Origin: Deltaproteobacteria bacterium
Lineage (GTDB): Bacteria > Myxococcota_A > Polyangia > Fen-1088
Assembly: GCA_033763315.1 (NCBI GenBank)
Contig: JANRKS010000008.1
Span: forward strand, 1-64,000
Length of the DNA stretch: 64,000 nucleotides
Direction: 5' to 3'
The notes below the pieces were generated by a model, which saw only the letters and a program-made list of their open reading frames with translations, had not been told where the DNA came from and did not search any database. Positions 1-64,000 of the stretch are shown here, one piece after another. The position numbers and the translations under genes are program-made. The stretch's first letter is position 1. Each line of letters opens with the position of its first letter.

Positions 1-1
1 C

Positions 2-250
2 CCTGATGCGCCCGCCGGAAAACGCCACATCTGGTTGGCGCTGCACGAAGGCCAAGCCGATGTTTGTTACACCAACCCTGGATACGACACAGACCTTGTG
101 ATCAAGACCCGCGTTCGAGTGTTCACAGAGATCTGGATGGGGAAGCGCAGTTTGTCGCAGGCCCTACGAACGGGTGACATCCACGTTGATGGCGAGGCGC
201 GCCTGAAACGGCAATTCCCCAGCTGGTTGCAACGAAGCTCATTTGCGTGA
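2..250 (+). CDS. HxlR-family transcriptional regulator, C-terminal SCP2-like part (5'-truncated by window edge)
   Basis: Frame open from base 2. DVCYTNPGYDTDL...WMG...GDIHVDG...FPSWL resembles the C-terminus of HxlR/SCP2 fusion regulators. Confidence 0.65.
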   Translation, partial: PDAPAGKRHIWLALHEGQADVCYTNPGYDTDLVIKTRVRVFTEIWMGKRSLSQALRTGDIHVDGEARLKRQFPSWLQRSSFA

Positions 251-304
251 GCGACCGACGCTCTATTTCAGGCCAGGGACGCACCCACCCAGCAACGCTG
301 CGGT

Positions 305-2500
305 TTAGACGTAGGGCCGCATGCCTTGGCGTGGCTTGCGTCCCAAAGGCGCGCGGCCACCTTGGGGGCGCAGACCAGCGGGGGCGCCGCGGCCCGGGGG
401 GCCTTTGCGTGGGCCACCGCCACCGCCGCCCGAAGGCGCCGAGCTTTCACCCGGACGAGCGGCTTCGATGCGGATGTGCGGCTCGATCGGATCCGGCTTG
501 CTCGCAGCGCGCGCAAACGCCACGGCCGCTTCGGCCGCGATCTCGAATGTGGAGGATTGCGGCCCCACGCGAATGCCACCCACCACACTACGGTCCACGT
601 CACCGCGGCGGCAGATGATCGGCAACAGGATGCGCGGCTCGGCGTGCTCGTTGGCGCCCAGGTTCACGCGGAAAATCACGGAACGACCACCACGCGCTTC
701 TGTGTCTCGAGGTGCGGGACGTTCGGTGTGCCGGGGCGCGAAGCTCGGCTCGAACGATTGCTCGCGGTTGCGTTCAAGCGGCTGCGCGTGGCTGCGCACA
801 CGTTCGATTTTTGCGGGCTCAGCCCCTGAACGTGAACGCGGTGCGGGCGCGGGGGCCGCAGGCAAGGCTTGAATCTTCACAGGCTCGACCTTCACCGCGG
901 GGGCACGTGATGGCACCGCGCGTGCCGCAGCCGCTGCGGGACGACGAGGTGCATCTTCAAAAGATTCCACGAAGCCTTCCACCTCATCAGGCACCGGACG
1001 TTCAAACGCACGGCCACGACCGCGAGGTGCTTCTGCGCGAGGCGCTTCGATGCGACGACCGCGCGATTCGAATGAATCATTGCGTGGGCCTTCAAAGGCA
1101 CCGCGCACGCGCTTTTGTGGCACGTCATTCAAGATCGGCTCCACCGGCAAAGCGGCGGGCACACGTTCCATCTCACGCTTGAGCAGCAGATCCAGCAACG
1201 CGCGCTCAGGCACAAGCGCAAGCAAACGATCCACCAGGGTTTTACCCTCAGGCAAAACAACGGCGTCTTGCCCCTCTTCAGGTTGCACGCCCAGCAACGC
1301 GACCAAGCGTTGTGCGTATGAGTCTTCGGCGGCGCGTTCCGCTTGCTCTTTCGTGACCGGTGAGCTCCAGCGCACCTTGATGCCGGCTTCGTTGAACAAG
1401 CGTTCGGCGCGGCGGCGCTTTGAAGGATCGGCCAGGATGATGCTGGTGCCTTTGCGGCCCGCACGACCCGTGCGGCCACTGCGGTGGGTGAGCGATTCGA
1501 TGCCATCGGGCAGATCGCCGTGGATCACCATCTCCACGTCTGGCACGTCAAGGCCACGCGCGGCCACGTTGGTTGCCACCAAGATGCGTGCGGCGCCGGA
1601 GCGCAAAGCCGCAAGCGCACGGTCGCGTTCGCCTTGCGCACGATCGCCAGCCATCGCCACAGCCGAAAAGCCGTGTGCCACAAGCTTGTGTTGCAGCTGC
1701 CCCACGTCTTCGCGCGTGCGGCAGAAAATGATCGTCTTGGCGTCTTGGGTCACCAGCAGCTCGTTCACAACCGCGGCAAAGCGATCGCGCATCGAAACCA
1801 GGTGTGCCACGAATTCGATGTCGGAGTGGGCCTTTGCGCCACCCGCGGGCCGCATATCCAAACGCGCGGCCTTGTTTTGGTACGTCGACGCCAAACGCGC
1901 GATCGTGGGCGGAATGGTGGCCGAGAAAAACAATGTGCGACGCGTGTCGGGGGCGGCGCCCAACAAGGCCTCAAGGTCTTCCTTGAAGCCCATGTCCATC
2001 ATCTCGTCAGCTTCATCGAGAACAAGCACGGCGATGGCGCTGAGATCCAGGGCACCCCGCGTAAGCAAGTCGACCAAACGGCCCGGTGTGCCCACCACAA
2101 CGTCAACGCCCATGCGCAAACGGCGCACGTCGGTGCCCACGTGTGTGCCACCCGTAAAAGACGCCAGCCGCACAGGGGCGTCGGCGTACAACCAACCAAG
2201 TTCGTTCGAAACCTGCGTGGCCAGTTCGCGCGTCGGTGCCACCACCAGAACACGCGGCTGTGGGTAGCCCTTCTCAGAGCGAGGCGCCTGGCTATCAAGC
2301 AAGGACGGCGCAAACGACAAGCCAAACGCAATCGTCTTGCCAGAGCCCGTTTGCGAAGACACCAGCAGATCGCGGTCTGCGAGCGCGGGGTCCATCACGG
2401 CGGCCTGCACCGGCATCGCGTTCTCGTATCCTCGACGCGCCAGGGCGGCGGCCATCATGGGATGCAGGGGAAGGTCTTTAAATAGAGTCTCGGTAGTCAA
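305..2500 (-). CDS. DEAD-box RNA helicase with C-terminal DbpA-type RNA-binding domain
   Basis: Q motif (MPVQ), SQTGSGKT, PTRELA, DEAD, SAT, HRSGRTGRAG. Long Pro/Arg linker, then FRVNLG...ICRRG...IRV. Start uncertain (TTG 2500 chosen; ORF open to 2590). Confidence 0.93.
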   Translation of the reverse strand: MTTETLFKDLPLHPMMAAALARRGYENAMPVQAAVMDPALADRDLLVSSQTGSGKTIAFGLSFAPSLLDSQAPRSEKGYPQPRVLVVAPTRELATQVSNELGWLYADAPVRLASFTGGTHVGTDVRRLRMGVDVVVGTPGRLVDLLTRGALDLSAIAVLVLDEADEMMDMGFKEDLEALLGAAPDTRRTLFFSATIPPTIARLASTYQNKAARLDMRPAGGAKAHSDIEFVAHLVSMRDRFAAVVNELLVTQDAKTIIFCRTREDVGQLQHKLVAHGFSAVAMAGDRAQGERDRALAALRSGAARILVATNVAARGLDVPDVEMVIHGDLPDGIESLTHRSGRTGRAGRKGTSIILADPSKRRRAERLFNEAGIKVRWSSPVTKEQAERAAEDSYAQRLVALLGVQPEEGQDAVVLPEGKTLVDRLLALVPERALLDLLLKREMERVPAALPVEPILNDVPQKRVRGAFEGPRNDSFESRGRRIEAPRAEAPRGRGRAFERPVPDEVEGFVESFEDAPRRPAAAAARAVPSRAPAVKVEPVKIQALPAAPAPAPRSRSGAEPAKIERVRSHAQPLERNREQSFEPSFAPRHTERPAPRDTEARGGRSVIFRVNLGANEHAEPRILLPIICRRGDVDRSVVGGIRVGPQSSTFEIAAEAAVAFARAASKPDPIEPHIRIEAARPGESSAPSGGGGGGPRKGPPGRGAPAGLRPQGGRAPLGRKPRQGMRPYV

Positions 2501-2632
2501 AGGTCGCCTGTAATACCTCATGACACCGCGGTTTTCACGAAAGAACGTACGCAGCACCACCAATTCACCTGCGGGTAACGCCCGCGCCACACGCGATTCG
2601 GCCCGTAAAGGGGCGCGGTCGCACGATCTTTG

Positions 2633-3352
2633 TCAGGGATCGAATCGGTAGCCGCTGCCGCGCACCGTGACCAGATGGCGGGGGATCTCAGGATCCTCTT
2701 CCAGCTTGTCGCGCAGTTGCTTCACGAAGTTGTCGACCGTTCGCAGCGACCCCTTCTGCGTCTCCCAAACCTCGCGCAGGAGCTGCTCCCGCGACAAAAC
2801 CTGGGCCGGCGTGCGCATGAAGAAGGCCAACAGCTCGAATTCCAGGTGGGTTAACGATACGGGTTGGCCCGCACGCGTGACGATGCGGGTTTCTGGATCC
2901 ACCGCCACGTCGCCGAACCGATTGGCCTTCGTGGCGGTGCCTGGAGGCGGTGTCTGGGGCGCGGGATCCGCCGCGGGAGGGGATCGGCGTAGCACCGCGG
3001 CGATGCGTGCCAGCAGCTCGGCCAACGCAAACGGCTTGGTCACATAATCGTCGGCGCCTAAGCGCAAGGCGGCCACTTTATCGAATTCATCCTGGCGCGC
3101 CGATAGCACCACCACGGGGGTGTGGTTGCCCTCAGCACGCAGCTCTCGCAACACTTCAAGGCCATTTTTCCCCGGCAGCGAAATGTCCAACACCACCAAA
3201 GCTGGCTTCACCTCACGGATGCGCTCAAGCGCCACCAAGCCGTCTTGGGCCTGCAGGGGCGCGTAGCCCTCGATGGCCAGATTCAACGACAACCCCGTGG
3301 CGATGGCTTCGTCGTCTTCAACGATCAGAACTTGTTGAGGTGTGCCCGGCAT
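2633..3352 (-). CDS. OmpR/PhoB-family response regulator
   Basis: VEDD, LDISLP, KPF receiver motifs; winged-helix C-terminus (RTVDNFVKQLRDKLE...TVRGSGYRF). Confidence 0.95.
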   Translation of the reverse strand: MPGTPQQVLIVEDDEAIATGLSLNLAIEGYAPLQAQDGLVALERIREVKPALVVLDISLPGKNGLEVLRELRAEGNHTPVVVLSARQDEFDKVAALRLGADDYVTKPFALAELLARIAAVLRRSPPAADPAPQTPPPGTATKANRFGDVAVDPETRIVTRAGQPVSLTHLEFELLAFFMRTPAQVLSREQLLREVWETQKGSLRTVDNFVKQLRDKLEEDPEIPRHLVTVRGSGYRFDP

Positions 3353-3367
3353 AAGTGGATTGCACTC

Positions 3368-4282
3368 TTAGCTGGTTCGGCGCGGTAAGCGAACCCTAAA
3401 ACACGCGCCCGCCGTGCCCCCGATCAATTGCACGTCACCCCCGTGGGCGCGCGTGATGGCGCGAACGATGGCCAGGCCCAAGCCGCTGCCCTGCGTGCCC
3501 GATTCGATCGCGCTGCGGCCGCGTTCAAACGTGTCGAAGATGAATTTGCGTTCGTCGGGGGGAATGCCATCGCCGTTGTCTTCAATGTCGAACACAACGT
3601 GCTTTTTCTGCGCGTAAACGCGAATCGTGATGCACTTGTTTTCGGCCGGGGTGTATTTCCAGGCGTTCACCAGCAGGTTCACGAACACCTGCCCAAGCGC
3701 GGCCTTGTCGCCCAAGACCTCAAGCGTCTCGTCGACCTCCACTTCTAGGTTCACCTCGCGGCCCATCCGCACCGCCGCCAAGCCGGTCAACGCCTCGTCG
3801 ATGAGCGGCCTGACCTTGACGGGGCGCCGCTCAAACGGCTGGCGGCCCGCTTCGATGCGCGACAGCTCAAGCAGCTTGCCCACGAGGCCGTCCAAACGTT
3901 CCATTTCCTGTCCCACGATGCGCAGGCAACGCTGCTGCTCCACGGGATCTGTCACCCGACCATCACGCAACGTCTCGATGAACATGCGAATGGATGTGAT
4001 GGGCGTTCGGAATTCGTGGGAAACGGAAGAGAGAAAATCGGTTTGCACGCGCGCCAGCGAGGCGCCGCGTCTGACGAACATGGAGCCCAACAGGAATCCC
4101 GTTAACGAGGAGGTGCAAAAGGCCAACACCAATGAGCCCGCCACGATGGCAACGGACCCCTGCCCCACCACCAACAAAATGATCCCGGTGGCCGTCATCA
4201 AGATGGTGGGGACGACCGCGGCCAAAATCAGCACCAGCTGGGCGCGGCGGAGCAGAATGTTGGCGGGGCTGCGGAAACGCAC
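3368..4282 (-). CDS. Sensor histidine kinase (2 TM helices, almost no extracytoplasmic loop)
   Basis: H-box SHEFRTP, N-box NLLVNAWKYT, DNGDGI, GSGLGL. Directly upstream of the response regulator. Confidence 0.95.
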   Translation of the reverse strand: MRFRSPANILLRRAQLVLILAAVVPTILMTATGIILLVVGQGSVAIVAGSLVLAFCTSSLTGFLLGSMFVRRGASLARVQTDFLSSVSHEFRTPITSIRMFIETLRDGRVTDPVEQQRCLRIVGQEMERLDGLVGKLLELSRIEAGRQPFERRPVKVRPLIDEALTGLAAVRMGREVNLEVEVDETLEVLGDKAALGQVFVNLLVNAWKYTPAENKCITIRVYAQKKHVVFDIEDNGDGIPPDERKFIFDTFERGRSAIESGTQGSGLGLAIVRAITRAHGGDVQLIGGTAGACFRVRLPRRTS

Positions 4283-4432
4283 GGGGTGCCAGGCAGGCTA
4301 ATCGCCTCACGCCCGGCGCGCCACTGCCGCTTCGACATGGGGCGCAGTGTAAGTGCAGAGGCCACATAACCGCCCCGATTCGCGGCCGCGCCCTTGAGCA
4401 GAAGGCCCGAGTGTCCGAAGAAGGATACGTTG

Positions 4433-5506
4433 ATGTCCACCGCCCAGCTTCAAATCCGTCCTGGGGACCTGATTGCCCACAAGTACCGCGTGGAAAGGGT
4501 GCTTGGGGCCGGCGGCATGGGGATGGTTGTGGCGGCCCAGCATCTGCATTTGGGGCAGCGGGTCGCGCTGAAGTTCATGCTGCCCGGAAGCATCGACAAT
4601 CCCACGGCGCTTGAGCGTTTCTTCCGTGAAGCGCAATTGGCGTTTCGGCTTTCAAGCGAACACGTGGCGCGCGTGCTGGACGTAGGAACTTTGAACGATG
4701 GAACGCCGTTCATCGTGATGGAGCACCTCACAGGCACCAACCTCGCTGACCTTCTTGAACGGGTGGTGCAGTTGCCTGTGCCGCGCGCCGTTGATTATGT
4801 GTTGCAGGCCGCCGCGGCGTTGGCCGAAGCGCACGCGCTGGGGATCGTGCACCGCGATCTAAAACCAGCGAACTTGTTTTTGACGGCACGCCCCGATGGA
4901 TCGCCGCTGGTGAAGGTGCTTGATTTCGGCATTTCTAAGGCCAACGTGGGATTGGGCACCGGCGGAGGCGCGCTGACCAAAACCAACCGCGCCATCGGCT
5001 CGCCACAATACATGGCGCCCGAGCAGATCGCGGCCCCCAAGACCGTGGATCGGCGGGCGGATATTTGGGGCATTGGGGTGCTCCTTTATGAACTTTGCTC
5101 CGGGCGTGTGCCGTTTGAGGCCAGCTCCATTCCTGATCTTTGTTTAAAGATCGTGCGCGAGCCGGCGCCGCTTTTATCGGGGCCCGGCATTCCGCCTGCG
5201 TTTGCGGCTTTGGTGGCGCGGTGTTTGGAGCGCGATCCCAACAAGCGCTTTGCGGATGTGGCGGAGTTGGCCGAGCAACTGGCGTTCTTTAGCGAAACGG
5301 GCGCGCGCACGTCACTCAAACGCATCGGCGGCGTCAGTCGCATGGAAAAGACGCCGCCTGTGCAAGTCTTGGCGCCCGCGGGCCCAGTCACCGAAGAAGA
5401 CATCCAGATCGACGTCGTGATGGGCGACGGCACGATGGAGCTTGCCGACGAGGATCTGGGGCTGGGCAAGACCATGGCCGACGACCGCAGCAAACGCAGC
5501 GGTTAG
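4433..5506 (+). CDS. Hanks-type Ser/Thr protein kinase, cytoplasmic
   Basis: GAGGMG, VALK, HRDLKPAN, DFG, APE. No TM helix; acidic tail. Confidence 0.93.
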   Translation: MSTAQLQIRPGDLIAHKYRVERVLGAGGMGMVVAAQHLHLGQRVALKFMLPGSIDNPTALERFFREAQLAFRLSSEHVARVLDVGTLNDGTPFIVMEHLTGTNLADLLERVVQLPVPRAVDYVLQAAAALAEAHALGIVHRDLKPANLFLTARPDGSPLVKVLDFGISKANVGLGTGGGALTKTNRAIGSPQYMAPEQIAAPKTVDRRADIWGIGVLLYELCSGRVPFEASSIPDLCLKIVREPAPLLSGPGIPPAFAALVARCLERDPNKRFADVAELAEQLAFFSETGARTSLKRIGGVSRMEKTPPVQVLAPAGPVTEEDIQIDVVMGDGTMELADEDLGLGKTMADDRSKRSG

Positions 5507-5513
5507 CGGCGGG

Positions 5514-7073
5514 CTACACCTTCGTGGTCTCGCCGTTCATGGTCAGGTGCACTTGGTAGAGGTCGCTTCGGCGATCCATCCAGTTGCGCACGGTGCCCGC
5601 GCGTCGCGCGCGTCGAAGCGCTTCGAGATCCAGATCGTACGTGAGGACAGCTTCCAGGTTCGGTGAGCTTTCCGCGGCAATGCCATCACGCGCGAACGGG
5701 ATGTCTGAGGGCGTGAAGATGGCCGACTGCGAATAGTGCATGTCAGCGTTTTCCACCTGCGGCAGTGACCCCACGCATCCGCTGAGCGCCACATACACCT
5801 GATTCTCGATGGCGCGCGCTTGCGAGCACAGCCGTACCCGCAAGTAGCCATACCGATCAGCGGTGTTGGAGGGCACAAAAAAGATCAGTGCACCTGCGGC
5901 GGCGGCCATGCGGCACAACTCGGGGAATTCAACATCGTAACAAACAAGCACCGCGATGGGCCCCAGATCGGTCTGGAACACGCGGAACTCTTTGCCGCCT
6001 TGCACGCCCCACCAACGCTGCTCGTTGGGCGTGACGTGGATCTTCGATTGCTTGTCGAGCGTGCCATCACGTCGAAACAGATACGCCACGTTCTCAAGCC
6101 GGCCCGTTTCATCGACCGTAAACTGCGAACCACCGATGACGTTCACGTTGTATTTAACGGCCAAACGTTGAAACAGCTCCAAGTAACGCGGTGTCATCTC
6201 TGCCAAAGCACGCGCGGCTTGGCCAGGACGCGTGCCTTTGACCAACGACAACAGCTGCAGGGTGAAAAGCTCGGGAAACAAGAGAAAATCAGCCCGGTTG
6301 TCGCCCGCGACGTCGATGAAAAAATCGCACTGGCGCTCAAACTCTTCCCAACTGGCGATCGACTTCATCGGGTATTGAACGACCGACACACGTACGGGTT
6401 CAACGGCTTGACGCGAGCGCCGCGAGGGCTTGTGCACGAAATCGAGGTTGGGCCACTCCAGGCACGTGGCGTACCCAGCGCTATCCTCATCCGTAGGCAT
6501 GTAGTCGGGGATCAATTGAATCAGAATGAACCCGTTCGAAACCTGCGTGGTCAGCACGGGATCGTGAAGCTCCTTGTTGATCACGCGACGAACGTAATCC
6601 TGCGCGGACATCTCGTGGCGATGAACGCCATATCCAGGGATACGCCCGCCAATCACCATGCGGGCAAGGTTCCGCTTGCGGCACAACTCCTTGCGCTGCT
6701 CGTACATGCGCCGCGCGAGGCGCATGCTGCGAAATTCGGGATGGACCATGATCTCTATGCCGTAAAGCGTATCGCCCTTGGGATCGTGGTTCTGGATGTA
6801 ACCGCGATCAGAGATGCCCACCCAGTCGTGCCAATCTGAGTGCTCGTCGTAATCCAGGATGAGGCTACTTGACGAAGCCACAAGCTGACCGTCCACCTCC
6901 ACGCAGATCTGGCCTTCAGGAAACGTCGCCAATTGACTGGCGATTTGTTCACGCTTCCATGGCAGCATGCCGGGAAAACACACGAGCTGCAGCTGCACCA
7001 AGCTTTCGAAGTCCTCCATGCGCAAAAGACGGACTTTCAACTTCTTCTCAAACGTTTCCAGGTCGGCAGACAT
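5514..7073 (-). CDS. Bifunctional GNAT acetyltransferase / carbon-nitrogen hydrolase
   Basis: N-terminal GNAT (VHPEFRSMRLARRMY). C-terminal nitrilase triad FPEL, KIHVTPNE, CYDVEFPE. Confidence 0.9.
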   Translation of the reverse strand: MSADLETFEKKLKVRLLRMEDFESLVQLQLVCFPGMLPWKREQIASQLATFPEGQICVEVDGQLVASSSSLILDYDEHSDWHDWVGISDRGYIQNHDPKGDTLYGIEIMVHPEFRSMRLARRMYEQRKELCRKRNLARMVIGGRIPGYGVHRHEMSAQDYVRRVINKELHDPVLTTQVSNGFILIQLIPDYMPTDEDSAGYATCLEWPNLDFVHKPSRRSRQAVEPVRVSVVQYPMKSIASWEEFERQCDFFIDVAGDNRADFLLFPELFTLQLLSLVKGTRPGQAARALAEMTPRYLELFQRLAVKYNVNVIGGSQFTVDETGRLENVAYLFRRDGTLDKQSKIHVTPNEQRWWGVQGGKEFRVFQTDLGPIAVLVCYDVEFPELCRMAAAAGALIFFVPSNTADRYGYLRVRLCSQARAIENQVYVALSGCVGSLPQVENADMHYSQSAIFTPSDIPFARDGIAAESSPNLEAVLTYDLDLEALRRARRAGTVRNWMDRRSDLYQVHLTMNGETTKV

Positions 7074-7182
7074 GCCCACATAGTGACAGGTGCCGACGCC
7101 GATCGCTCACGGCAGGTGCCCAACCGCGAAAGACGACACGGAAACGCTGTGGTAGGCATCTGACAACATACGGGTTTCGTTG

Positions 7183-8430
7183 ATGCCAGCTGTTTCATTG
7201 CCACAGCCCCAGGATCGCCTCGGCCAGTATCGGCTCCTGTACCCGTTGGGACAGGGCGGTATGGCGTCCGTGTTCGTGGCCGAAGGGGAGGCAGGCCCGC
7301 ACAAGGGAGAGCGAGTGGCGTGCAAGATCTTGTTGCCCCATTTGCACAGCGACGAACGTTGGCGCGCGCAATTGTTTGCGGAAGCCCACACAACAGCGGC
7401 CGTGCAACACGACAATGTGATTCGCGTGCTCGATATCCCCGAAGATCGCAACGCTGGATTCTTTGTGATGCAATGGCGGGACGGCTTGCCCCTTGATCGG
7501 CTGTTGGCCTTGGCGGGGAAGTTGGAGGTGCCTGTGGCCTGCACCGTGTTGGCACAAGCGGCGCGTGGGCTTGCCGCCGCGCACGCCGCCAAGGACGCGC
7601 AAGGGCAGCCTCTGCACATCGTTCACCGCGACGTGAGCCCGCATAACCTTCACGTGGGCAGCGATGGCATCGTCAAGCTGCTGGACTTTGGTATCGCCGC
7701 GGCCCAAGGCCACGCCCGCCTCACACGCACGGGTGAGTTCAAAGGCAAATTGGCTTACGTGGCGCCGGAGCAGATCACGCGCAGCCACCCGATAGACTTT
7801 CGCTGCGATCTGTGGGCGTTGGGATTGGTGGCCTATGAGGTCCTGACGGGTCGATGTTTGTTCGCCGCCGACGACGAAGCGACCACATTGTGGAACGTGA
7901 CCGCAGCCGAGGTGCCAACGCTCGCCGCTTTGGGATGCGCTGTGGATCCGGCGTTGGCGGCGATCATTGAGGCGTGCGTGCAGCGCGATCCGGCGCACAG
8001 ACCGGCGCGCGCGGCGGACGTCGCGCAGGCCTTCGAGGCGGTTGCGGCGGAGCCAGCCAGGCTCGCGAGATTGGTGCAACAGCATACGAGCACGGTGGCC
8101 GCGCGACCGCAGCCCAAACCTGCACGGCGCAAAGTGTGGTTTGGCGTGGCGGCCATCGCCAGCGCAGCAACGATCACGTGGCTTGCCTTGCCAGCCGCCC
8201 CCCCAAAGTCTCCACAGACCATTGAGGCACCCCGCCCGGCGGAGCCAGAGCCTCGTGCGGCGGCAGTCGCCCCATCGCCACCGGCTGCCGCCGCCACGCC
8301 ACCCAGCTTGGGCACCATGAACGCAAAACGGCGGGCGCCAGCGCGCACTGGGGCGCGGCCGCCCGCCGCAAAACCGCATCCTGATCTGGTGTCGAACCCC
8401 TACAAGGACTTGGTTGGTAACCCCTACTAA
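7183..8430 (+). CDS. Membrane Ser/Thr protein kinase with Pro-rich extracytoplasmic tail
   Basis: GQGGMA, HRDVSPHN, DFG, APE. TM VWFGVAAIASAATITWLAL; Pro/Ala linker; ends DLVSNPYKDLVGNPY. Confidence 0.92.
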   Translation: MPAVSLPQPQDRLGQYRLLYPLGQGGMASVFVAEGEAGPHKGERVACKILLPHLHSDERWRAQLFAEAHTTAAVQHDNVIRVLDIPEDRNAGFFVMQWRDGLPLDRLLALAGKLEVPVACTVLAQAARGLAAAHAAKDAQGQPLHIVHRDVSPHNLHVGSDGIVKLLDFGIAAAQGHARLTRTGEFKGKLAYVAPEQITRSHPIDFRCDLWALGLVAYEVLTGRCLFAADDEATTLWNVTAAEVPTLAALGCAVDPALAAIIEACVQRDPAHRPARAADVAQAFEAVAAEPARLARLVQQHTSTVAARPQPKPARRKVWFGVAAIASAATITWLALPAAPPKSPQTIEAPRPAEPEPRAAAVAPSPPAAAATPPSLGTMNAKRRAPARTGARPPAAKPHPDLVSNPYKDLVGNPY

Positions 8431-9338
8431 CGCCCCATATCAGCAAGGATGGCTTTGAGCCCATCCAACGAGGTCTTCACGCATTCGATGGGTGTCATGC
8501 CTTTGGGGTAATCTTCTTGCTCCACGATAAACCATTCGGTGCCACCGGCTTCGTCGCACGCTTTGATCACGCCGCGCCAATCGATCGTGTCTTGTCCGAT
8601 GAAGGGCTTCTTGTCTTTGACGCCTTCAGGGAGCTTCGCTTTAAAATGCGCAAGCTTGGTGCGGCCAGGGTAACGCTTTATCAGAACCACAGGATCGAAA
8701 CCGGCCATGGTGCTCCAGCCGATGTCGTGTTCAATCGCCACGTCTTTCTTGGTGCGCTCGATAAACAGATCCCAATATGTTTTGTCGTTGGGCTTATCGC
8801 CCACCTTCTTAAACTCTTCGGTGTGGTTGTGATGACCGCAAAACAATCCCGCGGGCTTCAACGCCTTGGCGGCATCGTTCATGACTTTGGCGTATTCCTC
8901 GCTGCCGGCTGGATCGCTGAAGCGTTTGTCGCCCGCCACGATCAAGTAGCGGCAGCCAATCGTTTTGTGAAAGTCGATCGTCTCTTGCAGCTTATCGGCG
9001 GCGAAGGCCGACGCCCCCACGTGTGAGCCTGCGGCCTTCAGTTTAAGCTCGTCCAACTTCTTGCGCAGCCCTTGGGCGTCTTTGGCGTATTTGTGAAAGC
9101 CCGCGAATTCCACGCCCTCGAAGCCGAGGTCAGCGGCCGATTTGAGGGCGGCGTCCATATCCTTCGCGGCGTCTTCTCGGATCGACCACAGTTGCAAGCC
9201 AATGCCAATCTTGCGTGGCTGCTTGCGTTTGGCGGCCAGGGCTGTGCCCGCCACCGCTAACGTCACGCCCGCGGCGCTGACGGCTAAAAAAGTGCGGCGG
9301 GTGGCCGTGATGTTTTCGTTTAAGGGACGCTGGCTCAT
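8427..9338 (-). CDS. Tat-exported sugar-phosphate isomerase/epimerase (xylose-isomerase-like TIM barrel)
   Basis: TRRTFL Tat motif; GLQLWSIR, GVEFAG, HNH, EHDIGW, HFK, VEQE. AAGGAG RBS before ATG 9338. Confidence 0.88.
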   Translation of the reverse strand: MSQRPLNENITATRRTFLAVSAAGVTLAVAGTALAAKRKQPRKIGIGLQLWSIREDAAKDMDAALKSAADLGFEGVEFAGFHKYAKDAQGLRKKLDELKLKAAGSHVGASAFAADKLQETIDFHKTIGCRYLIVAGDKRFSDPAGSEEYAKVMNDAAKALKPAGLFCGHHNHTEEFKKVGDKPNDKTYWDLFIERTKKDVAIEHDIGWSTMAGFDPVVLIKRYPGRTKLAHFKAKLPEGVKDKKPFIGQDTIDWRGVIKACDEAGGTEWFIVEQEDYPKGMTPIECVKTSLDGLKAILADMGR

Positions 9339-9470
9339 AGATTCTCCTTGGGCCTCGTTGAAAAGGACGCTTTTTCTACAGGGAAGCGGTGGCCATGGCA
9401 ATCAAACGCCGCGGCTCGCCCGGCTTTGACGTTGGCCGGGCCGTGGGTATTTGATAAAAGACGCAGTCAC

Positions 9471-10241
9471 GTGGCGAGCCCTCGACGAACGTTTTTTTTC
9501 CCCCGGTGGATTGCAAATGTTGCCCGGATCAGCATGGCGGCAATCTCCCTTGTGGTACTGACGTCACAGTATGCTCACACGGCCCCGGGGAAGGCCAACC
9601 GCGAAAAGGCCAGCGCGGTGTTCAACGAGGCCGAAGCGGCGTTCAGCGACGGGGCTTACGACCTGGCATTGAAAAAATTCGAGGCCGCTCAGGCTCTGTC
9701 GTTTAGCCCCGTCGTCGACTTCAACATTGCCGTTTGTCTTGAGCGTCTGGGACGCGCCTTGGAGGCAGCACAACAGTACCAACGGGTGGCGGACGATGTG
9801 CAAGTGCCGGCGAACGTGCGCGAGCGTGCCCGCCTTGCGTTGATGGCATTACGGCAACCGCCACCCGAGCCAAGTTCTCCGGCAAGGCCATCAACGCCCC
9901 TGCCCAAGGCGGCACCTCCGCAGGAGGAGCCCGCGCTCACGCTCGGCCCCTTGCCGCCACCAGCCACCCCGCAGCCCTGGCTGGGACCCGTAGGATGGGC
10001 GGGAGCCTCAGTGGCCGGGGCGGGCGTGGTCGCCGCAAGCCTGTTTTGGCTCCTGGGCTCCGCCGCTGTTGATGAGTACAACGATGAGGGCACGACCGAT
10101 GTTCAACGGTTAACCACGCTTGCTGACCGAGTCGAAAATTATGATCTGGCTTACAAGCTCAGCCTAGGCCTCGCCATCACAGGCGGGGCGGCCATCTTGG
10201 TGGATCGCCTTTGGCTGCATTCGCGACGTCGAGTTGACTAA
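9471..10241 (+). CDS. Exported TPR protein with C-terminal hydrophobic hairpin (PEGA-protein-like, myxobacterial)
   Basis: Signal-like N-terminus; TPR helices (FNEAEAAFSDGAYDLALKKF...FNIAVCLERLG); Pro linker; two hydrophobic C-terminal segments. Start uncertain (9471 or 9534). Confidence 0.75.
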   Translation: MASPRRTFFFPRWIANVARISMAAISLVVLTSQYAHTAPGKANREKASAVFNEAEAAFSDGAYDLALKKFEAAQALSFSPVVDFNIAVCLERLGRALEAAQQYQRVADDVQVPANVRERARLALMALRQPPPEPSSPARPSTPLPKAAPPQEEPALTLGPLPPPATPQPWLGPVGWAGASVAGAGVVAASLFWLLGSAAVDEYNDEGTTDVQRLTTLADRVENYDLAYKLSLGLAITGGAAILVDRLWLHSRRRVD

Positions 10242-11572
10242 AGCGGCTCGGTCGAAAGCCCGTGCTTCTGCAAAAGCTCGATCAAATACGAACGGTTCAT
10301 CTGCGCGCGCCGCGCGGCTTCCCGCACGTTGCCGTTCGTCAACTGCAGCAGCGTCGTAAGGTAGCGCCGCTCGAACTCGTCGACCAATTCGCGACGCGCC
10401 TCTCGATAAGGCGCGATGCCTTGTGGCGTGCGGAACTCATTGAGCAGATCACGGGCGGGCTGTTGTGGCTGGCCGTCCCCAGACACGGACACAAAATCGG
10501 GCGTTTGCCCCAACGCCAGCGTGCCCAGCACGATGTTCCGCAATTCGCGCACATTGCCAGGCCAATCATGGGTGCGCAGGCGTTCAAGAGCCTGCGGCGA
10601 GAACAATTCCGTAAATCGCGCGCCCTGCCCTTCCAGCGCTAAGAAACGTTCCACCAAGGGTGCAATGTCTTCGGGGCGCGCGCGCAAAGGTGGCACATCC
10701 AAACGCACCACCGCCAAACGATAAAACAGATCTAAGCGAAAGCGGCCTTGGTTAACTTCCTTCAACAGATCGCGCGAAGTCGCGGACAGCACGCGCACGT
10801 CGATCGGAATGTCTTTGCTGCCGCCCAAACGACGAATCGTTTTTCGTTCAAGCACGCCCAGCAGCGCCGACTGCAGTTCCGCAGACAGCTCGCCCACCTC
10901 GTCCAAGAACACCGTGCCCCCTTGCGCGCGTTCAAACGCACCCAAATGTTGGCGATGCGCGCCCGTAAATGCCCCCTTTTCGTGGCCGAACAGTTCGCTT
11001 GCAAACAGCGTGGGAGACAGCGATCCGCAATCGACTGTAACCATCGCGGCTTTCGCGCGCGCGCTGCCTTCGTGCAAGGCCTGGCCCACAAGCTCTTTGC
11101 CCGTGCCTGATTCGCCCAAGATCAAAACGGCCACATCGCTTTTCGCCGCTTGCTCCACGCGCGCCAGCAAGCGACGCATCACGGGCGCCGTGGCCATCAT
11201 GCCCCCCAACTCGCGCGGGCCGTGCTCAACCATCACCACATCGGCGTCAACCAATTGCAGCTGCACTTGGCCCAAGCTCAAGGCCGCGGGCGCTTTGACC
11301 AAAGCTTCCGTGCCCTGCAGCCGCACGGGCCCGATGTGCGTGCCGTTGGTTGAGCCAAGATCGCGAACCACAATGCGATCGCCACGCCGAGAAAGCTGCG
11401 CGTGAAAGCGCGACACCGTGGGATCGTCGATGCGCAGATCGTTGCCAAGCGCGGAGCCGATCGACATGTCGTCGCCCGAGGCCACAAAATCAATGGAGGT
11501 GTCTTGCGTGGACCGCACGCGCACGCGGCGAATGGGGAGCCCCACTTGGGCGAGCGGCTTGGTTTCGTTCAT
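10238..11572 (-). CDS. FHA-domain sigma54-dependent transcriptional activator (bEBP)
   Basis: FHA (VSRFHA...DLGSTNGT), GESGTGKE, GAFTGA, LDEVGE, WPGNVREL, Fis-type HTH. Confidence 0.95.
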   Translation of the reverse strand: MNETKPLAQVGLPIRRVRVRSTQDTSIDFVASGDDMSIGSALGNDLRIDDPTVSRFHAQLSRRGDRIVVRDLGSTNGTHIGPVRLQGTEALVKAPAALSLGQVQLQLVDADVVMVEHGPRELGGMMATAPVMRRLLARVEQAAKSDVAVLILGESGTGKELVGQALHEGSARAKAAMVTVDCGSLSPTLFASELFGHEKGAFTGAHRQHLGAFERAQGGTVFLDEVGELSAELQSALLGVLERKTIRRLGGSKDIPIDVRVLSATSRDLLKEVNQGRFRLDLFYRLAVVRLDVPPLRARPEDIAPLVERFLALEGQGARFTELFSPQALERLRTHDWPGNVRELRNIVLGTLALGQTPDFVSVSGDGQPQQPARDLLNEFRTPQGIAPYREARRELVDEFERRYLTTLLQLTNGNVREAARRAQMNRSYLIELLQKHGLSTEPL

Positions 11573-12846
11573 CGAAAATCGATCAGGTAAAGCTCAGCAA
11601 AACAGTTTGTGGCCCAATTGCTGCCGAACAACACACGTTGAGCGGTTCGATCAAGCGTGGCGTGCGGCATCACAGCGCTGGGTTCGATGGGGCAGTTTAC
11701 AACGCTTTGGCTGGTGATGGCCGCCAAAGCGCTGTTGTGGTGGGCCAACCGCCACACGGCGGGTGCGTCAACGCGGCCATTTAACGAAAACGCGGTGACT
11801 TCACCGGCAAACGGGGTCTCGGAATTTCCACCGGTGACGCCCATCACGCATGTATCCGTGCCGTGCGCCGCGCACGAGAGCTCCACAGCGTGATCGATCG
11901 CCACGCCAAGCAATGGCTCGGCAGGTGCTGGTGCCACAGAAAGGGCGTGCTTGGCAATGGTGAATGCGGGCGCCGCGTTCCCTGCCGGCTCGACGCACAC
12001 AAGCCAACTCTTCAAACGCGCGTCGAGCGCCACGTCGCACACAGGTGTTTGCGACATCAGCTGACGCACCCGTGCCCCCTGTTGATCGTAAAGTTCAATC
12101 CCGCTAAACGGCTGATCACCCGGTGCCCACGCCACCACAAGGCCTTCGCCCGATGGCACAGCCTGCATCCAACGCGGGCTGAACACGCGGCCCACCACAT
12201 CGGGAGACACCACCACAGCGGAGGTTGTGGCTTGTGTGTTCGCGTTCCACAAGAACAACTCTTTGACGGCAGGCGCTTCGTTCGTTTGTGGCAGCTCGCC
12301 GCCCAACGCCCACTGATTCTGCCGCGAAGGCAGTGACAAGCCCGATTCGCTGAGCAAGCGCTGGTAGCGCGCAAACCGCTGAACCACGGTCTGCGCTTGC
12401 GCCACGTAATCAAACGCCACCACGGCGTTGCCTAGGATGGCGTAGGCGACGTTCGCGTTTTCTGGCGACCACACCCACGCTGAATCGGCCGACGGAAATT
12501 GCCCCACCAGAACCTTATCCGACAAACGCAGCACTTGGCCGTTGCGCAGAAGAACAACCGTGCCATCGGCATTGAACGCCTGCGCACGCGCGCCGACGTG
12601 AACGGCCGTATTGTCGTGGTGGCCAATGTGATCGGAAACGCGTTCGACGCACGGACCAAACGCAGGCTCCGTTGTCGGCGCGCCTAACGGCGGGCGCTCC
12701 ATGCCCCCACCTGACACGACGGCCGTGGCGGGCACGCGCGCCACGCATTTGTCCTGCCCCGTGGGCCCGCCGCCATCACAGCCCGTGAAGAGCGCAAGCG
12801 CTCCCAACAGCGAGGCGAGGGCAACGGTGGGGCCGAAGAAGCGCAT
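11569..12846 (-). CDS. Lipoprotein of unknown function, probable beta-propeller
   Basis: Lipobox FTGC; beta-rich repeats (WVWSPEN); C-terminal RLAHH...PHATLDRTAQRVLFGSNW. Stop overlaps the bEBP start (ATGA). Confidence 0.7.
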   Translation of the reverse strand: MRFFGPTVALASLLGALALFTGCDGGGPTGQDKCVARVPATAVVSGGGMERPPLGAPTTEPAFGPCVERVSDHIGHHDNTAVHVGARAQAFNADGTVVLLRNGQVLRLSDKVLVGQFPSADSAWVWSPENANVAYAILGNAVVAFDYVAQAQTVVQRFARYQRLLSESGLSLPSRQNQWALGGELPQTNEAPAVKELFLWNANTQATTSAVVVSPDVVGRVFSPRWMQAVPSGEGLVVAWAPGDQPFSGIELYDQQGARVRQLMSQTPVCDVALDARLKSWLVCVEPAGNAAPAFTIAKHALSVAPAPAEPLLGVAIDHAVELSCAAHGTDTCVMGVTGGNSETPFAGEVTAFSLNGRVDAPAVWRLAHHNSALAAITSQSVVNCPIEPSAVMPHATLDRTAQRVLFGSNWATNCFAELYLIDFR

Positions 12847-12961
12847 GGTTGATCGTGGTCAAAGAGTAGCAATACCAAGGCCAACAAAGAACGCTCATTT
12901 TCAGCCGGTTTGCGTTGGTTTTGATCGTGGCGTGGTCTGGAAAACCAGGCCGCCTGGCTGG

Positions 12962-14302
12962 CTAGCGCAGCTCAACCAAGGTGGGCGTCGGCTCGGGATC
13001 GGCGGCGCCACCCGTTTGTTTGAGATCGCCCGCTCCCCAACACCACAGCGTGCCATCGGCGGCCACCGCGCATGTGTGCTGACCGCCCGACGTCACGTTT
13101 TGCCACGACTTCATCAGCGCCACCGGCGTGGGGGTGCTTACACCCGCAGACACCAGACCTTGCCCCAGCTGCCCTCGCGTGTTGCCGCCCCAACATAAAA
13201 GCGCGCCATCTTCGCGAAGCGCACAGGTGTGTCGGCCTCCCGCGCTCACGAGAACATAGCCCGAGCCCACCAGTTGCGGACGTGCCTGCGAAGCGAAGTT
13301 GCCCACGCCCAGCTGGCCTTCCGTGCCGCGCCCCCAGCACCACAGGCTTTTGTTTAAGCGCACGCCACACGTGTGTTCACCACCCGCTGAGATTTGCACG
13401 TAACTCGTATCCACCACACCAGGGCGCGCGCTGTTCCCACCCACCGCCACATCCGCGCGGCCCAAACGGCCGTCTACATTGCTGCCCCAGCACCACAGGG
13501 TGTTGTCCCGTTTAATTGCGCAGGCGTGGGCGAGCCCCGCCGATACGGCCGACCAATCCCGATCTGAACCAACAATGCGAGGCGCCCGCACGTCCCCCTC
13601 CACGCCCAAGCGGCCATCGTCGCCCGCGCCCCAACACCACAAGGTGCCATCGGCGCGCACCCCGCAGGTCATCAAGGCGCCAGTGGCCACTTGCGCCCAC
13701 GTGTCGTCGTTGACTTTTGACAAAGCAGCGACGGTTTGGGTCACGCCAAGTTGGCCGCGGCTGTTGTCGCCCCAACACCAAAGCGTGCCGCGAAAGTGAA
13801 TGGCGCAAGAGTGCGCTTGGTCGCCGCCACTGGCTGCCACGTTGATCCATCCACCGGTGGTTACTGGTGCCGGCCGCGCGACCAACGGCGGATCAGCAGC
13901 CGCCTGGCCAAACTTGTTATCACCCCAACACCAAAGCGTTTGTCGATCGTCCGCCACGCACGTGTGGCTGCTTCCAGCCGACAGAGACAGCAAACTGGTG
14001 GAAGCCACACACTGGCCTTGCTTGCAAACATCGGTGGGCGATGCACAAACGCTGCACATCACCCCGCCCCGACCGCACGAGCTTTGTTGGGTCCCAGGCA
14101 AGCAGCGAATGCCATCCCAACAGCCATCAAGGCAACACGCGGCGTCGGTGCAAACCGCAGCGTCACCACACGCGCCGCCATCACAAGTGCCACCGTTGGT
14201 CAGGCGATCAAGCTTGGCTCGGTCGACTTTGAGCGAACATCCCACCAGCGCCGCCCACAGTGCAACGCCAAGCCACAACAAACTGCTAAATCTGCCAAAC
14301 AC
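12962..14302 (-). CDS. RCC1/BLIP-II repeat lipoprotein
   Basis: Lipobox LVGC; Cys-rich linker; about 7 repeats of SAGxxHTC...GTLWCWGxNxxGQLG. Confidence 0.9.
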   Translation of the reverse strand: MFGRFSSLLWLGVALWAALVGCSLKVDRAKLDRLTNGGTCDGGACGDAAVCTDAACCLDGCWDGIRCLPGTQQSSCGRGGVMCSVCASPTDVCKQGQCVASTSLLSLSAGSSHTCVADDRQTLWCWGDNKFGQAAADPPLVARPAPVTTGGWINVAASGGDQAHSCAIHFRGTLWCWGDNSRGQLGVTQTVAALSKVNDDTWAQVATGALMTCGVRADGTLWCWGAGDDGRLGVEGDVRAPRIVGSDRDWSAVSAGLAHACAIKRDNTLWCWGSNVDGRLGRADVAVGGNSARPGVVDTSYVQISAGGEHTCGVRLNKSLWCWGRGTEGQLGVGNFASQARPQLVGSGYVLVSAGGRHTCALREDGALLCWGGNTRGQLGQGLVSAGVSTPTPVALMKSWQNVTSGGQHTCAVAADGTLWCWGAGDLKQTGGAADPEPTPTLVELR

Positions 14303-14409
14303 GCGTCACGCAATCTACTATCCGGCAGCGCCGAGGGCCACTGCACAAAGGCGAACCGCCAGAGCGGCTGGGGCCGTCTGGCGGTTCTGGTGACTTTTCC
14401 GGACTTAAG

Positions 14410-15444
14410 CTAGTTCGGAGGAAGGAGAACGTTGTCGAGGACGTGAATCACACCGTTAGATGCAAGCACGTCAACAGCTGTGACATTGGTCGTGCCATTG
14501 AGCTTCACGGCGCCGGCGTTCACAGCGATTGTTACGTCTTTGCCAAGCAGCGTCGTGACCTTGGGCAGCGTGACGACCGTTTCCGAGTAGGCCTTGGTGG
14601 CCACCACGTGGTACTTCAGAACCGCCGTCAACGTCTCAAGCGGCACGTCGTTGATCGACATCCACGCCGCGTTGGTTGCAAGCAACTTCGCGAACGCCGC
14701 GTTGGTGGGCGCAAACACTGTTAGAGGACCAGGCGCTTTGACGGCGTCCACCAAGTTGGCGCGTGTCAGCGCTTGCACCAGGATGGAGAAGTCAGGGTTG
14801 GCGGCCGCCACACCGGCGATGTCCTTCGGCGGCAACATCACTTTGTTGATGACGTGAATTACGCCGTTGGTGGCTTGAATGTCGGTCATGGTGACTTGAA
14901 TGTCGGCGCCATTGCCTGCGGTCAAGAACACCTTGCCTGCGTCGACCTTGATGCGGAAGTCAGCGCCATTGACGGTCTTGGCCACCTTCAGCCCTACAAC
15001 GTCGGCCGCTTGAACTTTGCCCGACACCACGTGGTAGGTCAGGATCGGCGTGAGCGCCTCTTTCGTGAGGCCATCCAGGTTTGTGTTCAACGATGCCAAC
15101 AGCGCCGTGAATGCGGCGTTTGTTGGCGCAAACACAGTGAAAGGTCCCGCCCCTTTGAGCGTGGTCACCAACTCAGCCTTTTGCACGGCTGCGACCAACG
15201 AGCTGAATTCGGGGTTCCCCGCGGCCGTATCCACAATGTCTTTGAGCGCCACCGCACCACCAGTGCCTGGCGTGCCGCCTGTGCCTGGTGTGCCGCCTGT
15301 TGCAGGCGTTCCCCCTGTGCCCGGTGTGCCGCCCGTGCCTGTGCCCGCGTCGGGACTGGTTGAATCGCTGTCGTCGTCGCACGCAGACAAACCCGCCACC
15401 AAAGCCAATGCCACCACCGTTGCCAAAGATCGTTTCTTGAACAT
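14410..15444 (-). CDS. Fasciclin (2x FAS1) lipoprotein
   Basis: Lipobox LSAC; two copies of TVFAPTNAAF...YHVV...NGVIHV; AAAGGA RBS before ATG 15444. Confidence 0.93.
   Translation of the reverse strand: MFKKRSLATVVALALVAGLSACDDDSDSTSPDAGTGTGGTPGTGGTPATGGTPGTGGTPGTGGAVALKDIVDTAAGNPEFSSLVAAVQKAELVTTLKGAGPFTVFAPTNAAFTALLASLNTNLDGLTKEALTPILTYHVVSGKVQAADVVGLKVAKTVNGADFRIKVDAGKVFLTAGNGADIQVTMTDIQATNGVIHVINKVMLPPKDIAGVAAANPDFSILVQALTRANLVDAVKAPGPLTVFAPTNAAFAKLLATNAAWMSINDVPLETLTAVLKYHVVATKAYSETVVTLPKVTTLLGKDVTIAVNAGAVKLNGTTNVTAVDVLASNGVIHVLDNVLLPPN
15257..15346 (-). repeat. 18-bp coding tandem repeat (GTGGTP linker of the fasciclin)
   Basis: About 4.5 units encoding GTGGTPGTGGTPATGGTPGTGGTPGTGG. 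Confidence 0.85.
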
Positions 15445-15489
15445 GTGATTTCCTTTCAAGCCAAAAGCCAAAGCCATGGCCCTGCCTTC

Positions 15490-15506
15490 TTCACATGTCG
15501 TGCCAA
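15490..15506 (-). promoter_or_regulatory. Putative sigma54 promoter of the fasciclin gene
   Basis: Minus strand TTGGCACG-ACAT-GTGAA: perfect -24 box, GG-N10-GA (degenerate -12). Confidence 0.6.
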
Positions 15507-15556
15507 GCGGGAAATCACGCGAAAACCCTCGGTTTGTAGCGCAAGCGGCGCCCAAC

Positions 15557-15598
15557 TGGTCGGGTGGACCCAACCGGGTGGTCTGGTAATCCCGACCA
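15557..15598. promoter_or_regulatory. Tandem palindromic activator site (UAS candidate)
   Basis: TGGTCGGG-N4-CCCAACCG (15557-15576) and TGGTCTGG-N4-CCCGACCA (15579-15598), 22-bp period. Confidence 0.6.
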
Positions 15599-15737
15599 CT
15601 CGTGGAAGGACAGCGATCAAGCAAGCTTGGCCGAGCGGCCGCTGGCCTAATGTCCCCGGTTAAACCGCTAGCCCGGCCGGGTTGCCGCCCCCCAAATGTG
15701 GTCCATACTTCGCGGTCGGACAATAAGGAGACCAACC

Positions 15738-16373
15738 ATGGCGATTCGACTTGGAGACACAGCACCTGACTTTACAGCCGAGAGCACGATGGGAACCATC
15801 AAGTTCCACGAGTATCTGGGCAACAGCTGGGGCGTGCTGTTTTCGCACCCGAAGGATTTCACTCCCGTTTGCACAACGGAGTTGGGCCGCGTGGCCGCGC
15901 TCAAGCCGCAATTCGACAAGCGCAACGTGAAGGTGGTGGGCCTCAGCGTGGATCCCCTGAGCGATCACACACGCTGGGCGGGCGACATCGAAGAGACGCA
16001 GGGCACGGCGCTGAACTTTCCGTTGCTGGCCGATCCCGATCGCAAAGTGTCTGAGCTTTACGACATGATCCACCCCAACGCGAACGCCACGTTGACTGTG
16101 CGCTCTGTGTTTGTGATCGGCCCCGACAAGAAGGTGAAGCTGAGCATCACCTACCCAGCCAGCACGGGACGCAACTTCGATGAGATCTTGCGTGTGATCG
16201 ACTCTTTGCAACTGACCGCGAACCACAGCGTGGCCACACCTGCGGATTGGAAAGACGGGCAAGACGTGATCATTGTTCCCGCGCTCAGCGACGCTGACGC
16301 GAAGGAAAAGTTCCCGAAGGGTTGGAAGGCCGTTAAGCCTTACCTGCGCATCACGCCGCAGCCAAACAAGTAA
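15738..16373 (+). CDS. 1-Cys peroxiredoxin (Prx6 family)
   Basis: FSHPKDFTPVCTTELG, YPASTGRNFDEILR; TAAGGAG RBS. Confidence 0.96.
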   Translation: MAIRLGDTAPDFTAESTMGTIKFHEYLGNSWGVLFSHPKDFTPVCTTELGRVAALKPQFDKRNVKVVGLSVDPLSDHTRWAGDIEETQGTALNFPLLADPDRKVSELYDMIHPNANATLTVRSVFVIGPDKKVKLSITYPASTGRNFDEILRVIDSLQLTANHSVATPADWKDGQDVIIVPALSDADAKEKFPKGWKAVKPYLRITPQPNK

Positions 16374-16454
16374 CCGCGAGCGACGCCATCGAGCGGGCGA
16401 GGCCTTGGGTGGCGTTGCCCGCTTTCATGCCTCCGCGCATGGTATGTTGTGCCA

Positions 16455-17828
16455 TTGACCGCCATGGACGCCCCACGACGGCTCGGTCGCTACGAGTTGC
16501 TACACCCCATTGCCGCCGGTGGTATGGCCACGGTGTTTCTTGGCCGGGCTGCGGGGATCGGCGGCTTTGAACGTTTGGTGGCGGTGAAGGTTTGTCATCC
16601 CCATTTGCGAGGGGATCCCGAGTTCGCTGCGATGTTCTTGGACGAAGCGCGCTTGGCGGCGCGCATCCATCATCCGAATGTGGTGCCCGTGCTGGATGTG
16701 GGGGATGACGGCGCGCTCTTCTTCGTGATGGAATACGTCCAAGGCGTTGCGCTTTCGGAGTTGATTCGGGAGGCGCACGCCGTGCCTCTGCCGATCGTGA
16801 TGCGGATTGCGCGTGACTTGTTGGCGGGCTTGCATGCGGCACACGAGCTTCGCGATGGCGAAGGCCAACCACTGAACGTGGTTCATAGAGATGTATCACC
16901 CCAGAACGTTCTGGTGGGCTGCGACGGTGTGTCTCGCGTGGTTGATTTCGGCGTGGCCAAAGCAGAGGCACGCGCCACGGTCACCAAGGGGGGCGCTGTG
17001 AAGGGCAAAATTGGCTACATGCCCCCCGAACAGTTTCTCGGCAAGCCGGTGGGCCGGCGTGCGGATATCTACGCCACCGCGGTGGTGATCTGGGAATCAT
17101 TGGCCGGCGTTCGCTTGTTCGATGCCGACTCCGACGCAGGAGTGATGAACCTGGTTCTGCGCGGGCAAATGAGGCCTTGGCCAACGAATGTACCCGCGCT
17201 GCCGGAGTCATTGCAAGGCATCCTGTCGCGCGCGCTCAGCGTTGATCCGCAGTCGCGGTTTCACACGGCGAACGAAATGTTGGCCGCCCTTGAAGACGCG
17301 ACCATCGGCGTCGCAACAGCAAACGAGGTGGGGGCATGGGTGCAAAGCGCAGGCCCCGCATCTTTGCGCGAACGGCGGCGTCTGGTGATGACGGTCAGCA
17401 CGCAACGGGAGACGACCCATGGCGCTGGCAAAGCTGGGTCCACAACTTTGTTTGCGCGTTGGCGCGCCGGTCACTTGATCGTTGTGCCGCGGCGTTGGAT
17501 CGTCAGCGCGGGTGTTTTGACATCGGCGTTGGTGGCCGCGGTGCTGTGGGCCTTGATCGCACGCGGGCCCACACCCGTGGCCACAAAGCCTGCCAACCCG
17601 CCCCCTCCACCTGTGCAGGCACAAGCGTCGCAGGCAACCGACGCGCCCGCCTCCGCCCTAATGCAAACCCCGCCGGTGCTTGGGGCAACGGCGCCAAAAG
17701 CGGGTGTACCAAGCCAGCCACCGGCGCCCAAGACGTCCGAGAAGCCAAGGGTTAAGCGCAAAAGCGCCGGGAGAGCTGGTAACAAGGTGGCTAAGACGCC
17801 TCAGGAATTTCGGCCCACTGAGTTGTAA
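16455..17828 (+). CDS. Membrane Ser/Thr protein kinase with Pro/Lys-rich extracytoplasmic tail
   Basis: AAGGMA, VAVK, HRDVSPQN, DFG, YMPPE. TM WIVSAGVLTSALVAAVLWALIA; ends EFRPTEL. Start 16449, 16455 or 16464. Confidence 0.93.
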   Translation: MTAMDAPRRLGRYELLHPIAAGGMATVFLGRAAGIGGFERLVAVKVCHPHLRGDPEFAAMFLDEARLAARIHHPNVVPVLDVGDDGALFFVMEYVQGVALSELIREAHAVPLPIVMRIARDLLAGLHAAHELRDGEGQPLNVVHRDVSPQNVLVGCDGVSRVVDFGVAKAEARATVTKGGAVKGKIGYMPPEQFLGKPVGRRADIYATAVVIWESLAGVRLFDADSDAGVMNLVLRGQMRPWPTNVPALPESLQGILSRALSVDPQSRFHTANEMLAALEDATIGVATANEVGAWVQSAGPASLRERRRLVMTVSTQRETTHGAGKAGSTTLFARWRAGHLIVVPRRWIVSAGVLTSALVAAVLWALIARGPTPVATKPANPPPPPVQAQASQATDAPASALMQTPPVLGATAPKAGVPSQPPAPKTSEKPRVKRKSAGRAGNKVAKTPQEFRPTEL

Positions 17829-17837
17829 GATGATCGC

Positions 17838-18788
17838 GTGATCCCCGTGGCTCTCGCTCGGTTTGTGTTTTTCGGATGCGTCTGCGCGGCTTTGACATTG
17901 GGTCACTCGCAGCCGAGCCATGCCGACGCGTCCATCGAGGCCACGGCGCTTGCGAAGGAACGCTTTGCGCGCGGGCTCACGCTTTACGATCAAGGTGATT
18001 TCCGCGGCGCGCTTGGCGCGTTTGAAAGCTCGGTTGATGTCTACGCGTCACCTAACTCCATCCTTTACATCGCTCGTTGCCTCCGCGCCCTGTCCCGCTT
18101 TGCCGAAGCGGTCGCCCGTTACGAACGCACGGTGCAGATGGCCAATAATTTTGCCGTCACTGAACCGCGTTACCGAGACACGGCAGCGGCGGCCGCAGCC
18201 GAGCTTGCACAAACCAAACTTCGTGTCGGTCGCATCGCGGTCACGGTTTTGCAGCCTCAACCATCAACGTGCGTTTTTGTGGGTGACAAACAACTTGCGC
18301 CGTCGGACTGGGGCGCATGGATCGCGGTGGATCCAGGCGAGGTGAAGATCACAGCCAAGAATGAAGACAAACTGGTGACGTCATCAACCATCTGGGTGCA
18401 AGCGGGCGCCGACGCGAAGGTGGAATTGTCCATTCCCACGCCCGTTGGCACCATCCCCTCCGCGCCGCGTGAGCGCAGCCAGCGCTCGCCCTGGGTTTAT
18501 CCGAGCGTTGCCGTCGCAACGTTGGGCGTCGGCGCGTTCGCTGCATTTGCGATCTTGGCGAAACGGACGCACGCCACGCTTGAAAGCCGCTGCCCGGAAG
18601 GGTTTTGCCGCACGTCGCAAGACGACCTTATCGACCGCGGGCAGACGTATCAAACGCTCGCCAACGTCGGTCTCGCGGTGGGAGCGCTTGGTTTGGGTGC
18701 CAGCGCATGGTTTTGGTGGAAAGGCCATCAGGTGAGCGCCGAACCTCGCAGCGACGGTGCCTTCTTGCAGATCGCCGGGCCCTTTTAG
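17838..18788 (+). CDS. Exported TPR/PEGA-like protein
   Basis: Signal peptide (…SHA); TPR (AKERFARGLTLYDQGDF...SPNSILYIARCL); PEGA-like beta domain (VDPGEVKITA); C-terminal hydrophobic hairpin with C-x4-C; terminal Phe. Confidence 0.8.
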   Translation: MIPVALARFVFFGCVCAALTLGHSQPSHADASIEATALAKERFARGLTLYDQGDFRGALGAFESSVDVYASPNSILYIARCLRALSRFAEAVARYERTVQMANNFAVTEPRYRDTAAAAAAELAQTKLRVGRIAVTVLQPQPSTCVFVGDKQLAPSDWGAWIAVDPGEVKITAKNEDKLVTSSTIWVQAGADAKVELSIPTPVGTIPSAPRERSQRSPWVYPSVAVATLGVGAFAAFAILAKRTHATLESRCPEGFCRTSQDDLIDRGQTYQTLANVGLAVGALGLGASAWFWWKGHQVSAEPRSDGAFLQIAGPF

Positions 18789-18822
18789 CCGTACGCTGCG
18801 GCTGTTGATACTATGCTGGCGC

Positions 18823-20121
18823 TTGGTGGCCACGCATAACGAGACCCAGATTGTTCAGGAACAAGGCTCCGGCGGCCGTGTCGCGGTCCGGCAAAGGCCT
18901 CGCATTTCATGGTCTGACGAGGCTGGCGCCCACACAGTGATCGTCGAAGATCGCATGGTCATAGGCTCGGCCCCGGGGGTCGATTTGCAAATTGCATTGC
19001 CCACCGTCTCGCGGTTGCACGCCGAGTTTGAGCCGCGCGAGGACGGCCTGTGGGTGCGCGACCTGGGCAGCCGCAACGGCACGTTCATCGACGGCATTCG
19101 CATCGAGTGCGCCCGCTTGATGGAAGGTTCCACATTGGCGATGGGCACAGCACGGCTCGTCGTGGCGGAAGCCGCGTTGCCCGTGGCCGTTGATTTGTGG
19201 CCAACCTCGCCGTTTCACGACCTCGTCGGCGCGAGCACGGCCATGCGTGCGTTGTTTGCGCGGCTCGCGAAGGTGGCCAAAAGTGACGTCACCACACTGA
19301 TCCTGGGCGAGACCGGCACCGGCAAGGAATTGGTCGCCAAAGCCATTCATGAGCATTCAGCGCGCGCCGACGGCGCGTTCCAAGTGGTGGACTGCGGGGC
19401 GTTGCCCGAAAACCTTTTGGAAGCTGAACTGTTCGGGCACGTCAAAGGCGCCTTTACCGGCGCTTCAAGCTCACGTGCAGGAGCGTTTGAAGTGGCCGCC
19501 GGAGGCACGGTGTTTCTCGACGAGATCGGCGAGATGCCCCTGACGATGCAGCCCAAACTTTTGCGCGTGCTCGAATCACAAACCGTAAAACGTTTGGGCG
19601 AAACGCAGCATCGCAAAGTGGACTGCAGAATCGTATCGGCCACCAACCGTGATCTGCGCGCTTTGGTTAACGCCGGCGCCTTTCGAGAGGATCTCTATTT
19701 TCGGTTGGCCGTGGTGCCGGTTGTGGTCCCCCCTTTGCGCGAGAGGCGCGACGACATTCCGCTGCTGTTGGAGCACTTCATTCGAGGCCGCGACTGTGGA
19801 TTCGATGCCGCTTTCAAACAAGATCTCATGCAGCGTCCGTGGATGGGAAACGTGCGCGAGCTGCGGAATTTCGTGGAGCAAGCGCTTGTTCTCGGCACAC
19901 GCGAGGCACTGAGGTCCATGCCAACCGCGGCGGAGAAACTCCCCGAGGTGCCGGCAGATAAGCCGTTTAAGGACATCCGCGACGAATGGATGAATCACAT
20001 CGAGCGCCAGTACATCGCGCGCTTACTTGAGCGGTTGAGTGGCAATGTGACCGCCGTTGCGGAAGCCGCAGGGCTCGACCGCTCTTACGTTCACAGGCTG
20101 ATAAAGAAACACGATCTATAA
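18823..20121 (+). CDS. FHA-domain sigma54-dependent transcriptional activator (bEBP)
   Basis: FHA (VSRLHA...DLGSRNGT), [31 protein letters not shown]. Start 18823 or 18826. Confidence 0.95.
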
Positions 20122-20965
20122 GCCGCGATGTTGGTAAACGCGGATCCAGTCAATTTGCAAGACCGCGGGAAACACGGTTGTGTCGTCAGGCTGTTCCCCC
20201 GACGCGATGGCAGCGTGCGGCGTGATCTGCAAACGCATCGGCATGGTGAGGGCTGACGCCAGTTGCGGCACCGCCCCTTTCGCGGCCCCATCCAAATAGA
20301 ACACCACGTTCGTGGGGGTCCAATCAATCCCGAAGGTGTGAAAGTCAGCCGCCAGATCGACTGTGCTGACCGAATTGCCCGCATACGTGGTGTCGTTGGC
20401 GCCTGCCGGTACAAACCAGCCACCGAACTTGTTCGTCTTGGGATCGCCGCCAACGACGTCCACGAAGTTGACTTGGGGCGGCCACCGCGTTGCATCTGCC
20501 AACGACACAGTCGTCGCCAAACCCTTACCCCTCACGACTTTGGCCCGCACCTCGAAGTATCCGTACTTCTGTTCAAACTTATTGGTTGAATCCAACGTGG
20601 CTGAACCGAACTTTGCGCCGTCAGTGGGTTCATTGGCTATTCTGAGCGAGCAGACTCCACCTTGAAAACTCACGTTGCGATCGGCCACGGCTGAGCCGCT
20701 CCAATCGTAGCGGCGAAAAGCGGTGGTCCGATCGGGCGCGATGAAGCTGGTGTTCCACCACCTGGGGTCGGGTGCATTGCCCTCACACTCTTCACGAAAG
20801 GTTAGGGTCAAATCGCTGTTCTGAGGCCCCTGTGGCGCTGGGCTCTCATAGCTTTCCCAATCCCATTGACAGGTGGAGGAGGCCAGCCACGGCAACATGA
20901 CACACAGCTGCCAGAGGCGGCTTGGCTGCTTCTGGGGCGGCGGTGACGGACGGACCGGGACCATT
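20116..20965 (-). CDS. GH16-fold protein with degenerate catalytic motif, probably exported/lipoprotein
   Basis: FEQKYGYFEVRAK, ADFHTFGIDWTP, FYLDG, QIDWIRVYQ. WPPQVNFVD replaces WPPEIDxxE. Confidence 0.85.
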
Positions 20966-21024
20966 TGCAATTTATGTTATCAGCAACGCTATGAACACGT
21001 GAAGGTTCCTTCATGCCGCGCGCG

Positions 21025-21065
21025 GTGTGGAGTGTCGTCCGCGGTGTGTGGACAATCGTCCTCAC
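21025..21065. promoter_or_regulatory. Tandem palindromic activator site (UAS candidate)
   Basis: GTGTGGAG-N4-GTCCGCGG (21025-21044) and GTGTGGAC-N4-GTCCTCAC (21046-21065), 21-bp period; 13 of the first 16 nt are identical. Confidence 0.62.
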
Positions 21066-21115
21066 TTAAGCGCACGTGCGCCCGCTGATGTTGGCTGGAT
21101 TAAGGCCTCTGACGG

Positions 21116-21133
21116 TTGGCCGTGGCCTTGCAA
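21116..21133 (+). promoter_or_regulatory. Putative sigma54 promoter of the DUF1592-DUF1552 operon
   Basis: TTGGCCGTGGCCTTGCAA = GG-N10-GC with TTGG and TTGCA flanks. Confidence 0.75.
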
Positions 21134-21166
21134 TACCCCAGCGCGCATCGCTGAAAGGAAATGCCC

Positions 21167-22834
21167 GTGAAGTTCAAGGCGTGGTCCATGGTGTTGCTGC
21201 CGCTCGCAGCTTCGTGCACAGGAAGTGTGTCTCCGACAGATGGGACATTTTCCACGGATGAAACAGGAATGCCTGCGCAGGGCGGTCGTACGACCGTGCC
21301 AGACAACGGCCCCGGATCCGCCCTTGATTGCGCGGCCGACGCCATCCCTCGGGCGCGGCTATGGAGGCTCTCGAAACTTCAGTATGCAAACACTGTTAGC
21401 CAGGTGTTTGGCGTCACCCCGGATGTGTCGGAGTTTCCGCTCGATGGTGTTTCCGACGACAGCTTCACGTCATTCGACACCAACGCAGACAAGAACTTGG
21501 TTTCGGATCAGCTTGCGACGCTTTACGAAGCGCAAGCTGCACAGGTGGCCTCTGCCTACGTCACGCGCCTCGCAACGCAAAAGCCGTGCGTGTTGTCCGC
21601 CGCGCCGGTTGCGGGATGTGCGTCCTCATTCTTTCGCACGCTCGCGGGCGCAGCGTTTCGACGCCCTGTAAGCGCCGCCGAGGCAGAACGCCTGGCCAGC
21701 TTCTACGACAAAGCGCGCCTGGCCAACGACGCCACGACCGCCACGCGAATGGCCGCCGAAGCCATCTTGCAGTCGCCTCACTTTCTTTACCGATTCGAAT
21801 TGGGCACGGCGGCCACAGGTGCCAAGGTGCCGCTGACGCAGCATGAGTTGGCCAGCCAGCTGTCTTACTTCATCGCTGACGCCCCGCCTGATGATGCTCT
21901 AAGAAAGGCCGCCGATGATGGTGAGCTGAAATCACCGGCGGCCTTGGCTGGTCACGTTGATCGTTTGCTGGAACGGCCTTCGGCACGTCAAAAGGTTCAG
22001 GCGTTCATGGCCTCGTTCTTGGGCGTTAAGAACCTGGCGGACGGCAAAGCCAAGGATGTTGTGAAATTCCCGATGTTCGACGCCGCGCTGCGATCAGCTG
22101 TGGTCACTGACGGCCTGGCTGTGATTGCAAAGGTGACCTTCGACGAAGCTGGTTCGTTTGATGCGCTGTTTGACCGCGAGATCTCTTTGGGGGTCTCTTT
22201 GTCAGCCGTTTACGGCGCAAGCAAACGCCCCGCGGTGCTCGCCCACCCAGCAGTCATTGCTGCGTTGTCGAACGAAGCAACAACATCACCTGTTCACCGC
22301 GGCCTGTTCTTTCGCCGCTCCCTGCTCTGCGATGCCCTGCCACCGCCGCCCGCAAACGCCTCCAACCAGATTGCGAAGCTGTCGGATCCAAGCAACAAAG
22401 ACGGCACGCAGCGCGATCAGTGGGTCTACTTTCAAAAGTCATCGCCCTCGTGCGCCGGTTGTCACCAGCAGTTTCAGCCCTTCGGACTTGGCCTTGAAAA
22501 CTACGATCCCATTGGCAGGACCAGGGACAACGACAACGGCAAACCCATCGACCTTACCGTCGCTGCCGATGAATCCGATCCACAAATCGATGGCACCTAC
22601 AAAGATGCCGTTGCCCTTGGCAAGGCCATCGCCGCCAGCGACGAAGGACGCGCGTGCTTTGCCATGCAGTACACCACGTTTGGTTTTGGACGCGAGGTTG
22701 ATTTGGCTTCCGACGCCGAGACGTGCCGCCTGAAGCGTCTCGTGCGCCAATTTTCCGAAAAGGATCTGAATGTGAAGGAGCTGCTCAAAGCGATGGTTCT
22801 CGAAGACGGCAGTGGCTACAGGAGTTACCCATGA
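21167..22834 (+). CDS. DUF1592/DUF1588/DUF1595/DUF1587-domain lipoprotein with CxxCH motif
   Basis: Lipobox AASC; RLSKLQYANTV, AFRRP, LQSPHFLYR, ELASQLSY, TSPVHRG, CAGCH, GLENYDPIG. GTG 21167 fits the AAAGGA spacing better than ATG 21161. Confidence 0.88.
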   Translation: MKFKAWSMVLLPLAASCTGSVSPTDGTFSTDETGMPAQGGRTTVPDNGPGSALDCAADAIPRARLWRLSKLQYANTVSQVFGVTPDVSEFPLDGVSDDSFTSFDTNADKNLVSDQLATLYEAQAAQVASAYVTRLATQKPCVLSAAPVAGCASSFFRTLAGAAFRRPVSAAEAERLASFYDKARLANDATTATRMAAEAILQSPHFLYRFELGTAATGAKVPLTQHELASQLSYFIADAPPDDALRKAADDGELKSPAALAGHVDRLLERPSARQKVQAFMASFLGVKNLADGKAKDVVKFPMFDAALRSAVVTDGLAVIAKVTFDEAGSFDALFDREISLGVSLSAVYGASKRPAVLAHPAVIAALSNEATTSPVHRGLFFRRSLLCDALPPPPANASNQIAKLSDPSNKDGTQRDQWVYFQKSSPSCAGCHQQFQPFGLGLENYDPIGRTRDNDNGKPIDLTVAADESDPQIDGTYKDAVALGKAIAASDEGRACFAMQYTTFGFGREVDLASDAETCRLKRLVRQFSEKDLNVKELLKAMVLEDGSGYRSYP

Positions 22835-24126
22835 AGTCCCAGCAACGAAAGGTCGCAAGCTTTGGCCGGCGTCGGCTTTTGCAAGGCTTGGGGTCGGGCG
22901 CGATCGCGTTCGCCCCGTTTGTTCGGGGCCTCGACGCGTGGGGCGCCCCCGCAGGGAACTTCTGCGTGTTCTATACACCGAACGGGCACGTGCGAAGCGA
23001 CTTCGGCGCCACGGGCCAAGACGCCACGTTCACGCTGAAAAGTTCTCTTGCGCCACTTACGCCCATCAAAGCGAAACTATCGGTGTTGCACGATCTCGAC
23101 AACCCCGGCGCGTCGTCAAAGGCAAGCCACGAAGATTGCGTTCGCACCCTTACGTGTCTGGAGGGAGGCGACATATACACGGCACAAGGGCCATCCATCG
23201 ATTGGGTGGTGGCACAGTCGTTCGCGCAGCGACCGCTCACAACGTCATCGCTGTGGGCCGCGGCGCCCAATTGGCAATCGAAGATCAGCTGGAAAGCCAA
23301 AGGCGTTTTTGACGCTCACGTGGACAACGCCAAGACGGTGTGGACAGAACTTTTTGGCAACTTTGTGCCTCCAGGTACGCCCCCCACTGTGATGGACAAA
23401 CGGCGCGAACAAAAGGGCAGCGTGCTTGATTTCGTGATGGAGGACGTAACCATGCTCATGCCGCGGCTGGCGGCGCCGGATAGAGCCAAGCTCTCCAACC
23501 ACCTCGATTCGTTGCGTGAAGTTGAACGAAAAGTGGCGACCCCCATTCCCGCAGCAGGCGGCGGCGCGAATGCCAGCGTGTGCGATCCTGCGGCCGTTCG
23601 CTTGCGCGTGGATGCCGGCACGGGTGCGATTGTGGGCGGCGAGGAGCTCGCGCGCGCGCTTGAAATCAAAATGGATCTCATTGCCACCGGTTTCGCTTGT
23701 GGGAACCGCCGGGTGGCAACGTTATTGGCGCAAGGGGCGTCAGACGGGCGCAACCCGTTTGGCGGCGTTAACCACCACGACGTCAGCCACTATATGGGCA
23801 CAGATCCCGTTGGCACGTGGAAGAAGATCGACTCCTGGTACGCACAACGTTTTCTCTATTTCGCAAACAAGCTTTCCGCACTGGGTGTGCTCGACAACAC
23901 CGTTGTGGTTTGGGCCACCGAGATATCGGAGGAGCATTCTCAAACGGGCTTCGTCATGCCGTTGGCGGGCGGCTCGGCTTTGGGCATGCGGCTGGGAAAG
24001 GCCTTCAACGGCAAAAACACGATCTCAAATTTGTGGGTGTCCGTTCAAAAAGCGATGGGGCTCAACAGCGAAACGTTCGGTGCCAGTTCGTCTGGCGGCC
24101 TGCCGGGGCTGTACACGTCGGTGTAA
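22831..24126 (+). CDS. DUF1552 (HXXSHH) Tat-exported protein
   Basis: RRRLLQG Tat motif; FYTPNG, SIDWVVA, HLDSLREVE, NHHDVSH. ATGA overlap with the upstream gene; AGGAG RBS. Confidence 0.88.
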   Translation: MKSQQRKVASFGRRRLLQGLGSGAIAFAPFVRGLDAWGAPAGNFCVFYTPNGHVRSDFGATGQDATFTLKSSLAPLTPIKAKLSVLHDLDNPGASSKASHEDCVRTLTCLEGGDIYTAQGPSIDWVVAQSFAQRPLTTSSLWAAAPNWQSKISWKAKGVFDAHVDNAKTVWTELFGNFVPPGTPPTVMDKRREQKGSVLDFVMEDVTMLMPRLAAPDRAKLSNHLDSLREVERKVATPIPAAGGGANASVCDPAAVRLRVDAGTGAIVGGEELARALEIKMDLIATGFACGNRRVATLLAQGASDGRNPFGGVNHHDVSHYMGTDPVGTWKKIDSWYAQRFLYFANKLSALGVLDNTVVVWATEISEEHSQTGFVMPLAGGSALGMRLGKAFNGKNTISNLWVSVQKAMGLNSETFGASSSGGLPGLYTSV

Positions 24127-24180
24127 TGCCTTGGAGCCTAAACACAGGCCTTTCGTCAAAGCGCGCGGCTCGGCAAAACG

Positions 24181-24215
24181 AAAACCGCCGTTCCTTTGCA
24201 GGACGCGGCGGTTTT
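24181..24215. terminator. Bidirectional intrinsic terminator
   Basis: AAAACCGCCG...CGGCGGTTTT stem with inner TCCT/AGGA pairs, between convergent genes. Confidence 0.8.
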
Positions 24216-24239
24216 GAGTTTTGAATGCGTGTGGCTTTT

Positions 24240-25148
<909 letters not shown>

Positions 25149-25262
25149 GACCCTGTTGTAAGGCAGAACACTCGATTACATGGTCAGGACTCCGTCATAA
25201 TTCGGTAATGCCAGTGATCTTGGCCGTTTAGCCGATAAAAAACGCTCTAATTCAGGCTCCGT

Positions 25263-26516
25263 TTACAACGACATGGGCGCCGCCATCGGATCTGACGTGA
25301 CGATGGGGTCGGGCGTGTGACCAAGCAGATGGGCGCGCAGTTGCCCCACAAGGAAGACCGACCCCGCCGCCACCACCAGACCGTGTGCCCCGGCCAGAGA
25401 CTGGGCCTCCTTCAAAGCCTGCACCGCGTCCACAACCACCAAGGCGGACGACTGCCCCAAAGCCGCGGCCAGGGCCACCGCGGGCAGCGCGCGATCGCTC
25501 GCACATTGGGTGACAACCACATGTTCCACTTGCGGGAGAACGGCCGCCGCGAAACCAGCCACATCTTTGCCCGCCACCATCGATACCACCAACACACGCG
25601 GACGCACCCGCACTTTCACCAACGCCGCGGCCAAAGCCTGAGCGCCTTCCGCGTTGTGCGCGCAATCGAATAACACGCCTTCTACAAGTTCGAGGCGGCC
25701 GGGCCAAAACACGCGCGACAAACCATCATCCACAGCGTGGCCTGGCAGCACGCGCCCCTGCGCGCCCATCACGAAACGAGCGACTTCAAACGCGATGGCC
25801 GCGTTGCTCTCCTGATGCGCGCCTGACAAAGCGGCTCCACGAATGGGGCTGGCCACCACGGACGTCGGTGCCCCCGCAGCCGCCGCCACAGATTCGATCA
25901 CAGCGGCGATGTGTTGTGGAAGCGGCGGCAGGAACAAAGGCACGCCTGGCCGAGCGATCGCCGCCTTCTCGCGCGCCACATCAAGCAACGTTGGCCCCAA
26001 GATCTCCAGATGATCTTCACCAATGCTCGTGATCGCGGTGGCCACAACGGGCAAAGCCGTCACCGCATCCAGGCGCCCACCCAACCCCGTTTCCATCACG
26101 GCCACATCCACACCTGCATCAGCGATCAAACACACGCTCACCAAAGTGGCGGCTTCGAAATAGGTGAGCGACACACCGGTGGCCAACACGCGCGTCAGCG
26201 CATCGTCGAGCAACCCCGCATCCACTTCTTGCCCATTGAACTTGAGCCGTTCAGTAAAGCGCAGCAGATGCGGCGATGTGAACAAAGCGGTGCGCAGGCC
26301 AGCGGCGCGCAGGATCGATTCCAGCATCGCCGCTGTCGATCCCTTGCCGTTGGTGCCTGCGATCTGAACGAACGCAATGCCAGCTTGCGGATCGCCCAAC
26401 AAACGTAGGGCTTGCCGCACGCGATCAAGACCCAGCAACACGCCCGCGCTGCGCAGCTTGTCCATGCGCTGCAAAAAGCGCACGTACGAAGCAGGAAAGC
26501 GCGTGGGCAAAGTCAT
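25263..26516 (-). CDS. folC: Folylpolyglutamate/dihydrofolate synthase
   Basis: AGTNGKGS, TSPHL, ETGLGGRLDA, WPGRLE, DCAHN; follows accD. Confidence 0.94.
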   Translation of the reverse strand: MTLPTRFPASYVRFLQRMDKLRSAGVLLGLDRVRQALRLLGDPQAGIAFVQIAGTNGKGSTAAMLESILRAAGLRTALFTSPHLLRFTERLKFNGQEVDAGLLDDALTRVLATGVSLTYFEAATLVSVCLIADAGVDVAVMETGLGGRLDAVTALPVVATAITSIGEDHLEILGPTLLDVAREKAAIARPGVPLFLPPLPQHIAAVIESVAAAAGAPTSVVASPIRGAALSGAHQESNAAIAFEVARFVMGAQGRVLPGHAVDDGLSRVFWPGRLELVEGVLFDCAHNAEGAQALAAALVKVRVRPRVLVVSMVAGKDVAGFAAAVLPQVEHVVVTQCASDRALPAVALAAALGQSSALVVVDAVQALKEAQSLAGAHGLVVAAGSVFLVGQLRAHLLGHTPDPIVTSDPMAAPMSL

Positions 26517-26518
26517 TG

Positions 26519-27412
26519 TCAGCTTGCGGCCGCTACGGGCGCAAGCTTGGGCATCAAGAACCGTGACAAGCGTGCCAACGTCGCTTTCATTTCATGACGA
26601 TGCACGATCATGTCAACAAACCCGTGCTGCAGCAAAAACTCTGACCGCTGAAAGCCCGGTGGCAAACTTTGGCGAATGGTGTTTTGAATCACGCGGGCGC
26701 CAGCGAACCCGATGAGCGCTTTGGGTTCAGCGACGATGAAATCGCCCAACATCGCAAAGCTGGCCGCCACACCACCCGTGGTGGGGTTCAACAACACGGA
26801 GAACACAGGCACGTTGGCTTCGCGCAAGCGTGAGATGGCCGCGGACGTCTTCGCCATCTGCATCAACGACAACACGCCCTCTTGCATGCGCGCGCCGCCC
26901 GAGGCGGAGAAGATCATCGCTGGCACACGCCGCTCAAGCGCGCGTTCGTAAACGCGCGCGATCTTTTCGCCCACAACGGAGCCCATCGATCCACCCATGA
27001 ACTCGAACACAAAAAATCCGGCTTCCACTGGCACGCCGTCAATGGTGCCTGCACCTGCCACCAAGGCGTCGTTGACGTGGGCTTTGCGCTTGGCCGCTTT
27101 GACACGTTCGGTGTAGCGCTTCGAGTCTTTGAAGCCGAGGGGATCAACGCTTTCGATCCCGGCGTCATGTTCGGTCCACGAGCCTTCATCGAAAGTCATC
27201 TTGATGCGGTCGAAGGTCGCCAGGGCCATGTGGTGGCCGCACAGCGGACACACCTGGTGGTGACGTTGCAGGTCGGCCGCCAGCAAGGTTTCGCGGCACT
27301 CGGGGCACATTGTGAACACGCCCGCGGGAACGCTGCGCTTGGGCGGCAGTTCGCCGGCATCGCCCTCGTCGCCCGCGTCGGAGGCGCCCTCAATGACTTC
27401 GTCTTTGTCCAT
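26519..27412 (-). CDS. accD: Acetyl-CoA carboxylase carboxyltransferase beta subunit
   Basis: CPEC...CPLC zinc ribbon, FMGGSMG, SGGARMQEG, PTTGGV, FQRSEFL. Confidence 0.96.
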   Translation of the reverse strand: MDKDEVIEGASDAGDEGDAGELPPKRSVPAGVFTMCPECRETLLAADLQRHHQVCPLCGHHMALATFDRIKMTFDEGSWTEHDAGIESVDPLGFKDSKRYTERVKAAKRKAHVNDALVAGAGTIDGVPVEAGFFVFEFMGGSMGSVVGEKIARVYERALERRVPAMIFSASGGARMQEGVLSLMQMAKTSAAISRLREANVPVFSVLLNPTTGGVAASFAMLGDFIVAEPKALIGFAGARVIQNTIRQSLPPGFQRSEFLLQHGFVDMIVHRHEMKATLARLSRFLMPKLAPVAAAS

Positions 27413-27423
27413 AGGCGGGGCCA

Positions 27424-27451
27424 ATCTTGCCCCCGCGTCCCCCCATGTCAA
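27424..27451 (-). promoter_or_regulatory. Putative sigma70-type promoter of accD-folC
   Basis: Minus strand TTGACA-N16-CAAGAT, 11 nt before ATG 27412. Confidence 0.5.
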
Positions 27452-27548
27452 CCCCTGGCGGGCAGCCCCTGCTGGGTCGCCGGCGAAGACGCTGGCATCT
27501 TCCGCAGCGAGCCACTAGTCTAACTTCCCCCGCCTCCCCCGCGCCTGC

Positions 27549-29069
27549 ATGGCAACCAATCATTACGACGCCGTCATTTGCGGCGAAGATCTCGCTGGTC
27601 TCATCACCGCAACCATTTTGGGCCGCCGCGGCCTCAGGGTGCTGCTGGTGGGCCACGATAAGGTGCCATTGACGGTGCAAGCGGGTCCGTTTGTGTTACC
27701 GGCCACGCCGGGCCTTCTGCCGCCGCCCGACAGCGAGCCGATCGAGCGGGTGTTCCACGAACTGAATGACACCCCCATCGTCCGCCGCCGTGCCCCCGCG
27801 CAAATGCCCGCGCTGCAATTGGTGATGCCGCAAGGACGCCTCAATGTGGGGCCCGACAACGGACCGCTGCTCAAGCAGATCGAGCACCTATTCGCCGCGG
27901 ATCTGGCCGCCGCCACGGCGGCCCTCGACACCCTGGCGATGGTCAACAGCCGCCTTGAACCCATTTTGGGGTCAGACGTCACCTTGCCTCCGGCCGGCTT
28001 TTGGGAACGACGCGAGGTTTCCCGGTTCGAAGGCCAGTTGCCGCGCAACGACGTGGATTTGCTTGCGCCCCTGCCCCAACACCATTCGTTGCGGGCTGTT
28101 CTGACGGCGGTGGCCGCCCTTGGCTGTCGGTTCGCGCCCAGCGATCTGGGGCAAGCGCCGCTGGCGCGCGCGTTCGAGCGGGGCCGCAAAGGTTGCCATC
28201 AGCTCCCAGGTGGCATTGCTGATTTGCGAGGGCTGTTCCTCACGAAGCTTTCGACTGTGTCTGGCGAGATTCGTGAGCAGGGCGCGCCACTTGAGCTGCT
28301 TTACAAGCGGGGCCGCGTGGTCGCCGTGCGGTTGCGACCGCGCGATGAAGTGGTGGGGCTGGAACAGCTTGTGTGGTCGTCGCCCTTGGCTTCGTTGCTG
28401 CCGCTGCTCGATGAAAAAACCGCGCGTCGCGTGCGCGAAGAAGCCGTGGGCATCCGACCCGCGTGTTTGCGGTATTGCGTGGTGTTTTTGGTGAAGGCCG
28501 CCGCCATCGTGCCCACCGTGGGTCCGCGCATGATCTCCGTAACGGATCCAACCCGCGCGCTGATGGAGGACAACGCCATCGCCGTGACCGTTGGCTCCCC
28601 TCAACGCGCCGATGGCCACGTGCCCTTATGGGTTGAATGTCTGGTGCCCGCCGCGGTTGTGGAACGTGAACCGGCATATTTATCTGTGGTGCGCAGCCGC
28701 CTGCGCGCGCATCTTTCCCGGTTGATTCCCGATCTCGAAGACAACCTCGTGGCGCTGGCTTCGGCCCACGATGGCTTGGCACCAGAGGTGTTGCGAGGCG
28801 CAGAAAATGCCACCGGGCAATATGGTCCGATCCCGGCGCGCCCTATGCCCGCGGTGCTGAATTCTGATTTGCCGCGATCGCTCGACGTGGGGGCCGTTTT
28901 GCATGAAACGCCGATCAAAAACCTTCACGTGGCCAACGCTGAGAACCTGCCCGGTCTTGGGGTCGAGGGCGATTTCATCTCCGCTTGGGGCGTCGCCCGT
29001 TTGATCAACGGAGCCGTGCGCAAACGGATGGGCGTGGTGAGGCGCGCGGTTTTGCTGGGCGACGCCTAG
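27549..29069 (+). CDS. Phytoene-desaturase-like FAD/NAD-binding-fold protein
   Basis: N-terminal YDAVICGEDLAGL (degenerate Rossmann motif); C-terminal TPIKNL...LPGLGVEG. Confidence 0.7.
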   Translation: MATNHYDAVICGEDLAGLITATILGRRGLRVLLVGHDKVPLTVQAGPFVLPATPGLLPPPDSEPIERVFHELNDTPIVRRRAPAQMPALQLVMPQGRLNVGPDNGPLLKQIEHLFAADLAAATAALDTLAMVNSRLEPILGSDVTLPPAGFWERREVSRFEGQLPRNDVDLLAPLPQHHSLRAVLTAVAALGCRFAPSDLGQAPLARAFERGRKGCHQLPGGIADLRGLFLTKLSTVSGEIREQGAPLELLYKRGRVVAVRLRPRDEVVGLEQLVWSSPLASLLPLLDEKTARRVREEAVGIRPACLRYCVVFLVKAAAIVPTVGPRMISVTDPTRALMEDNAIAVTVGSPQRADGHVPLWVECLVPAAVVEREPAYLSVVRSRLRAHLSRLIPDLEDNLVALASAHDGLAPEVLRGAENATGQYGPIPARPMPAVLNSDLPRSLDVGAVLHETPIKNLHVANAENLPGLGVEGDFISAWGVARLINGAVRKRMGVVRRAVLLGDA

Positions 29070-29192
29070 GCATACAGCGAGTCCGACCCCTTCGTGGTTT
29101 CCGCAATGTTTCAAGTGAGGCCAGGCGCTTGAAAGGCATGCTTGCACCCATCAAGGTACGGGGGATTGCCCGCTAATACCTCACCACCCGGC

Positions 29193-30026
29193 ATGCGTTC
29201 TTTGACCGGCAAGATCATCGCGCTGCCTGAATCGCGCGAACTCGACAAGCTCAGCAGCATGTTGGAGGCCGAGGGGGCGCAAACGCTGCGTTGCCCCTTG
29301 ATATCGATTCTCGACGCCGCCGATCCCGTGCCTTTGCTCAAGTGGTTGGGAGAGCTGGCGCGCGGACAGTTTACCGACGTGATCTTCTTAACGGGCGAAG
29401 GCGTGCGACGACTGTGGACGGTGGCGTGCAAGCACAAGATCGATGCCGGCGTTCACCAGGGGCTGGCACGCGTACGCAAGATCACCCGCGGCCCGAAGCC
29501 TGCGCGTGCCTTGCACGACATGGGGCTTGCGCCGGATCTGTCGCCGTCGCCCCCGACGTCCGCTGGGATCATCGCGCACTTTGAAGGCGCGCGCGCAGAA
29601 CTTTCGGGCCGCATTTTCGGCGTGCAGTTGTTCGGCGATGATCCAGGCACAGCGTTGGTTGAGTTCCTTGCAGCCAACGAGGCGCGCGTGATGACCGTGT
29701 CGCCCTACACATACGCGCCCGCCACTGATGATGAACGCGTCGTCGAATTGATTGAAGCGATCATCAACCTGCGCGTTGACGCCGTGGCCTTCACCACCGC
29801 ACCGCAAGTGGAGCGCTTGTGGCAAGTGGCGGAACGACGGCAGTTGCGAGCCGCGTTGGATGCGGCTTTGCCCAAGTTGGTTGTTGCCGCCGTGGGCCCC
29901 GTGGTGGCCAGCGCGCTCAAAGATCGAGGGCACACGCCAGGCGTGGTGCCCTCGCCGCAATTCTTTATGCGGCGCTTGACTGAGGCCTTGGTGGGCGCGT
30001 TAGGGCCCGCCACACAGAAGCCTTAG
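29193..30026 (+). CDS. hemD: Uroporphyrinogen-III synthase (HemD) family protein
   Basis: FLTGEG, RGPKP, VQLFG, FTTAPQV, AVGPV. Confidence 0.8.
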   Translation: MRSLTGKIIALPESRELDKLSSMLEAEGAQTLRCPLISILDAADPVPLLKWLGELARGQFTDVIFLTGEGVRRLWTVACKHKIDAGVHQGLARVRKITRGPKPARALHDMGLAPDLSPSPPTSAGIIAHFEGARAELSGRIFGVQLFGDDPGTALVEFLAANEARVMTVSPYTYAPATDDERVVELIEAIINLRVDAVAFTTAPQVERLWQVAERRQLRAALDAALPKLVVAAVGPVVASALKDRGHTPGVVPSPQFFMRRLTEALVGALGPATQKP

Positions 30027-30838
30027 GCCGCTTTGTTTTGTCCTTTGTCGTGCTCTTGGCTGTTGAGAAACTCAATCAGCGTGTCGCGGTAATCGTAGTA
30101 CTGCGGATGCTCCATGAGCGTCGCGCGATCACGTGGGCGGCTGAAGGGGACCTTGACGATCTTGCCCACCTTTGCGTGGGGACCACTGGTCATCATCACC
30201 ACACGATCTGAAAGAAAAAGTGCTTCGTCCACATCGTGAGTCACCATGAAAGCTGTTTTGCGATCGGTGGCCCACAGGTCAAGCAACACCTGTTGCAACT
30301 CAAAGCGCGTGAGCGAATCCAGCATGCCGAAGGGTTCGTCCAAAAGCAGCACCTTCGGATCCAACGCAAAAGCCCGGGCGATGCCCACACGTTGGCGCAT
30401 GCCTGCCGAAAGCTCTCCCGACTTCTTCTCCATCGCGTCTTCGAGGCCAACCAACGTCAAGAAATGAGTTGCCTTGTCGGCGCGTTCCTTGCGAGACAGC
30501 TGAGGAAACGCGGCGTTGACCGCCATCATCACGTTGCCAAACGCCGACAACCAGGGCAGCAAGTTCGGCTGTTGAAACACGATGCCGCGATCGATGCCGG
30601 GCTCGCGCACTTCCCGCCCTTGCAGAATGGCGCCGCCCTCAGACGCGTTGATGAGCCCGGCAAGCACAGACAAAACGGTTGATTTGCCGCAGCCTGAGTG
30701 GCCAATCAAACAAACGAACTCGCCCTTTGCAACCGTCAGCTGAAAATCGTCCACCACCTTCGTGGAGGTGCCATCCGCCTTCGGAAAGCTCATCGACAGA
30801 TGAGAGAACTCAAGAAATTTTTCATCAAGGGTGCTCAT
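30023..30838 (-). CDS. nrtD: Nitrate/cyanate/bicarbonate ABC transporter ATPase
   Basis: [31 protein letters not shown]. Confidence 0.85.
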
Positions 30839-31674
30839 GCCAAAGCCTCTTCAGTTTGCGGCGACAACACAATGGCGGGGTCCATCTTGCCCGGCTTTTT
30901 GCGGGCGCCAGGGCCAAGCAAGTAACCGATGACGGTGTTTCGGATGGAACGAAAAGCCGGATCGTGCGTGATGGCGCGGCGGTCACGCGGCCGTGGAATG
31001 TCCACCCTTACCTCGGGGCCCAATGTGGCGGCCGGGCCGGCTGACAACGGAATGATCCGGTCCGCCAGGAGAATGCCTTCGTCCACATCGTTGGTGATCA
31101 GCACGGCCGTGGTGCGGTTCTCGCGCCAAATCTTCTCAATCTCGTCTTGCAAGGTGGCGCGCGTGAGCGCATCAAGGGCACCCAACGGTTCATCCAGCAA
31201 GAGGATCTCTGGATTGCTCGCCAACGCTCGGGCCACCGACACGCGTTGGCGCATGCCTCCGGATAGTTCGTGCGGGCGCTTCTTGGCCGCCGCCGTCAGT
31301 TTCACCATGCTCAAAAACTTATCAACGTGGGCGCGTTTTTGTTCCGCGGACCACGACTTGAACACTTGGTTGACCGCCAACATGATGTTGTCGTAAGCGG
31401 TCAACCAGGGCAGCAAAGAGTAATTCTGAAACACCACGCCGCGATCGGGGCCAGGCCCAACCATCGGCTTGCCGTTCAAGACGATCTCCCCGCGATCGGG
31501 CGTCAGCAGCCCGGCCAGCAACGACATCAGGGTCGTTTTCCCGGCCCCCGAATAACCAACAATCGCCACGAACTCACCCTGTTCGACTTTGAGGTTGATG
31601 TTGCGGAGCACGTGCGTGGCGCTGTCGCCCGTGCCGTAGCTTTTCGCAACGCCGCGCAATTCCAAACAAGCCAT
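30835..31674 (-). CDS. nrtC: Nitrate/cyanate/bicarbonate ABC transporter ATPase
   Basis: [29 protein letters not shown]; TGATG overlap with the permease. Confidence 0.85.
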
Positions 31675-32459
31675 CAGCGAGCCTCCGCGGGGCGCAAGCG
31701 ATCTTCCAAAAGCTTCATACCGCGATCGAGGAGCAAGCCCACAAACCCAATCGTCAAGATGCACAACAAGATGTGTTCATAGATCAAGCTGTTGTATTCC
31801 TGCCACAAGAAGCCGCCCACGCCCGGGCTGCCCGTCAGCATCTCCACCGCCACGATCACCAGCCACGCAATGCCGAGCGACAGGCGAAACCCGGTGAACA
31901 TATAGGGCAAGGCCGCCGGCAGAAGAACCTTATAAAACGTTTGCAGCGGTGAAAGCTGCAGCATGCGCGCCACGTTGATGTAGTCCTTGGGTATGGAACG
32001 CACGCCCATGGCTGTGTTCAAAACGGTGGGCCACATCGAACATACGGCGATCGTAAAAAGCGCCGCTGGCTCTGACTTCTCGAAAAGAACCAACCCCAGG
32101 GGAAGCCAGGCCAGTGGCGAAACGGGACGCAACAACTGGATCACTGGATCCAGACCACGTGAGAACAGCTTCGAGCGCCCCAGCAAAAAGCCAAGCGGTG
32201 TGCCCAAGATCAACGCCAGCGTGTAGCCCTTGGCCACCAGCACCAGCGAATACCACGTGAAACGAAGAATGCCCTGATCCAATTCGCCGCGTTTAGCGAA
32301 TGGCTCAACGATGTATGGTTTACTGATTTCCCACGTTTTCGCAGGCGAAGGCAGGTTGTGAGCGAAGGTGGAAGCCACCAACGCCCACAAACCGAGAATC
32401 ACGGCGAAGCCGAAGAACGGCAAGATGAGGTACCAAGCTTTTTCTCTAAAACTCTTCAC
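31674..32459 (-). CDS. nrtB: Nitrate-family ABC transporter permease
   Basis: [30 protein letters not shown]; AAGGAG RBS. Confidence 0.88.
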
Positions 32460-32488
32460 GTGAATCTCCTTCGCAAACGTAGCGGGTG

Positions 32489-33754
32489 TTAAGCCTTCAA
32501 GCTGTTAACCTCAAACGAGGCTGCGTAGGCTTCCGGCTTTGCCGGATCAAACGTTTTGCCGTCGAACAGAGTCTCGGGCTTGTTGTCGAGCCCGCCGTGC
32601 TTGTAGCCAATCTCCTTCATCGCTTCTTCGTAGATGTCAGGGCGCATCACCTGCTTGGGAATGCTTTGGTAATCCACCTTGCCGGGCAACATGCCCCAGC
32701 GCGCGAGCTGCGTGAGCCACCACACCGCATACTTTGGCTGCGGGTAGTTGCAGTTGCGCGAGCTGAAGATCATGTGGTTTGGGTCCTGCTTTTTGCGGCC
32801 ATCACCAAAATCATATTTGCCCTGTAGACGCCCGAGGATCAGTTCCTTTGGACAGTTGATGTAGGTTGGGCGCGACACGATCTCGGCTTGTTCTGGGCGG
32901 TTCTCCATCTTGTCAAGCCACACGCTGGCCTCGTTGAGCGCTTTGAGCACCGCTTTGACGGTCTTCGGATTCTTGTCCGCGAACTCAGCCGTGAAAGCAC
33001 AGACCTTTTCAGGATGATCCTTCCAAATGTCTTGCGTGTTGATGGCGGTGTAGCCAATGCCGTCGGCGATTGTGCGCGCGTTCCAAGGCTCGCCCACGCA
33101 GAAGCCATCCATCTTGCCCACCTTCATGTTCGCCACCATCTGCGGCGGGGGCACCGTGATCAAGGCAACGTCCTTATCAGGGTTGATGCCGCCGGCGCCC
33201 AGGAAGTACCGCATCCACATTGCGTGCGTGCCCGGAGGAAACGTCATCGCAAAGGTCAGCGGCGAGCCCTTGGCTTTGGCCTCCATCACGAACGGCTTGA
33301 GCGCTTTTGGATCCGCACCCACTTTGCCTTTGAAATCGGCTTTGAGGGTGATCGACTGGCCATTGCGGTTCAGCAGCCAGGGCACGATCATCGGCTTCTT
33401 CGGAGAACCAAGCAGGCCCATCGTTGAGGCGATTGGCATGCCCAACAACATGTGCGTGGCGGCAATGTCCCCATTTGACAAGGAATCGCGGATCGCCGCC
33501 CAGCTCGCGCCTTTTGAAACAACCGAATTGATTCCGTACTTCTTGAACAGCCCCTTCTCGTGCGCGATCACGATGGGCGAACAATCGGTCAGCGCGATCA
33601 TGCCAAACTTCACATCGGTGGTCTCAGGCGCATCCGATGCATAAGCGCCGGGAAGGAACTTTGCCCACGCGGCGCCAGCCAAAGCGGCGGCCCCCGTCTT
33701 CACCAAGGTACGACGCCCCACCCCACCCGACACCGAACTCAATCGTTTCGACAT
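32489..33754 (-). CDS. nrtA: CmpA/NrtA-family ABC substrate-binding protein (Tat signal)
   Basis: GRRTLV, IALTDCSP, MTFPPGTH, PPPQMVANM, GEPWN, DHPEK. Exact substrate not determinable from sequence. Confidence 0.88.
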   Translation of the reverse strand: MSKRLSSVSGGVGRRTLVKTGAAALAGAAWAKFLPGAYASDAPETTDVKFGMIALTDCSPIVIAHEKGLFKKYGINSVVSKGASWAAIRDSLSNGDIAATHMLLGMPIASTMGLLGSPKKPMIVPWLLNRNGQSITLKADFKGKVGADPKALKPFVMEAKAKGSPLTFAMTFPPGTHAMWMRYFLGAGGINPDKDVALITVPPPQMVANMKVGKMDGFCVGEPWNARTIADGIGYTAINTQDIWKDHPEKVCAFTAEFADKNPKTVKAVLKALNEASVWLDKMENRPEQAEIVSRPTYINCPKELILGRLQGKYDFGDGRKKQDPNHMIFSSRNCNYPQPKYAVWWLTQLARWGMLPGKVDYQSIPKQVMRPDIYEEAMKEIGYKHGGLDNKPETLFDGKTFDPAKPEAYAASFEVNSLKA

Positions 33755-34009
33755 TACTCAGCCTTTCTGTGACAATCACTAAACGCGGACGCGCCGCGCA
33801 CGGTGACGTTCCGAGGCCGATGTGCTCGTCGGTACGACGGCTTTCAGACTAACGGCGTCTGATTTCCGGCGCGTTTCGAGACAGGAAAACGTAAGTAACT
33901 CGGCTTTGAGGCATGATTGAGCCATACAAACGGCAGCCGCGAAGACACACCGAGTGCGTCCTTGCGGCCCCAACCATGGGCTGCCGGCGTTTGGAGGGAG
34001 GTTTGGACG

Positions 34010-34399
34010 CTACATCCAGGCGCCAGCGGCAACAGGCTCGCCTGCGCCGGGCCGCAACCGCATGCGACAGAACATTTCGATCTTGCGCACAGACTCTGGC
34101 GCAACGTTGGCGAACCGAAGGCCTGTGCGACGAAACTTGCCGGCGCGTTGATCGCTGACCACCACGGCCTGGGCGGCAATTTCTTCACCGTAACCGGGCA
34201 GCTCGAACCACAGCATCACCGGCATCCCCATCGCGAGCGGCAGCCCGCCCGGACGCCTCAAGGACATGCCCGCGGGGGCCAAGTCTTCACATTGGCCCAG
34301 GTGCATGTCGGGGCCGACTGCGCTTTTCACAGCAAAGATGGACACAACGCGATCGTTGTTTCGCCTGTCTTGCCGGGTTCGACGCCGTTCCGTGGTCAT
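34010..34399 (-). CDS. Stand-alone PilZ-domain protein
   Basis: RRNNDR (RxxxR), DLAPAG (DxSxxG-like), C-terminal GLRF. Confidence 0.75.
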   Translation of the reverse strand: MTTERRRTRQDRRNNDRVVSIFAVKSAVGPDMHLGQCEDLAPAGMSLRRPGGLPLAMGMPVMLWFELPGYGEEIAAQAVVVSDQRAGKFRRTGLRFANVAPESVRKIEMFCRMRLRPGAGEPVAAGAWM

Positions 34400-34489
34400 A
34401 CAGGCCAGGGTAAGCGCACCCTGGGGAACCACAAAAAAACCTATCGCAATGCGGACCGTGGGCGACCTAGGAGGGCGCGCGGCCAGGGG

Positions 34490-34666
34490 TCAGGCGGCTT
34501 CGAGCGGCTTGGCTTCTTCCACGATGAAGTTCGGGATGCCTTCGATCACCTGATAGGCAAGCTTGCAAGACTTGCACTGAAACTCACTCTCGTCGGCCTT
34601 GAGGACCAAGGAGCCTTTGCATTTGGGGCAAGCGAGGATATCGATGAGCGCCTTGTTCAAAGCCAT
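34490..34666 (-). CDS. Trm112-family (UPF0434/YcaR-like) small protein, 58 aa
   Basis: LIDILACPKCKGSL...CKSCKLAYQVIEGIPNF. Confidence 0.9.
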   Translation of the reverse strand: MALNKALIDILACPKCKGSLVLKADESEFQCKSCKLAYQVIEGIPNFIVEEAKPLEAA

Positions 34667-34787
34667 GCGCCACGTATAAATCCGCCGCGACTGTGGTGCA
34701 AGCTTAACGGCCGACAGGCGCGCAAAAAGGCGGGGTGGCGGTGCCAGCAACTCGCCGTTTACGCGGAGCCGTGATAACACAGAGGGT

Positions 34788-36887
34788 ATGCTCAAGCGCG
34801 TGGTTTTTGCCCTGGTTTTGCTGGGTTCGGCGGCGTTGTTCGGTTGGACGGTGCGCCGCTTTGCGCGCATGGTGTTGGCCGGCAAACCCGAGAACCGCTG
34901 GGATCGGCTGCCCGAACGGTTCGGTTCGGTGCTCAAGTATTTCTTCGGCCAGCGAAAGGTCATCGAAGAATCGCGCATTCCGTCCACCCGGGCCAAGCGT
35001 TTCGTCCGCGCCATGGGGTCGAAATACCACTTCTTCATCTTTTGGGGCTTCATCATCATCACGATCGGCACCGTCGAGCTGCTGATCCAGGGGCTATTCC
35101 CCGCGTTCAACCTGACGCAGGTGTTTGGCCAAACGCTGGCCTACTACACGTGGGTGGCGATTGATTGGTCGAACCTCATCGTTTTGGGCCTGATTGCCTT
35201 CTCTGTGTTTCGGCGCGTGGTGCTGCAACCACGGCTGATTCCGATGAGCCGCGACGCCGCCGCCATCTTGGGCGCCATCGCCGTCTTGATGATCACCCAC
35301 TTCTTCATTCACGGCTTCGCTGGTTTGGCCAGCGGCGAACCCGAGGCGGGGTTTCCGTTGTCGGCGAAGTTCGCGTCGGCGTTTGCCGGCTTATCCCCGG
35401 CCGTGGCCAATGTGATTTCCGAGGCCAATTGGTGGATCCACATAGCGGTGGTTCTGGCGTTCGGTAACTACCTGCTTTACTCAAAGCACAGCCACATCAT
35501 GGCGGCGTTGCCGAACATCTTTTTCCGCCGCTTGGACCAGCGAGGCGTGTTGCCCAAGCTGAACATGGAGGCCGAAGAGATCGAGCAGATCGGCATCGTC
35601 AAAGAGTTCAACGACTTCACGTGGCGCTCGCTGCTGGATGGCTACGCTTGCACTGAATGTGCACGCTGCACGAACGAGTGCCCCGCCTACAACACGGGTA
35701 AACCGCTTTCGCCAATGCAAGTCGTGCACGACGTGCGCGATGAGATGAAAAAGAAACTGCCTGGCCGTGGCCCCTTGGACACGCTCATGGAGCGTTTCCA
35801 GCACGGGGACGAAGGCGAGCACAACATCACCCGGGACGTGGAGATGGTGGGCGGGCGCACGACCGAGGACGTGCTTTGGTCGTGCACCACCTGCGGGGCC
35901 TGCCAAGAGGTGTGCCCGGTATTCATCGATCAGCCCGAGAAGATCTTGCAGATGCGGCAAAACCTGGTCTTGCTGCAAGAGAAAGTGCCGCCGGATCTGG
36001 CCCGCACGTTCAAGAACCTGGAGCAAAACGGCAACCCCTGGGGCATCGGCGCGGACAAGCGCATGGATTGGGCTGACGGCCAAGACGTGCCAACGTTGGA
36101 CGACAAGCCCAACGCCGAATACCTGCTGTGGGTGGGCTGCGCTGGCGCCTATGACGATCGCATCAAGAAGCAAACCCTGGCCTTGGTGGACATCTTGAAG
36201 GAAGGCGGCGTTGATTTTGCGGTGCTGGGCCTCGAAGAAGGCTGCACGGGTGATCCCGCGCGGCGCTCAGGCAACGAGATGCTGTACCAAATGCAGGCGC
36301 AGCAGAACGTGGACACGATGAAGGAAAAGAACGTGAAAAAGGTGATCACGGCTTGCCCGCACTGCCTGCACACGATCAAGAACGAATACCCGCAACTGGG
36401 CGGCACGTTTGAGGTGAAGCACCACACGCAGGTGATCCGCGAGTTGGTGGATTCTGGAAAAGTGAACGTCAATAAAGATGCCGACGGCATCAAGCGCGTG
36501 ACGTTTCACGATCCCTGTTACCTCGGCCGATGGAACGGCGAATATGACGCCCCTCGGGACGCTTTGGACAAAGTGGGCTCCAACCGCATCGAACTCGATC
36601 GTTCGAAAGAACACGGCTTTTGCTGCGGGGCCGGCGGTGGGCGCATGTGGATGGAAGAAAACATCGGCACGCGCGTGAACCATAACCGCGTGGATGAGAT
36701 CATCGCGTCGGGTGCCGAGACGGTGGCCACCGCGTGCCCATTCTGCACAATCATGGTGCAAGACGGCGTCAACGACCGCGGCGCCAACGAAAAGGTGCAG
36801 GTGCTTAACGTTTCGGAGATGGTGGCCAAATCGATGGTGCGCAAGCGGCAAATCCAGGCCGAGGCCAAGGCCCCAGACGCCTCATAG
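34788..36887 (+). CDS. fadF: Membrane Fe-S oxidoreductase, FadF/HdrD-like (TM + 2x[4Fe-4S] + 2x CCG)
   Basis: CTECARCTNECP, CTTCGACQEVCP, TACPHC, HDPCYLGR, CCGAGGG, ACPFC. Confidence 0.88.
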   Translation: MLKRVVFALVLLGSAALFGWTVRRFARMVLAGKPENRWDRLPERFGSVLKYFFGQRKVIEESRIPSTRAKRFVRAMGSKYHFFIFWGFIIITIGTVELLIQGLFPAFNLTQVFGQTLAYYTWVAIDWSNLIVLGLIAFSVFRRVVLQPRLIPMSRDAAAILGAIAVLMITHFFIHGFAGLASGEPEAGFPLSAKFASAFAGLSPAVANVISEANWWIHIAVVLAFGNYLLYSKHSHIMAALPNIFFRRLDQRGVLPKLNMEAEEIEQIGIVKEFNDFTWRSLLDGYACTECARCTNECPAYNTGKPLSPMQVVHDVRDEMKKKLPGRGPLDTLMERFQHGDEGEHNITRDVEMVGGRTTEDVLWSCTTCGACQEVCPVFIDQPEKILQMRQNLVLLQEKVPPDLARTFKNLEQNGNPWGIGADKRMDWADGQDVPTLDDKPNAEYLLWVGCAGAYDDRIKKQTLALVDILKEGGVDFAVLGLEEGCTGDPARRSGNEMLYQMQAQQNVDTMKEKNVKKVITACPHCLHTIKNEYPQLGGTFEVKHHTQVIRELVDSGKVNVNKDADGIKRVTFHDPCYLGRWNGEYDAPRDALDKVGSNRIELDRSKEHGFCCGAGGGRMWMEENIGTRVNHNRVDEIIASGAETVATACPFCTIMVQDGVNDRGANEKVQVLNVSEMVAKSMVRKRQIQAEAKAPDAS

Positions 36888-37012
36888 AACGAACGTCGAC
36901 GAGACGCCCGGATCGCGACATCCAGGTCGGGGGACCGCCCGGATTTTCGGTGTGTAACGGCCCGGATTAGGTAACCGAGCCAGACACACGGGCATTTCGC
37001 GTATCTTTGAAC

Positions 37013-37030
37013 GTGGCCTAGGTCTTGCTG
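37013..37030 (+). promoter_or_regulatory. Putative sigma54 promoter of the haloperoxidase gene
   Basis: TGGCCTAGGTCTTGCT = GG-N10-GC; three GCCCGGAT copies upstream (36906, 36937, 36960). Confidence 0.68.
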
Positions 37031-37053
37031 TTACGCCCGCCGCACGTGACGCC

Positions 37054-39072
37054 ATGAAAACTTCCCCCCACAACATCCTTGTCTTTTCACTCGCCGCGGC
37101 TTTGGCCGCTTGCCAGGGTGTTGATCCCACTCCGCAACCCGTGCCCAACCCCACCCCTGTGGTGCACATCTACCGTGCGGAATGGTCGGCGGCGCGCAAC
37201 TGGAATGAAGCTCTGTTGGCGGCGATTCGCCGGGATCTGGCGCGGCCCCCTGTGCATGCGCGCAACCTTTTTCATACCTCGGTGTTGATGTACGACGTGT
37301 GGGCGGTGCTCGATCCGGTGGCTACCCCCTTGTTTTTGGGTCGCAGCCTGCCGCGGGCCAACGGAGGCACCAGCACTTGTGCGCTCACGCCTTCACAGCG
37401 CACGGCTTTGCAACAAGGCTCGATCGATCCCATGACCGAGCGCTCAATCGCGATCGCGTACGGCATGAACAAGCTGTTGCATCATCGGTTTGCCTCCTCG
37501 CCAAATGCGGCAGAATCAGCGGCTCTGTTCGATACGCTGATGACCGATATGAAACTTGATCCCAAGGCGAAGACGGGATCGTTGCAAGCAGGCACCCAGG
37601 CACAAAAGATGGCGGCGTTGGGCAATTACATGGCCGATTGCCTGATCGACCACGGCATGAAGGACGGCGCCAACGAAGCGGGCAACTACGCCAACCAAAC
37701 GTATATTCCAGCCAACGGACCGCTGTTCACTTCAGAAGATGGCACGAGCGGAATCAACGATCCGGATCGCTGGCAGCCGTTGTCACTGCAAAGGGCGATC
37801 GATCAAGCGGGCAACCCCTTGGCCAACGTGCCGTCTTTCGTGTGCGCTGAGTGGGGCGGCGTGGTGCCATTCGCGATGTCGGCGGCACAAAGCAAGCCCA
37901 TGCAGCGCGGGGGATTCACGTGGCCTGTATTCCATGACCCGGGGCCACCCGCGAGGTTGCGCGGGGTTGGTGCTGATCCCGAGGCGTACAAATGGAACCA
38001 CGCGATGGTGTTGCAATGGTCGTCGCATTTGGATCCCAGCGACGGCGTGATGCAGGACATCTCGCCAGCCACGCTGGGCAACTCGGCGGCCCTGCCCACG
38101 GACTTGGCCTCGTATAAGGCGTTCTACAACGTGGCGGGTGGTGTGATGCAAAGCGGGCACACCCTCAATCCAAAAACGGGACAACCGTACGCACCGAACG
38201 TTGTTCCGCGCGGTGATTACACGCGCGTGTTGTCCGAGTTTTGGGCGGATGGCCCAAAGTCCGAAACGCCGCCTGGTCACTGGTTCGTGATGTTCAATCA
38301 CCTGGTCAGCGACCACCCCCAGGTGCAGAAGCGCTACCGCGGCCAAGGGCCGGTGCTGGACGCGCTTGAGTGGGACGTCAAAGCGTACTTCGCTTTGGCG
38401 GGCGCGCTTCACGACGCCGCGATCACGGCGTGGGGCCTCAAGGGCTTTTACGACTCGATACGACCGATCTCTGCGAACCGCTTCATGGCGGCGCAAGGGC
38501 AATCGTCGGATCCGGCGCAACAAAACTATCATCCTGAAGGGTTGCCGTTGATCGCCGGAGCGATTGAGTTGGTGGCGGCAGGCGATCCGCTGGCCGGCCC
38601 TGGTGGTGAGAATGTGGGCAAGGTGAAAGTGAAGGCCTGGAAAGGCACCGTGGGCAACCCGGCCACCGACGTGGCTGGTGTGGGTTGGATCCTGGCGGAA
38701 AAGTGGCTCCCCTACCAACCCGCCACCTTCGTGACCCCACCCTTCGCGGGTTACATCTCAGGCCACTCCACGTATTCGCGCGCGGCCGCCGAAGTGTTGA
38801 CCGCTTTCACCGGTGATGCCTACTTCCCCGGGGGCCTCGGCGAATTCACCGCGAAGAAGGACACCTTCTTGCGATTCGAGCGCGGACCTTCCGTAGATGT
38901 AACGCTGCAATGGGCCACCTACAGGGATGCCTCGGACCAAACCAGCTTGTCGCGCATCTGGGGCGGCATCCATCCCCCCATGGACGACATCCCTGGCAGG
39001 ACAATCGGCACCTTGATCGCACAAGAGGCTTTTACACTCGCGGACAAACTGTTCCGCGGCGAAGCGCTGTAG
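37054..39072 (+). CDS. Vanadium-dependent haloperoxidase / PAP2-superfamily lipoprotein
   Basis: Lipobox LAAC; WGLKGFYDSIRP, PPFAGYISGHS, SRIWGGIH vanadate-binding motifs. Confidence 0.88.
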   Translation: MKTSPHNILVFSLAAALAACQGVDPTPQPVPNPTPVVHIYRAEWSAARNWNEALLAAIRRDLARPPVHARNLFHTSVLMYDVWAVLDPVATPLFLGRSLPRANGGTSTCALTPSQRTALQQGSIDPMTERSIAIAYGMNKLLHHRFASSPNAAESAALFDTLMTDMKLDPKAKTGSLQAGTQAQKMAALGNYMADCLIDHGMKDGANEAGNYANQTYIPANGPLFTSEDGTSGINDPDRWQPLSLQRAIDQAGNPLANVPSFVCAEWGGVVPFAMSAAQSKPMQRGGFTWPVFHDPGPPARLRGVGADPEAYKWNHAMVLQWSSHLDPSDGVMQDISPATLGNSAALPTDLASYKAFYNVAGGVMQSGHTLNPKTGQPYAPNVVPRGDYTRVLSEFWADGPKSETPPGHWFVMFNHLVSDHPQVQKRYRGQGPVLDALEWDVKAYFALAGALHDAAITAWGLKGFYDSIRPISANRFMAAQGQSSDPAQQNYHPEGLPLIAGAIELVAAGDPLAGPGGENVGKVKVKAWKGTVGNPATDVAGVGWILAEKWLPYQPATFVTPPFAGYISGHSTYSRAAAEVLTAFTGDAYFPGGLGEFTAKKDTFLRFERGPSVDVTLQWATYRDASDQTSLSRIWGGIHPPMDDIPGRTIGTLIAQEAFTLADKLFRGEAL

Positions 39073-39114
39073 CGAGCGTTCGCCAGGTACGGCCGCGCGC
39101 GCTATTGTGCGGCC

Positions 39115-40755
39115 GTGACCAGCCCGTTATTGCCCTTGGGTGCATGGACGCCCAGCACCGAAACGCCTTGTTTTGCGCCCGCTGAGCTTGTGCCCGCTGT
39201 GGCGCGCTTTCGCGAACCGCTGCACCTGATACGCGACGGCGCGCGTGGGCCTTTAGGGGTGGCGTTCGAGGGCAGTGTGAGTTTGGATGCACCCGTAGGT
39301 GGCGGATCTGGGCGGTACCCGTGGCTCGGCCGCTTGCCCGCCATCTATCCTGAATGGCTTGGCGATCGAGGCTTCTGCGAGACGCACAACCTTCGTTTTG
39401 CCTACATCGCGGGCGAGATGGCGAACGGCATCGCCACACCCGCCCTTGTGATCGCGATGGCACGCGCGGGCATGTTGGGTTTTTTCGGTGCGGGCGGTTT
39501 GCATCCACAACGCGTGGAGCAAGCGCTCAATGAGATCGAGGCGGCGCTCGGCCCCAGCAACGGTCACCCGGCGCCGTCGTGGGGCACCAATCTGATTCAT
39601 TCGCCAGCGGAACCTGCGATCGAAAACGCCGTGGCTGATCTCTACATCAGGCGCGGCGTCCGACGCGTTTGCGTATCGGCGTTCATGAATTTAACGCCAG
39701 CGGTGGCGCGTTTGGCGGCCAGCGGTCTTGTGCAAAACGAACAAGGGCGCGTTGAACGCAAACACCACATCTTCGCGAAGATCTCACGGCCCGAGGTGGC
39801 CACGGCATTCATGTCGCCCGCCCCGCTTTCCATGTTGGAAAGTCTCGTGCGCGCGGGGCAGATCACGCAGAACGAAGCACAATTGGCGCAACAGATCCCC
39901 GTGGCCGCTGAGATCACCGTTGAATCAGATTCCGGCGGGCACACGGACAACAGACCGCTGGGCTCGCTCCTGCCCGTGATCACAGCGCTGCGCGATGAAA
40001 TGATGAAGCGCCACGATTTCAAATACGCCATTCGCGTCGGCGCCGCGGGCGGATTGGGAACACCCGAAGCCGTGGCGGCGGCCTTCGCGATGGGTGCCGC
40101 CTACGTTGTGACTGGTTCTATCAACCAAAGTACCGTCGAAGCGGGCCTGAGCGCCGAGGGTAAGGCTTTGCTGGCACAGGCGGGGTTGGCGGACGTGATC
40201 ATGGCGCCAGCCGCCGATATGTTCGAGCTTGGCGTGAAGGTGCAGGTGCTCAAGCGTGGCTCGCTGTTCGGACCGCGCGCTTTGCGCTTGTATGAAGTGT
40301 TTCGCAGCTACGAGAGCTTAGAAGCCATTCCAGCGGCCGTGCGCGAGAAGCTTGAACGTGAAGTTTTGGGCCTTACCTGCGACGCCATCTGGAACGAAGT
40401 GCAGACATTCTTTGCAGAGAGAGATCCGCAAGAGATCGCGCGCGCGCAAGCCGACGGCAAGCATAAGATGGCGCTGGTCTTCCGGTGGTACCTTGGCCTT
40501 TCGAGCCGATGGGCGATCGCCGGAGAGCCAAGCCGGCGCGCCGACTATCAGATCTGGTGCGGGCCCGCGATGGGCGCGTTCAACGGTTGGGTCAAAGGCA
40601 CGTTTTTGGAGGCACCAGAAAAACGCAACGTCACCCAGCTGGCGTGGAATCTGATGGAGGGCGCGGCCGCCGTCACGCGCGCCCAGCAGTTGCGCAGCGC
40701 AGGCGTTCCCGTTCCCACAGAGGCTTTTCACTTCGCGCCGCGGCAGCTTGGGTGA
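39115..40755 (+). CDS. pfaD: PUFA synthase enoyl reductase (PfaD / myxobacterial Pfa1)
   Basis: GEMANGIA, AKISRPEVA, ESDSGGHTD, MAPAADMFELG, YQIWCGPAMGAFN. Confidence 0.95.
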   Translation: MTSPLLPLGAWTPSTETPCFAPAELVPAVARFREPLHLIRDGARGPLGVAFEGSVSLDAPVGGGSGRYPWLGRLPAIYPEWLGDRGFCETHNLRFAYIAGEMANGIATPALVIAMARAGMLGFFGAGGLHPQRVEQALNEIEAALGPSNGHPAPSWGTNLIHSPAEPAIENAVADLYIRRGVRRVCVSAFMNLTPAVARLAASGLVQNEQGRVERKHHIFAKISRPEVATAFMSPAPLSMLESLVRAGQITQNEAQLAQQIPVAAEITVESDSGGHTDNRPLGSLLPVITALRDEMMKRHDFKYAIRVGAAGGLGTPEAVAAAFAMGAAYVVTGSINQSTVEAGLSAEGKALLAQAGLADVIMAPAADMFELGVKVQVLKRGSLFGPRALRLYEVFRSYESLEAIPAAVREKLEREVLGLTCDAIWNEVQTFFAERDPQEIARAQADGKHKMALVFRWYLGLSSRWAIAGEPSRRADYQIWCGPAMGAFNGWVKGTFLEAPEKRNVTQLAWNLMEGAAAVTRAQQLRSAGVPVPTEAFHFAPRQLG

Positions 40756-40920
40756 TCTGGCGGCACCCCTGTTAGAACGGGCGCATGGACGCACGGGCTT
40801 TCGCGAATCGAGGGCCGAGCACCGAAGTTTCGCGATCGGCGCGTGGCACCCGCGAAACAGTTGGCCCAAGCGAAGCGGCCACTTAGGCGATCGCAGCGGC
40901 AGCCGTCGCCAGCTTCAGTG

Positions 40921-40939
40921 ATGGATCGATGGTTGCAAT
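40921..40939 (+). promoter_or_regulatory. Possible sigma54 promoter of the STAS gene
   Basis: TGGATCGATGGTTGCAAT = GG-N10-GC with strong -12 and weaker -24. TTTCGCGA repeats and GTTTCGCG-N16-CGCGAAAC at 40799-40858. Confidence 0.42.
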
Positions 40940-41053
40940 ACCTGGGGTATGGCCTTTCGATCTATCGAAGTTTCGGGTGACAGTCAGCTGCTTGCCATGC
41001 AGGGCTCCGGGCGGCATCACCGCGACACCGGTCGGGCGCCGAGGGAGACGCGG

Positions 41054-41344
41054 GTGATCAAGGTCAAAGGAATACTCGATCCCGGCTCTTACGAACTGTT
41101 CGCGCCGTTGCTTCAATGGGTTCCCCAAGGGCCCTTCGAGGTCATCATCGACTGTCATGAGCTTGAGCGCGTGAGCACAGCCGGGATGGGGCTGTTCCTG
41201 CTCGTTGACAACTTTGTACGACGACACTTCGGCAACGTGCGAATTATCGGTTGCAACGAGGATGTGGCACGGGTGCTTCAGACGGCCAGTGACTTCACCA
41301 ACCGCTTTCAGATACCGTTTGAGCGCGCCAAAAGCCCCCTATAA
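41054..41344 (+). CDS. STAS-domain (anti-anti-sigma-like) protein
   Basis: VIKVKGILD...VIIDCHELERVSTAGMGLF...V+IIGCNEDVARVL. GAGGGAG RBS favours GTG 41054 (ORF open from 40949). Confidence 0.75.
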   Translation: MIKVKGILDPGSYELFAPLLQWVPQGPFEVIIDCHELERVSTAGMGLFLLVDNFVRRHFGNVRIIGCNEDVARVLQTASDFTNRFQIPFERAKSPL

Positions 41345-41518
41345 CCAACGTCGCGTGCCGCTGGCGAGCTCGGTGCGGGAACCACATGTGGGCTCACCGG
41401 CAAGGTCGCTTTTGCTGGGAGCGAAACCCTCGCCGATGTAGGATTGGACAATGTGGTCGGGCCGCGTCACCGATGCGACGCTGTGGGAGCCACCCATGAA
41501 CACTTCGGACAGCAGTAG

Positions 41519-43204
41519 GTGCCGATGCAACCGTACAGTGCAGTTTTGGCGGTGGGCCTGGCCATGGCAGTGGCCACGGCGTGTGGGGGCAAGATCAGCG
41601 ATGACGGCGACGGACGTGGCGGCACAGGAATGGCCTCCCCCGCCACGATGACGGGTGGACGTGGCGGCACCGCGGCCGTGGCGGCAGCGGCAGGCGTGCT
41701 CCCCATGCGGTTGCTCACCCGCGCTGAATACGACAACACCGTTCTTGATCTTCTGGGCGACGATAGCCATCCCGCCGCTGCCTTCCCGCCGGAGGATGCC
41801 GGCAGCACCGGCTTTGCCCAAGTTCAAAAGCTTGATGATGTGAACATTGGCGCCTACCTCAAAGCCGCCGAGACGATCGCCGAACGCGCCAGCAAAGATC
41901 TGAAGACGCTCATGGGTTGCGACCCAGCGGGTGCGGCGGAGTTGGTTTGCGTGAAGTCGTTCGTGACCAGCTTTGGCCGCCGCGCTTACCGAAGGCCCCT
42001 GCGCGACGCTGAAGTTGATGAACACGTGGCGCTTTACACCGACACACTCAAAGGGACGCTGAAGCTGGGCATCAACGAGGCCATGCCCACACTCGTTGCA
42101 GCGATGCTGCAATCGCCATTTTTTCTCTACCGTTGGGAAAGCGCATGGGAAGCCAGCCGTGACGGCCGCGAGTTGAAGCTGAACGCGCACCACTTGGCCT
42201 CACAGTTGTCGTATTTTTTCTGGTCCTCGATGCCTGACGCCGAACTCATGGCGGCCGCTGATCGAGGGGAGCTGCAGACCACGGCACAAATTCAAGCCCA
42301 AGCGGTGCGTTTGTTGGCCGATCCACGAGCAGAGCGCTCGATCTCAAGCTTCGTTGAACAATGGTTGGGTATCACAGCGCTCGAGGGAGCCTTACGAAGC
42401 AAGCCCGGCTGGGGCCCCACCTTGGCACGCGCGATGATCGCTGAGACGGATCGTTTCGCCGCTGATGTGATCTTGAAGGGCAATGGCCTGCTCACGACGT
42501 TGTTCACCTCTCGGCTAAGTTCAGCCGATGCGACTTTGGCTGCGTTCTACGGCAACAAAACCATCACTGGCACAACCCCGCAGCCACTGACTTTCGCACA
42601 GGGCGAGCGCGCCGGCATCCTGACGCTGGCCGCAACCTTGGCTGCACATGCGGACGAGAATGACGCCAGCCCCATCTTGCGCGGCAAGCTGATTCGAGAG
42701 CGCGTGATGTGTGATGCGATTCCGCCACCCCCAGGTGGTGTACCCGATCTACCCGCGCCCGATCCAAACACACCGAAGAAGCAGCGCTTTGCGATGCACG
42801 CGCAAGGCACCTGCAAAGGTTGCCACGAACTGATGGATCCGATCGGCTTTGCGTTTGAACATTACGACAACGTTGGCGCGTACCGTACAATGGACGGTAA
42901 ATTGCCTGTCGATAGCAGCGGCGCCATCAAAGGGTTGGACGGAAGCGATCAAAGCTTCACGTCTGCGGTCGACATGATGGATCTGCTCGGCAACAGCGAT
43001 CAAGTGCGCACATGCCTCATGAAGCAATTTTTTCGCTTTGGTTTTGCACGCAAAGAAAACGAAGACGCGGATGTGGCTTCGCTCAAAGCGGCTTCGGACG
43101 CCTTTCGTTCGTCCAACGGAAATATACGCAAGATGCTGGCGGCGCTCGCCACCTCACGCGTGATGACCCACCGCTCGCTTGCCGCCGGTGAGGTGTTGCC
43201 ATGA
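41519..43204 (+). CDS. DUF1592/DUF1588-domain lipoprotein with CxxCH (second copy)
   Basis: Lipobox ATAC; LLTRAEYDNTV, AYRRP, LQSPFFLYR, SPILRG, CKGCH, FEHYD. Confidence 0.88.
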   Translation: MPMQPYSAVLAVGLAMAVATACGGKISDDGDGRGGTGMASPATMTGGRGGTAAVAAAAGVLPMRLLTRAEYDNTVLDLLGDDSHPAAAFPPEDAGSTGFAQVQKLDDVNIGAYLKAAETIAERASKDLKTLMGCDPAGAAELVCVKSFVTSFGRRAYRRPLRDAEVDEHVALYTDTLKGTLKLGINEAMPTLVAAMLQSPFFLYRWESAWEASRDGRELKLNAHHLASQLSYFFWSSMPDAELMAAADRGELQTTAQIQAQAVRLLADPRAERSISSFVEQWLGITALEGALRSKPGWGPTLARAMIAETDRFAADVILKGNGLLTTLFTSRLSSADATLAAFYGNKTITGTTPQPLTFAQGERAGILTLAATLAAHADENDASPILRGKLIRERVMCDAIPPPPGGVPDLPAPDPNTPKKQRFAMHAQGTCKGCHELMDPIGFAFEHYDNVGAYRTMDGKLPVDSSGAIKGLDGSDQSFTSAVDMMDLLGNSDQVRTCLMKQFFRFGFARKENEDADVASLKAASDAFRSSNGNIRKMLAALATSRVMTHRSLAAGEVLP

Positions 43205-44655
43205 GCCGATATTCATTTGATCGACGAACGTTGTTGGCGGGGCTAGGTGGCGGCTTGGTTCCCCTGTTGGCACCACACGGCGCCCGCGCGGCGTCCGCCA
43301 CGCCGAAGCGATTGGTTGTGATCGCGGTGCCGAACGGATACACCGCCGACTACCTTCCTGAAGTTGTGGGCACGGGATGGCAAGCACGCGCCACCGAATT
43401 CTCACCTCTGCAGCCCTTGGAGCCGTGGAAAGATCGTTTGCTGGTGATGGGCGGCATCAACGTCCAAAACGGCATCGACACCGGCAAAGACGTGAAGAAG
43501 GATCCAAACGCAACGATCGCGGGCCACGCGATCATGCCCTTCTTGCTGACCGGCGCAAAGGGCGTGGCAGGGCCATCAATCCCGGACGGATGGAGCTTAA
43601 CGGCCAGCCATTGCTCGGTCGACCAATACGTCGTGCAGAAACTGCCAGCCGTCAGCGGCCGCCCGTTTCCTTCTTTGGTGATGCGACCCGTGGCGCTTTC
43701 GGCAGGCGGTTACGGCAACACACCGCTTTCGTATTCAGGAAAAACCCTGGACGGCAAGAGCCACAACGCGCCTTCGATTCGCGAGAATCCGTTCACGGTG
43801 TTTGATGATTTGTTCGGTGGCAAGATTGACATCACGGCGCTGCAAAGGCAGCGCGCCAAGCGCAAATCCATCCTGGATTTTTCATCGCGGCAGCTCAAGC
43901 AGGTGCAAGCTCGCGTGGGAAGCGATGACAAGCAGCGAATTGAAAACCACCTCACTGCCATTACAGAAATTGAAAAGCAGCTTGCGACGATGAGCGGCGC
44001 TTGCCAGGCACCGGGGCGCGCCGACGAAACCATATGGTCAACGTCGCAGAGCAATCCGAAGATGAACCTGGTGATCCGCACGCAGATTGATCTGACCGTG
44101 GCCGCGATGGCGTGCGATCTCACGCGCGTGGCGAGCCATTCCTGGTGTTCGTCGAACAACAACACGATCGTGTTTCCCTGGCTTGCGGATCGCATTGCAA
44201 GCCTGAACGACACCTGGACGGGAACCGAAACCGGCGGATCAGGCAACAATCTGCGCAACCACCACACGATCGCTCACAACGAGGGTCAGCTTAAGCGCGA
44301 GAAGAACTTGGTGGATCGATTCTTCATTGAATGCTTTGCGTACTTTATCGAGAAGCTATCGAAGACGATGGATCCCGATGGCCGGCCCATGATTGAAAAT
44401 ACGCTGGTGTTGTATGCCAATATGCAGCGCACTGGCGGCGGCCATCAGACCGACAACTTGCAGTGGTTCCTGGCGGGCAACGCCAACGGCTACTTCAAGC
44501 AGGGCCGCTACCTCCCCTTCCTGTCGGGCAAGACGAATCAGATGGCGCCCACAAATGGATTGCTCACAGCGATCGTGAATGCGATGGGGTGCCCGCCCGT
44601 GGATAGCTTCGGTGATCCTGCCTACGGCGGCGAGGCCACCATCTTGCGCGGATAG
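43201..44655 (+). CDS. DUF1552 Tat-exported protein (second copy)
   Basis: DRRTLL Tat motif; AVPNG, SVDQ, ACDLTRVA, NHHTIAH; ATGA overlap. Confidence 0.88.
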   Translation: MSRYSFDRRTLLAGLGGGLVPLLAPHGARAASATPKRLVVIAVPNGYTADYLPEVVGTGWQARATEFSPLQPLEPWKDRLLVMGGINVQNGIDTGKDVKKDPNATIAGHAIMPFLLTGAKGVAGPSIPDGWSLTASHCSVDQYVVQKLPAVSGRPFPSLVMRPVALSAGGYGNTPLSYSGKTLDGKSHNAPSIRENPFTVFDDLFGGKIDITALQRQRAKRKSILDFSSRQLKQVQARVGSDDKQRIENHLTAITEIEKQLATMSGACQAPGRADETIWSTSQSNPKMNLVIRTQIDLTVAAMACDLTRVASHSWCSSNNNTIVFPWLADRIASLNDTWTGTETGGSGNNLRNHHTIAHNEGQLKREKNLVDRFFIECFAYFIEKLSKTMDPDGRPMIENTLVLYANMQRTGGGHQTDNLQWFLAGNANGYFKQGRYLPFLSGKTNQMAPTNGLLTAIVNAMGCPPVDSFGDPAYGGEATILRG

Positions 44656-44700
44656 CTGCGAGCGAAAGCGTCGGCCGTCGCGGCTTGCTAAAGCACAGCC

Positions 44701-45090
44701 ATGACGACGGAGTTGTGGTGTTTGGTGGGAAACGCCCTTTGGGGCTTGGGATTGGTGATGCTGGAGATCACTGGCAAAACAGCGGTGGCAGGGAGCGCCT
44801 GGAACAGCGGAAACCGTGAGACCTCGCCGGTTTTCCCGGTCTGGGTTCAGCGTGCGGGGCGGGCGCTGGCCAATCATCAGGAGAACTTTCCCCTGTTCGC
44901 TGTGGCGGTGTTGGTGGTTCACCTCGCCGGCAAGGAAGACAGCATAAGCGGCACTGCCGCATTGGCCTACGTGGCCGCACGGGCGGTGCATGGTGTTTTG
45001 TACGTGGCCGGTGTGACAAAGCTCCGCACGTTGGCGTTCCTCGTTGGATTGTGCTCCGTGTTCGCGATCTTGAGCCGCTTGTTGAGCTGA
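44701..45090 (+). CDS. MAPEG-family membrane protein
   Basis: RAGRALANHQENFPLF, ARAVH, LRT; hydrophobic helices. Confidence 0.85.
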   Translation: MTTELWCLVGNALWGLGLVMLEITGKTAVAGSAWNSGNRETSPVFPVWVQRAGRALANHQENFPLFAVAVLVVHLAGKEDSISGTAALAYVAARAVHGVLYVAGVTKLRTLAFLVGLCSVFAILSRLLS

Positions 45091-45171
45091 GGCCGCTGAC
45101 ATTTTCGAGCATGTAAACCAAGCGCACCAACATCGCTCTGCAAATCTGAAAAGGCCCGCTACAATGCGGCC

Positions 45172-46026
45172 ATGTGCGAATTGCTCGGGATGGAATGCAA
45201 TGTTCCGACGGACATCGTGTTTTCCTTCACAGCCTTAACGATGCGCGGCGGGATGACGGGTCCCCACGCCGATGGCTGGGGCTTGGCGCTTTACGATGGG
45301 CCGTTCGCGCAGATATTTCTCGAACCCAAACCCGCGTGCGACAGCCAGCTCGCACGGTTCTTGCGCGAAAACCCCACCCCGGTGCTGTTGGCAATTGCGC
45401 ACGTTCGAAAGCGCACCCAAGGGCCCGTGGGCCTCGCGAACACGCATCCGTTCAAGCGCGTGTTGTGGGGACGCGATTGGGCTTTCGCGCACAATGGCAC
45501 CTTGCCACACATTAAAGAAAAGCCTTTGCGCCGCTTCGTCCCCGTGGGGCAAACGGACAGCGAACACGCCTTTTGCTGGATCCTTGATCAGCTTGAGCAA
45601 GCCTTCCCGGATGGAGAGCCCGCAGACAATGCAGCGGTGGAACAGCTGATAGCAAAGCTCGGTGGATCGCTGGGGGCCGAAGGCAGCTGCAACTTCCTGC
45701 TTGGCGATGGGCGCCGGCTTTACGCGCGCTGTGGAACCAGGCTTTGTTACATCATCCGCAAAGCACCCTTTGGCGCGGCTACGTTGAAGGATGCCGAAGT
45801 GCGCGTCGACTTTCGCGCGGTCACCAGCGAGCTCGATCGCGTGGCAGTGGTTGCCACCGCGCCATTGACACGCGACGAACGATGGGAAGAAGCGCGCCCC
45901 GGCACCTTGTGGGTGTTTCAGCAGGGGCGTTTGCACGCCGAACTGGTGAGCCGAGATCCCGCCGGACGACCCGAGTCGCCTGCTCTTTCGGTGGATGTGA
46001 CCTCTAGCACAAGCCCCGCGCCCTGA
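45172..46026 (+). CDS. Class II glutamine amidotransferase (YafJ/EgtC-like)
   Basis: MCELLG N-terminal Cys, HADGWG, NTHPF, HNG, TDSE. Confidence 0.9.
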   Translation: MCELLGMECNVPTDIVFSFTALTMRGGMTGPHADGWGLALYDGPFAQIFLEPKPACDSQLARFLRENPTPVLLAIAHVRKRTQGPVGLANTHPFKRVLWGRDWAFAHNGTLPHIKEKPLRRFVPVGQTDSEHAFCWILDQLEQAFPDGEPADNAAVEQLIAKLGGSLGAEGSCNFLLGDGRRLYARCGTRLCYIIRKAPFGAATLKDAEVRVDFRAVTSELDRVAVVATAPLTRDERWEEARPGTLWVFQQGRLHAELVSRDPAGRPESPALSVDVTSSTSPAP

Positions 46027-46151
46027 GCTCTGAGGGTCTGGCAAGGTGTTGACGGCATCTTGTTTCCTCACTGGCGCTGTCTATACCCCAGAAGGGCTGT
46101 TCTCATAAAAGGCGCTTGGCAAACGTTGCCCGTTTCGCTTAAGTCGAGGGC

Positions 46152-47549
46152 GTGAAGCGCATCAATTCATCCGCAGGCCTTTCCCCGTTTTTCGTGAACC
46201 GACGGCGTTTTCTGCAAACCGCGCAGGCGGCGGCGGCTTTGGCAGCGTTGCCAGCCTGGGGGGCAGACGCGGTTGACTTGGTGAACGCCAAGGCCAAACG
46301 TGTGGGACTGATCGGCTGCGGATGGTACGGCAAAAGCGATCTGTGGCGGCTCATCCAGGTGGCGCCAGTGGATGTCGTCTCCTTGTGTGATCCCGACACC
46401 GATCTGTTGACTGGCGCTGCAGATCTGGCGGCCACGCGCCAAAGTTCTCACAAGCGGCCACGCACGTACCGCGACTACCGCGAGATGTTGCGGGAGAAGG
46501 ATCTCGACATCGTGATTGTGGGTTCGCCCGATCATTGGCATGCGTTGCACACGATCGCCGCGCTTGAAGCGGGCGCCGACGTTTACTGCCAAAAGCCTGT
46601 GAGCCGCGACGTGCGCGAAGGCGAAGCGATGGTGGATGCCGCCCGTAAACACAAACGCGTGATTCAGGTGGGCACGCAGCGCAAGAGCACGCCTCACCTT
46701 GTGGAAGCAAAGAAGCAAATCATCGAGGGCGGCAGGTTAGGAAAGATTGGTCACATTGAGATGTGCTGCTATTTCCCTATGCGCGCCAATGGCAACCCAC
46801 CGTTGCAGCCCGTTCCTCAAACGCTCGACTACGAACTGTGGACGGGCCCCGCACCGCTGCGGCCTTACGATGGTTCACCGCACGTGCGCTGGTGGCGCAC
46901 TTTCAAGGAATATGGCAACGGGATCCTCGGCGATATGTGCGTGCATCTTTTGGACACCGCGCGATGGATGTTGGGGCTCGGCTGGCCTCGGCGGATATCA
47001 TCGACGGGCGGGATCTTTGTTCAAAAGGGCGGCAAGTCGAACATTCCTGACACGCAAACAGCGACGTTCGAGTTCGATGACTTCAATGCCGTGTGGCAGC
47101 ACCGATCGTGGGGGCAAGCTGTGGATCCGGATTATCCGTGGGGCCTGTTTCTTCACGGTGAAAAGGGTTTGTTGAAAGCAAGCACCACGCGGGCTGACTT
47201 CATTCCTTACGACAAAAAGGAAAAGCCAATTCACTTCGACTGCGTCTACGAAAAAGAGAAATATCCGGAAGACATCACGGAGAAAGACATCGAACTTAAC
47301 GCCGCGCCCGCGACGCGTGCGCACATGCTGGACTTCTTGGCCGCCGTGGCCACCCGCGGTCGGCCGCTGGCTGACATCGAACAGGGCCACATCTCGACCG
47401 CCGCGTGCATTTTGGCAAACATCGCCATGGACGTGGGGCGCCCCGTGGCCTACGACCCCAAACTGCGGATCGTGACCGCCGATCGCGAAGCCACAAACCT
47501 GTTGCGACGCCCCTACCGCAAGGGGTGGAAGCACCCGCATCAGGGTTGA
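46152..47549 (+). CDS. Tat-exported Gfo/Idh/MocA oxidoreductase
   Basis: NRRRFL, GLIGCGWYG, PDHWH, QKP, GDMCVH. Confidence 0.9.
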   Translation: MKRINSSAGLSPFFVNRRRFLQTAQAAAALAALPAWGADAVDLVNAKAKRVGLIGCGWYGKSDLWRLIQVAPVDVVSLCDPDTDLLTGAADLAATRQSSHKRPRTYRDYREMLREKDLDIVIVGSPDHWHALHTIAALEAGADVYCQKPVSRDVREGEAMVDAARKHKRVIQVGTQRKSTPHLVEAKKQIIEGGRLGKIGHIEMCCYFPMRANGNPPLQPVPQTLDYELWTGPAPLRPYDGSPHVRWWRTFKEYGNGILGDMCVHLLDTARWMLGLGWPRRISSTGGIFVQKGGKSNIPDTQTATFEFDDFNAVWQHRSWGQAVDPDYPWGLFLHGEKGLLKASTTRADFIPYDKKEKPIHFDCVYEKEKYPEDITEKDIELNAAPATRAHMLDFLAAVATRGRPLADIEQGHISTAACILANIAMDVGRPVAYDPKLRIVTADREATNLLRRPYRKGWKHPHQG

Positions 47550-47661
47550 TGAGGCAGCAAGGCAGGGTTGCGTTGGTGGGCCACCCCGCCCCAAAAGACT
47601 TGGGCGTCGCACCCGAATAAATGAGGGTCGATGCCTGCATTGGCGGCGGTAGAGTTGGCCG

Positions 47662-50600
47662 GTGAAAGCCCGTGCTCTCGTTGCGCCCCTCCTCGCGTTG
47701 ATTGTCGCCTGCGCGGCGGCTTACGCCGCTCCTGCTGATCCTTTGCTTGCAGGTTTTCTGCAACCGCCGCCACAGGCCAGGCCGCTGGTGTGGTGGCACT
47801 GGACCAATGGCAACGTCACGCAGGCCGCCATCACGGCGGATCTGGAGGCGATGCAGCGCGTGGGCATTGGTGGTGTGCAGTTGTTCGACGTCGACGTCGG
47901 GAACCCGCTGTTGGTGCCCACACCTGTTGATTACATGACGCCACGCTGGTTGCAGCTGCTCGCGTTCACGGCCCGTGAATGCAAACGTTTGGGGCTTTCG
48001 CTGAGCGTGCACAGCAGCGCGGGGTGGAGCGAATCAGGTGGACCTTGGGTGCGGCCAGCCGATGGCATGCGCAAACTCGTGTGGAGTGAAACGCAAGTGA
48101 CGGGGCCCACCACGTTTACGGGCACGCTGCCCTCGCCTCCGCGCGTGTTCGGGCCTTATGGCAATCTCGCACGCGAAAAGATGGGCACGCCGGCGGAGCG
48201 CTGGCCCGCGGAAGTGCCCGAAGATTATACGGACGAATACGTCTTGGCGTATCCAACGCCCGCGGGGCGTCGTTTCCCCGGCGCGAGCGGCACGCTTTCA
48301 GGCAATGTGCCGAACTTTGATCCGAAGGTTGTGACCGACGGCGACCTCAACACACGCTTGAAGCTGCCGTTTACCGACGCTCACACGCCCGTGATGGTGG
48401 ATGTCCACTTCGACGATCCCTTCGTCGCTCAGGCACTCAGCTTGGCGGCCGGTTGGATCGCTCCGTTGGGTGAATTGCAAAGCAGCCAAGACGGAAAGAC
48501 GTTTACAAAGGTCATCGACCTGCCGCGGCCGTCGGTGGGCAGCCGACCCATTCCCAAAACGGTGACGTTCACACCTGTGAAGGCTAAGCACTTCCGGCTG
48601 GTGTTTTTACCGCGCACAAGCAAGCTGTCGTTCGAGTTCGCCGAGCTTCAGCTGTTTGAAGCACCACGCGTGCACCGCTTTGAAGACAAAGCAGGCTTTG
48701 GCCTTTTGCCCGATGTGGACATCGAACGTGGCGCGCCGGCTGTGGGTGTGGATCCGAAACGCGTTGTGGATTTAACGAAGCGCTTTAAGCAGGGGAAAGG
48801 TGTGTGGCAGGTCCCGGCAGGTTCGTGGACGTTGGTGCGCGTAGGGCACGCGGCCACCGGGATGAAGAACCGTCCTGCCACAGCGGCTGGTTTGGGTTTG
48901 GAGGTGGACAAACTAAACGCGCAGGCCGTGCGCAGATACATATCGACCTTTCTATCGCGACTGCAAGGCGCAGGCGTTTTCGCGGCGGGCTCGATGAACG
49001 GCGTGCTGATGGATAGCTGGGAGGCCGAACACCAGAATTGGACGCCTGGTTTTATGTCAGCCTTTCGCAAACGTCGCGGATATGATCCTCTGCCGTTTTT
49101 GCCGGCGATGACGGGCGCTGTGATAGTTAATGCCGAGGCAAGCGACCGCTTTTTGTGGGACGTGCGGCGCACGATCGCTGATGAGCTTTCCAACAATCAC
49201 TATGGCGTGGTGAGGCGGGCCGTGGCGGCGCGTGGATTGCGCTTGGAAGCCGAGGCCGTGGGGCAAGGCATGCCGATGATCGCCGATCAATTGCAAGCGC
49301 GCGGCCGCACCGATGTACCTATGGGCGAGTTTTGGGTTCCCGCACCAGGTGCACCTTTACAAGCGAAAGCAGACTGCAAAGAAGCTGCGAGCGCGGCGCA
49401 TATCTACGGCAAACAGCTCGTGGGCGCGGAAGCTTTCTCATCAGGCCCGGATGTGCCCGCGTGGAGCCAAACACCGCGATCGCTGAAGGCTGTGGGCGAT
49501 CTGCATTTCGCCACGGGGATTAATCGATTGTCGTTGCACCAGTTCACGTTGCAGCCCGATGACACGCGCAAACCTGGACTCACGCTGAAAGAATATGGTT
49601 CACCGTTTAATCGGCTGAATACTTGGTGGGACGCTTCGGGTGCGTGGTTCACGTATCTGTCGCGCGCGCAGTTCCTGCTGCAACAGGGTTGGTTCGTGGG
49701 CGACGTGGTTTACCTTTATGGAGAAGGGGCGCCCGCCACGGTGGCCGACAAGGCGGATTTGGTGCCCGCGATGCCGCCCGGCCGCGACTACGATTTTGTG
49801 AATACAGAAGCCTTGTTGAACCACGCGCGCATGCTTGATGGCGTGTTGAACTTTCCTGGCGCGCGAGGATTTCGGATATTGGTGATGCCACCAAGTCAAG
49901 TGGCCACGCCCGCATTGCTTTTGAAGTTGCGCGGCTTTGTACGCCAAGGCTTGACGGTGGTGGGTCCACGACCGCTGCGATCGCCTTCCTTGCGTGGTGA
50001 TGCCGAAGTGAAAGCGTTGGCGGCCGAGCTGTGGGGGCCGTGTGAACAGGCCGCTTGTGAACACAAAGTGGGTCGTGGACGCGTGATAACCGGCGCCACG
50101 TTGGAAGCTGTTTTGCAGCAACAGAGCTCGCCCGCAGACATAGCGCTGGCCGGCGAAACGCAGCCGGACGCGGTGGCAACGATTCACCGTCAAACCAAAA
50201 CCGATCACATCTATTTTCTGGCGAACCTCACCGAGTTCAAGCAGATCCTCAAGATTACACTGCGTGCGCAAGGATCAACTTTGCAGATGTGGAATGCCGA
50301 AACAGGCGCGCACACATCCATTCCGTTTCATGTCGATGGGGCAACCATTCGCACCGACGTTGCGCTTAAGCCTTTAGAGTCAGTCTTTCTATTGGTTCGA
50401 CAGGGAAAGGGTGACCAAGCAGCGGGCGAGATGGCTCAGGGCGCAGCCTTGGAAGTGGCGGGCCCCTGGGATGTTGAGTTCACGTCGCCGTTTGCGCAGG
50501 AGGCTTCCCATCACGAGACGTTTGCACGATTGCAATCGCTCTCGAAGCACGCCAACCCGTTGGTCCACCACTTCGCGGGCAACGCCACCTACCGCGCCCA

Positions 50601-50913
50601 GCTGCAAGTGCCGCGAAGCTCAGCGTTGACTCTAGACCTGGGCCACGTACACGATGTGGCACGTGTGCGGCTGAACGGCAGCGAAGTGGCCACGCTGTGG
50701 AACCAGACCGGTGTGGATGTGACGAACTTCGTGCACGCCGGCCGCAATGAGCTTGAAATTATTGTGAGCGTAGGTTGGCCGAACCGCTTGATTGGCGATG
50801 CCGCTTTGCCACCCACCCAGCGAAAGACCTGGACCACGTTCAACCCCTACACAGCAACATCCCCCTTGAGGGAGGCAGGGTTGCTCGGGCCTGTGCGACT
50901 TATCCCTCGGTGA
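47662..50913 (+). CDS. GH106-family glycoside hydrolase (alpha-L-rhamnosidase-like), exported
   Basis: Signal peptide; WWHWTNGN, GWSESGGPW, DSWEA, PMGEFW, GAEAF, GLLGPV. Confidence 0.88.
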   Translation: MKARALVAPLLALIVACAAAYAAPADPLLAGFLQPPPQARPLVWWHWTNGNVTQAAITADLEAMQRVGIGGVQLFDVDVGNPLLVPTPVDYMTPRWLQLLAFTARECKRLGLSLSVHSSAGWSESGGPWVRPADGMRKLVWSETQVTGPTTFTGTLPSPPRVFGPYGNLAREKMGTPAERWPAEVPEDYTDEYVLAYPTPAGRRFPGASGTLSGNVPNFDPKVVTDGDLNTRLKLPFTDAHTPVMVDVHFDDPFVAQALSLAAGWIAPLGELQSSQDGKTFTKVIDLPRPSVGSRPIPKTVTFTPVKAKHFRLVFLPRTSKLSFEFAELQLFEAPRVHRFEDKAGFGLLPDVDIERGAPAVGVDPKRVVDLTKRFKQGKGVWQVPAGSWTLVRVGHAATGMKNRPATAAGLGLEVDKLNAQAVRRYISTFLSRLQGAGVFAAGSMNGVLMDSWEAEHQNWTPGFMSAFRKRRGYDPLPFLPAMTGAVIVNAEASDRFLWDVRRTIADELSNNHYGVVRRAVAARGLRLEAEAVGQGMPMIADQLQARGRTDVPMGEFWVPAPGAPLQAKADCKEAASAAHIYGKQLVGAEAFSSGPDVPAWSQTPRSLKAVGDLHFATGINRLSLHQFTLQPDDTRKPGLTLKEYGSPFNRLNTWWDASGAWFTYLSRAQFLLQQGWFVGDVVYLYGEGAPATVADKADLVPAMPPGRDYDFVNTEALLNHARMLDGVLNFPGARGFRILVMPPSQVATPALLLKLRGFVRQGLTVVGPRPLRSPSLRGDAEVKALAAELWGPCEQAACEHKVGRGRVITGATLEAVLQQQSSPADIALAGETQPDAVATIHRQTKTDHIYFLANLTEFKQILKITLRAQGSTLQMWNAETGAHTSIPFHVDGATIRTDVALKPLESVFLLVRQGKGDQAAGEMAQGAALEVAGPWDVEFTSPFAQEASHHETFARLQSLSKHANPLVHHFAGNATYRAQLQVPRSSALTLDLGHVHDVARVRLNGSEVATLWNQTGVDVTNFVHAGRNELEIIVSVGWPNRLIGDAALPPTQRKTWTTFNPYTATSPLREAGLLGPVRLIPR

Positions 50914-51148
50914 TGCTAATTCGCATTTGTTCGGCTCGCACCCGAATCACGCCCCCACGCAGCTCTTGCTGCCTTGCACCTGCACGCTTGCCCTATCACC
51001 TGGGCAGGTGAGCCGACCGATAAGACGATTCGGCGGCAGCCACATTCCCCCACGCCGGGGCACTTAAGACGCCAAGCGTCAGATAAAGCCACCGTCCCAC
51101 GAACCTGAAAAGCCAGCGAAGTGGGGTTTCGTTGGCCGCTGCGTCCCC

Positions 51149-51171
51149 TATACTGCGACGTTCCCAAGGAG
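51149..51171 (+). promoter_or_regulatory. Putative -10 box and RBS of pfa2
   Basis: TATACT 51149-51154; AAGGAG 51166-51171, 8 nt before the in-frame CTG at 51180. Confidence 0.55.
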
Positions 51172-51179
51172 ACGTCCCC

Positions 51180-54100
51180 CTGCCCGTCGACAACCAGAAA
51201 TCCTTCCCGCCCAGTCTGGGTGAAGCGCCCATTGCCGTTGTGGGAGTGTCGGCCTTGTTCCCGGGCTCCGTGAACAAGGAGGGGTTTTGGCGCGACATCT
51301 TGGCCGGTAAGGATCTGCTGACCGATGTGCCCGCCACCCACTGGTTGATCGACGACTATTACGACGCCGATCCAAAGGCCCGTGACAAAACCTACGCGCG
51401 GCGCGGGGCGTTTTTGCCAGAGGTGGATTTTGATCCCGTGGCGTGGGGCCTGCCACCCACGTTGCTGCCCAACACAGACACAACGCAATTGCTGGCGCTG
51501 ATCGTGGCGCAACAGGTTCTTGAAGACGCGTGTGGCACGCAATTTAAAACCGTGAACCGCGAACGCATCAGCGTGATCTTGGGCGTGACGTCCGCACAAG
51601 AGCTGCTGGGCAACATGGTCAGCCGGCTGCAAAAGCCGGTGTGGGTCAAAGCCCTGCGCGAGATGGGTTTGCCGGAAAGCAAAGTGCAGGACGCCTGCGA
51701 TCGCATCGCGTCTCACTACGTTGAATGGAAAGAAAGCACCTTTCCCGGTGTTTTAGGCAACGTGGTTGCGGGGCGCATCGCCAACCGCCTGAACTTGGGC
51801 GGCACGAACTGCGTGACAGACGCCGCCTGTGCCAGCAGCTTGTCGGCGTTGTCGATGGCTGTGTCTGAACTGCGCCTTGGTCAATCAGACATGGTGATCA
51901 CCGGCGGCGCCGACACCATGAACGACATCTTCATGTACATCTGCTTCTCGAAGACACCTGCGCTTTCACCCACGGGTGATTGCCGGCCGTTTTCGGATCA
52001 AGCCGATGGCACGATGTTGGGCGAAGGCTTGGGCATGTTGGCGCTCAAACGTTTGGCCGACGCTGAACGTGATGGCGATCGCATTTATGCGCTGATCAAA
52101 GGCATCGGCACGTCTTCGGATGGCCGTTCCAAGAGCGTGTACGCGCCGGTGGCCGCGGGACAAGCGGTGGCGTTGCGACGCGCTTATGAAGAGGCGGGTT
52201 ATAGCCCAAGCACCGTGCAGTTGGTGGAGGCGCATGGCACCGGCACGCGCGCGGGCGATGCCGCTGAATTTGAAGGGCTTCGCACTGTATTCGATGAGGC
52301 CGGCCGCGGCGACAAAGCTTGGTGCGCGCTGGGATCGGTGAAATCACAGGTGGGCCACACGAAAGCCGCCGCGGGCGCGGCCGGCTTGTTCAAAGCTGTA
52401 ATGGCGCTTCACCACAAAGTGCTGCCACCCACAATCAAAGTGGACCGGCCCGACCCGAAATTAAACATCGAGCAAAGCCCGTTTTATCTAAACACGGTGG
52501 CGCGGCCATGGGTACGCAGCGGCGCGCATCCGCGTCGTGCGTCGGTCAGTTCGTTTGGGTTTGGCGGGTCCAACTTTCACGTGGCGTTGGAAGAATACAC
52601 AGGCCCCGCAACGGCGGCGCGCTTGCTGCCTGATGTGGGGCACGTGGTTTTGCTGTCGGGCACACAGGCGGAATTGGCCGCACGCTGCGCCGCTTTGGCC
52701 GCGCAGTTCGATGAAGCACCGGCCGGCGTGTTGGCTTTCGTGGCGTGGGATTCACAACGCACGTTCGAGCCCAAAGCCACGGCGCGCTTAAGTGTGTTTG
52801 CCGCGAGCGAAGCCGATGCGGCGGCGAAGTTCAAACAAGCCGAGGCCATCGTGAAGACGGGACACGATCTGGTCTCGCCTGCAGGCATCGAATTCTGTGC
52901 AACACCTGCCAGCGGTAGCCTGGCGTTCTTATTTCCCGGTCAAGGCAGCCAATATCTTGGCATGGCCGCGGACACTGTGATGGGCGTTCCGTCGGCGATG
53001 CAGGCGTGGGAGCAAGCGTGCGGCGACGCTGGATCGTGGGGCGCGGCTTTGGCCGAGGTCACGTACCCGCAGCCGGTGTTCGATGATGAACAACGGCAAG
53101 CGCAAGCGCTGCGGTTGACCGCCACCGAATGGGCACAGCCCGCGATCGGCGCCACGAGCTTGGCGTTGTTGAAAATCTTGCGCGCGTTGCAAGTCGAGCC
53201 TGCGTACGTGGCGGGCCACAGCTTCGGTGAAGTCACGGCGTTGCATGCGGCCGGCGTGTTTGGCGCGGCCGACGTCATGCACATTGCACGCAAGCGGGGC
53301 GAGTTGATGGCCGCGGCGTCGGCCACACCGGGCGCGATGCTTGGCGTGGCAACAGCCTTGGTCGATGTGCAACAGCATCTGCGCGACGCTGGTCACGTTG
53401 GGCCCGACGCACGCGTCGTGGTGGCAAACCACAACACACCTAAACAAGTTGTGTTGTCGGGGCACACAGGCGACATCGAAGCGATGGAGGCGCGTCTTAA
53501 AGCTGCCGGCGTCAACGTCACACGTTTGAATGTGTCCACGGCATTTCACTCGCCCTTGGTGGCAGGTGCCGCCGTGCCGCTGCAAGCGTTCTTGCAAGAC
53601 GTGCACATCGGCCCTCCAGTTATGCCCGTGTTTGCAAACACCACGGCTGGCCATTACCCAACCGACAAAAACGCGATCCGTGAGTTGTTGGCAAACCAAG
53701 TGGCCAACCCCGTGCGCTTCGTGGAACAGATCGAAGCCATGTACGCGGCCGGCGTGCGCACCTTTGTGGAAGTGGGCCCGGGCCATGTGTTGACGGCGCT
53801 CGTGGGCCACATCTTGAAGGACCGCCCGCACCGCGCCGTCGCTTTGGATCGCAAAGGACGCAATGGCCTCAGCACCTTGTTGCAAGGCCTTGGCGCGTTG
53901 GCCTTGGCAGGAAACGCGATTGATTTTTCCGCCTGGTGGCAGCCGTTTGCGCAACCCACCGATCCCCGTTTGCAGACCAAACCTGCACTGACCCTAAAAG
54001 TGGGCGGTGCCAGTTTCGGAAAGCCTTATCCCCCTGCTGGAGGAGCAGCCGCTTTGCCTAAGCCCAATGAAGAGAGCCCCGTTTCACAACCGTTGACCCC

Positions 54101-57100
54101 CGCGGCCGCGCCGGCGCCTGTGGCACCAGCGCCCGCAGCCATGCCCGTGATGGATGCAAGCGTGCAGTACGCGTGGGTTATGGCGATCACCGAAAGCCAA
54201 CGCCAAACGGCGGAGGCCCACGCAGCGTTCGCGCGCGCCATGGCCGAAACGCACGCGGCATTCTTGCGGTCGGCCGAAGCATCGCTGATGGGGCTCAACG
54301 CCGCTTTGGGTGGCAACGCCGTGGCGCCGTCGTTCGCGCCGCCAGCACCTGTGTTTGCAGCACCGCCAGCACCTGTGTTTGCAGCGCCGCCAGCTCCTGT
54401 GTTTGCAGCGCAGCCAGCTCCTGCACCTGTGTTGGCAGCGCCCTCAGCACCTGCGTTTGCGGCACCGCCAGCACCTGCACCGATGTTCACAGCGCCGCCC
54501 ACACCTAGTGTTGTGCCTGCGCCGCCCACGCCGGCGCCATCACAAAGCACACCGGCAGGGCTATCGCTTGAAAGCTTGCAAGCGTTGATGCTGCAAGTGG
54601 TGGCTTCGCGCACCGGATACCCCGAGGAGATGTTGGGCCTCGGTATGGATCTTGAAGCCGACTTGGGCGTGGATTCGATCAAGCGCGTTGAAATCCTTTC
54701 CGCCGTGATGGAACGCGCGCCGGGGTTGCCTGAGGTGAACACGGCAAAGATGGCGTCGATGCGGACGTTGGCCGAGATCGTCGCTTATCTTGCCAAAGAA
54801 GGCGGCTTGGGCGCCAACGGCACCAGCGAACATCACAAGGCCAACGGAAAACCGAACGGCAAAGCGAGTGAATCGAATGGCGCCGTGGAGGGCGTCCCCC
54901 GCCCTTTAGTTGAAAGCCCTGGGGTCACCACCCTAGGGCGCCAAGCTTTGCGCGCGGTTGTGTCACCGGCTTTGGGGTTAGCCACGGCAGGCGTGCTCGA
55001 CGGACGCGTGATCATCACCGATGACGGACAAGGCGTGGCCTTTGCTTTGGCCGAACGATTGCGGAACCGGGGCGCGCAAGTGCAGGTGTGCTTGGCCACA
55101 GCCGTGCCGTCAGATGCCAACGTGCTGATCGCGCTCGACGGCTTGCGCGGCTTCAGCAGTCCCGCGGGCGCAGACGCGATCAACCGTGAATCATTCATCG
55201 CGGCGCGCTCGGTGGCCGCTGCCTTCGAGAAAAACGGTGGCACATTCATCACTGTGCAAGACACGGGTGGCGACTTTGGCCTTTCGGGTTCGCACCGCGC
55301 GTGGGTGGCAGGCATCTCCGCGTTGGCACGCACGGCCGCCATCGAGTGGCCTCAAGCCACCGTGCGCGCCTTGGATGTGGAACGCGACGAGCGCACCGCA
55401 GAACAGATCGCCGATGCGATTGCCAATGAACTTATGGCGGGTGGCCCCGAGCTTGAAATAGGTTTACGCGCCGATGGCACGCGTGTGCGCCTGGCGTTGG
55501 AGGCTTCTGCTTTAACCTTGGGCGCCAACACCAAGGTGGATCGTGCGCAAACGTCTTTCGTGGTTGCCACGGGCGGTGCGCGTGGCGTGACCGCTGCGTG
55601 TTTGCGGGCGCTGGCCGAAGCCGCGCCAGGGCGCTTCTTGTTGCTGGGGCGCACGGCTTTGCAACCTGAACCCGCCGCATGCGCGGGGGCGCAGAGCGAC
55701 GCCGAACTGAAACGGGCTTTGTTGATGGAAGCGCGCGCACAGGGCGCCACATTGACGCCGGCGGCGTTGGGCCGGCAAACGTCGGCGGTGTTGGCCAACC
55801 GCGAGGTGAACGCCACGCTGGCCGCATTGAACGCCGCAGGAAGTGAAGCCGCGTATGAAGCCGTGGACGTCACCGACGCGGCGGCCGTGGCCGCAACCAT
55901 CGATCGTTATCGCGCACGTTGGGGCGCGGTATCAGGCGTGGTGCATGGCGCGGGCGTACTCGCCGATAAGTTGATTGCACAGAAGACCGACGAACAATAC
56001 ACGTTGGTGACCCGCACAAAGGTGCACGGGCTGAGGGCATTGCTGCAAGCCACCGCACAAGACGCTTTGCGCTTCTTGTGTTTGTTCTCTTCGGTGGCGG
56101 CGCGCTCAGGGAACCTGGGTCAGTGCGATTACGCAATGGCGAACGAGATCTTGAACAAGGTCGCGCACGAAGAGCAGCGGCGCCGCGGCCCCAGCTGCGT
56201 TGTGCGATCGCTCGGGTGGGGCCCGTGGGATGGCGGGATGGTGGACGACGGCCTGCGCGCGCGGTTCGCCGCCATGGGTGTGTCGTTGATTCCGGTACCT
56301 GCCGGGGCCCAAGCGATGTTGAACGAACTGGCTTTTGGCCCACAAGCCGCCACAGAAGTGGTGTTGGGTGCCACCAACGAAGACGACGGCGCCTCCCACA
56401 GTCTGGCCGGGCCCGACGCCGGCCACGAGCTTGAATGTGAAGTGCACGTCAACCACGAATCGCACGCGTATCTTGACGGCCATCGCATCAAGGGCGTTCC
56501 CGTGGTGCCGGTGGCGTTGGTCATCGATTGGTTCGCGCGCGCCGCACACGCTTTGCGCCCGGACTTGGTGTTGTCAGCGATCCGCAACGTGAAGGTGCTG
56601 CGAGGCGTGCGCCTGTTTGGGTTTGATCAAGGCGCAACGGAGCGCGTGGTGATCAAAGCGCGGCAGCTATCCAATGGCGGTCAAGCGACGCTGTCACTTG
56701 AGCTGCGTTCCACCGAAGGCGCCAAGCTTTACACCGCCACCGGCGAGATGCGAACGCACGCGTCCATCGCCACCCGCCCCGCGCCCGTTTTGGAGGCGTT
56801 GCAGTCGTCACCCCGCGTGGTGTATGGCCAGGCGCCGTTGTTTCACGGTCCCACCTTTCAAATGATCGACGCGTTGACCGGTATCGCGCCCGGCGGGTTG
56901 GCGGCAACCATCAACGGTGTGTTGGCTTTGTCGTGGCACGAAGCGGGCGCGCACAGGCCGTGGCGCACGGATCCCGCGGCGGTGGATGCGGCGCTGCAGT
57001 TGGCGCTGTTGTGGACGCATCATAAAGTGGGTGGCGTTTCGCTGCCCACGGGGCTCGAAGCCCTGTTGATTCACAAGACGGGCCCTTGGATTGGCCGTGT

Positions 57101-57266
57101 GCACGCCACGCTGCAAACGCGGCATCCGCAAGGCGAACACAAAGATCGCTGCGTGGTGGATGTTGTGTTCGTCAACGATCTGGGTGACGTCTTAGGCGAA
57201 GCTTTAGGCATCGAGACGCACGTCATCGCCAGCGGCGAGCCGGTGCCTGCGGCAGTCGTGGTTTAA
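51180..57266 (+). CDS. pfa2: PUFA synthase subunit PfaA/Pfa2 (KS-MAT-ACP-KR-DH)
   Basis: KS DAACASS/HGTGT/GHTK; AT GHSFG/AFHS; one ACP LGVDSIKR; KR GGARGVT/YAMAN; DH HxxxGxxxxP/DAALQ. Start CTG 51180 inferred (ORF open from 51132). Confidence 0.92.
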   Translation: MPVDNQKSFPPSLGEAPIAVVGVSALFPGSVNKEGFWRDILAGKDLLTDVPATHWLIDDYYDADPKARDKTYARRGAFLPEVDFDPVAWGLPPTLLPNTDTTQLLALIVAQQVLEDACGTQFKTVNRERISVILGVTSAQELLGNMVSRLQKPVWVKALREMGLPESKVQDACDRIASHYVEWKESTFPGVLGNVVAGRIANRLNLGGTNCVTDAACASSLSALSMAVSELRLGQSDMVITGGADTMNDIFMYICFSKTPALSPTGDCRPFSDQADGTMLGEGLGMLALKRLADAERDGDRIYALIKGIGTSSDGRSKSVYAPVAAGQAVALRRAYEEAGYSPSTVQLVEAHGTGTRAGDAAEFEGLRTVFDEAGRGDKAWCALGSVKSQVGHTKAAAGAAGLFKAVMALHHKVLPPTIKVDRPDPKLNIEQSPFYLNTVARPWVRSGAHPRRASVSSFGFGGSNFHVALEEYTGPATAARLLPDVGHVVLLSGTQAELAARCAALAAQFDEAPAGVLAFVAWDSQRTFEPKATARLSVFAASEADAAAKFKQAEAIVKTGHDLVSPAGIEFCATPASGSLAFLFPGQGSQYLGMAADTVMGVPSAMQAWEQACGDAGSWGAALAEVTYPQPVFDDEQRQAQALRLTATEWAQPAIGATSLALLKILRALQVEPAYVAGHSFGEVTALHAAGVFGAADVMHIARKRGELMAAASATPGAMLGVATALVDVQQHLRDAGHVGPDARVVVANHNTPKQVVLSGHTGDIEAMEARLKAAGVNVTRLNVSTAFHSPLVAGAAVPLQAFLQDVHIGPPVMPVFANTTAGHYPTDKNAIRELLANQVANPVRFVEQIEAMYAAGVRTFVEVGPGHVLTALVGHILKDRPHRAVALDRKGRNGLSTLLQGLGALALAGNAIDFSAWWQPFAQPTDPRLQTKPALTLKVGGASFGKPYPPAGGAAALPKPNEESPVSQPLTPAAAPAPVAPAPAAMPVMDASVQYAWVMAITESQRQTAEAHAAFARAMAETHAAFLRSAEASLMGLNAALGGNAVAPSFAPPAPVFAAPPAPVFAAPPAPVFAAQPAPAPVLAAPSAPAFAAPPAPAPMFTAPPTPSVVPAPPTPAPSQSTPAGLSLESLQALMLQVVASRTGYPEEMLGLGMDLEADLGVDSIKRVEILSAVMERAPGLPEVNTAKMASMRTLAEIVAYLAKEGGLGANGTSEHHKANGKPNGKASESNGAVEGVPRPLVESPGVTTLGRQALRAVVSPALGLATAGVLDGRVIITDDGQGVAFALAERLRNRGAQVQVCLATAVPSDANVLIALDGLRGFSSPAGADAINRESFIAARSVAAAFEKNGGTFITVQDTGGDFGLSGSHRAWVAGISALARTAAIEWPQATVRALDVERDERTAEQIADAIANELMAGGPELEIGLRADGTRVRLALEASALTLGANTKVDRAQTSFVVATGGARGVTAACLRALAEAAPGRFLLLGRTALQPEPAACAGAQSDAELKRALLMEARAQGATLTPAALGRQTSAVLANREVNATLAALNAAGSEAAYEAVDVTDAAAVAATIDRYRARWGAVSGVVHGAGVLADKLIAQKTDEQYTLVTRTKVHGLRALLQATAQDALRFLCLFSSVAARSGNLGQCDYAMANEILNKVAHEEQRRRGPSCVVRSLGWGPWDGGMVDDGLRARFAAMGVSLIPVPAGAQAMLNELAFGPQAATEVVLGATNEDDGASHSLAGPDAGHELECEVHVNHESHAYLDGHRIKGVPVVPVALVIDWFARAAHALRPDLVLSAIRNVKVLRGVRLFGFDQGATERVVIKARQLSNGGQATLSLELRSTEGAKLYTATGEMRTHASIATRPAPVLEALQSSPRVVYGQAPLFHGPTFQMIDALTGIAPGGLAATINGVLALSWHEAGAHRPWRTDPAAVDAALQLALLWTHHKVGGVSLPTGLEALLIHKTGPWIGRVHATLQTRHPQGEHKDRCVVDVVFVNDLGDVLGEALGIETHVIASGEPVPAAVVV
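54341..54412 (+). repeat. 24-bp coding tandem repeat (PAPVFAAP linker), degenerating to about 54500
   Basis: Three near-identical GCCAGC(A/T)CCTGTGTTTGCAGC(A/G)C(C/A) units. Confidence 0.9.
54887..54939 (+). other. Candidate programmed -1 ribosomal frameshift signal
   Basis: GGAGGG 54887-54892; in-frame C_CCT_TTA 54902-54908; 10-bp stem 54916-54939; -1 frame stop TGA 54911-54913. Confidence 0.6.
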
Positions 57267-57277
57267 GAGCCCCACGC

Positions 57278-60200
57278 ATGTCTGCTTCTTCCTTCTGTCC
57301 GATCGCGATTGTGGGGCGCGCTTGCGTTCTGCCGAACGCGCTGTCGCCGCAAGCCTTGTGGGATCTAGTGGTGCGCAACACCGTGGCCACCAGCCGCGCG
57401 CCTGCCGGTCGGTGGGGCATTGATTCCACATTGATGTTGGCCGGGCCTGGTGAGGCCACAGGCGATCGTGCACTCAACGACGTTGGTGGCTACGTGCACG
57501 GCTTCGAGCGCGTCTTTAATCCGCATGGCTTCGTGCTGCCGGGCGATTTCATCGCGGGGCTCGATCCTGTGTTCCAGTGGTTGCTGCACACCGGACGCGA
57601 AGCCTTGCGAGACGCCAAATGGGCGGGCAAGCGGTCGCGCGTCGGCGTCGCGGTGGGCAACCTTTCATATCCGTCACAAGCCTTGTCGCGCTTTGCTGAG
57701 CGCGTGTGGCTTGAAGGCCAACCTGATCCGCGCACCGGCAGCAACCACACCACCACCGGGTTGATGGATGTGCTTGGGCTGCCGCAAATCGATCCGCACA
57801 ACCGCTTCATGTCTGGTCTGCCCGCGCATTTGCTGGCGCAAGCTTTGGATCTGGGTGCGGGTGCGTTTGCGCTTGATGCCGCGTGTGCGTCTTCGCTTTA
57901 CGCGATCAAGGTGGCTTGTGATGCGCTGGCCGATGGCCGCGCCGATTTGATGTTGGCGGGAGCGGTGAACTGCGCCGATGACTTGTTCATTCATGCGGGC
58001 TTTACGGCCCTGTCGGCGTTGAGCCCCTCGGGCCGCACGCGACCCTTTCACGCCGAGGCCGATGGGCTTGTGCCCGCCGAAGGCGCAGCGATGGTGGCGT
58101 TGATGCGGCTCACAGACGCGCAAGCGCAAGGGGCGCCCATCTTGGGTGTCATTCGTGGCATTGGTCTGTCGAACGATGGCCGGGGGCGAGGCCTCTTGGT
58201 GCCTTCACAGCCTGGGCAAGTGCGTGCGCTCAAAGCCGCCTACGCCGGCGCAGGCTTATCGCCAGACGACGTGGGTTACGTGGAATGCCACGCCACCGGC
58301 ACCAGCGTGGGCGACGCCGTTGAACTGGGCACACTGCATGAGGTGTTCGGTGCACGTCGGCACAACCTTGTTGTGGGATCTCTGAAGGCCAACCTCGGGC
58401 ACCTCATCACAGCGGCCGGCGCGGCGGGTTTGATTAAAGTGTTGTCGGCGTTTGAGGCGAAGGCGAAGCCGCCGATGCCATCCCCCGATAAGCCAAGCGG
58501 TGCTTTGCAAAAGCTGCGCACGTTGCAGCAAGCGATACCGTGGCTTGACGAAGGGCGGCCGCGGCTCGCGGCTGTCAGCGCGTTTGGGTTTGGCGGCAAC
58601 AACGCGCACTTGGTTGTGGAAGAGGCCCCCCGCGCAGGGGCGCCGCTGTCGCGCGCCGTCCCCGCCGCCTTGCCGAAACGTGAGCGGATCGCCATCGTGG
58701 CGCTTGGCGCCCGCGTGGCCGATGGCACCAACGTGGCCGATTTCGCCGAGGCCTTGTTCACCGGCACGTCGCGTTTGAACCACGGCGTGGCCGCGGCGTA
58801 TGAAGTGGCCGTTTCACTGCAAGGGCTGCGGTTTCCTCCCAACGATCTGCAAGAGACCCTGCCACAACAATTGTTGGTGTTGGCGGCCGCACGCGAAGCG
58901 GTGGAGCAAGTGGCCGCGTTGCCTTCGCAAACCACAGGCGTGTTCGTGGGCATGCAATGCGACGCCGAAATCGCGCGCCACGGAGCGCGGTGGCACGCGG
59001 CGGCGTGGGGCCAAACCTTGGAGGCCCCCTCCGGTTGGGTCGATAAAGCGCGAGACGCGTTTGTGCCCTTGCTTGGCGCGGCGGGTGTGCTGGGCGCCAT
59101 GCCGAACATTCCAGCCAACCGCTTGAGCAGCCAACTGGATCTTCAGGGCCCCAGTTTCACAGTTTCGTCCGAAGAGCTCTCTGGTGTGCGTGCGTTGGCC
59201 TTGGCCGAACGCGCGCTGCAAGCCGGTGAGATCGATGCGGCACTTGTAGCCGCAGTGGATTTGTGTGCGGAGCCCGTGCACATGGCGGCCGCGAAAGTGC
59301 TGTCTGCGAAACGACGTACCGGAGGCGACGCGGCCATCGTGATGGTGTGCAAGCGCGAGTCCGATGCGGTGGCCGATGGCGATCGCATTGTGGCGTTCGT
59401 CCAAACACAGATCGCGGCGCCGTTTTCCGATGAGGATGACGCCCGCGAACCAGATGAAGCCGACCTGCTGATGGGCGATGGCCAGGGTGCAACCAGCTTG
59501 CACACGTTGTTTGGCCACCCGCACGCGGCTGTGGGCCTGTTGCATGTGGCCGCCGCGAGCTTGTGCTGTGAACATGGGCACCTGCCAGGCGTTGAAGGTG
59601 ATCGGCTGCAGGCGCCCCGCGTTTGGAGATCATCATCAAAGCCACGGGTCGCGTCCGTGTTCGTCACGGCGTTGGGCGAGCAGGCCTGCAGCGTGCAGAT
59701 CACCAGCGCCAACTCGTCCGAACTCCCACTAAGTGAAGTGATGCGCAAGCTGCGCGCTGGGGCCTACCAACCAGCCCCGCCCGTGTTGGCGTTCCCGGCC
59801 CACCGGCCGCGCCCGCGTTTGCCACAATTGTTGGAACCACAAACCATTTTGGCGCCCGTCCAAAAGCCGCAGCTGCAGGACGCGTTCGCACCCACGGCTG
59901 CGTCGGCCGAAAGTCACGTCACCACAGTGATGCCACTGCCTCCGTGGCTTCCCCCCGCGGGGGACCTGATCGTTGGCGAGCTCAACACCACGCCCGCACA
60001 AGCGCCGCGTTTTGCCCCCTTTGCACAGATTCCCGCTGTGTCTGCGCCAGCAGTTAGGCCTCGCTCTCCTGCCCCATCGTCACAGGCCCTGGCTTACCGC
60101 AACCATGTGGCCCAGCTTCATCAAAGCTTTATCGCCACGGCCACCGCAACGCACACGCAATTTCTAGAACTGCGGCAAAAGGCATTTGCCGTGTTGCTGC

Positions 60201-63200
60201 GCGGCCCGGGCGGCACCGCAGTTGCGTTGCCGACGTGGCAGCCCCCGCCACCTCAAGACGTCGTAACCGCGCCTGCCATCGTTGCCCCCACCTCATTGTT
60301 GTCGCCTCCGCGCGGCCCTGCATTTTCACGCGCAGAACTCGAAGTCCACGCTTCGGGGCGCATCAGTGATCTATTCGGCGAAGGTTTCGCCGGCCAAGAT
60401 CAATACGCCATCCAAGTGCGCATGCCCGAGCCCCCGTTGTTGCTGGCGGATCGCGTGGTGGGCATCGACGCTGTGCCCGGCAGCATGGGGCTTGGCACCG
60501 TGTGGACGGAAACGGACGTTCGCGAAGACAGCTGGTTTTTGAACCGAGGCTTTATGCCTGCGGGCATCATGATCGAGGCAGGCCAGGCGGATCTGTTCTT
60601 GATCTCGTATCTGGGCATCGACGCGCACAACAAAGGCGAACGCGCTTACCGCCTGTTGGGTTGCGAGCTCACATACCACGGCGGCCTGCCAAAGCCGGGC
60701 GATACCTTGCGGTATGAAATCCACGTCGACGCGCATGCACGTCAGGGCGACGTGCGGCTGTTCTTCTTTCACTACGATTGTGTGGTGGGTGATCGCCGCG
60801 CCCTCACCGTTCGTCAGGGCCAAGCGGGCTTCTTCAGCAAAGACGAACTTGATCATTCAGCCGGCGTGCTATGGCGCCCGGAGACGCAAGATATTGTCGC
60901 GTCGCCGCGCTTGGATCCACCCGCGGTCAATTGCACGCACAGCGCCTTCACAGCAGAGCAGATGCGTGCCTTCGCTGCAGGCGATGCGTTTGCGTGCTTT
61001 GGCTCCGGTTACGAACTGGCCCAAACACACACGCGATCGCCAGCGGTTCAACAAGGCGAGATGCTGTTGGTGGATCACATCGCCGCGTTCGAGCCCACCG
61101 GCGGCCCTTGGGGTCGCGGCTATCTCAAAGCCGTTACGCCGATCTCGGCCAATGATTGGTTCTTCAAAGGCCACTTCAAAAACGATCCGTGCATGCCTGG
61201 CACTTTAATGTACGAAGGCTGCTTGCAGGCGATGGCCTTTTACCTCGCGGCCTTGGGATACACGTTGGATCGGGACGGCTGGCGCTTTGAGCCCGTGCCC
61301 GAAGAAACGTTCAAGCTTCAATGCCGCGGGCAAGTGCTGCCAAGCTCCAAAGAGCTGGTGTGCGAATTGTTCGTGGAAGAAGTGATCGAAGGACCCACGC
61401 CCACCCTTTACGCGGATCTTCTGGGCACCGTGGATGGCCTCAAGGCGTTTCACGCGCGCCGCGTGGGTTTGCGCTTGGTGCCCGATTGGCCGTTGTCGAG
61501 CTGCAAGCTCGCGCCTGTGCCCCATACAAAACCCGTGGCCGAGGCGAACGGCTTCGCGTTTGATTATGCATCGCTGCTGGCGTGCGCGTGGGGCCGCCCT
61601 TCAGCTGCCTTTGGACCGATGTACAGCGTGTTCGACGGCATTCGCCGCGTGGCGCGTTTGCCGGGACCGCCCTATCACTTCATGAGCCGCGTGTCGCGCA
61701 TTGAGGGTGACATCGGCGTGTGCCAACCGGGGGCCACAATTGAAATCGAATACGATGTGCCACAGCACGCATGGTATTTCGAGCAGAACGGCGCACGCAC
61801 GATGCCGTTTTGCGTGTTGCTTGAAGCTGTCTTGCAACCATGCGGTTGGTTGGCCAGTTTTGTGGGCAGCGCACTTTTAGGCTCTGAAGATCTCAGCTTC
61901 CGCAATTTGGATGGCAGTGGGCAAGTGCTGGCAGAGGTTTTCCCCTCGTCGGGCACCTTACGAACCGTGACCACCATCAAGACCGTGTCGCGCTCGGGCG
62001 GTATGATCTTGGAAACCTTCGAGGTGCAGTGCTTCATCGGTGATACGCCGATCTACAAACTGCACACAGGCTTCGGCTTTTTTCCAAAAGCGGCGCTTGC
62101 CAACCAAGTGGGCCTCCCCACCACGCCCGTGCAGCGGGCGCAACTGGAAGCACCGGCGCCTTACTTTGTGGATCTTACGCAAAACCCCGCGCGCTTTTGC
62201 GACGGTTCACTGCGGCTGGCCGGCCCGATGTTGCTGATGATCGACCGTGTAACGGCCTATGATGCCAAAGGTGGTGCGGCGGGCATGGGCTTTGCGCGCG
62301 CCGAGAAAACCATCGATCCGTCAGAGTGGTTTTTCAAAGCCCACTTCTTCCAAGATCCGGTGCAACCGGGTTCGCTTGGCATCGAAGCGATGCTGCAGCT
62401 GCTTCAATTCACGATGATCGAGGACAACCTCGGCCACGGCATGCGGCAGCCGCGGTTCGTGCCGCTGGCGCTCGGCCACGACATGACGTGGAAATACCGC
62501 GGCCAAGTTGTGCCGACGAATAAGATCGTCACCACCACACTCGAGATCACCAAACGCACAGAGGACGAGCACGGCCGCCCGCTTGTGTTCGCCGAGGCTT
62601 CGCTGTGGGTGGATGGCAAGCGCATCTATCATGCCACCAGCCTGGGCATGAGCATTGTGGATGATGCGCCCACAGCGCTCCTTGCCGCTGAAACGAATGC
62701 CAGCACCGAGGTGTGGCAGGTGCAAACGCCGCAAGAGTTCTTGCCGCGCACGCGGGCGTTCTGGGGCCACCACTTAGGCACCCTGCCCGCCGCCGTTGAC
62801 GACATCTTCACAGCGCTTGTGCAACGCTTCGTTCATCGCTTGCACATAAAGGGCAGCGACACGCTGGCCACCTTGGCGCAAGCGCCGCATGGGGTGCTGT
62901 TCCTGGGCAACCACCAAACCACGGTGGAATCCACGCTGTTCGCGATCGTGGCCTCGGCTTTGGTGGGCTCACCCATTTTGACGTTGGCCAAAGCCGAGAA
63001 CGCCACGTTCTGGCTTGAGCTGCTGATGCAACATACGTTTGCTTATCCGGGCCTCGCGCGGTTGCCGATGGCCAAGCTGTTCAACCGCAGCGACAGCGCT
63101 TCGTTGCCAGGCATCATCGCCGAGATGGCCGAGGAAATGGTGAACACACGGCGAAGCATGATGGTGCATGTGGAAGGAACACGAGCCTTGCAAGCACGAT

Positions 63201-63715
63201 TGCCCGTGCGCGCGCTTAGCGGCACGTTCATCGATATGGCCCTCGGAGTGGGGTGCCCCGTGGTGCCCGTGCGCTTCGCTGGTGGGTTGCCACTTGAGTC
63301 ACTGACCGAGCGGCTTGAGTTCCCAATCGGTATGGGCCGCCACGAGATCTACATTGGTGAGCCGCTGCTGCCCGAGGTGCTGCGGCCTTTGCACTATGGG
63401 GCCCGCCGCCAACGCGTGTTGGACGCGCTCAATGCCTTGGGTCCACCGCTGCACGAAGAAGTGCCGCTGCCTGCCGAACCAGACTTTGAACGCACCGTTA
63501 CCGCTTTGGCCGAAGCCAACGGCACAAACGTGGGCCACGCGGTGTTCTTGCATCTGTTGCAATCACTGCAGCAGCCGTGCGCCGAGCTGCGGTCCTTGTG
63601 CAACGCCTCGCCCGGCATGAACCTCACGCTGCCACAATCGCCACAGGGCCGCTGGTTGGCCGAACTCGCGCGTCGCTTGTGGGGCCGCAACGCGCCTCAT
63701 TTGCACCTAAGTTAA
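57278..63715 (+). CDS. pfa3: PUFA synthase subunit Pfa3 (KS-CLF-FabA-like DH domains-AGPAT), no AT domain seen
   Basis: KS DAACASS/HATGT/GHL; CLF SSEELSG; DH GHFKNDPCMPG and AHFFQDPVQPG; acyltransferase NHQTTVES...VHVEGTR...PVVPV. Confidence 0.92.
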   Translation: MSASSFCPIAIVGRACVLPNALSPQALWDLVVRNTVATSRAPAGRWGIDSTLMLAGPGEATGDRALNDVGGYVHGFERVFNPHGFVLPGDFIAGLDPVFQWLLHTGREALRDAKWAGKRSRVGVAVGNLSYPSQALSRFAERVWLEGQPDPRTGSNHTTTGLMDVLGLPQIDPHNRFMSGLPAHLLAQALDLGAGAFALDAACASSLYAIKVACDALADGRADLMLAGAVNCADDLFIHAGFTALSALSPSGRTRPFHAEADGLVPAEGAAMVALMRLTDAQAQGAPILGVIRGIGLSNDGRGRGLLVPSQPGQVRALKAAYAGAGLSPDDVGYVECHATGTSVGDAVELGTLHEVFGARRHNLVVGSLKANLGHLITAAGAAGLIKVLSAFEAKAKPPMPSPDKPSGALQKLRTLQQAIPWLDEGRPRLAAVSAFGFGGNNAHLVVEEAPRAGAPLSRAVPAALPKRERIAIVALGARVADGTNVADFAEALFTGTSRLNHGVAAAYEVAVSLQGLRFPPNDLQETLPQQLLVLAAAREAVEQVAALPSQTTGVFVGMQCDAEIARHGARWHAAAWGQTLEAPSGWVDKARDAFVPLLGAAGVLGAMPNIPANRLSSQLDLQGPSFTVSSEELSGVRALALAERALQAGEIDAALVAAVDLCAEPVHMAAAKVLSAKRRTGGDAAIVMVCKRESDAVADGDRIVAFVQTQIAAPFSDEDDAREPDEADLLMGDGQGATSLHTLFGHPHAAVGLLHVAAASLCCEHGHLPGVEGDRLQAPRVWRSSSKPRVASVFVTALGEQACSVQITSANSSELPLSEVMRKLRAGAYQPAPPVLAFPAHRPRPRLPQLLEPQTILAPVQKPQLQDAFAPTAASAESHVTTVMPLPPWLPPAGDLIVGELNTTPAQAPRFAPFAQIPAVSAPAVRPRSPAPSSQALAYRNHVAQLHQSFIATATATHTQFLELRQKAFAVLLRGPGGTAVALPTWQPPPPQDVVTAPAIVAPTSLLSPPRGPAFSRAELEVHASGRISDLFGEGFAGQDQYAIQVRMPEPPLLLADRVVGIDAVPGSMGLGTVWTETDVREDSWFLNRGFMPAGIMIEAGQADLFLISYLGIDAHNKGERAYRLLGCELTYHGGLPKPGDTLRYEIHVDAHARQGDVRLFFFHYDCVVGDRRALTVRQGQAGFFSKDELDHSAGVLWRPETQDIVASPRLDPPAVNCTHSAFTAEQMRAFAAGDAFACFGSGYELAQTHTRSPAVQQGEMLLVDHIAAFEPTGGPWGRGYLKAVTPISANDWFFKGHFKNDPCMPGTLMYEGCLQAMAFYLAALGYTLDRDGWRFEPVPEETFKLQCRGQVLPSSKELVCELFVEEVIEGPTPTLYADLLGTVDGLKAFHARRVGLRLVPDWPLSSCKLAPVPHTKPVAEANGFAFDYASLLACAWGRPSAAFGPMYSVFDGIRRVARLPGPPYHFMSRVSRIEGDIGVCQPGATIEIEYDVPQHAWYFEQNGARTMPFCVLLEAVLQPCGWLASFVGSALLGSEDLSFRNLDGSGQVLAEVFPSSGTLRTVTTIKTVSRSGGMILETFEVQCFIGDTPIYKLHTGFGFFPKAALANQVGLPTTPVQRAQLEAPAPYFVDLTQNPARFCDGSLRLAGPMLLMIDRVTAYDAKGGAAGMGFARAEKTIDPSEWFFKAHFFQDPVQPGSLGIEAMLQLLQFTMIEDNLGHGMRQPRFVPLALGHDMTWKYRGQVVPTNKIVTTTLEITKRTEDEHGRPLVFAEASLWVDGKRIYHATSLGMSIVDDAPTALLAAETNASTEVWQVQTPQEFLPRTRAFWGHHLGTLPAAVDDIFTALVQRFVHRLHIKGSDTLATLAQAPHGVLFLGNHQTTVESTLFAIVASALVGSPILTLAKAENATFWLELLMQHTFAYPGLARLPMAKLFNRSDSASLPGIIAEMAEEMVNTRRSMMVHVEGTRALQARLPVRALSGTFIDMALGVGCPVVPVRFAGGLPLESLTERLEFPIGMGRHEIYIGEPLLPEVLRPLHYGARRQRVLDALNALGPPLHEEVPLPAEPDFERTVTALAEANGTNVGHAVFLHLLQSLQQPCAELRSLCNASPGMNLTLPQSPQGRWLAELARRLWGRNAPHLHLS

Positions 63716-63999
63716 CGGGCCGCAGGCGCCATCGTCAGCAGATCCGCCAGCCTCGTCAACGCATCGAACGCGGTTTGCTCCCGCGTAAAGCGAGGCATCA
63801 CCCACAGCGGCGCTTGGCCTTTGAAGTGTTCCCGCAAGCTGCCAGCCAAGGCCGCGTCGCGTTCCACCGCGTGGCTCTCACCTTGGGCCAGCACGCTCAG
63901 TTTCGCCAAGGCGTTGTGCGCTTGCGACGACGCGTCGGCAGCCAGCAAGGTCTCGTCTGGGAACGGCAGCGCCGCCGCTTGCGCGAGACTTTGGTTGAG
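63712..63999 (-). CDS. C-terminus of a probable ArsA-related P-loop ATPase (truncated by window edge)
   Basis: Frame open to the edge. LNQS...WVMPRFTREQTAFDALTRLADLL resembles ArsA-like C-termini. Confidence 0.5.
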   Translation of the reverse strand, partial: LNQSLAQAAALPFPDETLLAADASSQAHNALAKLSVLAQGESHAVERDAALAGSLREHFKGQAPLWVMPRFTREQTAFDALTRLADLLTMAPAAR

Positions 64000-64000
64000 C

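Follow-up and report, generated by a model that had tools for sequence, protein, structure and literature searches.

The window analysed here is a 64,000-nucleotide stretch of contig JANRKS010000008.1 from a Deltaproteobacteria bacterium of the phylum Myxococcota. A 17-kb region within it carries two modules. By Pfam matches and inspection of the translations, each module comprises a membrane Hanks-type kinase (K1, K2), a secreted TPR protein (T1, T2) and an FHA-sigma54 activator (E1, E2). The features of the region are as follows.

7180..8430, plus strand: K1, membrane Hanks-type Ser/Thr kinase (Pkinase, E 1.8e-34)
8427..9401, minus strand: Tat-signal xylose-isomerase-like TIM-barrel protein (AP_endonuc_2, E 3.3e-15)
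9534..10241, plus strand (ORF open from 9348; start near 9534 likely): T1, secreted short-type TPR protein (weak TPR_16/TPR_2; T-family profile, E 4.6e-28)
10238..11572, minus strand: E1, FHA - AAA+ (GAFTGA) - HTH sigma54 activator (FHA 3.1e-13, Sigma54_activat 1.7e-62)
11569..12846, minus strand: U1, lipoprotein, predicted 7-bladed beta-propeller (lipobox LFTGC; fold from structure models)
12868..12883, minus strand: sigma54-type promoter candidate TGGCCTTGGTATTGCT, 22 nt before the U1 start codon (9/12)
12962..14302, minus strand: RCC1-repeat beta-propeller lipoprotein (WD40_RLD/RCC1, E 5.9e-75; lipobox LVGC)
14410..15444, minus strand (ORF to 15765; start near 15444): lipoprotein with two fasciclin (FAS1) stretches (Fasciclin, E 4.6e-63; lipobox LSAC)
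15472..15487, minus strand: weak sigma54-type promoter candidate AGGCAGGGCCATGGCT, 28 nt before the fasciclin start codon (9/12)
15696..16373, plus strand: 1-Cys peroxiredoxin (AhpC-TSA 1.8e-33, 1-cysPrx_C)
16449..17828, plus strand: K2, membrane Hanks-type Ser/Thr kinase (Pkinase 1.6e-30)
17838..18788, plus strand: T2, secreted long-type partner protein (AlphaFold model; weak Pfam TPR matches)
18757..20121, plus strand: E2, FHA - AAA+ (GAFTGA) - HTH sigma54 activator (FHA 1.4e-14, Sigma54_activat 3.3e-69)
20116..20970, minus strand: GH16-fold exported protein (Glyco_hydro_16 1.3e-15)
21117..21132, plus strand: sigma54-type promoter candidate TGGCCGTGGCCTTGCA, 29 nt before the DUF1592-type gene (9/12)
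21161..22834, plus strand: exported DUF1587/1595/1592/1588/1585 protein (Pfam)
22723..24126, plus strand: DUF1552 (HXXSHH) protein with a twin-arginine signal (E 6.8e-50; RR motif in the translation)

Module 1 consists of two convergent units, K1..T1 on the plus strand and RCC1-U1-E1 on the minus strand. In module 2 alone are the genes arranged colinearly, as a K-T-E operon with a 10-nt gap between K2 and T2 followed by an overlap of T2 with E2. An initial annotation of this DNA had listed the same parts twice; the core parts do exist, but the list overlooked the TIM-barrel gene between K1 and T1 and the peroxiredoxin gene between the modules. The TIM-barrel gene is outside the cassette, and it is missing between the K1 and T1 orthologs of G014, a genome from another genus. 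The peroxiredoxin gene ends 76 nt upstream of K2 and is possibly co-transcribed with it. A peroxiredoxin gene is also found at a paralogous FHA-activator locus, L023. E1 and E2 are not mutual closest paralogs, and modules 1 and 2 are not a recent duplication.

The genome, of 7.6 Mb, contains approximately 21 such clusters, including modules 1 and 2, among about 110-120 kinases and about 50 sigma54 activators. We compared the distance to the nearest kinase gene for activators with and without an FHA domain. Within 5 kb, a kinase was present at 21 of the 22 FHA-bEBPs of this genome, versus 5/30 non-FHA bEBPs and 15% of random 1.35-kb segments; within 3 kb, the corresponding values were 16/22, 3/30 and 10.7%. 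In other genomes of the class, where the best E2-like FHA-bEBP per genome was counted, 19 of the 29 had a kinase within 5 kb, and for 18 the distance was under 3 kb. A phylum-wide sample gave 2/7 FHA-type loci with a kinase within 5 kb, versus 2/73 non-FHA bEBP loci. The kinase-to-FHA-bEBP pairing proposed in the initial annotation is thus borne out by linkage, and a neighbourhood survey of the kind that it called for found these two components together in most of the other genomes.

Gene order was retained beyond this genus. On contig C324 of G014, a K1 ortholog (51% identical) is directly followed by a T1 ortholog (38%), and the two converge on an E1 ortholog (78%) that lies after U1. In G001, of the same genus, the E1 ortholog is 66.6% identical and belongs to an RCC1-U1-E1 operon, with no K1 or T1 within 9.6 kb upstream or within the 4 kb downstream to the contig end.

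As kinases and activators are dense in this genome, the two modules might be accidental neighbours that share no common pathway. Some of the data would fit mere co-location: a kinase lies within 5 kb of 15% of random places, the 17-kb region has no DNA-level synteny in 12 relatives, and E1 and E2 are not each other's nearest paralogs. The linkage within this genome, the linkage in 19 of 29 other genomes and the K1-T1/E1-U1 arrangement kept in another genus nevertheless disfavour chance, as does the tight packing of K2, T2 and E2, and we regard it as highly improbable. Gene neighbourhood thus supports the view that kinase and FHA-sigma54 activator belong together. The pairing, part of a cassette widespread among myxobacteria-like soil bacteria, is real and conserved, whereas the cue sensed and the genes switched on are a matter of guesswork.

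We then considered the extracytoplasmic side of the kinases. VAxK, HRD, DFG and APE are all visible in the translation of K1. Its kinase domain is followed by a juxtamembrane stretch rich in Thr and a single TM segment; the extracytoplasmic tail, about 75 aa long and rich in Pro and Ala, terminates in a tandem DLVxNPY motif. The G014 ortholog of K1 retains the C-terminal ...LVSNPYRDLVSNPY, while the remaining tail has diverged. K2 also has a single TM segment; its extracytoplasmic tail, about 90 aa long and rich in Pro, does not end in [DN]P[YFW].

Both T proteins have a C-terminal membrane hairpin. The family divides into a short type, represented by T1, and a long type, represented by T2, in which a beta-sandwich is present. 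T1 consists of a signal peptide, a TPR region with matches below Pfam cut-offs, a Pro-rich linker and two C-terminal hydrophobic helices. T2 has a signal peptide, TPR, a PEGA-like beta-sandwich, a linker, a TM helical hairpin and a short C-terminal beta-hairpin; its AlphaFold model (pLDDT 81.1) places helices at 31-127, strands at 131-198 and helices at 220-251 and 262-293. In one Atlas cluster for T2, PEGA was present in 77% and TPR_2 in 64% of members.

A T profile, which was iterated and probably takes in some generic TPR proteins, had 67 matches in this genome. A kinase was the immediate neighbour of 19 of them (background 3.6%), and in 14 pairs T followed directly after a kinase on the same strand; the two genes recur as a unit in this order. 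The tails of T-partnered kinases were short, at 77-147 aa with one of 243 aa, and six other kinases carried a T-profile-matched TPR module after their last TM segment. In other genomes, a kinase was directly upstream in 5 of 11 T2-like loci, with flanks of only 1.5 kb. A T-family gene occurred within 5 kb of only 4/29 FHA-bEBP loci in other genomes, and T was present in 8/22 loci here.

Kinases with [DN]P[YFW] within their last 15 residues were associated with T: a T gene lay within 3 kb of 9/10 such kinases versus 18/100 without the motif (Fisher p 8e-6). Five of the ten were outside the motif-defining set, and four of those five also had a T gene nearby. This ending was absent from K2 and from all three readable T-linked kinases of other genomes. 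Structure prediction of K2 (residues 300-459) with T2 (28-316) gave a score of 0.57, compared with 0.37 for the best of 3 controls, with contacts agreeing at least 35% between runs and a partner pLDDT of at least 74. The mark applied is reached by 116/157 solved complexes and 2/215 mismatched pairs. At scores of 0.60 or under, just 18 of the 157 solved complexes pass, together with both passing mismatches, so that a pass in this range is false more often than true, unless contact was already probable on other grounds. The K2-T2 prediction, which covers the kinase-tail and TPR part of a check suggested earlier, is therefore a weak pass and gives weak support for contact. Taken together, the 14 kinase-then-T pairs, the TPR fusions in six kinases, the tail-motif association and this prediction support the TPR protein as the kinase's partner, and it may read the kinase's extracytoplasmic tail. 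Partnership and possible tail reading are a part of the proposed relay that is supported; the hand-off from a lipoprotein to the TPR protein, taken up below, is not.

E1 and E2 possess GAFTGA and Walker motifs. In the FHA alignment, GS stands in both where the phosphate-binding GR of canonical FHA domains is expected. The canonical Arg was likewise absent from 27 of 28 E2-like relatives, which have G-S/T/A instead of G-R, and 18 of these 27 have a kinase within 5 kb. With the pocket Arg lost, classical pThr reading, which the initial annotation had taken as established, cannot be assumed. Kinase and activator could instead be linked without it, the Arg-less FHA serving as a phospho-independent regulatory or oligomerisation domain while the kinase phosphorylates the activator elsewhere or the activator merely controls expression of the kinase operon. 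This would fit the conservation of the substitution in a subfamily that is still kinase-linked, and Pfam Yop-YscD_cpl, a phospho-independent family, also matches both FHA regions (E 1.8e-12 and 1.5e-9). The S-R-x-H and N-G of the pThr pocket are nevertheless retained in E1, E2 and the E2-like relatives, and the Arg after Ser may supply the missing charge. In addition, those FHA-activators here in which G-R is intact are equally kinase-linked, which argues for one shared coupling mode. Taken jointly, these schemes without pThr reading seem to us unlikely.

Sigma54-type promoters were then sought. The exact sequence TGGCAC-N5-TTGC had no match in the window. The TGGCAC upstream of the fasciclin gene, previously called a promoter, was rejected, as it has GTGA at the place of TTGC and lacks the -12 GC; it lies about 20 nt further upstream than the separate, weak candidate at 15472..15487. 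The promoter called before the DUF1592/DUF1552 genes has a counterpart in the candidate at 21117..21132, which keeps GG/GC but matches only 9/12 positions. All three sites (before U1, fasciclin and the DUF1592 gene) have correctly spaced GG/GC, match 9/12 consensus positions and lie 22-29 nt before start codons. In G001, the same intergenic position before U1 holds GGGCACGCCCGTTGCT, an 11/12 match.

Genome-wide, sites matching at least 11/12 numbered 30 at -50 to +49 nt of ORF starts versus 4 in the antisense control, and by this count the sigma54 consensus is in use in this genome. For 9/12 sites 0-49 nt before ORF starts the numbers were 108 versus 68 in the control, so that roughly one in three such sites would be expected to be real; 72% of random loci hold a 9/12 site within 6 kb. 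A promoter-placed site of at least 10/12 was found at 11/21 FHA-bEBP loci versus 26% of random genes.

The DUF1552 gene of module 2 is paired with a DUF1592-type gene, and the genome holds 117 DUF1592-type and 100 DUF1552 genes. Genes of these types were found within 6 kb of 7/21 FHA-bEBPs here, versus a background of 16.5%. Eight have a promoter-placed site of at least 10/12, three of them in the 7 FHA-bEBP loci holding such genes. None was found near FHA-bEBPs at 29 loci in other genomes, and the pair cannot be upheld as a conserved output. The DUF1592-type protein is a candidate output of module 2, and the fasciclin lipoprotein is a possible output gene.

Among the remaining exported proteins, U1 and the RCC1 protein had been annotated as lipoproteins, and a lipoprotein had been proposed as the ligand sensor. 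The two do have lipoboxes, but they are beta-propellers, and the GH16-like protein lacks catalytic residues. U1, the first gene of a U1-E1 operon with a 4-bp overlap, matched no Pfam or NCBIfam family. Its predicted model (pLDDT 62) gave oligogalacturonate lyase as the best Foldseek match (E 1.3e-8), and its Atlas structural neighbours (TM 0.79-0.80) include a cluster labelled YncE family. Of 151 genomes sampled, just 3 carry U1, counting the genome of the window, which makes it close to an orphan. The homolog in G001 shares 38.5% identity and lies between the RCC1 and E1 orthologs. The RCC1 gene is upstream of U1, and its G001 ortholog (47.6% identical) occupies the same position. The GH16-like protein has Q-V-N-F-V-D (Q-x-N-x-x-D) aligned to E-I-D-I-M-E of the laminarinases 4dfs and 3azx, where the catalytic motif is E-x-D-x-x-E, and judged from this alignment it is probably glycan-binding rather than an enzyme.

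In the scheme of the initial annotation, a ligand would be bound by an outer lipoprotein (for module 1, U1 or RCC1; for module 2, the GH16-like protein), which would signal through the TPR protein, the kinase tail and the FHA-activator to the neighbouring exported gene, as a Ser/Thr analogue of Fec-type signalling. Beta-propeller lipoproteins and a GH16-like protein that has lost its catalytic residues, as in a binding protein, would suit such a role. RCC1-repeat genes, of which the genome has 7, lie within 6 kb of 4/21 mapped FHA-activator genes versus 1.2% of all genes, and at locus L029 kinase, TPR, RCC1 and FHA-activator follow in one direction. Carbohydrate-binding or glycosidase-like genes (CBM_3, CBM9, CBM_4_9, Laminin_G_3) recur at other FHA-activator loci, and in threonine phosphorylation of the T6SS the kinase PpkA receives input from periplasmic proteins or lipoproteins (TagQRST, RtkS; PMC6082577). 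Position argues otherwise, as U1 and RCC1 lie inside the activator's own operon with a sigma54-type promoter in front, which fits products too. Moreover, U1 is nearly an orphan, no GH16 homolog was found in any of 29 related loci, and an outer-membrane transducer, a FecR-like protein and an ECF sigma factor are all missing from the region. We consider the full chain quite improbable. Because U1 and RCC1 share transcription with E1 downstream of a sigma54-like promoter, they are at least as likely to be products of the circuit as sensors, and ligand sensing by them with hand-off to the TPR protein is not supported. U1, RCC1 and the GH16-like protein are variable add-ons that may be products, ligand binders or both. 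The swappable neighbours of the earlier proposal hold up, in that add-on genes vary between FHA-activator loci.

We think it fairly probable that modules 1 and 2 are separate copies of one Ser/Thr-kinase signalling cassette, greatly expanded in this Myxococcota class. In this cassette, the only extracytoplasmic part of the membrane Hanks-type kinase would be a short disordered tail. T would be a small periplasmic TPR protein, held at the inner membrane by its C-terminal helical hairpin and acting as outer partner or co-receptor of the kinase, and E, in the cytoplasm, an FHA-AAA+-HTH protein that activates sigma54 RNA polymerase. T would bind the kinase tail, the TM region or both, and the [DN]P[YFW] end of K1-type kinases would probably be read by short T1-type proteins. 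An envelope or extracellular cue would then alter kinase activity. Because of gene linkage and the precedents of PknH-EmbR and PpkA-Fha1, we infer that the kinase signals to the neighbouring FHA-activator, through FHA docking, activator phosphorylation or both. The activator would open nearby sigma54 promoters. Among possible targets, the U1-E1 operon of module 1, to which the activator itself belongs, has the best support, and its activation would constitute positive feedback; support is weaker for the fasciclin gene and for the DUF1592/DUF1552 pair.

Fec-type signalling (FecA-FecR-FecI) employs a TonB-dependent transducer with a signalling domain, a FecR-like anti-sigma factor and an ECF sigma factor. 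As Pfam searches found none of these parts in the region, the comparison drawn in the initial annotation is only a loose analogy: the shared element is the general idea that an envelope cue passes the inner membrane and turns on neighbouring exported-protein genes. A literature search, with subscription papers mostly outside its reach, returned no demonstrated pathway from a Hanks kinase to an FHA-sigma54 activator and no description of a T partner.

FHA-domain sigma54 enhancer-binding proteins of Myxococcus xanthus were reportedly described by Jelsbak, Givskov and Kaiser (PNAS 2005). They reportedly have the same FHA - AAA+ (GAFTGA) - HTH architecture and were likewise proposed to be fed by Ser/Thr rather than histidine kinases. 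What appears to go beyond that work is the genome-wide kinase link (21/22), the third component (a secreted TPR/PEGA protein, together with a motif in the kinase tail) and the Arg-less E1/E2 subfamily. In Mycobacterium tuberculosis, the FHA domain of EmbR is said to mediate its phosphorylation by PknH (Molle et al. 2003). There, as in the cassette, a membrane Hanks kinase adjoins an FHA-containing transcription regulator. EmbR, however, belongs to the sigma70 regulators of OmpR/SARP type and its FHA pocket is canonical, and PknH-EmbR is not known to involve a TPR partner or sigma54.

By analogy, the closest known match to the cassette's would-be working is the T6SS threonine phosphorylation pathway (TagQRST/TagR or RtkS to PpkA to Fha1; PMC6082577). 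In that account, an accessory protein located in the periplasm binds the portion of PpkA that is exposed there, and PpkA signals to a cytoplasmic FHA protein encoded nearby. PpkA is described there with a folded periplasmic domain, whereas the cassette kinase would have a disordered tail only. The pathway includes the PP2C phosphatase PppA, whereas Pfam searches found no phosphatase or T6SS gene in the region. Unlike the T6SS accessory proteins, as presented there, the cassette partner is of TPR type and carries a membrane anchor of its own. The T6SS output in the same account is post-translational, namely assembly of the secretion machine, whereas the FHA protein of the cassette is itself a predicted sigma54 transcription activator.

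The two modules lie on contig C8, whose first 64 kb constitute the window, in a genome of 7.63 Mb and 40 contigs with ~120 Pkinase, 51 FHA and ~51 true Sigma54_activat matches (Pfam). The genes named in the initial annotation were confirmed by Pfam and by their translations, but the TIM-barrel, peroxiredoxin and third kinase genes had been omitted from it. Overall, its observation was confirmed in part and its interpretation was supported in part. The genes are as follows; module 1 consists of K1, T1, E1, U1 and the RCC1-repeat and fasciclin lipoproteins, and module 2 of K2 and all genes listed after it.

4394-5506 (+): third Hanks kinase gene, soluble, 370 aa (Pkinase E 6.7e-43), 1.7 kb upstream of K1
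7180-8430 (+): K1, Hanks kinase with one TM segment and a Pro/Ala-rich tail (Pkinase E 1.8e-34)
8427-9401 (-): Tat-signal TIM-barrel gene, between K1 and T1
ORF 9348-10241, probable start near 9534 (+): T1, with signal peptide, weak TPR, Pro-rich linker and two hydrophobic helices
10238-11572 (-): E1, FHA-AAA+-HTH activator with GAFTGA
11569-12846 (-): U1, lipobox present, no Pfam family, 4-bp overlap with E1
12962-14302 (-): RCC1-repeat lipoprotein
14410-15444 (-): lipoprotein with two FAS1 domains (fasciclin)
15696-16373 (+): 1-Cys peroxiredoxin gene, 76 nt before K2
16449-17828 (+): K2, Hanks kinase (Pkinase E 1.6e-30)
17838-18788 (+): T2, packed head to tail between K2 and E2
18757-20121 (+): E2, FHA-sigma54 activator, third in the head-to-tail row of K2, T2 and E2
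20116-20970 (-): GH16-like gene (PF00722 E 1.3e-15)
21161-24126 (+): DUF1592-type and DUF1552 genes

K1 and K2 are Hanks kinases, with catalytic motifs legible in their translations (VACK/VAVK, HRDVSPxN, DFG and APE/PPE). E1 and E2 matched Sigma54_activat (E 1.7e-62 and 3.3e-69, respectively) and carry Walker A (GxxGxGKE), Walker B DE and GAFTGA. HTH_8 scored 20.6 bits on E1, under the 22-bit cut-off, and gave no match on E2; the C-terminal GNV..AAR.LG..R pattern of the activators was conserved in our alignment of FHA-activators. None of the 14 proteins tested reached the cut-off of a curated NCBIfam family. The third kinase gene (4394-5506, +) adjoins a histidine kinase and OmpR-type response regulator pair at 2633-4282 (-). 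Further along the window, two giant multidomain genes (51132-63715, +), one encoding KS-AT-ACP-KR-DH and the other KS, three FabA-like domains and an acyltransferase, resemble a polyunsaturated-fatty-acid-type synthase, and an enoyl-reductase-like gene is located at 39115-40755. On contig C23 of the same genome (~63000-68000, -), Pkinase and Sigma54_activat matches share one 1664-aa open frame, which looks like a fused kinase-sigma54 activator.

A recent tandem duplication of the modules was ruled out by the low identities between counterparts (38% for K1/K2, 26% over 107 aa for T1/T2 and 43% for E1/E2) and by the presence of closer paralogs elsewhere in the genome, on contigs C6 and C26 for E1 and on C1 for E2. 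FHA-activators, defined by paired FHA and Sigma54_activat matches, number 22 in this genome. A kinase gene was located within 5 kb of 21/22 and within 3 kb of 16/22 of them, as compared with 5/30 and 3/30 of the other sigma54 activators and 15% and 10.7% of random places. Pfam scans of the 20 other FHA-activator loci revealed a core of kinase and FHA-activator with changing neighbours. A small membrane kinase occurs with a secreted TPR protein at four loci (L016, L018, L025, L029), PEGA is fused to the kinase at two (L021, L022), and four have giant Pkinase-AAA_16-TPR kinases (L024, L027, L030, L031). Gene order at L025 (kinase, TPR, FHA-activator) is that of module 2, and L029 (kinase, TPR, RCC1, FHA-activator, with two TIM-barrel genes close by) resembles module 1. 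As a gene-linkage rule, the kinase/FHA-activator cassette is well supported.

No syntenic block for 7000-24200 was detected at the DNA level in 12 relatives, where matches were confined to individual genes (fasciclin, peroxiredoxin, E1 and AAA+ cores). Module 1 was conserved piecewise among relatives. A genome of the same genus (G001) keeps the order RCC1 (47.6% identity), U1 homolog (38.5%) and E1 (66.6%), with K1 and T1 absent near these genes. On one 3.85-kb contig from another genus (G014), K1 (51%) and then T1 (38%), adjoining without the intervening TIM-barrel gene, converge on E1 (78%) behind the end of U1. A gene-neighbourhood survey had been suggested as a check on the initial annotation. 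When the best E2-like FHA-activator was taken from each of 29 other genomes of the class (1/29 loci being without an activator call), kinase and FHA-activator co-occurred within 5 kb in 19/29, and T-family gene and FHA-activator in 4/29. Phylum-wide, a kinase was within 5 kb at 2/7 FHA-type loci versus 2/73 non-FHA loci. Hits of a contig scan based on the activator alignment were mainly non-FHA activators from many phyla, which served as a control only.

Comparative evidence supports the T protein as the partner of the kinase. A profile seeded with T1, T2 and four Pfam-TPR neighbours collected 67 proteins of 180-520 aa after three iterations, a set that probably contains some generic TPR proteins. 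The immediate neighbour was a kinase for 19/67, compared to 3.6% of all genes, and 14/67 were encoded directly downstream of a kinase on the same strand. The tail that follows the TM segment was short in T-paired kinases (77-147 aa, and one of 243 aa). In six other kinases a profile-matched TPR module follows the last TM segment, a fusion of kinase and T parts.

All Pfam TPR matches of T1 and T2 were under gathering scores. The T2 model (pLDDT 81.1) comprises a signal helix, six TPR-like helices (residues 31-127, pLDDT about 98), a beta-sandwich (131-198), a disordered linker, a helical hairpin and a short beta-hairpin. Foldseek E values against TPR proteins were only about 1e-2, the beta-sandwich weakly matched a carboxypeptidase D domain (E 4e-3), and matches of the model to the PDB were weak and partial. 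Pfam gave no PEGA match in T2. Its Atlas neighbours were Myxococcota clusters, some annotated TPR/PEGA, with PEGA in 77% of one cluster's members, and one Atlas structural row named the aligned part PEGA. A match to a chain of the RtkS-PpkA entry 9k1u (E 1.5e-3) was treated as a lead rather than as homology. Most of the aligned long T-type proteins finish with a pair of short strands and an aromatic last residue (...AGPF, ...AVRY, ...EGRF, ...LRW). This ending resembles the C-terminal signature of outer-membrane barrels, yet comes after the helical hairpin; T1 and its G014 ortholog lack such an ending.

K1 ends in ...DLVSNPYKDLVGNPY, and its G014 ortholog keeps ...LVSNPYRDLVSNPY with the remaining tail diverged. 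The motif [DN]P[YFW], which was defined post hoc from kinase tails, was present within the last 15 residues of 5/15 T-paired kinases, 5/95 other kinases and 32/5647 proteins overall in the window's genome. A T gene was found within 3 kb of 9/10 motif kinases versus 18/100 motif-free kinases, and nearby in 4/5 of the motif kinases outside the motif-defining set. Partners of motif kinases were short, T1-like proteins. K2 does not have the motif, and T2 is of the longer type with a beta-sandwich. Complex prediction for K2 residues 300-459 with T2 residues 28-316 scored 0.57 versus 0.37 for the best of three controls, on a scale whose mark was reached by 116/157 solved complexes and 2/215 mismatched pairs, and where passing scores of 0.60 or less were those of only 18/157 solved complexes, yet of both passing mismatches. 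The runs shared at least 35% of contacts with a partner pLDDT of at least 74. The prediction weakly supports contact between K2 and T2.

The FHA fold was recognized in both activators, with PF00498 matches over the cut-off (E 3.1e-13 for E1 and 1.4e-14 for E2). In FHA phospho-threonine readers such as Rad53, GarA and EmbR, a Gly-Arg is conserved and its Arg contacts the phosphate. The canonical pair is replaced by G-S in E1, E2, L017, L018 and L044 (the G014 E1 ortholog), by G-H in L020 and by G-T in L023. Similarly, 27/28 E2-like activators from other genomes have G-S/T/A/K instead of G-R. A kinase is still encoded within 5 kb of 18 of these 27, so the kinase link outlasts the loss of the Arg. 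G-R was kept by 14/19 of the other aligned FHA-activators of the window's genome, besides E1 and E2. Ser85, His88 and Asn107 (E2 numbering) were invariant in the alignment, in keeping with Ser-x-x-His/Asn-Gly, and SRxH was retained in nearly all aligned FHA sequences. With the canonical Arg missing, classical phospho-threonine reading by these FHA domains cannot be presumed.

The genome was scanned for sigma54 sites by requiring GG and GC and scoring 12 consensus positions, using antisense as the control. Sites of at least 11/12 accumulated at -50 to +49 nt from ORF starts (30 versus 4 in the control). Sites of 10/12 numbered 73 versus 23. Sites of 9/12 in the 0 to 49 bin numbered 108 versus 68, only about a third of them in excess. 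The three sigma54 promoter candidates in the window keep GG/GC at proper spacing, but each scores only 9/12, and exact TGGCAC-N5-TTGC had 0 matches in the window. They precede the start codons by 22 (U1), 28 (fasciclin) and 29 nt (DUF1592-type). The U1 candidate gains weight because the intergenic region upstream of U1 in G001 contains a sigma54-type site of 11/12, which points to E1 driving its own operon (U1-E1). At least one promoter-placed site of 10/12 or better was found at 11/21 FHA-activator loci, as compared with 26% of random genes and 14/38 other activators. Pattern scans of 7000-24300 for sigma70 promoters and terminators gave counts not above shuffles.

Exported DUF1592/DUF1552 proteins had been proposed as an output of the system. 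The gene pair is strongly expanded in the genome (117 DUF1592-type and 100 DUF1552 genes), and one such gene lies within 6 kb of 7/21 FHA-activators versus a 16.5% background; of the 8 such genes with a site of 10/12 or better, 3 are at these FHA-activator loci. Conservation of this output was not borne out, as the enrichment was only about twofold in the window's genome and such genes were present within 6 kb in 0/29 loci of other genomes. A second DUF1592/DUF1552 pair in the window (41519-44655) is preceded by a STAS-domain gene (40949-41344), and a sigma54-like site, TGGATCGATGGTTGCA (40922-40937, +, 10/12), is located 12 nt upstream of that gene. In the divergent intergenic region between the GH16-like and DUF1592-type genes (20975-21115, +), a perfect palindrome of 12 nt, GCGCACGTGCGC, precedes the sigma54-like -24 element by ~40 nt, and CGGTGTG..GTCGTCC occurs in two tandem copies of ~20 nt each. 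The palindrome and the tandem copies are possible activator binding sites.

U1 is a predicted seven-bladed beta-propeller (Atlas neighbours with TM 0.79-0.80; own model with pLDDT 62 and a best Foldseek E of 1.3e-8). It was rejected as a conserved sensor, being present in just 3/151 class genomes sampled, with the window's own counted. An RCC1-repeat gene was within 6 kb of 4/21 mapped FHA-activators versus 1.2% of all genes; the genome has seven RCC1-repeat genes. In the GH16-like protein, Q-V-N-F-V-D aligned to E-I-D-I-M-E of the laminarinases 4dfs and 3azx. As the catalytic E-x-D-x-x-E is thus replaced, this protein is probably a binding protein and not an enzyme. The add-on proteins may be either cue sensors or cue-induced products. 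Genes for carbohydrate-binding or glycosidase-like proteins recur beside FHA-activator/kinase pairs at six loci (L013, L014, L017, L026, L031 and L032), and include Laminin_G_3, CBM_3, DUF5060/apiosidase-like, CBM9, GH31/GH77 and CBM_4_9.

Homologs of the window's peroxiredoxin gene were located within 6 kb of FHA-activators in 2/3 cases in the genome (one at L023:12333-13031, -), and a peroxiredoxin gene was near 3/21 FHA-activators versus 0.6% of all genes. The window gene (15696-16373, +) may be co-transcribed with K2. PexR, a sigma54 activator of the GAF type that controls ahpC in M. xanthus, was dismissed as an explanation for this neighbour, as PexR lacks an FHA domain and works without a kinase.

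Read jointly, these results would describe at least 20 insulated "three-component" Ser/Thr circuits per genome, with TPR tail-reading, Arg-swapped FHA coupling and ligand-specifying add-ons, a reading that we offer tentatively and consider rather unlikely as a whole. In sigma54 control, the circuits would fill the role that two-component systems have elsewhere. A TPR co-receptor, periplasmic and anchored in the membrane, would recognize a short C-terminal motif of the disordered outer kinase tail, [DN]P[YFW] (in K1 a tandem DLVxNPY), much as EEVD tails are recognized by TPR co-chaperones of eukaryotes. The kinase would in turn govern an activator in which, throughout a whole subfamily, Ser/Thr has taken the place of the phosphate-binding FHA Arg, a swap that would imply non-classical, perhaps phospho-acceptor, coupling. 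Ligand specificity would be provided by beta-propeller lipoproteins and dead glycosidases.

To our knowledge, myxobacteria-like genomes encode at least 100 Hanks kinases and dozens of sigma54 activators, almost none with a known input, partner or target. The window and its own genome provide a concrete wiring rule of kinase, secreted TPR partner and FHA-activator, along with a motif through which the kinase tail may dock and a conserved deviation from the classical FHA pocket. Should the rule hold, gene position could be used to match kinases with activators across a whole bacterial class, and transcription would have a pathway that runs in parallel with two-component systems. Otherwise, an explanation is still needed for the strong linkage between kinase and activator genes.

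The idea that Ser/Thr kinases feed the FHA-type sigma54 activators of M. xanthus reportedly dates from Jelsbak et al. (2005), and a TPR protein is reported to interact with Pkn4. In the full-text literature searched, with most subscription papers excluded, neither the T partner nor the tail motif was described, and no kinase-to-FHA-sigma54 pathway had been demonstrated. The system had initially been likened to Fec-type signalling, which comprises a TonB-dependent transducer with an N-terminal signalling domain, a FecR-like anti-sigma factor and an ECF sigma factor. This analogy is at most a loose one, as Pfam detected none of these families among the proteins of 5514-29069 or elsewhere in the window. 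Among characterized systems, the nearest is the threonine phosphorylation pathway of type VI secretion (T6SS), in which the periplasmic domain of PpkA is the target of RtkS, a periplasmic protein, or of TagQRST/TagR, and PpkA phosphorylates Fha (PMC6082577). That pathway consists of a PpkA with a folded periplasmic domain, Fha1, the PP2C phosphatase PppA and T6SS core genes, and neither PP2C nor T6SS families were found in the window by Pfam. The likeness of the cassette to T6SS threonine phosphorylation is one only of how it would work.

What the first reader, a model, noticed from the sequence alone, without database searches (positions are those of the whole stretch)
54887..54939. Complete -1 ribosomal frameshift cassette inside the PUFA synthase gene pfa2, just after the ACP
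Seen: (i) internal SD-like GGAGGG (54887-54892), 9 nt before (ii) an in-frame X_XXY_YYZ heptamer C_CCT_TTA (54902-54908), which uses a TTA codon unusual for this GC-rich DNA; (iii) after a 7-nt spacer, a 10-bp stem GCCCTGGGGT/ACCCTAGGGC with a 4-nt loop (54916-54939); (iv) the -1 frame reads CCC TTT AGT TGA, so it stops one codon later. The site lies in the ACP-KR linker. Established: SD + slippery heptamer + downstream structure + immediate stop is how E. coli dnaX makes a truncated isoform; copA and csoS2 use similar heptamer-plus-structure signals. Inference: pfa2 encodes both a full KS-MAT-ACP-KR-DH protein (about 2030 aa) and a KS-MAT-ACP isoform (about 1245 aa), tuning domain stoichiometry of the megasynthase. 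I know of no such recoding described for PUFA synthases.
Basis: partly seen in the sequence, partly recalled or inferred. Interest (0 to 1): 0.92.

Follow-up and report, generated by a model that had tools for sequence, protein, structure and literature searches.

The report
Frameshift switch inside a PUFA-synthase gene
A short ribosome-slipping signal between two domains of a large lipid-synthase gene is kept letter for letter in related bacteria, several of which cannot make the full enzyme without it, so this gene family very probably uses programmed frameshifting to make a short and a long protein from one gene.

Summary
On its own it is not beyond chance: in-frame slippery heptamers are common here. 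Comparison with relatives decides the matter.

GGAGG-N8-CG-C_CCT_TTA-G is identical in five diverged lineages of one myxobacterial clade, inside an otherwise variable ACP-KR linker. In three of them (G002, G014, G001) KR-DH lies in the -1 frame from this heptamer on. The 0 frame stops 7 codons later, and in G014 there is no start codon for a separate KR-DH gene. Those genomes therefore need a -1 shift to make full-length Pfa2.

The window and its closest relative (L111) carry the same cassette with the polarity reversed. KR-DH is in frame 0, and the -1 frame stops at once (CCC TTT AGT TGA).

Other lineages have -1 junctions at the same linker on C_CCA_AAA (two myxobacterial MAGs, one Spirillospora isolate) or A_AAA_AAA. 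A separate in-frame clade has a dnaX-like set: SD, A_AAA_AAA, hairpin, early -1 stop.

My full-text searches found no paper describing this. There is no protein or reporter evidence. The hairpin is conserved only in the nearest relative. Whether the window still shifts at a useful rate is inferred, not shown.

The parts
51132..57266 (+). pfa2/pfaA-like gene: KS-MAT-ACP-KR-DH, 2044 aa from the first TTG (true start uncertain)
   Evidence: ORF list; translation; Pfam (KS 32-437, AT 599-901, PP-binding 1154-1220, KR 1478-1700, PS-DH 1900-2035)
54591..54791 (+). single ACP (PP-binding) domain, residues 1154-1220
   Evidence: Pfam PF00550
54887..54892 (+). internal Shine-Dalgarno-like GGAGG(G). GGAGG ends 10 nt before the heptamer. 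It is conserved in all 5 CCCTTTA lineages, even where the encoded residues differ.
54902..54908 (+). slippery heptamer C_CCT_TTA, in frame (P1258 L1259)
   Evidence: CGC CCT TTA is the only run of three codons identical in all 5 lineages. It is the only in-frame heptamer in the frame-overlap window of G002 and G014.
54911..54913 (+). TGA stop in the -1 frame. The shifted product would end ...GVPRPLS, about 1260 aa (KS-MAT-ACP).
   Evidence: the same AGN TGA is present in L111
54916..54939 (+). 10-bp hairpin (GCCCTGGGGT / ACCCTAGGGC, loop CACC), 7 nt 3' of the heptamer; candidate downstream stimulator
   Evidence: 0.47% of synonymous recodings fold as well; rank 7 of 2031; shared with L111, one compensatory pair at T54920-A54935. 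Not conserved in the -1 relatives.
55563..56231 (+). KR domain (residues 1478-1700). It is in frame 0 here but in the -1 frame in G002, G014 and G001.
   Evidence: Pfam
57278..63715 (+). pfa3/pfaC-like gene (KS, FabA-type DH repeats, C-terminal acyltransferase)
   Evidence: Pfam
39115..40755 (+). pfa1/pfaD-like enoyl reductase (NMO + FabD helical insert), about 10 kb upstream of pfa2

Best explanation
The cassette at 54887-54939 is a real programmed -1 ribosomal frameshift site. It belongs to a recoding system used by a clade of myxobacterial Pfa2/PfaA-like (PUFA-synthase-like) genes.

Proposed mechanism (inferred):
- A ribosome has CCU in the P site and the uncommon UUA in the A site.
- It is held by pairing of the 16S rRNA tail with GGAGG 10 nt upstream. 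In the window a 10-bp hairpin 7 nt downstream probably adds to this.
- Part of the ribosomes slip back one base onto CCC UUU.

Outcome in G002, G014 and G001: the slipped ribosomes are the only ones that reach KR-DH. Frame 0 gives KS-MAT-ACP plus a 7-residue tail, and the shift gives the full-length protein.

Outcome in the window and L111: a net 2-nt difference just after the heptamer puts KR-DH in frame 0. Normal decoding gives the full-length protein. Slipped ribosomes read AGU and stop at UGA, giving a KS-MAT-ACP isoform of about 1260 aa.

Either way one gene yields a short and a long protein, and the shift rate sets their ratio.

Shown: the sequence anatomy, nucleotide-level conservation, the frame relations in relatives, the absence of an alternative start, and recurrence in other lineages.

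Inferred: that ribosomes shift, the efficiency, and that the short isoform is useful.
For: (1) GGAGG-N8-CGCCCTTTAG is identical in the window, L111, G002 (L004), G014 (L005) and G001 (L006).
- In a 146-column codon alignment upstream of and including the site, 62 columns have the same residue in all five. Only 13 of these have the same codon, and 5 of the 13 are ATG.
- GAG...CGC CCT TTA supplies 4 of the 8 non-Met identical codons and the only run of three.
- The G before GAG is kept although the residue is V, M, T, G or G.

(2) In L004, L005 and L006 the KR-DH homology continues in the -1 frame from the heptamer. Frame 0 stops exactly 22 nt after the heptamer starts.

(3) No independent start is available. 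In L005 the first ATG/GTG/TTG in the -1 frame is at +114 and in L097 at +111, past the conserved N-terminal segment; none lies in the 200 nt upstream.

(4) The heptamer is the only in-frame X_XXY_YYZ in the frame-overlap window of L004, L005, L046, L062, L097 and L158. The background rate of A/T-type heptamers is 109 in 211,266 codons.

(5) The pattern recurs.
- Of 162 loci with both parts, 147 are in frame, 14 are -1 and 1 is +1.
- As distinct junctions the counts are 133, 8 and 1.
- Seven of the 8 distinct -1 junctions carry a canonical heptamer: CCCTTTA x3, CCCAAAA x3 (L046, L062, Spirillospora L097) and AAAAAAA x1 (L158/L189).
- These fall in at least four separate places on the KR tree.
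- In L046 and L062 the conserved LGRF/H motif is encoded in the -1 frame upstream of the 0-frame stop.

(6) The -1 junction of G014 is identical in three further metagenome contigs (L116-L118). Both halves of the gene are intact in G002 and G014.

(7) Evidence for the window's polarity.
- Window and L111 share 69.5% nt identity, and 46.6% of same-residue codons are identical.
- All 6 same-residue codons from E to L of the cassette are identical (0.466^6 = 0.010).
- The -1 TGA is at the same place in both.

(8) An independent in-frame clade (L144, L145, L152, L169) has GGAG(G)-N7-A_AAA_AAA-N6, an 11-12 bp hairpin with a compensatory A-U to G-C change, and a -1 stop 9 codons on.

(9) In the passages I read of Sharma et al. 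2014 (PMC4066793), C_CC.U_UU.A and C_CC.A_AA.A are listed among heptamers that are under-represented in E. coli genes. Both gave more than 0.10% shifting without stimulators.
Against: - There is no protein, reporter or ribosome-profiling evidence for any member. No RNA run holding the site was listed.
- In E. coli, U_UUA is a weak A-site motif (1.8- to 3.6-fold over background as a tetramer). C_CC.U_UU.A is not in the top class.
- The downstream hairpin is not conserved in the -1 relatives. In L111 it is no better than 13% of synonymous recodings. Part of its stability follows from the peptide P-G...L-G.
- In the window the shift is no longer needed for any domain, so the cassette could be inherited baggage. 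Support for continued selection rests on two lineages (P about 0.01) and one 96%-identical strain with no change in 89 nt.
- G001 has further frame breaks elsewhere in the gene, so it is a weak witness.
- Other MAGs of the family show frame breaks in the MAT-ACP linker. Frame breaks in such assemblies are therefore not rare.
- One -1 junction (L173) has no heptamer.
- The gene tree does not say which polarity is ancestral.
Confidence: 0.65

Rival explanations
1. Relic. The clade does use -1 frameshifting. In the window's lineage an indel fused KR-DH into frame 0, and the cassette is now an inert or nearly inert leftover that has not yet decayed.
For: - Full-length Pfa2 no longer needs the shift.
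- Only two lineages (window, L111) show this polarity, and they are sisters (100/99 support).
- The L111 hairpin is not significant.
- The heptamer is modest in E. coli.
Against: - Window and L111 differ at 30% of nucleotides, yet they keep all 6 cassette codons, the GGAGG and the -1 TGA (P about 0.01).
- The window hairpin is stronger than 99.5% of synonymous recodings.
- A separate in-frame clade has evolved the same truncating layout on another heptamer, with a covarying hairpin.
Confidence: 0.2
2. Pause site. SD-like sequence, uncommon codon and hairpin slow the ribosome at the ACP-KR boundary to help co-translational folding of the megasynthase. No useful shifted product is made in the window.
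For: The element lies exactly in an inter-domain linker. All three parts are known to slow ribosomes (recalled general knowledge, no call).
Against: - A pause does not need an X_XXY_YYZ heptamer or a conserved -1 stop.
- The same element marks a real frame change in relatives.
Confidence: 0.06
3. No recoding anywhere. The -1 junctions in relatives are split pfaA genes (KS-AT-ACP | KR-DH, as in known Type D/H clusters), pseudogenes or assembly errors. The window's cassette is then a coincidence.
For: - Split pfaA at this boundary is described by Shulse and Allen 2011 (PMC3098273, passages read).
- MAGs of this family show other frame breaks: an NN gap in G076, a 1-nt insertion in G078, and breaks in G001.
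- GTG or TTG codons exist downstream in L004, L006, L046 and L062.
Against: - There is no start codon before +111/+114 in L005 and L097.
- Conserved residues are encoded in the -1 frame upstream of the 0-frame stop in L046 and L062.
- All 8 distinct junction shifts at this linker are -1, and 7 carry a canonical heptamer. Breaks in the MAT-ACP linker go mostly the other way: four +1 and one -1, the -1 at an NN gap. The three I viewed in three frames showed no slippery site.
- The identical junction appears in independent assemblies (L005, L116-L118).
- Both halves of the gene are intact.
Confidence: 0.05
4. Pure chance in the window: heptamer, GGAGG and hairpin co-occur without meaning.
For: There are 23 in-frame heptamers in three ORFs. 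GC-rich DNA folds readily: the mean of shuffles is -32.7 kcal/mol for 81 nt.
Against: Exact conservation across five lineages and the coincidence with frame transitions.
Confidence: 0.02

Closest known systems
E. coli dnaX tau/gamma frameshift (details recalled, not from a call)
   Same: - In-frame slippery heptamer.
- SD-like sequence about 10 nt upstream and a stem-loop a few nt downstream.
- The -1 frame stops almost at once, so the shift gives a C-terminally truncated isoform lacking the downstream domains.
- This matches the window's layout and that of L144/L169.
   Different: - The heptamer is A_AAA_AAG, not C_CCU_UUA.
- The protein family is unrelated (a clamp-loader subunit).
- dnaX is not known to me in the reverse polarity, whereas sister lineages here need the shift for the long form.
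IS3/IS911-type orfA-orfB -1 frameshift (described in Sharma et al. 2014, PMC4066793, passages read; otherwise recalled)
   Same: It resembles G002/G014/G001, L046, L062 and L097. The downstream part is in the -1 frame, frame 0 stops soon after the heptamer, a trans-frame fusion is made only by shifted ribosomes, and SD-like and stem-loop stimulators are present.
   Different: It is a mobile-element transposase, not a biosynthetic megasynthase. Its usual heptamers are A_AAA_AAG/A.
E. coli copA and carboxysomal csoS2 frameshifts
   Same: They are cellular bacterial genes in which -1 shifting on a C_CCA_AAG-type heptamer gives a shorter isoform. L046, L062 and L097 use the near-identical C_CCA_AAA.
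   Different: The protein families are different.
Split pfaA (pfaA1 KS-AT-ACP + pfaA2 KR) of Type D and H secondary-lipid clusters (Shulse and Allen 2011, PMC3098273, passages read)
   Same: The cut falls at the same domain boundary. This shows that a free KS-AT-ACP polypeptide is a workable unit.
   Different: Those are described as two genes. Here the second part has no start of its own and is joined through a slippery heptamer.
Myxobacterial Pfa1/Pfa2/Pfa3 PUFA synthases (Pal et al. 2021, PMC8436480, passages read)
   Same: - Pfa2 has the domain order KS-MAT-ACP-KR-DH.
- Pfa3 has a C-terminal acyltransferase (AGPAT-like).
- A Pfa1-type ER is present.
   Different: - Only one ACP is detected here.
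- The ER gene lies 10 kb away.
- The product is unknown.
- A term search of that paper found no mention of frameshifting.

Membership tests
Programmed -1 ribosomal frameshift site (dnaX-type, truncating) | In-frame X_XXY_YYZ heptamer | tested here: met
   C_CCT_TTA at 54902-54908, in the frame of ORF 51132..57266
Programmed -1 ribosomal frameshift site (dnaX-type, truncating) | Heptamer conserved at the nucleotide level in homologues beyond what the protein requires | tested here: met
   CGC CCT TTA is identical in 5 of 5 lineages and is the only run of 3 identical codons in 146 columns. In window vs L111, 6 of 6 codons are identical against a 46.6% background.
Programmed -1 ribosomal frameshift site (dnaX-type, truncating) | Upstream SD-like stimulator at about 10 nt | tested here: met
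   GGAGG ends 10 nt before the heptamer in all 5 CCCTTTA lineages and in L046 and L062. Its function as a stimulator is inferred.
Programmed -1 ribosomal frameshift site (dnaX-type, truncating) | Conserved downstream RNA structure 5-9 nt after the heptamer | tested here: inconclusive
   The window has a strong hairpin. It is shared with L111, with 1 compensatory pair, but is not conserved in L004, L005 or L006. Pseudoknots were not tested.
Programmed -1 ribosomal frameshift site (dnaX-type, truncating) | Heptamer is shift-prone in the host | tested here: inconclusive
   There are only E. coli data: more than 0.10% without stimulators, not the top class (PMC4066793). No data exist for Myxococcota.
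Programmed -1 ribosomal frameshift site (dnaX-type, truncating) | Frame transitions in homologues map to the heptamer | tested here: met
   Seven of 8 distinct -1 junctions carry a canonical heptamer. In six of the seven it is the only in-frame heptamer in the overlap window; the exception is L006, whose overlap window is 4162 nt.
Programmed -1 ribosomal frameshift site (dnaX-type, truncating) | Two protein products demonstrated | not testable with these tools
   No proteomic or reporter data. No RNA holder was listed.
PfaA/Pfa2 subunit of a PUFA-synthase-like (secondary lipid) system | Domain order KS-MAT-ACP-KR-DH | tested here: met
   Pfam
PfaA/Pfa2 subunit of a PUFA-synthase-like (secondary lipid) system | Partner genes: PfaC/Pfa3-like and PfaD/Pfa1-like ER | tested here: met
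   Pfa3-like at 57278..63715. ER at 39115..40755, though not adjacent.
PfaA/Pfa2 subunit of a PUFA-synthase-like (secondary lipid) system | Tandem ACP domains | tested here: not met
   One PP-binding stretch only. The best database matches are multi-ACP PfaA proteins.
PfaA/Pfa2 subunit of a PUFA-synthase-like (secondary lipid) system | Makes a polyunsaturated fatty acid | not testable with these tools
   The product is unknown.
Split pfaA (two separate genes, Type D/H) | Second gene has its own start codon and ribosome-binding site | tested here: not met
   The window is a single ORF. In the relatives L005 and L097 there is no ATG/GTG/TTG in the KR frame until +114/+111.

The most novel reading that the evidence does not exclude
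PfaA/Pfa2-like megasynthases use -1 ribosomal frameshifting at the ACP-KR linker as a stoichiometry dial. The dial has arisen at least four times, on C_CCU_UUA, C_CCA_AAA and A_AAA_AAA, in Myxococcota and in an actinomycete.

The same site works in both polarities in sister lineages: shift-to-extend in G002/G014 and shift-to-truncate in the window/L111. A 2-nt indel can flip the polarity and survive only if a large share of ribosomes shift, or if the active enzyme needs both the short KS-MAT-ACP and the long form together. This would be the first recoding event known to set the domain composition of a polyketide/fatty-acid megasynthase.
Probability: 0.5. Interest if true: 0.9.

Novelty: new variant of a known kind. 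Interest (0 to 1): 0.85.

Why it matters
Few cellular bacterial genes are known to use -1 frameshifting (from recall: dnaX, copA, csoS2 and a handful more). A new family would add a well-replicated natural experiment: three heptamer types and both polarities.

For PUFA and polyketide synthases it would mean the gene sequence under-reports the proteins made. A KS-MAT-ACP isoform would sit beside the full-length subunit, or the full-length subunit would exist only through recoding.

This bears on annotation. Such genes are likely to be called pseudogenes or split genes.

It also bears on heterologous expression of pfa clusters. Codon optimisation would erase the signal, and an in-frame fusion would change the subunit ratio.

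Finally, it bears on how carrier-domain dosage is tuned.

Tried and rejected
- Literature. 'ribosomal frameshifting' + 'polyunsaturated fatty acid synthase' found 0 papers. 'frameshift' + 'pfaA' + 'PUFA synthase' found 0. 'programmed ribosomal frameshifting' + 'polyketide synthase' + 'slippery' found 0. 'frameshifting' + 'CCCTTTA' found 20 papers; the 10 listed are viral or human topics.
- Term searches inside papers. I searched Antonov 2013 (PMC3711429; the only hit was a +1 'polyketide cyclase' table row), Atkins 2016 (PMC5009743; first 300,000 characters only), bioRxiv 10.1101/2025.10.02.679949, PMC8436480 and PMC3098273. None describes this. Supplements were closed and may list candidate genes I could not see. 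Subscription journals are not covered.
- Rfam on 54500-55300 gave three chance-level hits, all far below gathering scores.
- The search for homologous proteins on residues 1140-1330 was swamped by multi-ACP PfaA proteins and said nothing about truncated forms. I did not repeat it.
- No RNA holder was listed, and the laid runs are contigs only. Nothing can be said about expression.
- Direction of evolution. FastTree gives a polytomy. IQ-TREE on 20 chosen rows (6 of the clade and 14 neighbours or outgroups, out of 152) groups the -1 rows at only 76/57. Ancestral polarity is undecided.
- Independent initiation of KR-DH is rejected for L005 and L097 and is unlikely for the others.
- Assembly error in the window is rejected.
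- Frame breaks in the MAT-ACP Pro/Ala linker of G001, G073, G076 and G078 were examined as possible further recoding sites. I rejected them: an NN gap, a 1-nt insertion, mixed directions.
- L108 (+1) was viewed only downstream of its break and was not resolved.
- L173 (-1, no heptamer) is unexplained.
- Loci L008-L030 (other PKS hits) were left out of all counts.
- L051, L054, L081, L157 and L176 lack the ACP part on their contig.
Full report
1. THE OBSERVATION

The ORF 51132..57266 (+) encodes KS-MAT-ACP-KR-DH. The site lies between PP-binding (residues 1154-1220) and KR (1478-1700).

- GGAGGG at 54887-54892.
- C_CCT_TTA at 54902-54908, in frame.
- The -1 frame reading CCC TTT AGT TGA.
- A 10-bp stem at 54916-25 / 54930-39, after a 7-nt spacer.

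Taken alone this is suggestive only:
- The three big ORFs contain 23 in-frame X_XXY_YYZ heptamers.
- TTA is 3.4% of Leu codons, and ten TTA codons occur in this gene.
- The hairpin ranks 7th of 2031 windows in the gene. It is matched by 0.47% of synonymous recodings.
- The 81-nt fold has z = -2.58.

Contigs of three public runs cover the cassette without any indel, so the in-frame sequence is not an assembly slip.

2. WHAT THE RELATIVES SHOW

A protein search of 41 related genomes split the match at residue about 1260 in three of them. Three-frame views gave the key result.
- G002 (L004), G014 (L005) and G001 (L006) carry the identical motif GGAGG-N8-CGCCCTTTAG.
- Frame 0 stops 7 codons after the heptamer.
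- The KR-DH homology continues in the -1 frame from the heptamer on.
- G017, G019 and G031 have a continuous ORF and no CCCTTTA.

I then sampled without regard to the motif, using a KR alignment (A1).
- 80 loci came from species-representative genomes. Most are Myxococcota MAGs. Actinomycetes and Rhodocyclaceae MAGs are also present.
- 80 more came from metagenomes.
- With L001-L007 this gives 167 loci, of which 162 hold both the ACP and the KR part.
- 147 are in frame, 14 are -1 and 1 is +1. As distinct junction sequences the counts are 133, 8 and 1.

The 8 distinct -1 junctions are:
- L004, L005 (also found in L034 and L116-L118) and L006, all with C_CCT_TTA.
- L046, L062 and the Spirillospora isolate L097, with C_CCA_AAA. 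L046 and L062 have the same GGAGG-N8-CG spacing.
- L158/L189 with A_AAA_AAA.
- L173 with no canonical heptamer.

In six of these junctions the heptamer is the only in-frame X_XXY_YYZ in the stretch where both frames are open. Those stretches are 94-811 nt long. L006, whose overlap stretch is 4162 nt, also holds other heptamers. The background is 109 A/T-type heptamers in 211,266 codons.

3. NOT SPLIT GENES, NOT ERRORS

- In L005 and L097 the KR frame has no ATG/GTG/TTG from -200 to +114/+111. That is beyond the conserved N-terminal segment.
- In L046 and L062 the conserved LGRF/H.L motif is encoded in the -1 frame upstream of the 0-frame stop.
- Both halves are intact in G002 and G014. The 'TAG' reported lies upstream of the start.
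- The G014 junction is identical in three independent metagenome contigs.

A family-wide search (89 genomes, 16 with an orthologue) gave a contrast. It found frame breaks in the MAT-ACP Pro/Ala-rich linker of G001, G073, G076 and G078.
- They go mostly the other way: four +1 and one -1.
- The -1 break (G076) sits at an NN gap. The G078 break is a 1-nt insertion.
- None of the three I viewed in three frames (G001, G076, G078) has a slippery site.
- They look like assembly faults. They also make G001 a weak witness.

4. NUCLEOTIDE-LEVEL SELECTION

I made a codon alignment of the five CCCTTTA lineages.
- 62 of 146 columns have the same residue in all five.
- Only 13 of those have the same codon, and 5 of the 13 are ATG.
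- GAG and CGC CCT TTA account for 4 of the other 8 and form the only run of three.
- GGAGG is kept although the residues around it vary (V/M/T/G before it, G/A after it).

5. THE WINDOW'S OWN POLARITY

The closest relative is metagenome contig L111 (73% identity in KR). Like the window it is in frame. It has the same GGAGG-N8-CGCCCTTTAG, the same AGN TGA in the -1 frame and a hairpin at the same place.

L111 and L004 differ just after the heptamer by a net 2 nt (AGC-T-GAAGG versus AGC-ACA-GAAGG). That difference converts one polarity into the other.

Window and L111 are 69.5% identical in DNA. Same-residue codons are identical in 370 of 794 cases. All 6 such codons in the cassette are identical (P about 0.01).

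Their hairpins share one compensatory pair but partly differ in register. The L111 hairpin is not significant against synonymous recodings (13%). The -1 relatives have other, non-homologous local structures. So the SD and the heptamer are the conserved core, and the hairpin is lineage-specific at best.

6. A SECOND, INDEPENDENT TRUNCATING CASSETTE

The in-frame loci L144, L145, L152 and L169 form a separate, well-supported clade. They carry:
- GGAG(G)-N7-A_AAA_AAA-N6.
- An 11-12 bp hairpin with an A-U to G-C compensatory change.
- A -1 stop 9 codons on, inside the loop.

This is the same logic as the window's cassette, built from different letters.

7. TREES

- FastTree on 152 distinct KR sequences puts all CCCTTTA rows in one clade (99).
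- The C_CCA_AAA rows L046 and L062 fall in another clade. L097 sits among actinomycetes. The A7 rows and L173 lie elsewhere.
- IQ-TREE on 20 chosen rows supports the CCCTTTA clade (100/98) and window+L111 (100/99).
- It groups the -1 rows only at 76/57, so either polarity could be ancestral.
- Both polarities have persisted over long branches with the cassette intact.

8. MECHANISM

The best reading is a dnaX-like -1 programmed frameshift. tRNAs on CCU and UUA re-pair to CCC and UUU. The upstream SD-anti-SD pairing at 10 nt helps, the uncommon UUA may help, and the window also has a hairpin.

In the window the shifted ribosome adds Ser and stops, giving KS-MAT-ACP of about 1260 aa. In G002/G014 only shifted ribosomes make KR-DH.

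E. coli data rate C_CC.U_UU.A and C_CC.A_AA.A as shift-prone but not top class (PMC4066793, passages). The efficiency here is unknown.

A free KS-AT-ACP polypeptide is workable. This is suggested by the known split pfaA genes (PMC3098273, passages).

9. WHAT IT IS AND IS NOT

- By architecture the gene is Pfa2/PfaA-like. A Pfa3-like neighbour lies at 57278..63715 and a Pfa1-like ER at 39115..40755. The architecture matches that described in PMC8436480 (passages).
- It has a single ACP, and its product is unknown.
- No Rfam family matches.
- No paper describing frameshifting in these genes was found. Supplements and subscription journals were not searched.

10. VERDICT

This is a clade-level recoding system with both polarities and several independent origins.
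- I put about 0.85-0.9 on relatives using -1 frameshifting, and 0.65 on the window still making a meaningful short isoform.
- It is a new variant of a known mechanism in a new gene family.
- Experiments are needed.

Noticed in passing
L144:1415-1505, L145:1068-1158, L152:1415-1505, L169:1409-1499: A separate in-frame clade carries GGAG(G)-N7-A_AAA_AAA-N6, an 11-12 bp hairpin (one compensatory A-U to G-C) and a -1 stop 9 codons later. It is a dnaX-like truncating cassette in the same ACP-KR linker, about 50 nt further upstream than the window's.
   Followed up: partly
L003/L036 (G019), about 32 nt before the KR match start: This in-frame gene is sister to the CCCTTTA clade (90/86). It has an in-frame G_GGA_AAA heptamer in the linker, with a -1 stop 6 codons on. 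It is a single lineage, so conservation cannot be judged.
   Followed up: no
L173:530-560: KR is in the -1 frame relative to ACP, but there is no canonical heptamer (TTGGGGGAATAA at the 0-frame stop). The contig is 2.1 kb and only 41% identical. Unexplained.
   Followed up: no
L108, upstream of 2821: This is the only +1 junction among 162 loci. The KR match starts at query residue 67 and the ACP-like hit lies 218 nt upstream. It may be a spurious ACP hit or a long-read error.
   Followed up: no
L006:1330-1690 (G001), L194:2560-2860 (G076), L195 (G073), L197:2700-3000 (G078): There are frame breaks in the Pro/Ala-rich MAT-ACP linker: an NN gap in G076, a 1-nt insertion in G078 and +1 shifts in G001 and G073. 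No slippery motif was seen in the three viewed (G001, G076, G078); G073 was not viewed. These are probably assembly or long-read errors in a repetitive stretch. G001 has a further break near residue 1734.
   Followed up: partly
window about 54350-54540: A Pro/Ala-rich tandem repeat (...PAPVFAAPPAPVFAAPPAPVFAAQPAP...) lies in Pfa2 between MAT and the single ACP. This linker is the kind usually found between tandem ACPs.
   Followed up: no
window 39115-50913: The Pfa1-like ER (39115-40755) is separated from pfa2 by unrelated genes: DUF1592/1588/1595/1587/1585 (41519-43204), DUF1552 (43201-44655), a GFO/IDH/MocA oxidoreductase (46152-47549) and a GH106 alpha-L-rhamnosidase (47662-50913).
   Followed up: partly
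window 47662-63715 (three ORFs): TTG is the commonest Leu codon (242 of 552, 44%) in DNA of 61% G+C. AAA slightly exceeds AAG for Lys. This is unusual codon usage for a GC-rich myxobacterial MAG.
   Followed up: no
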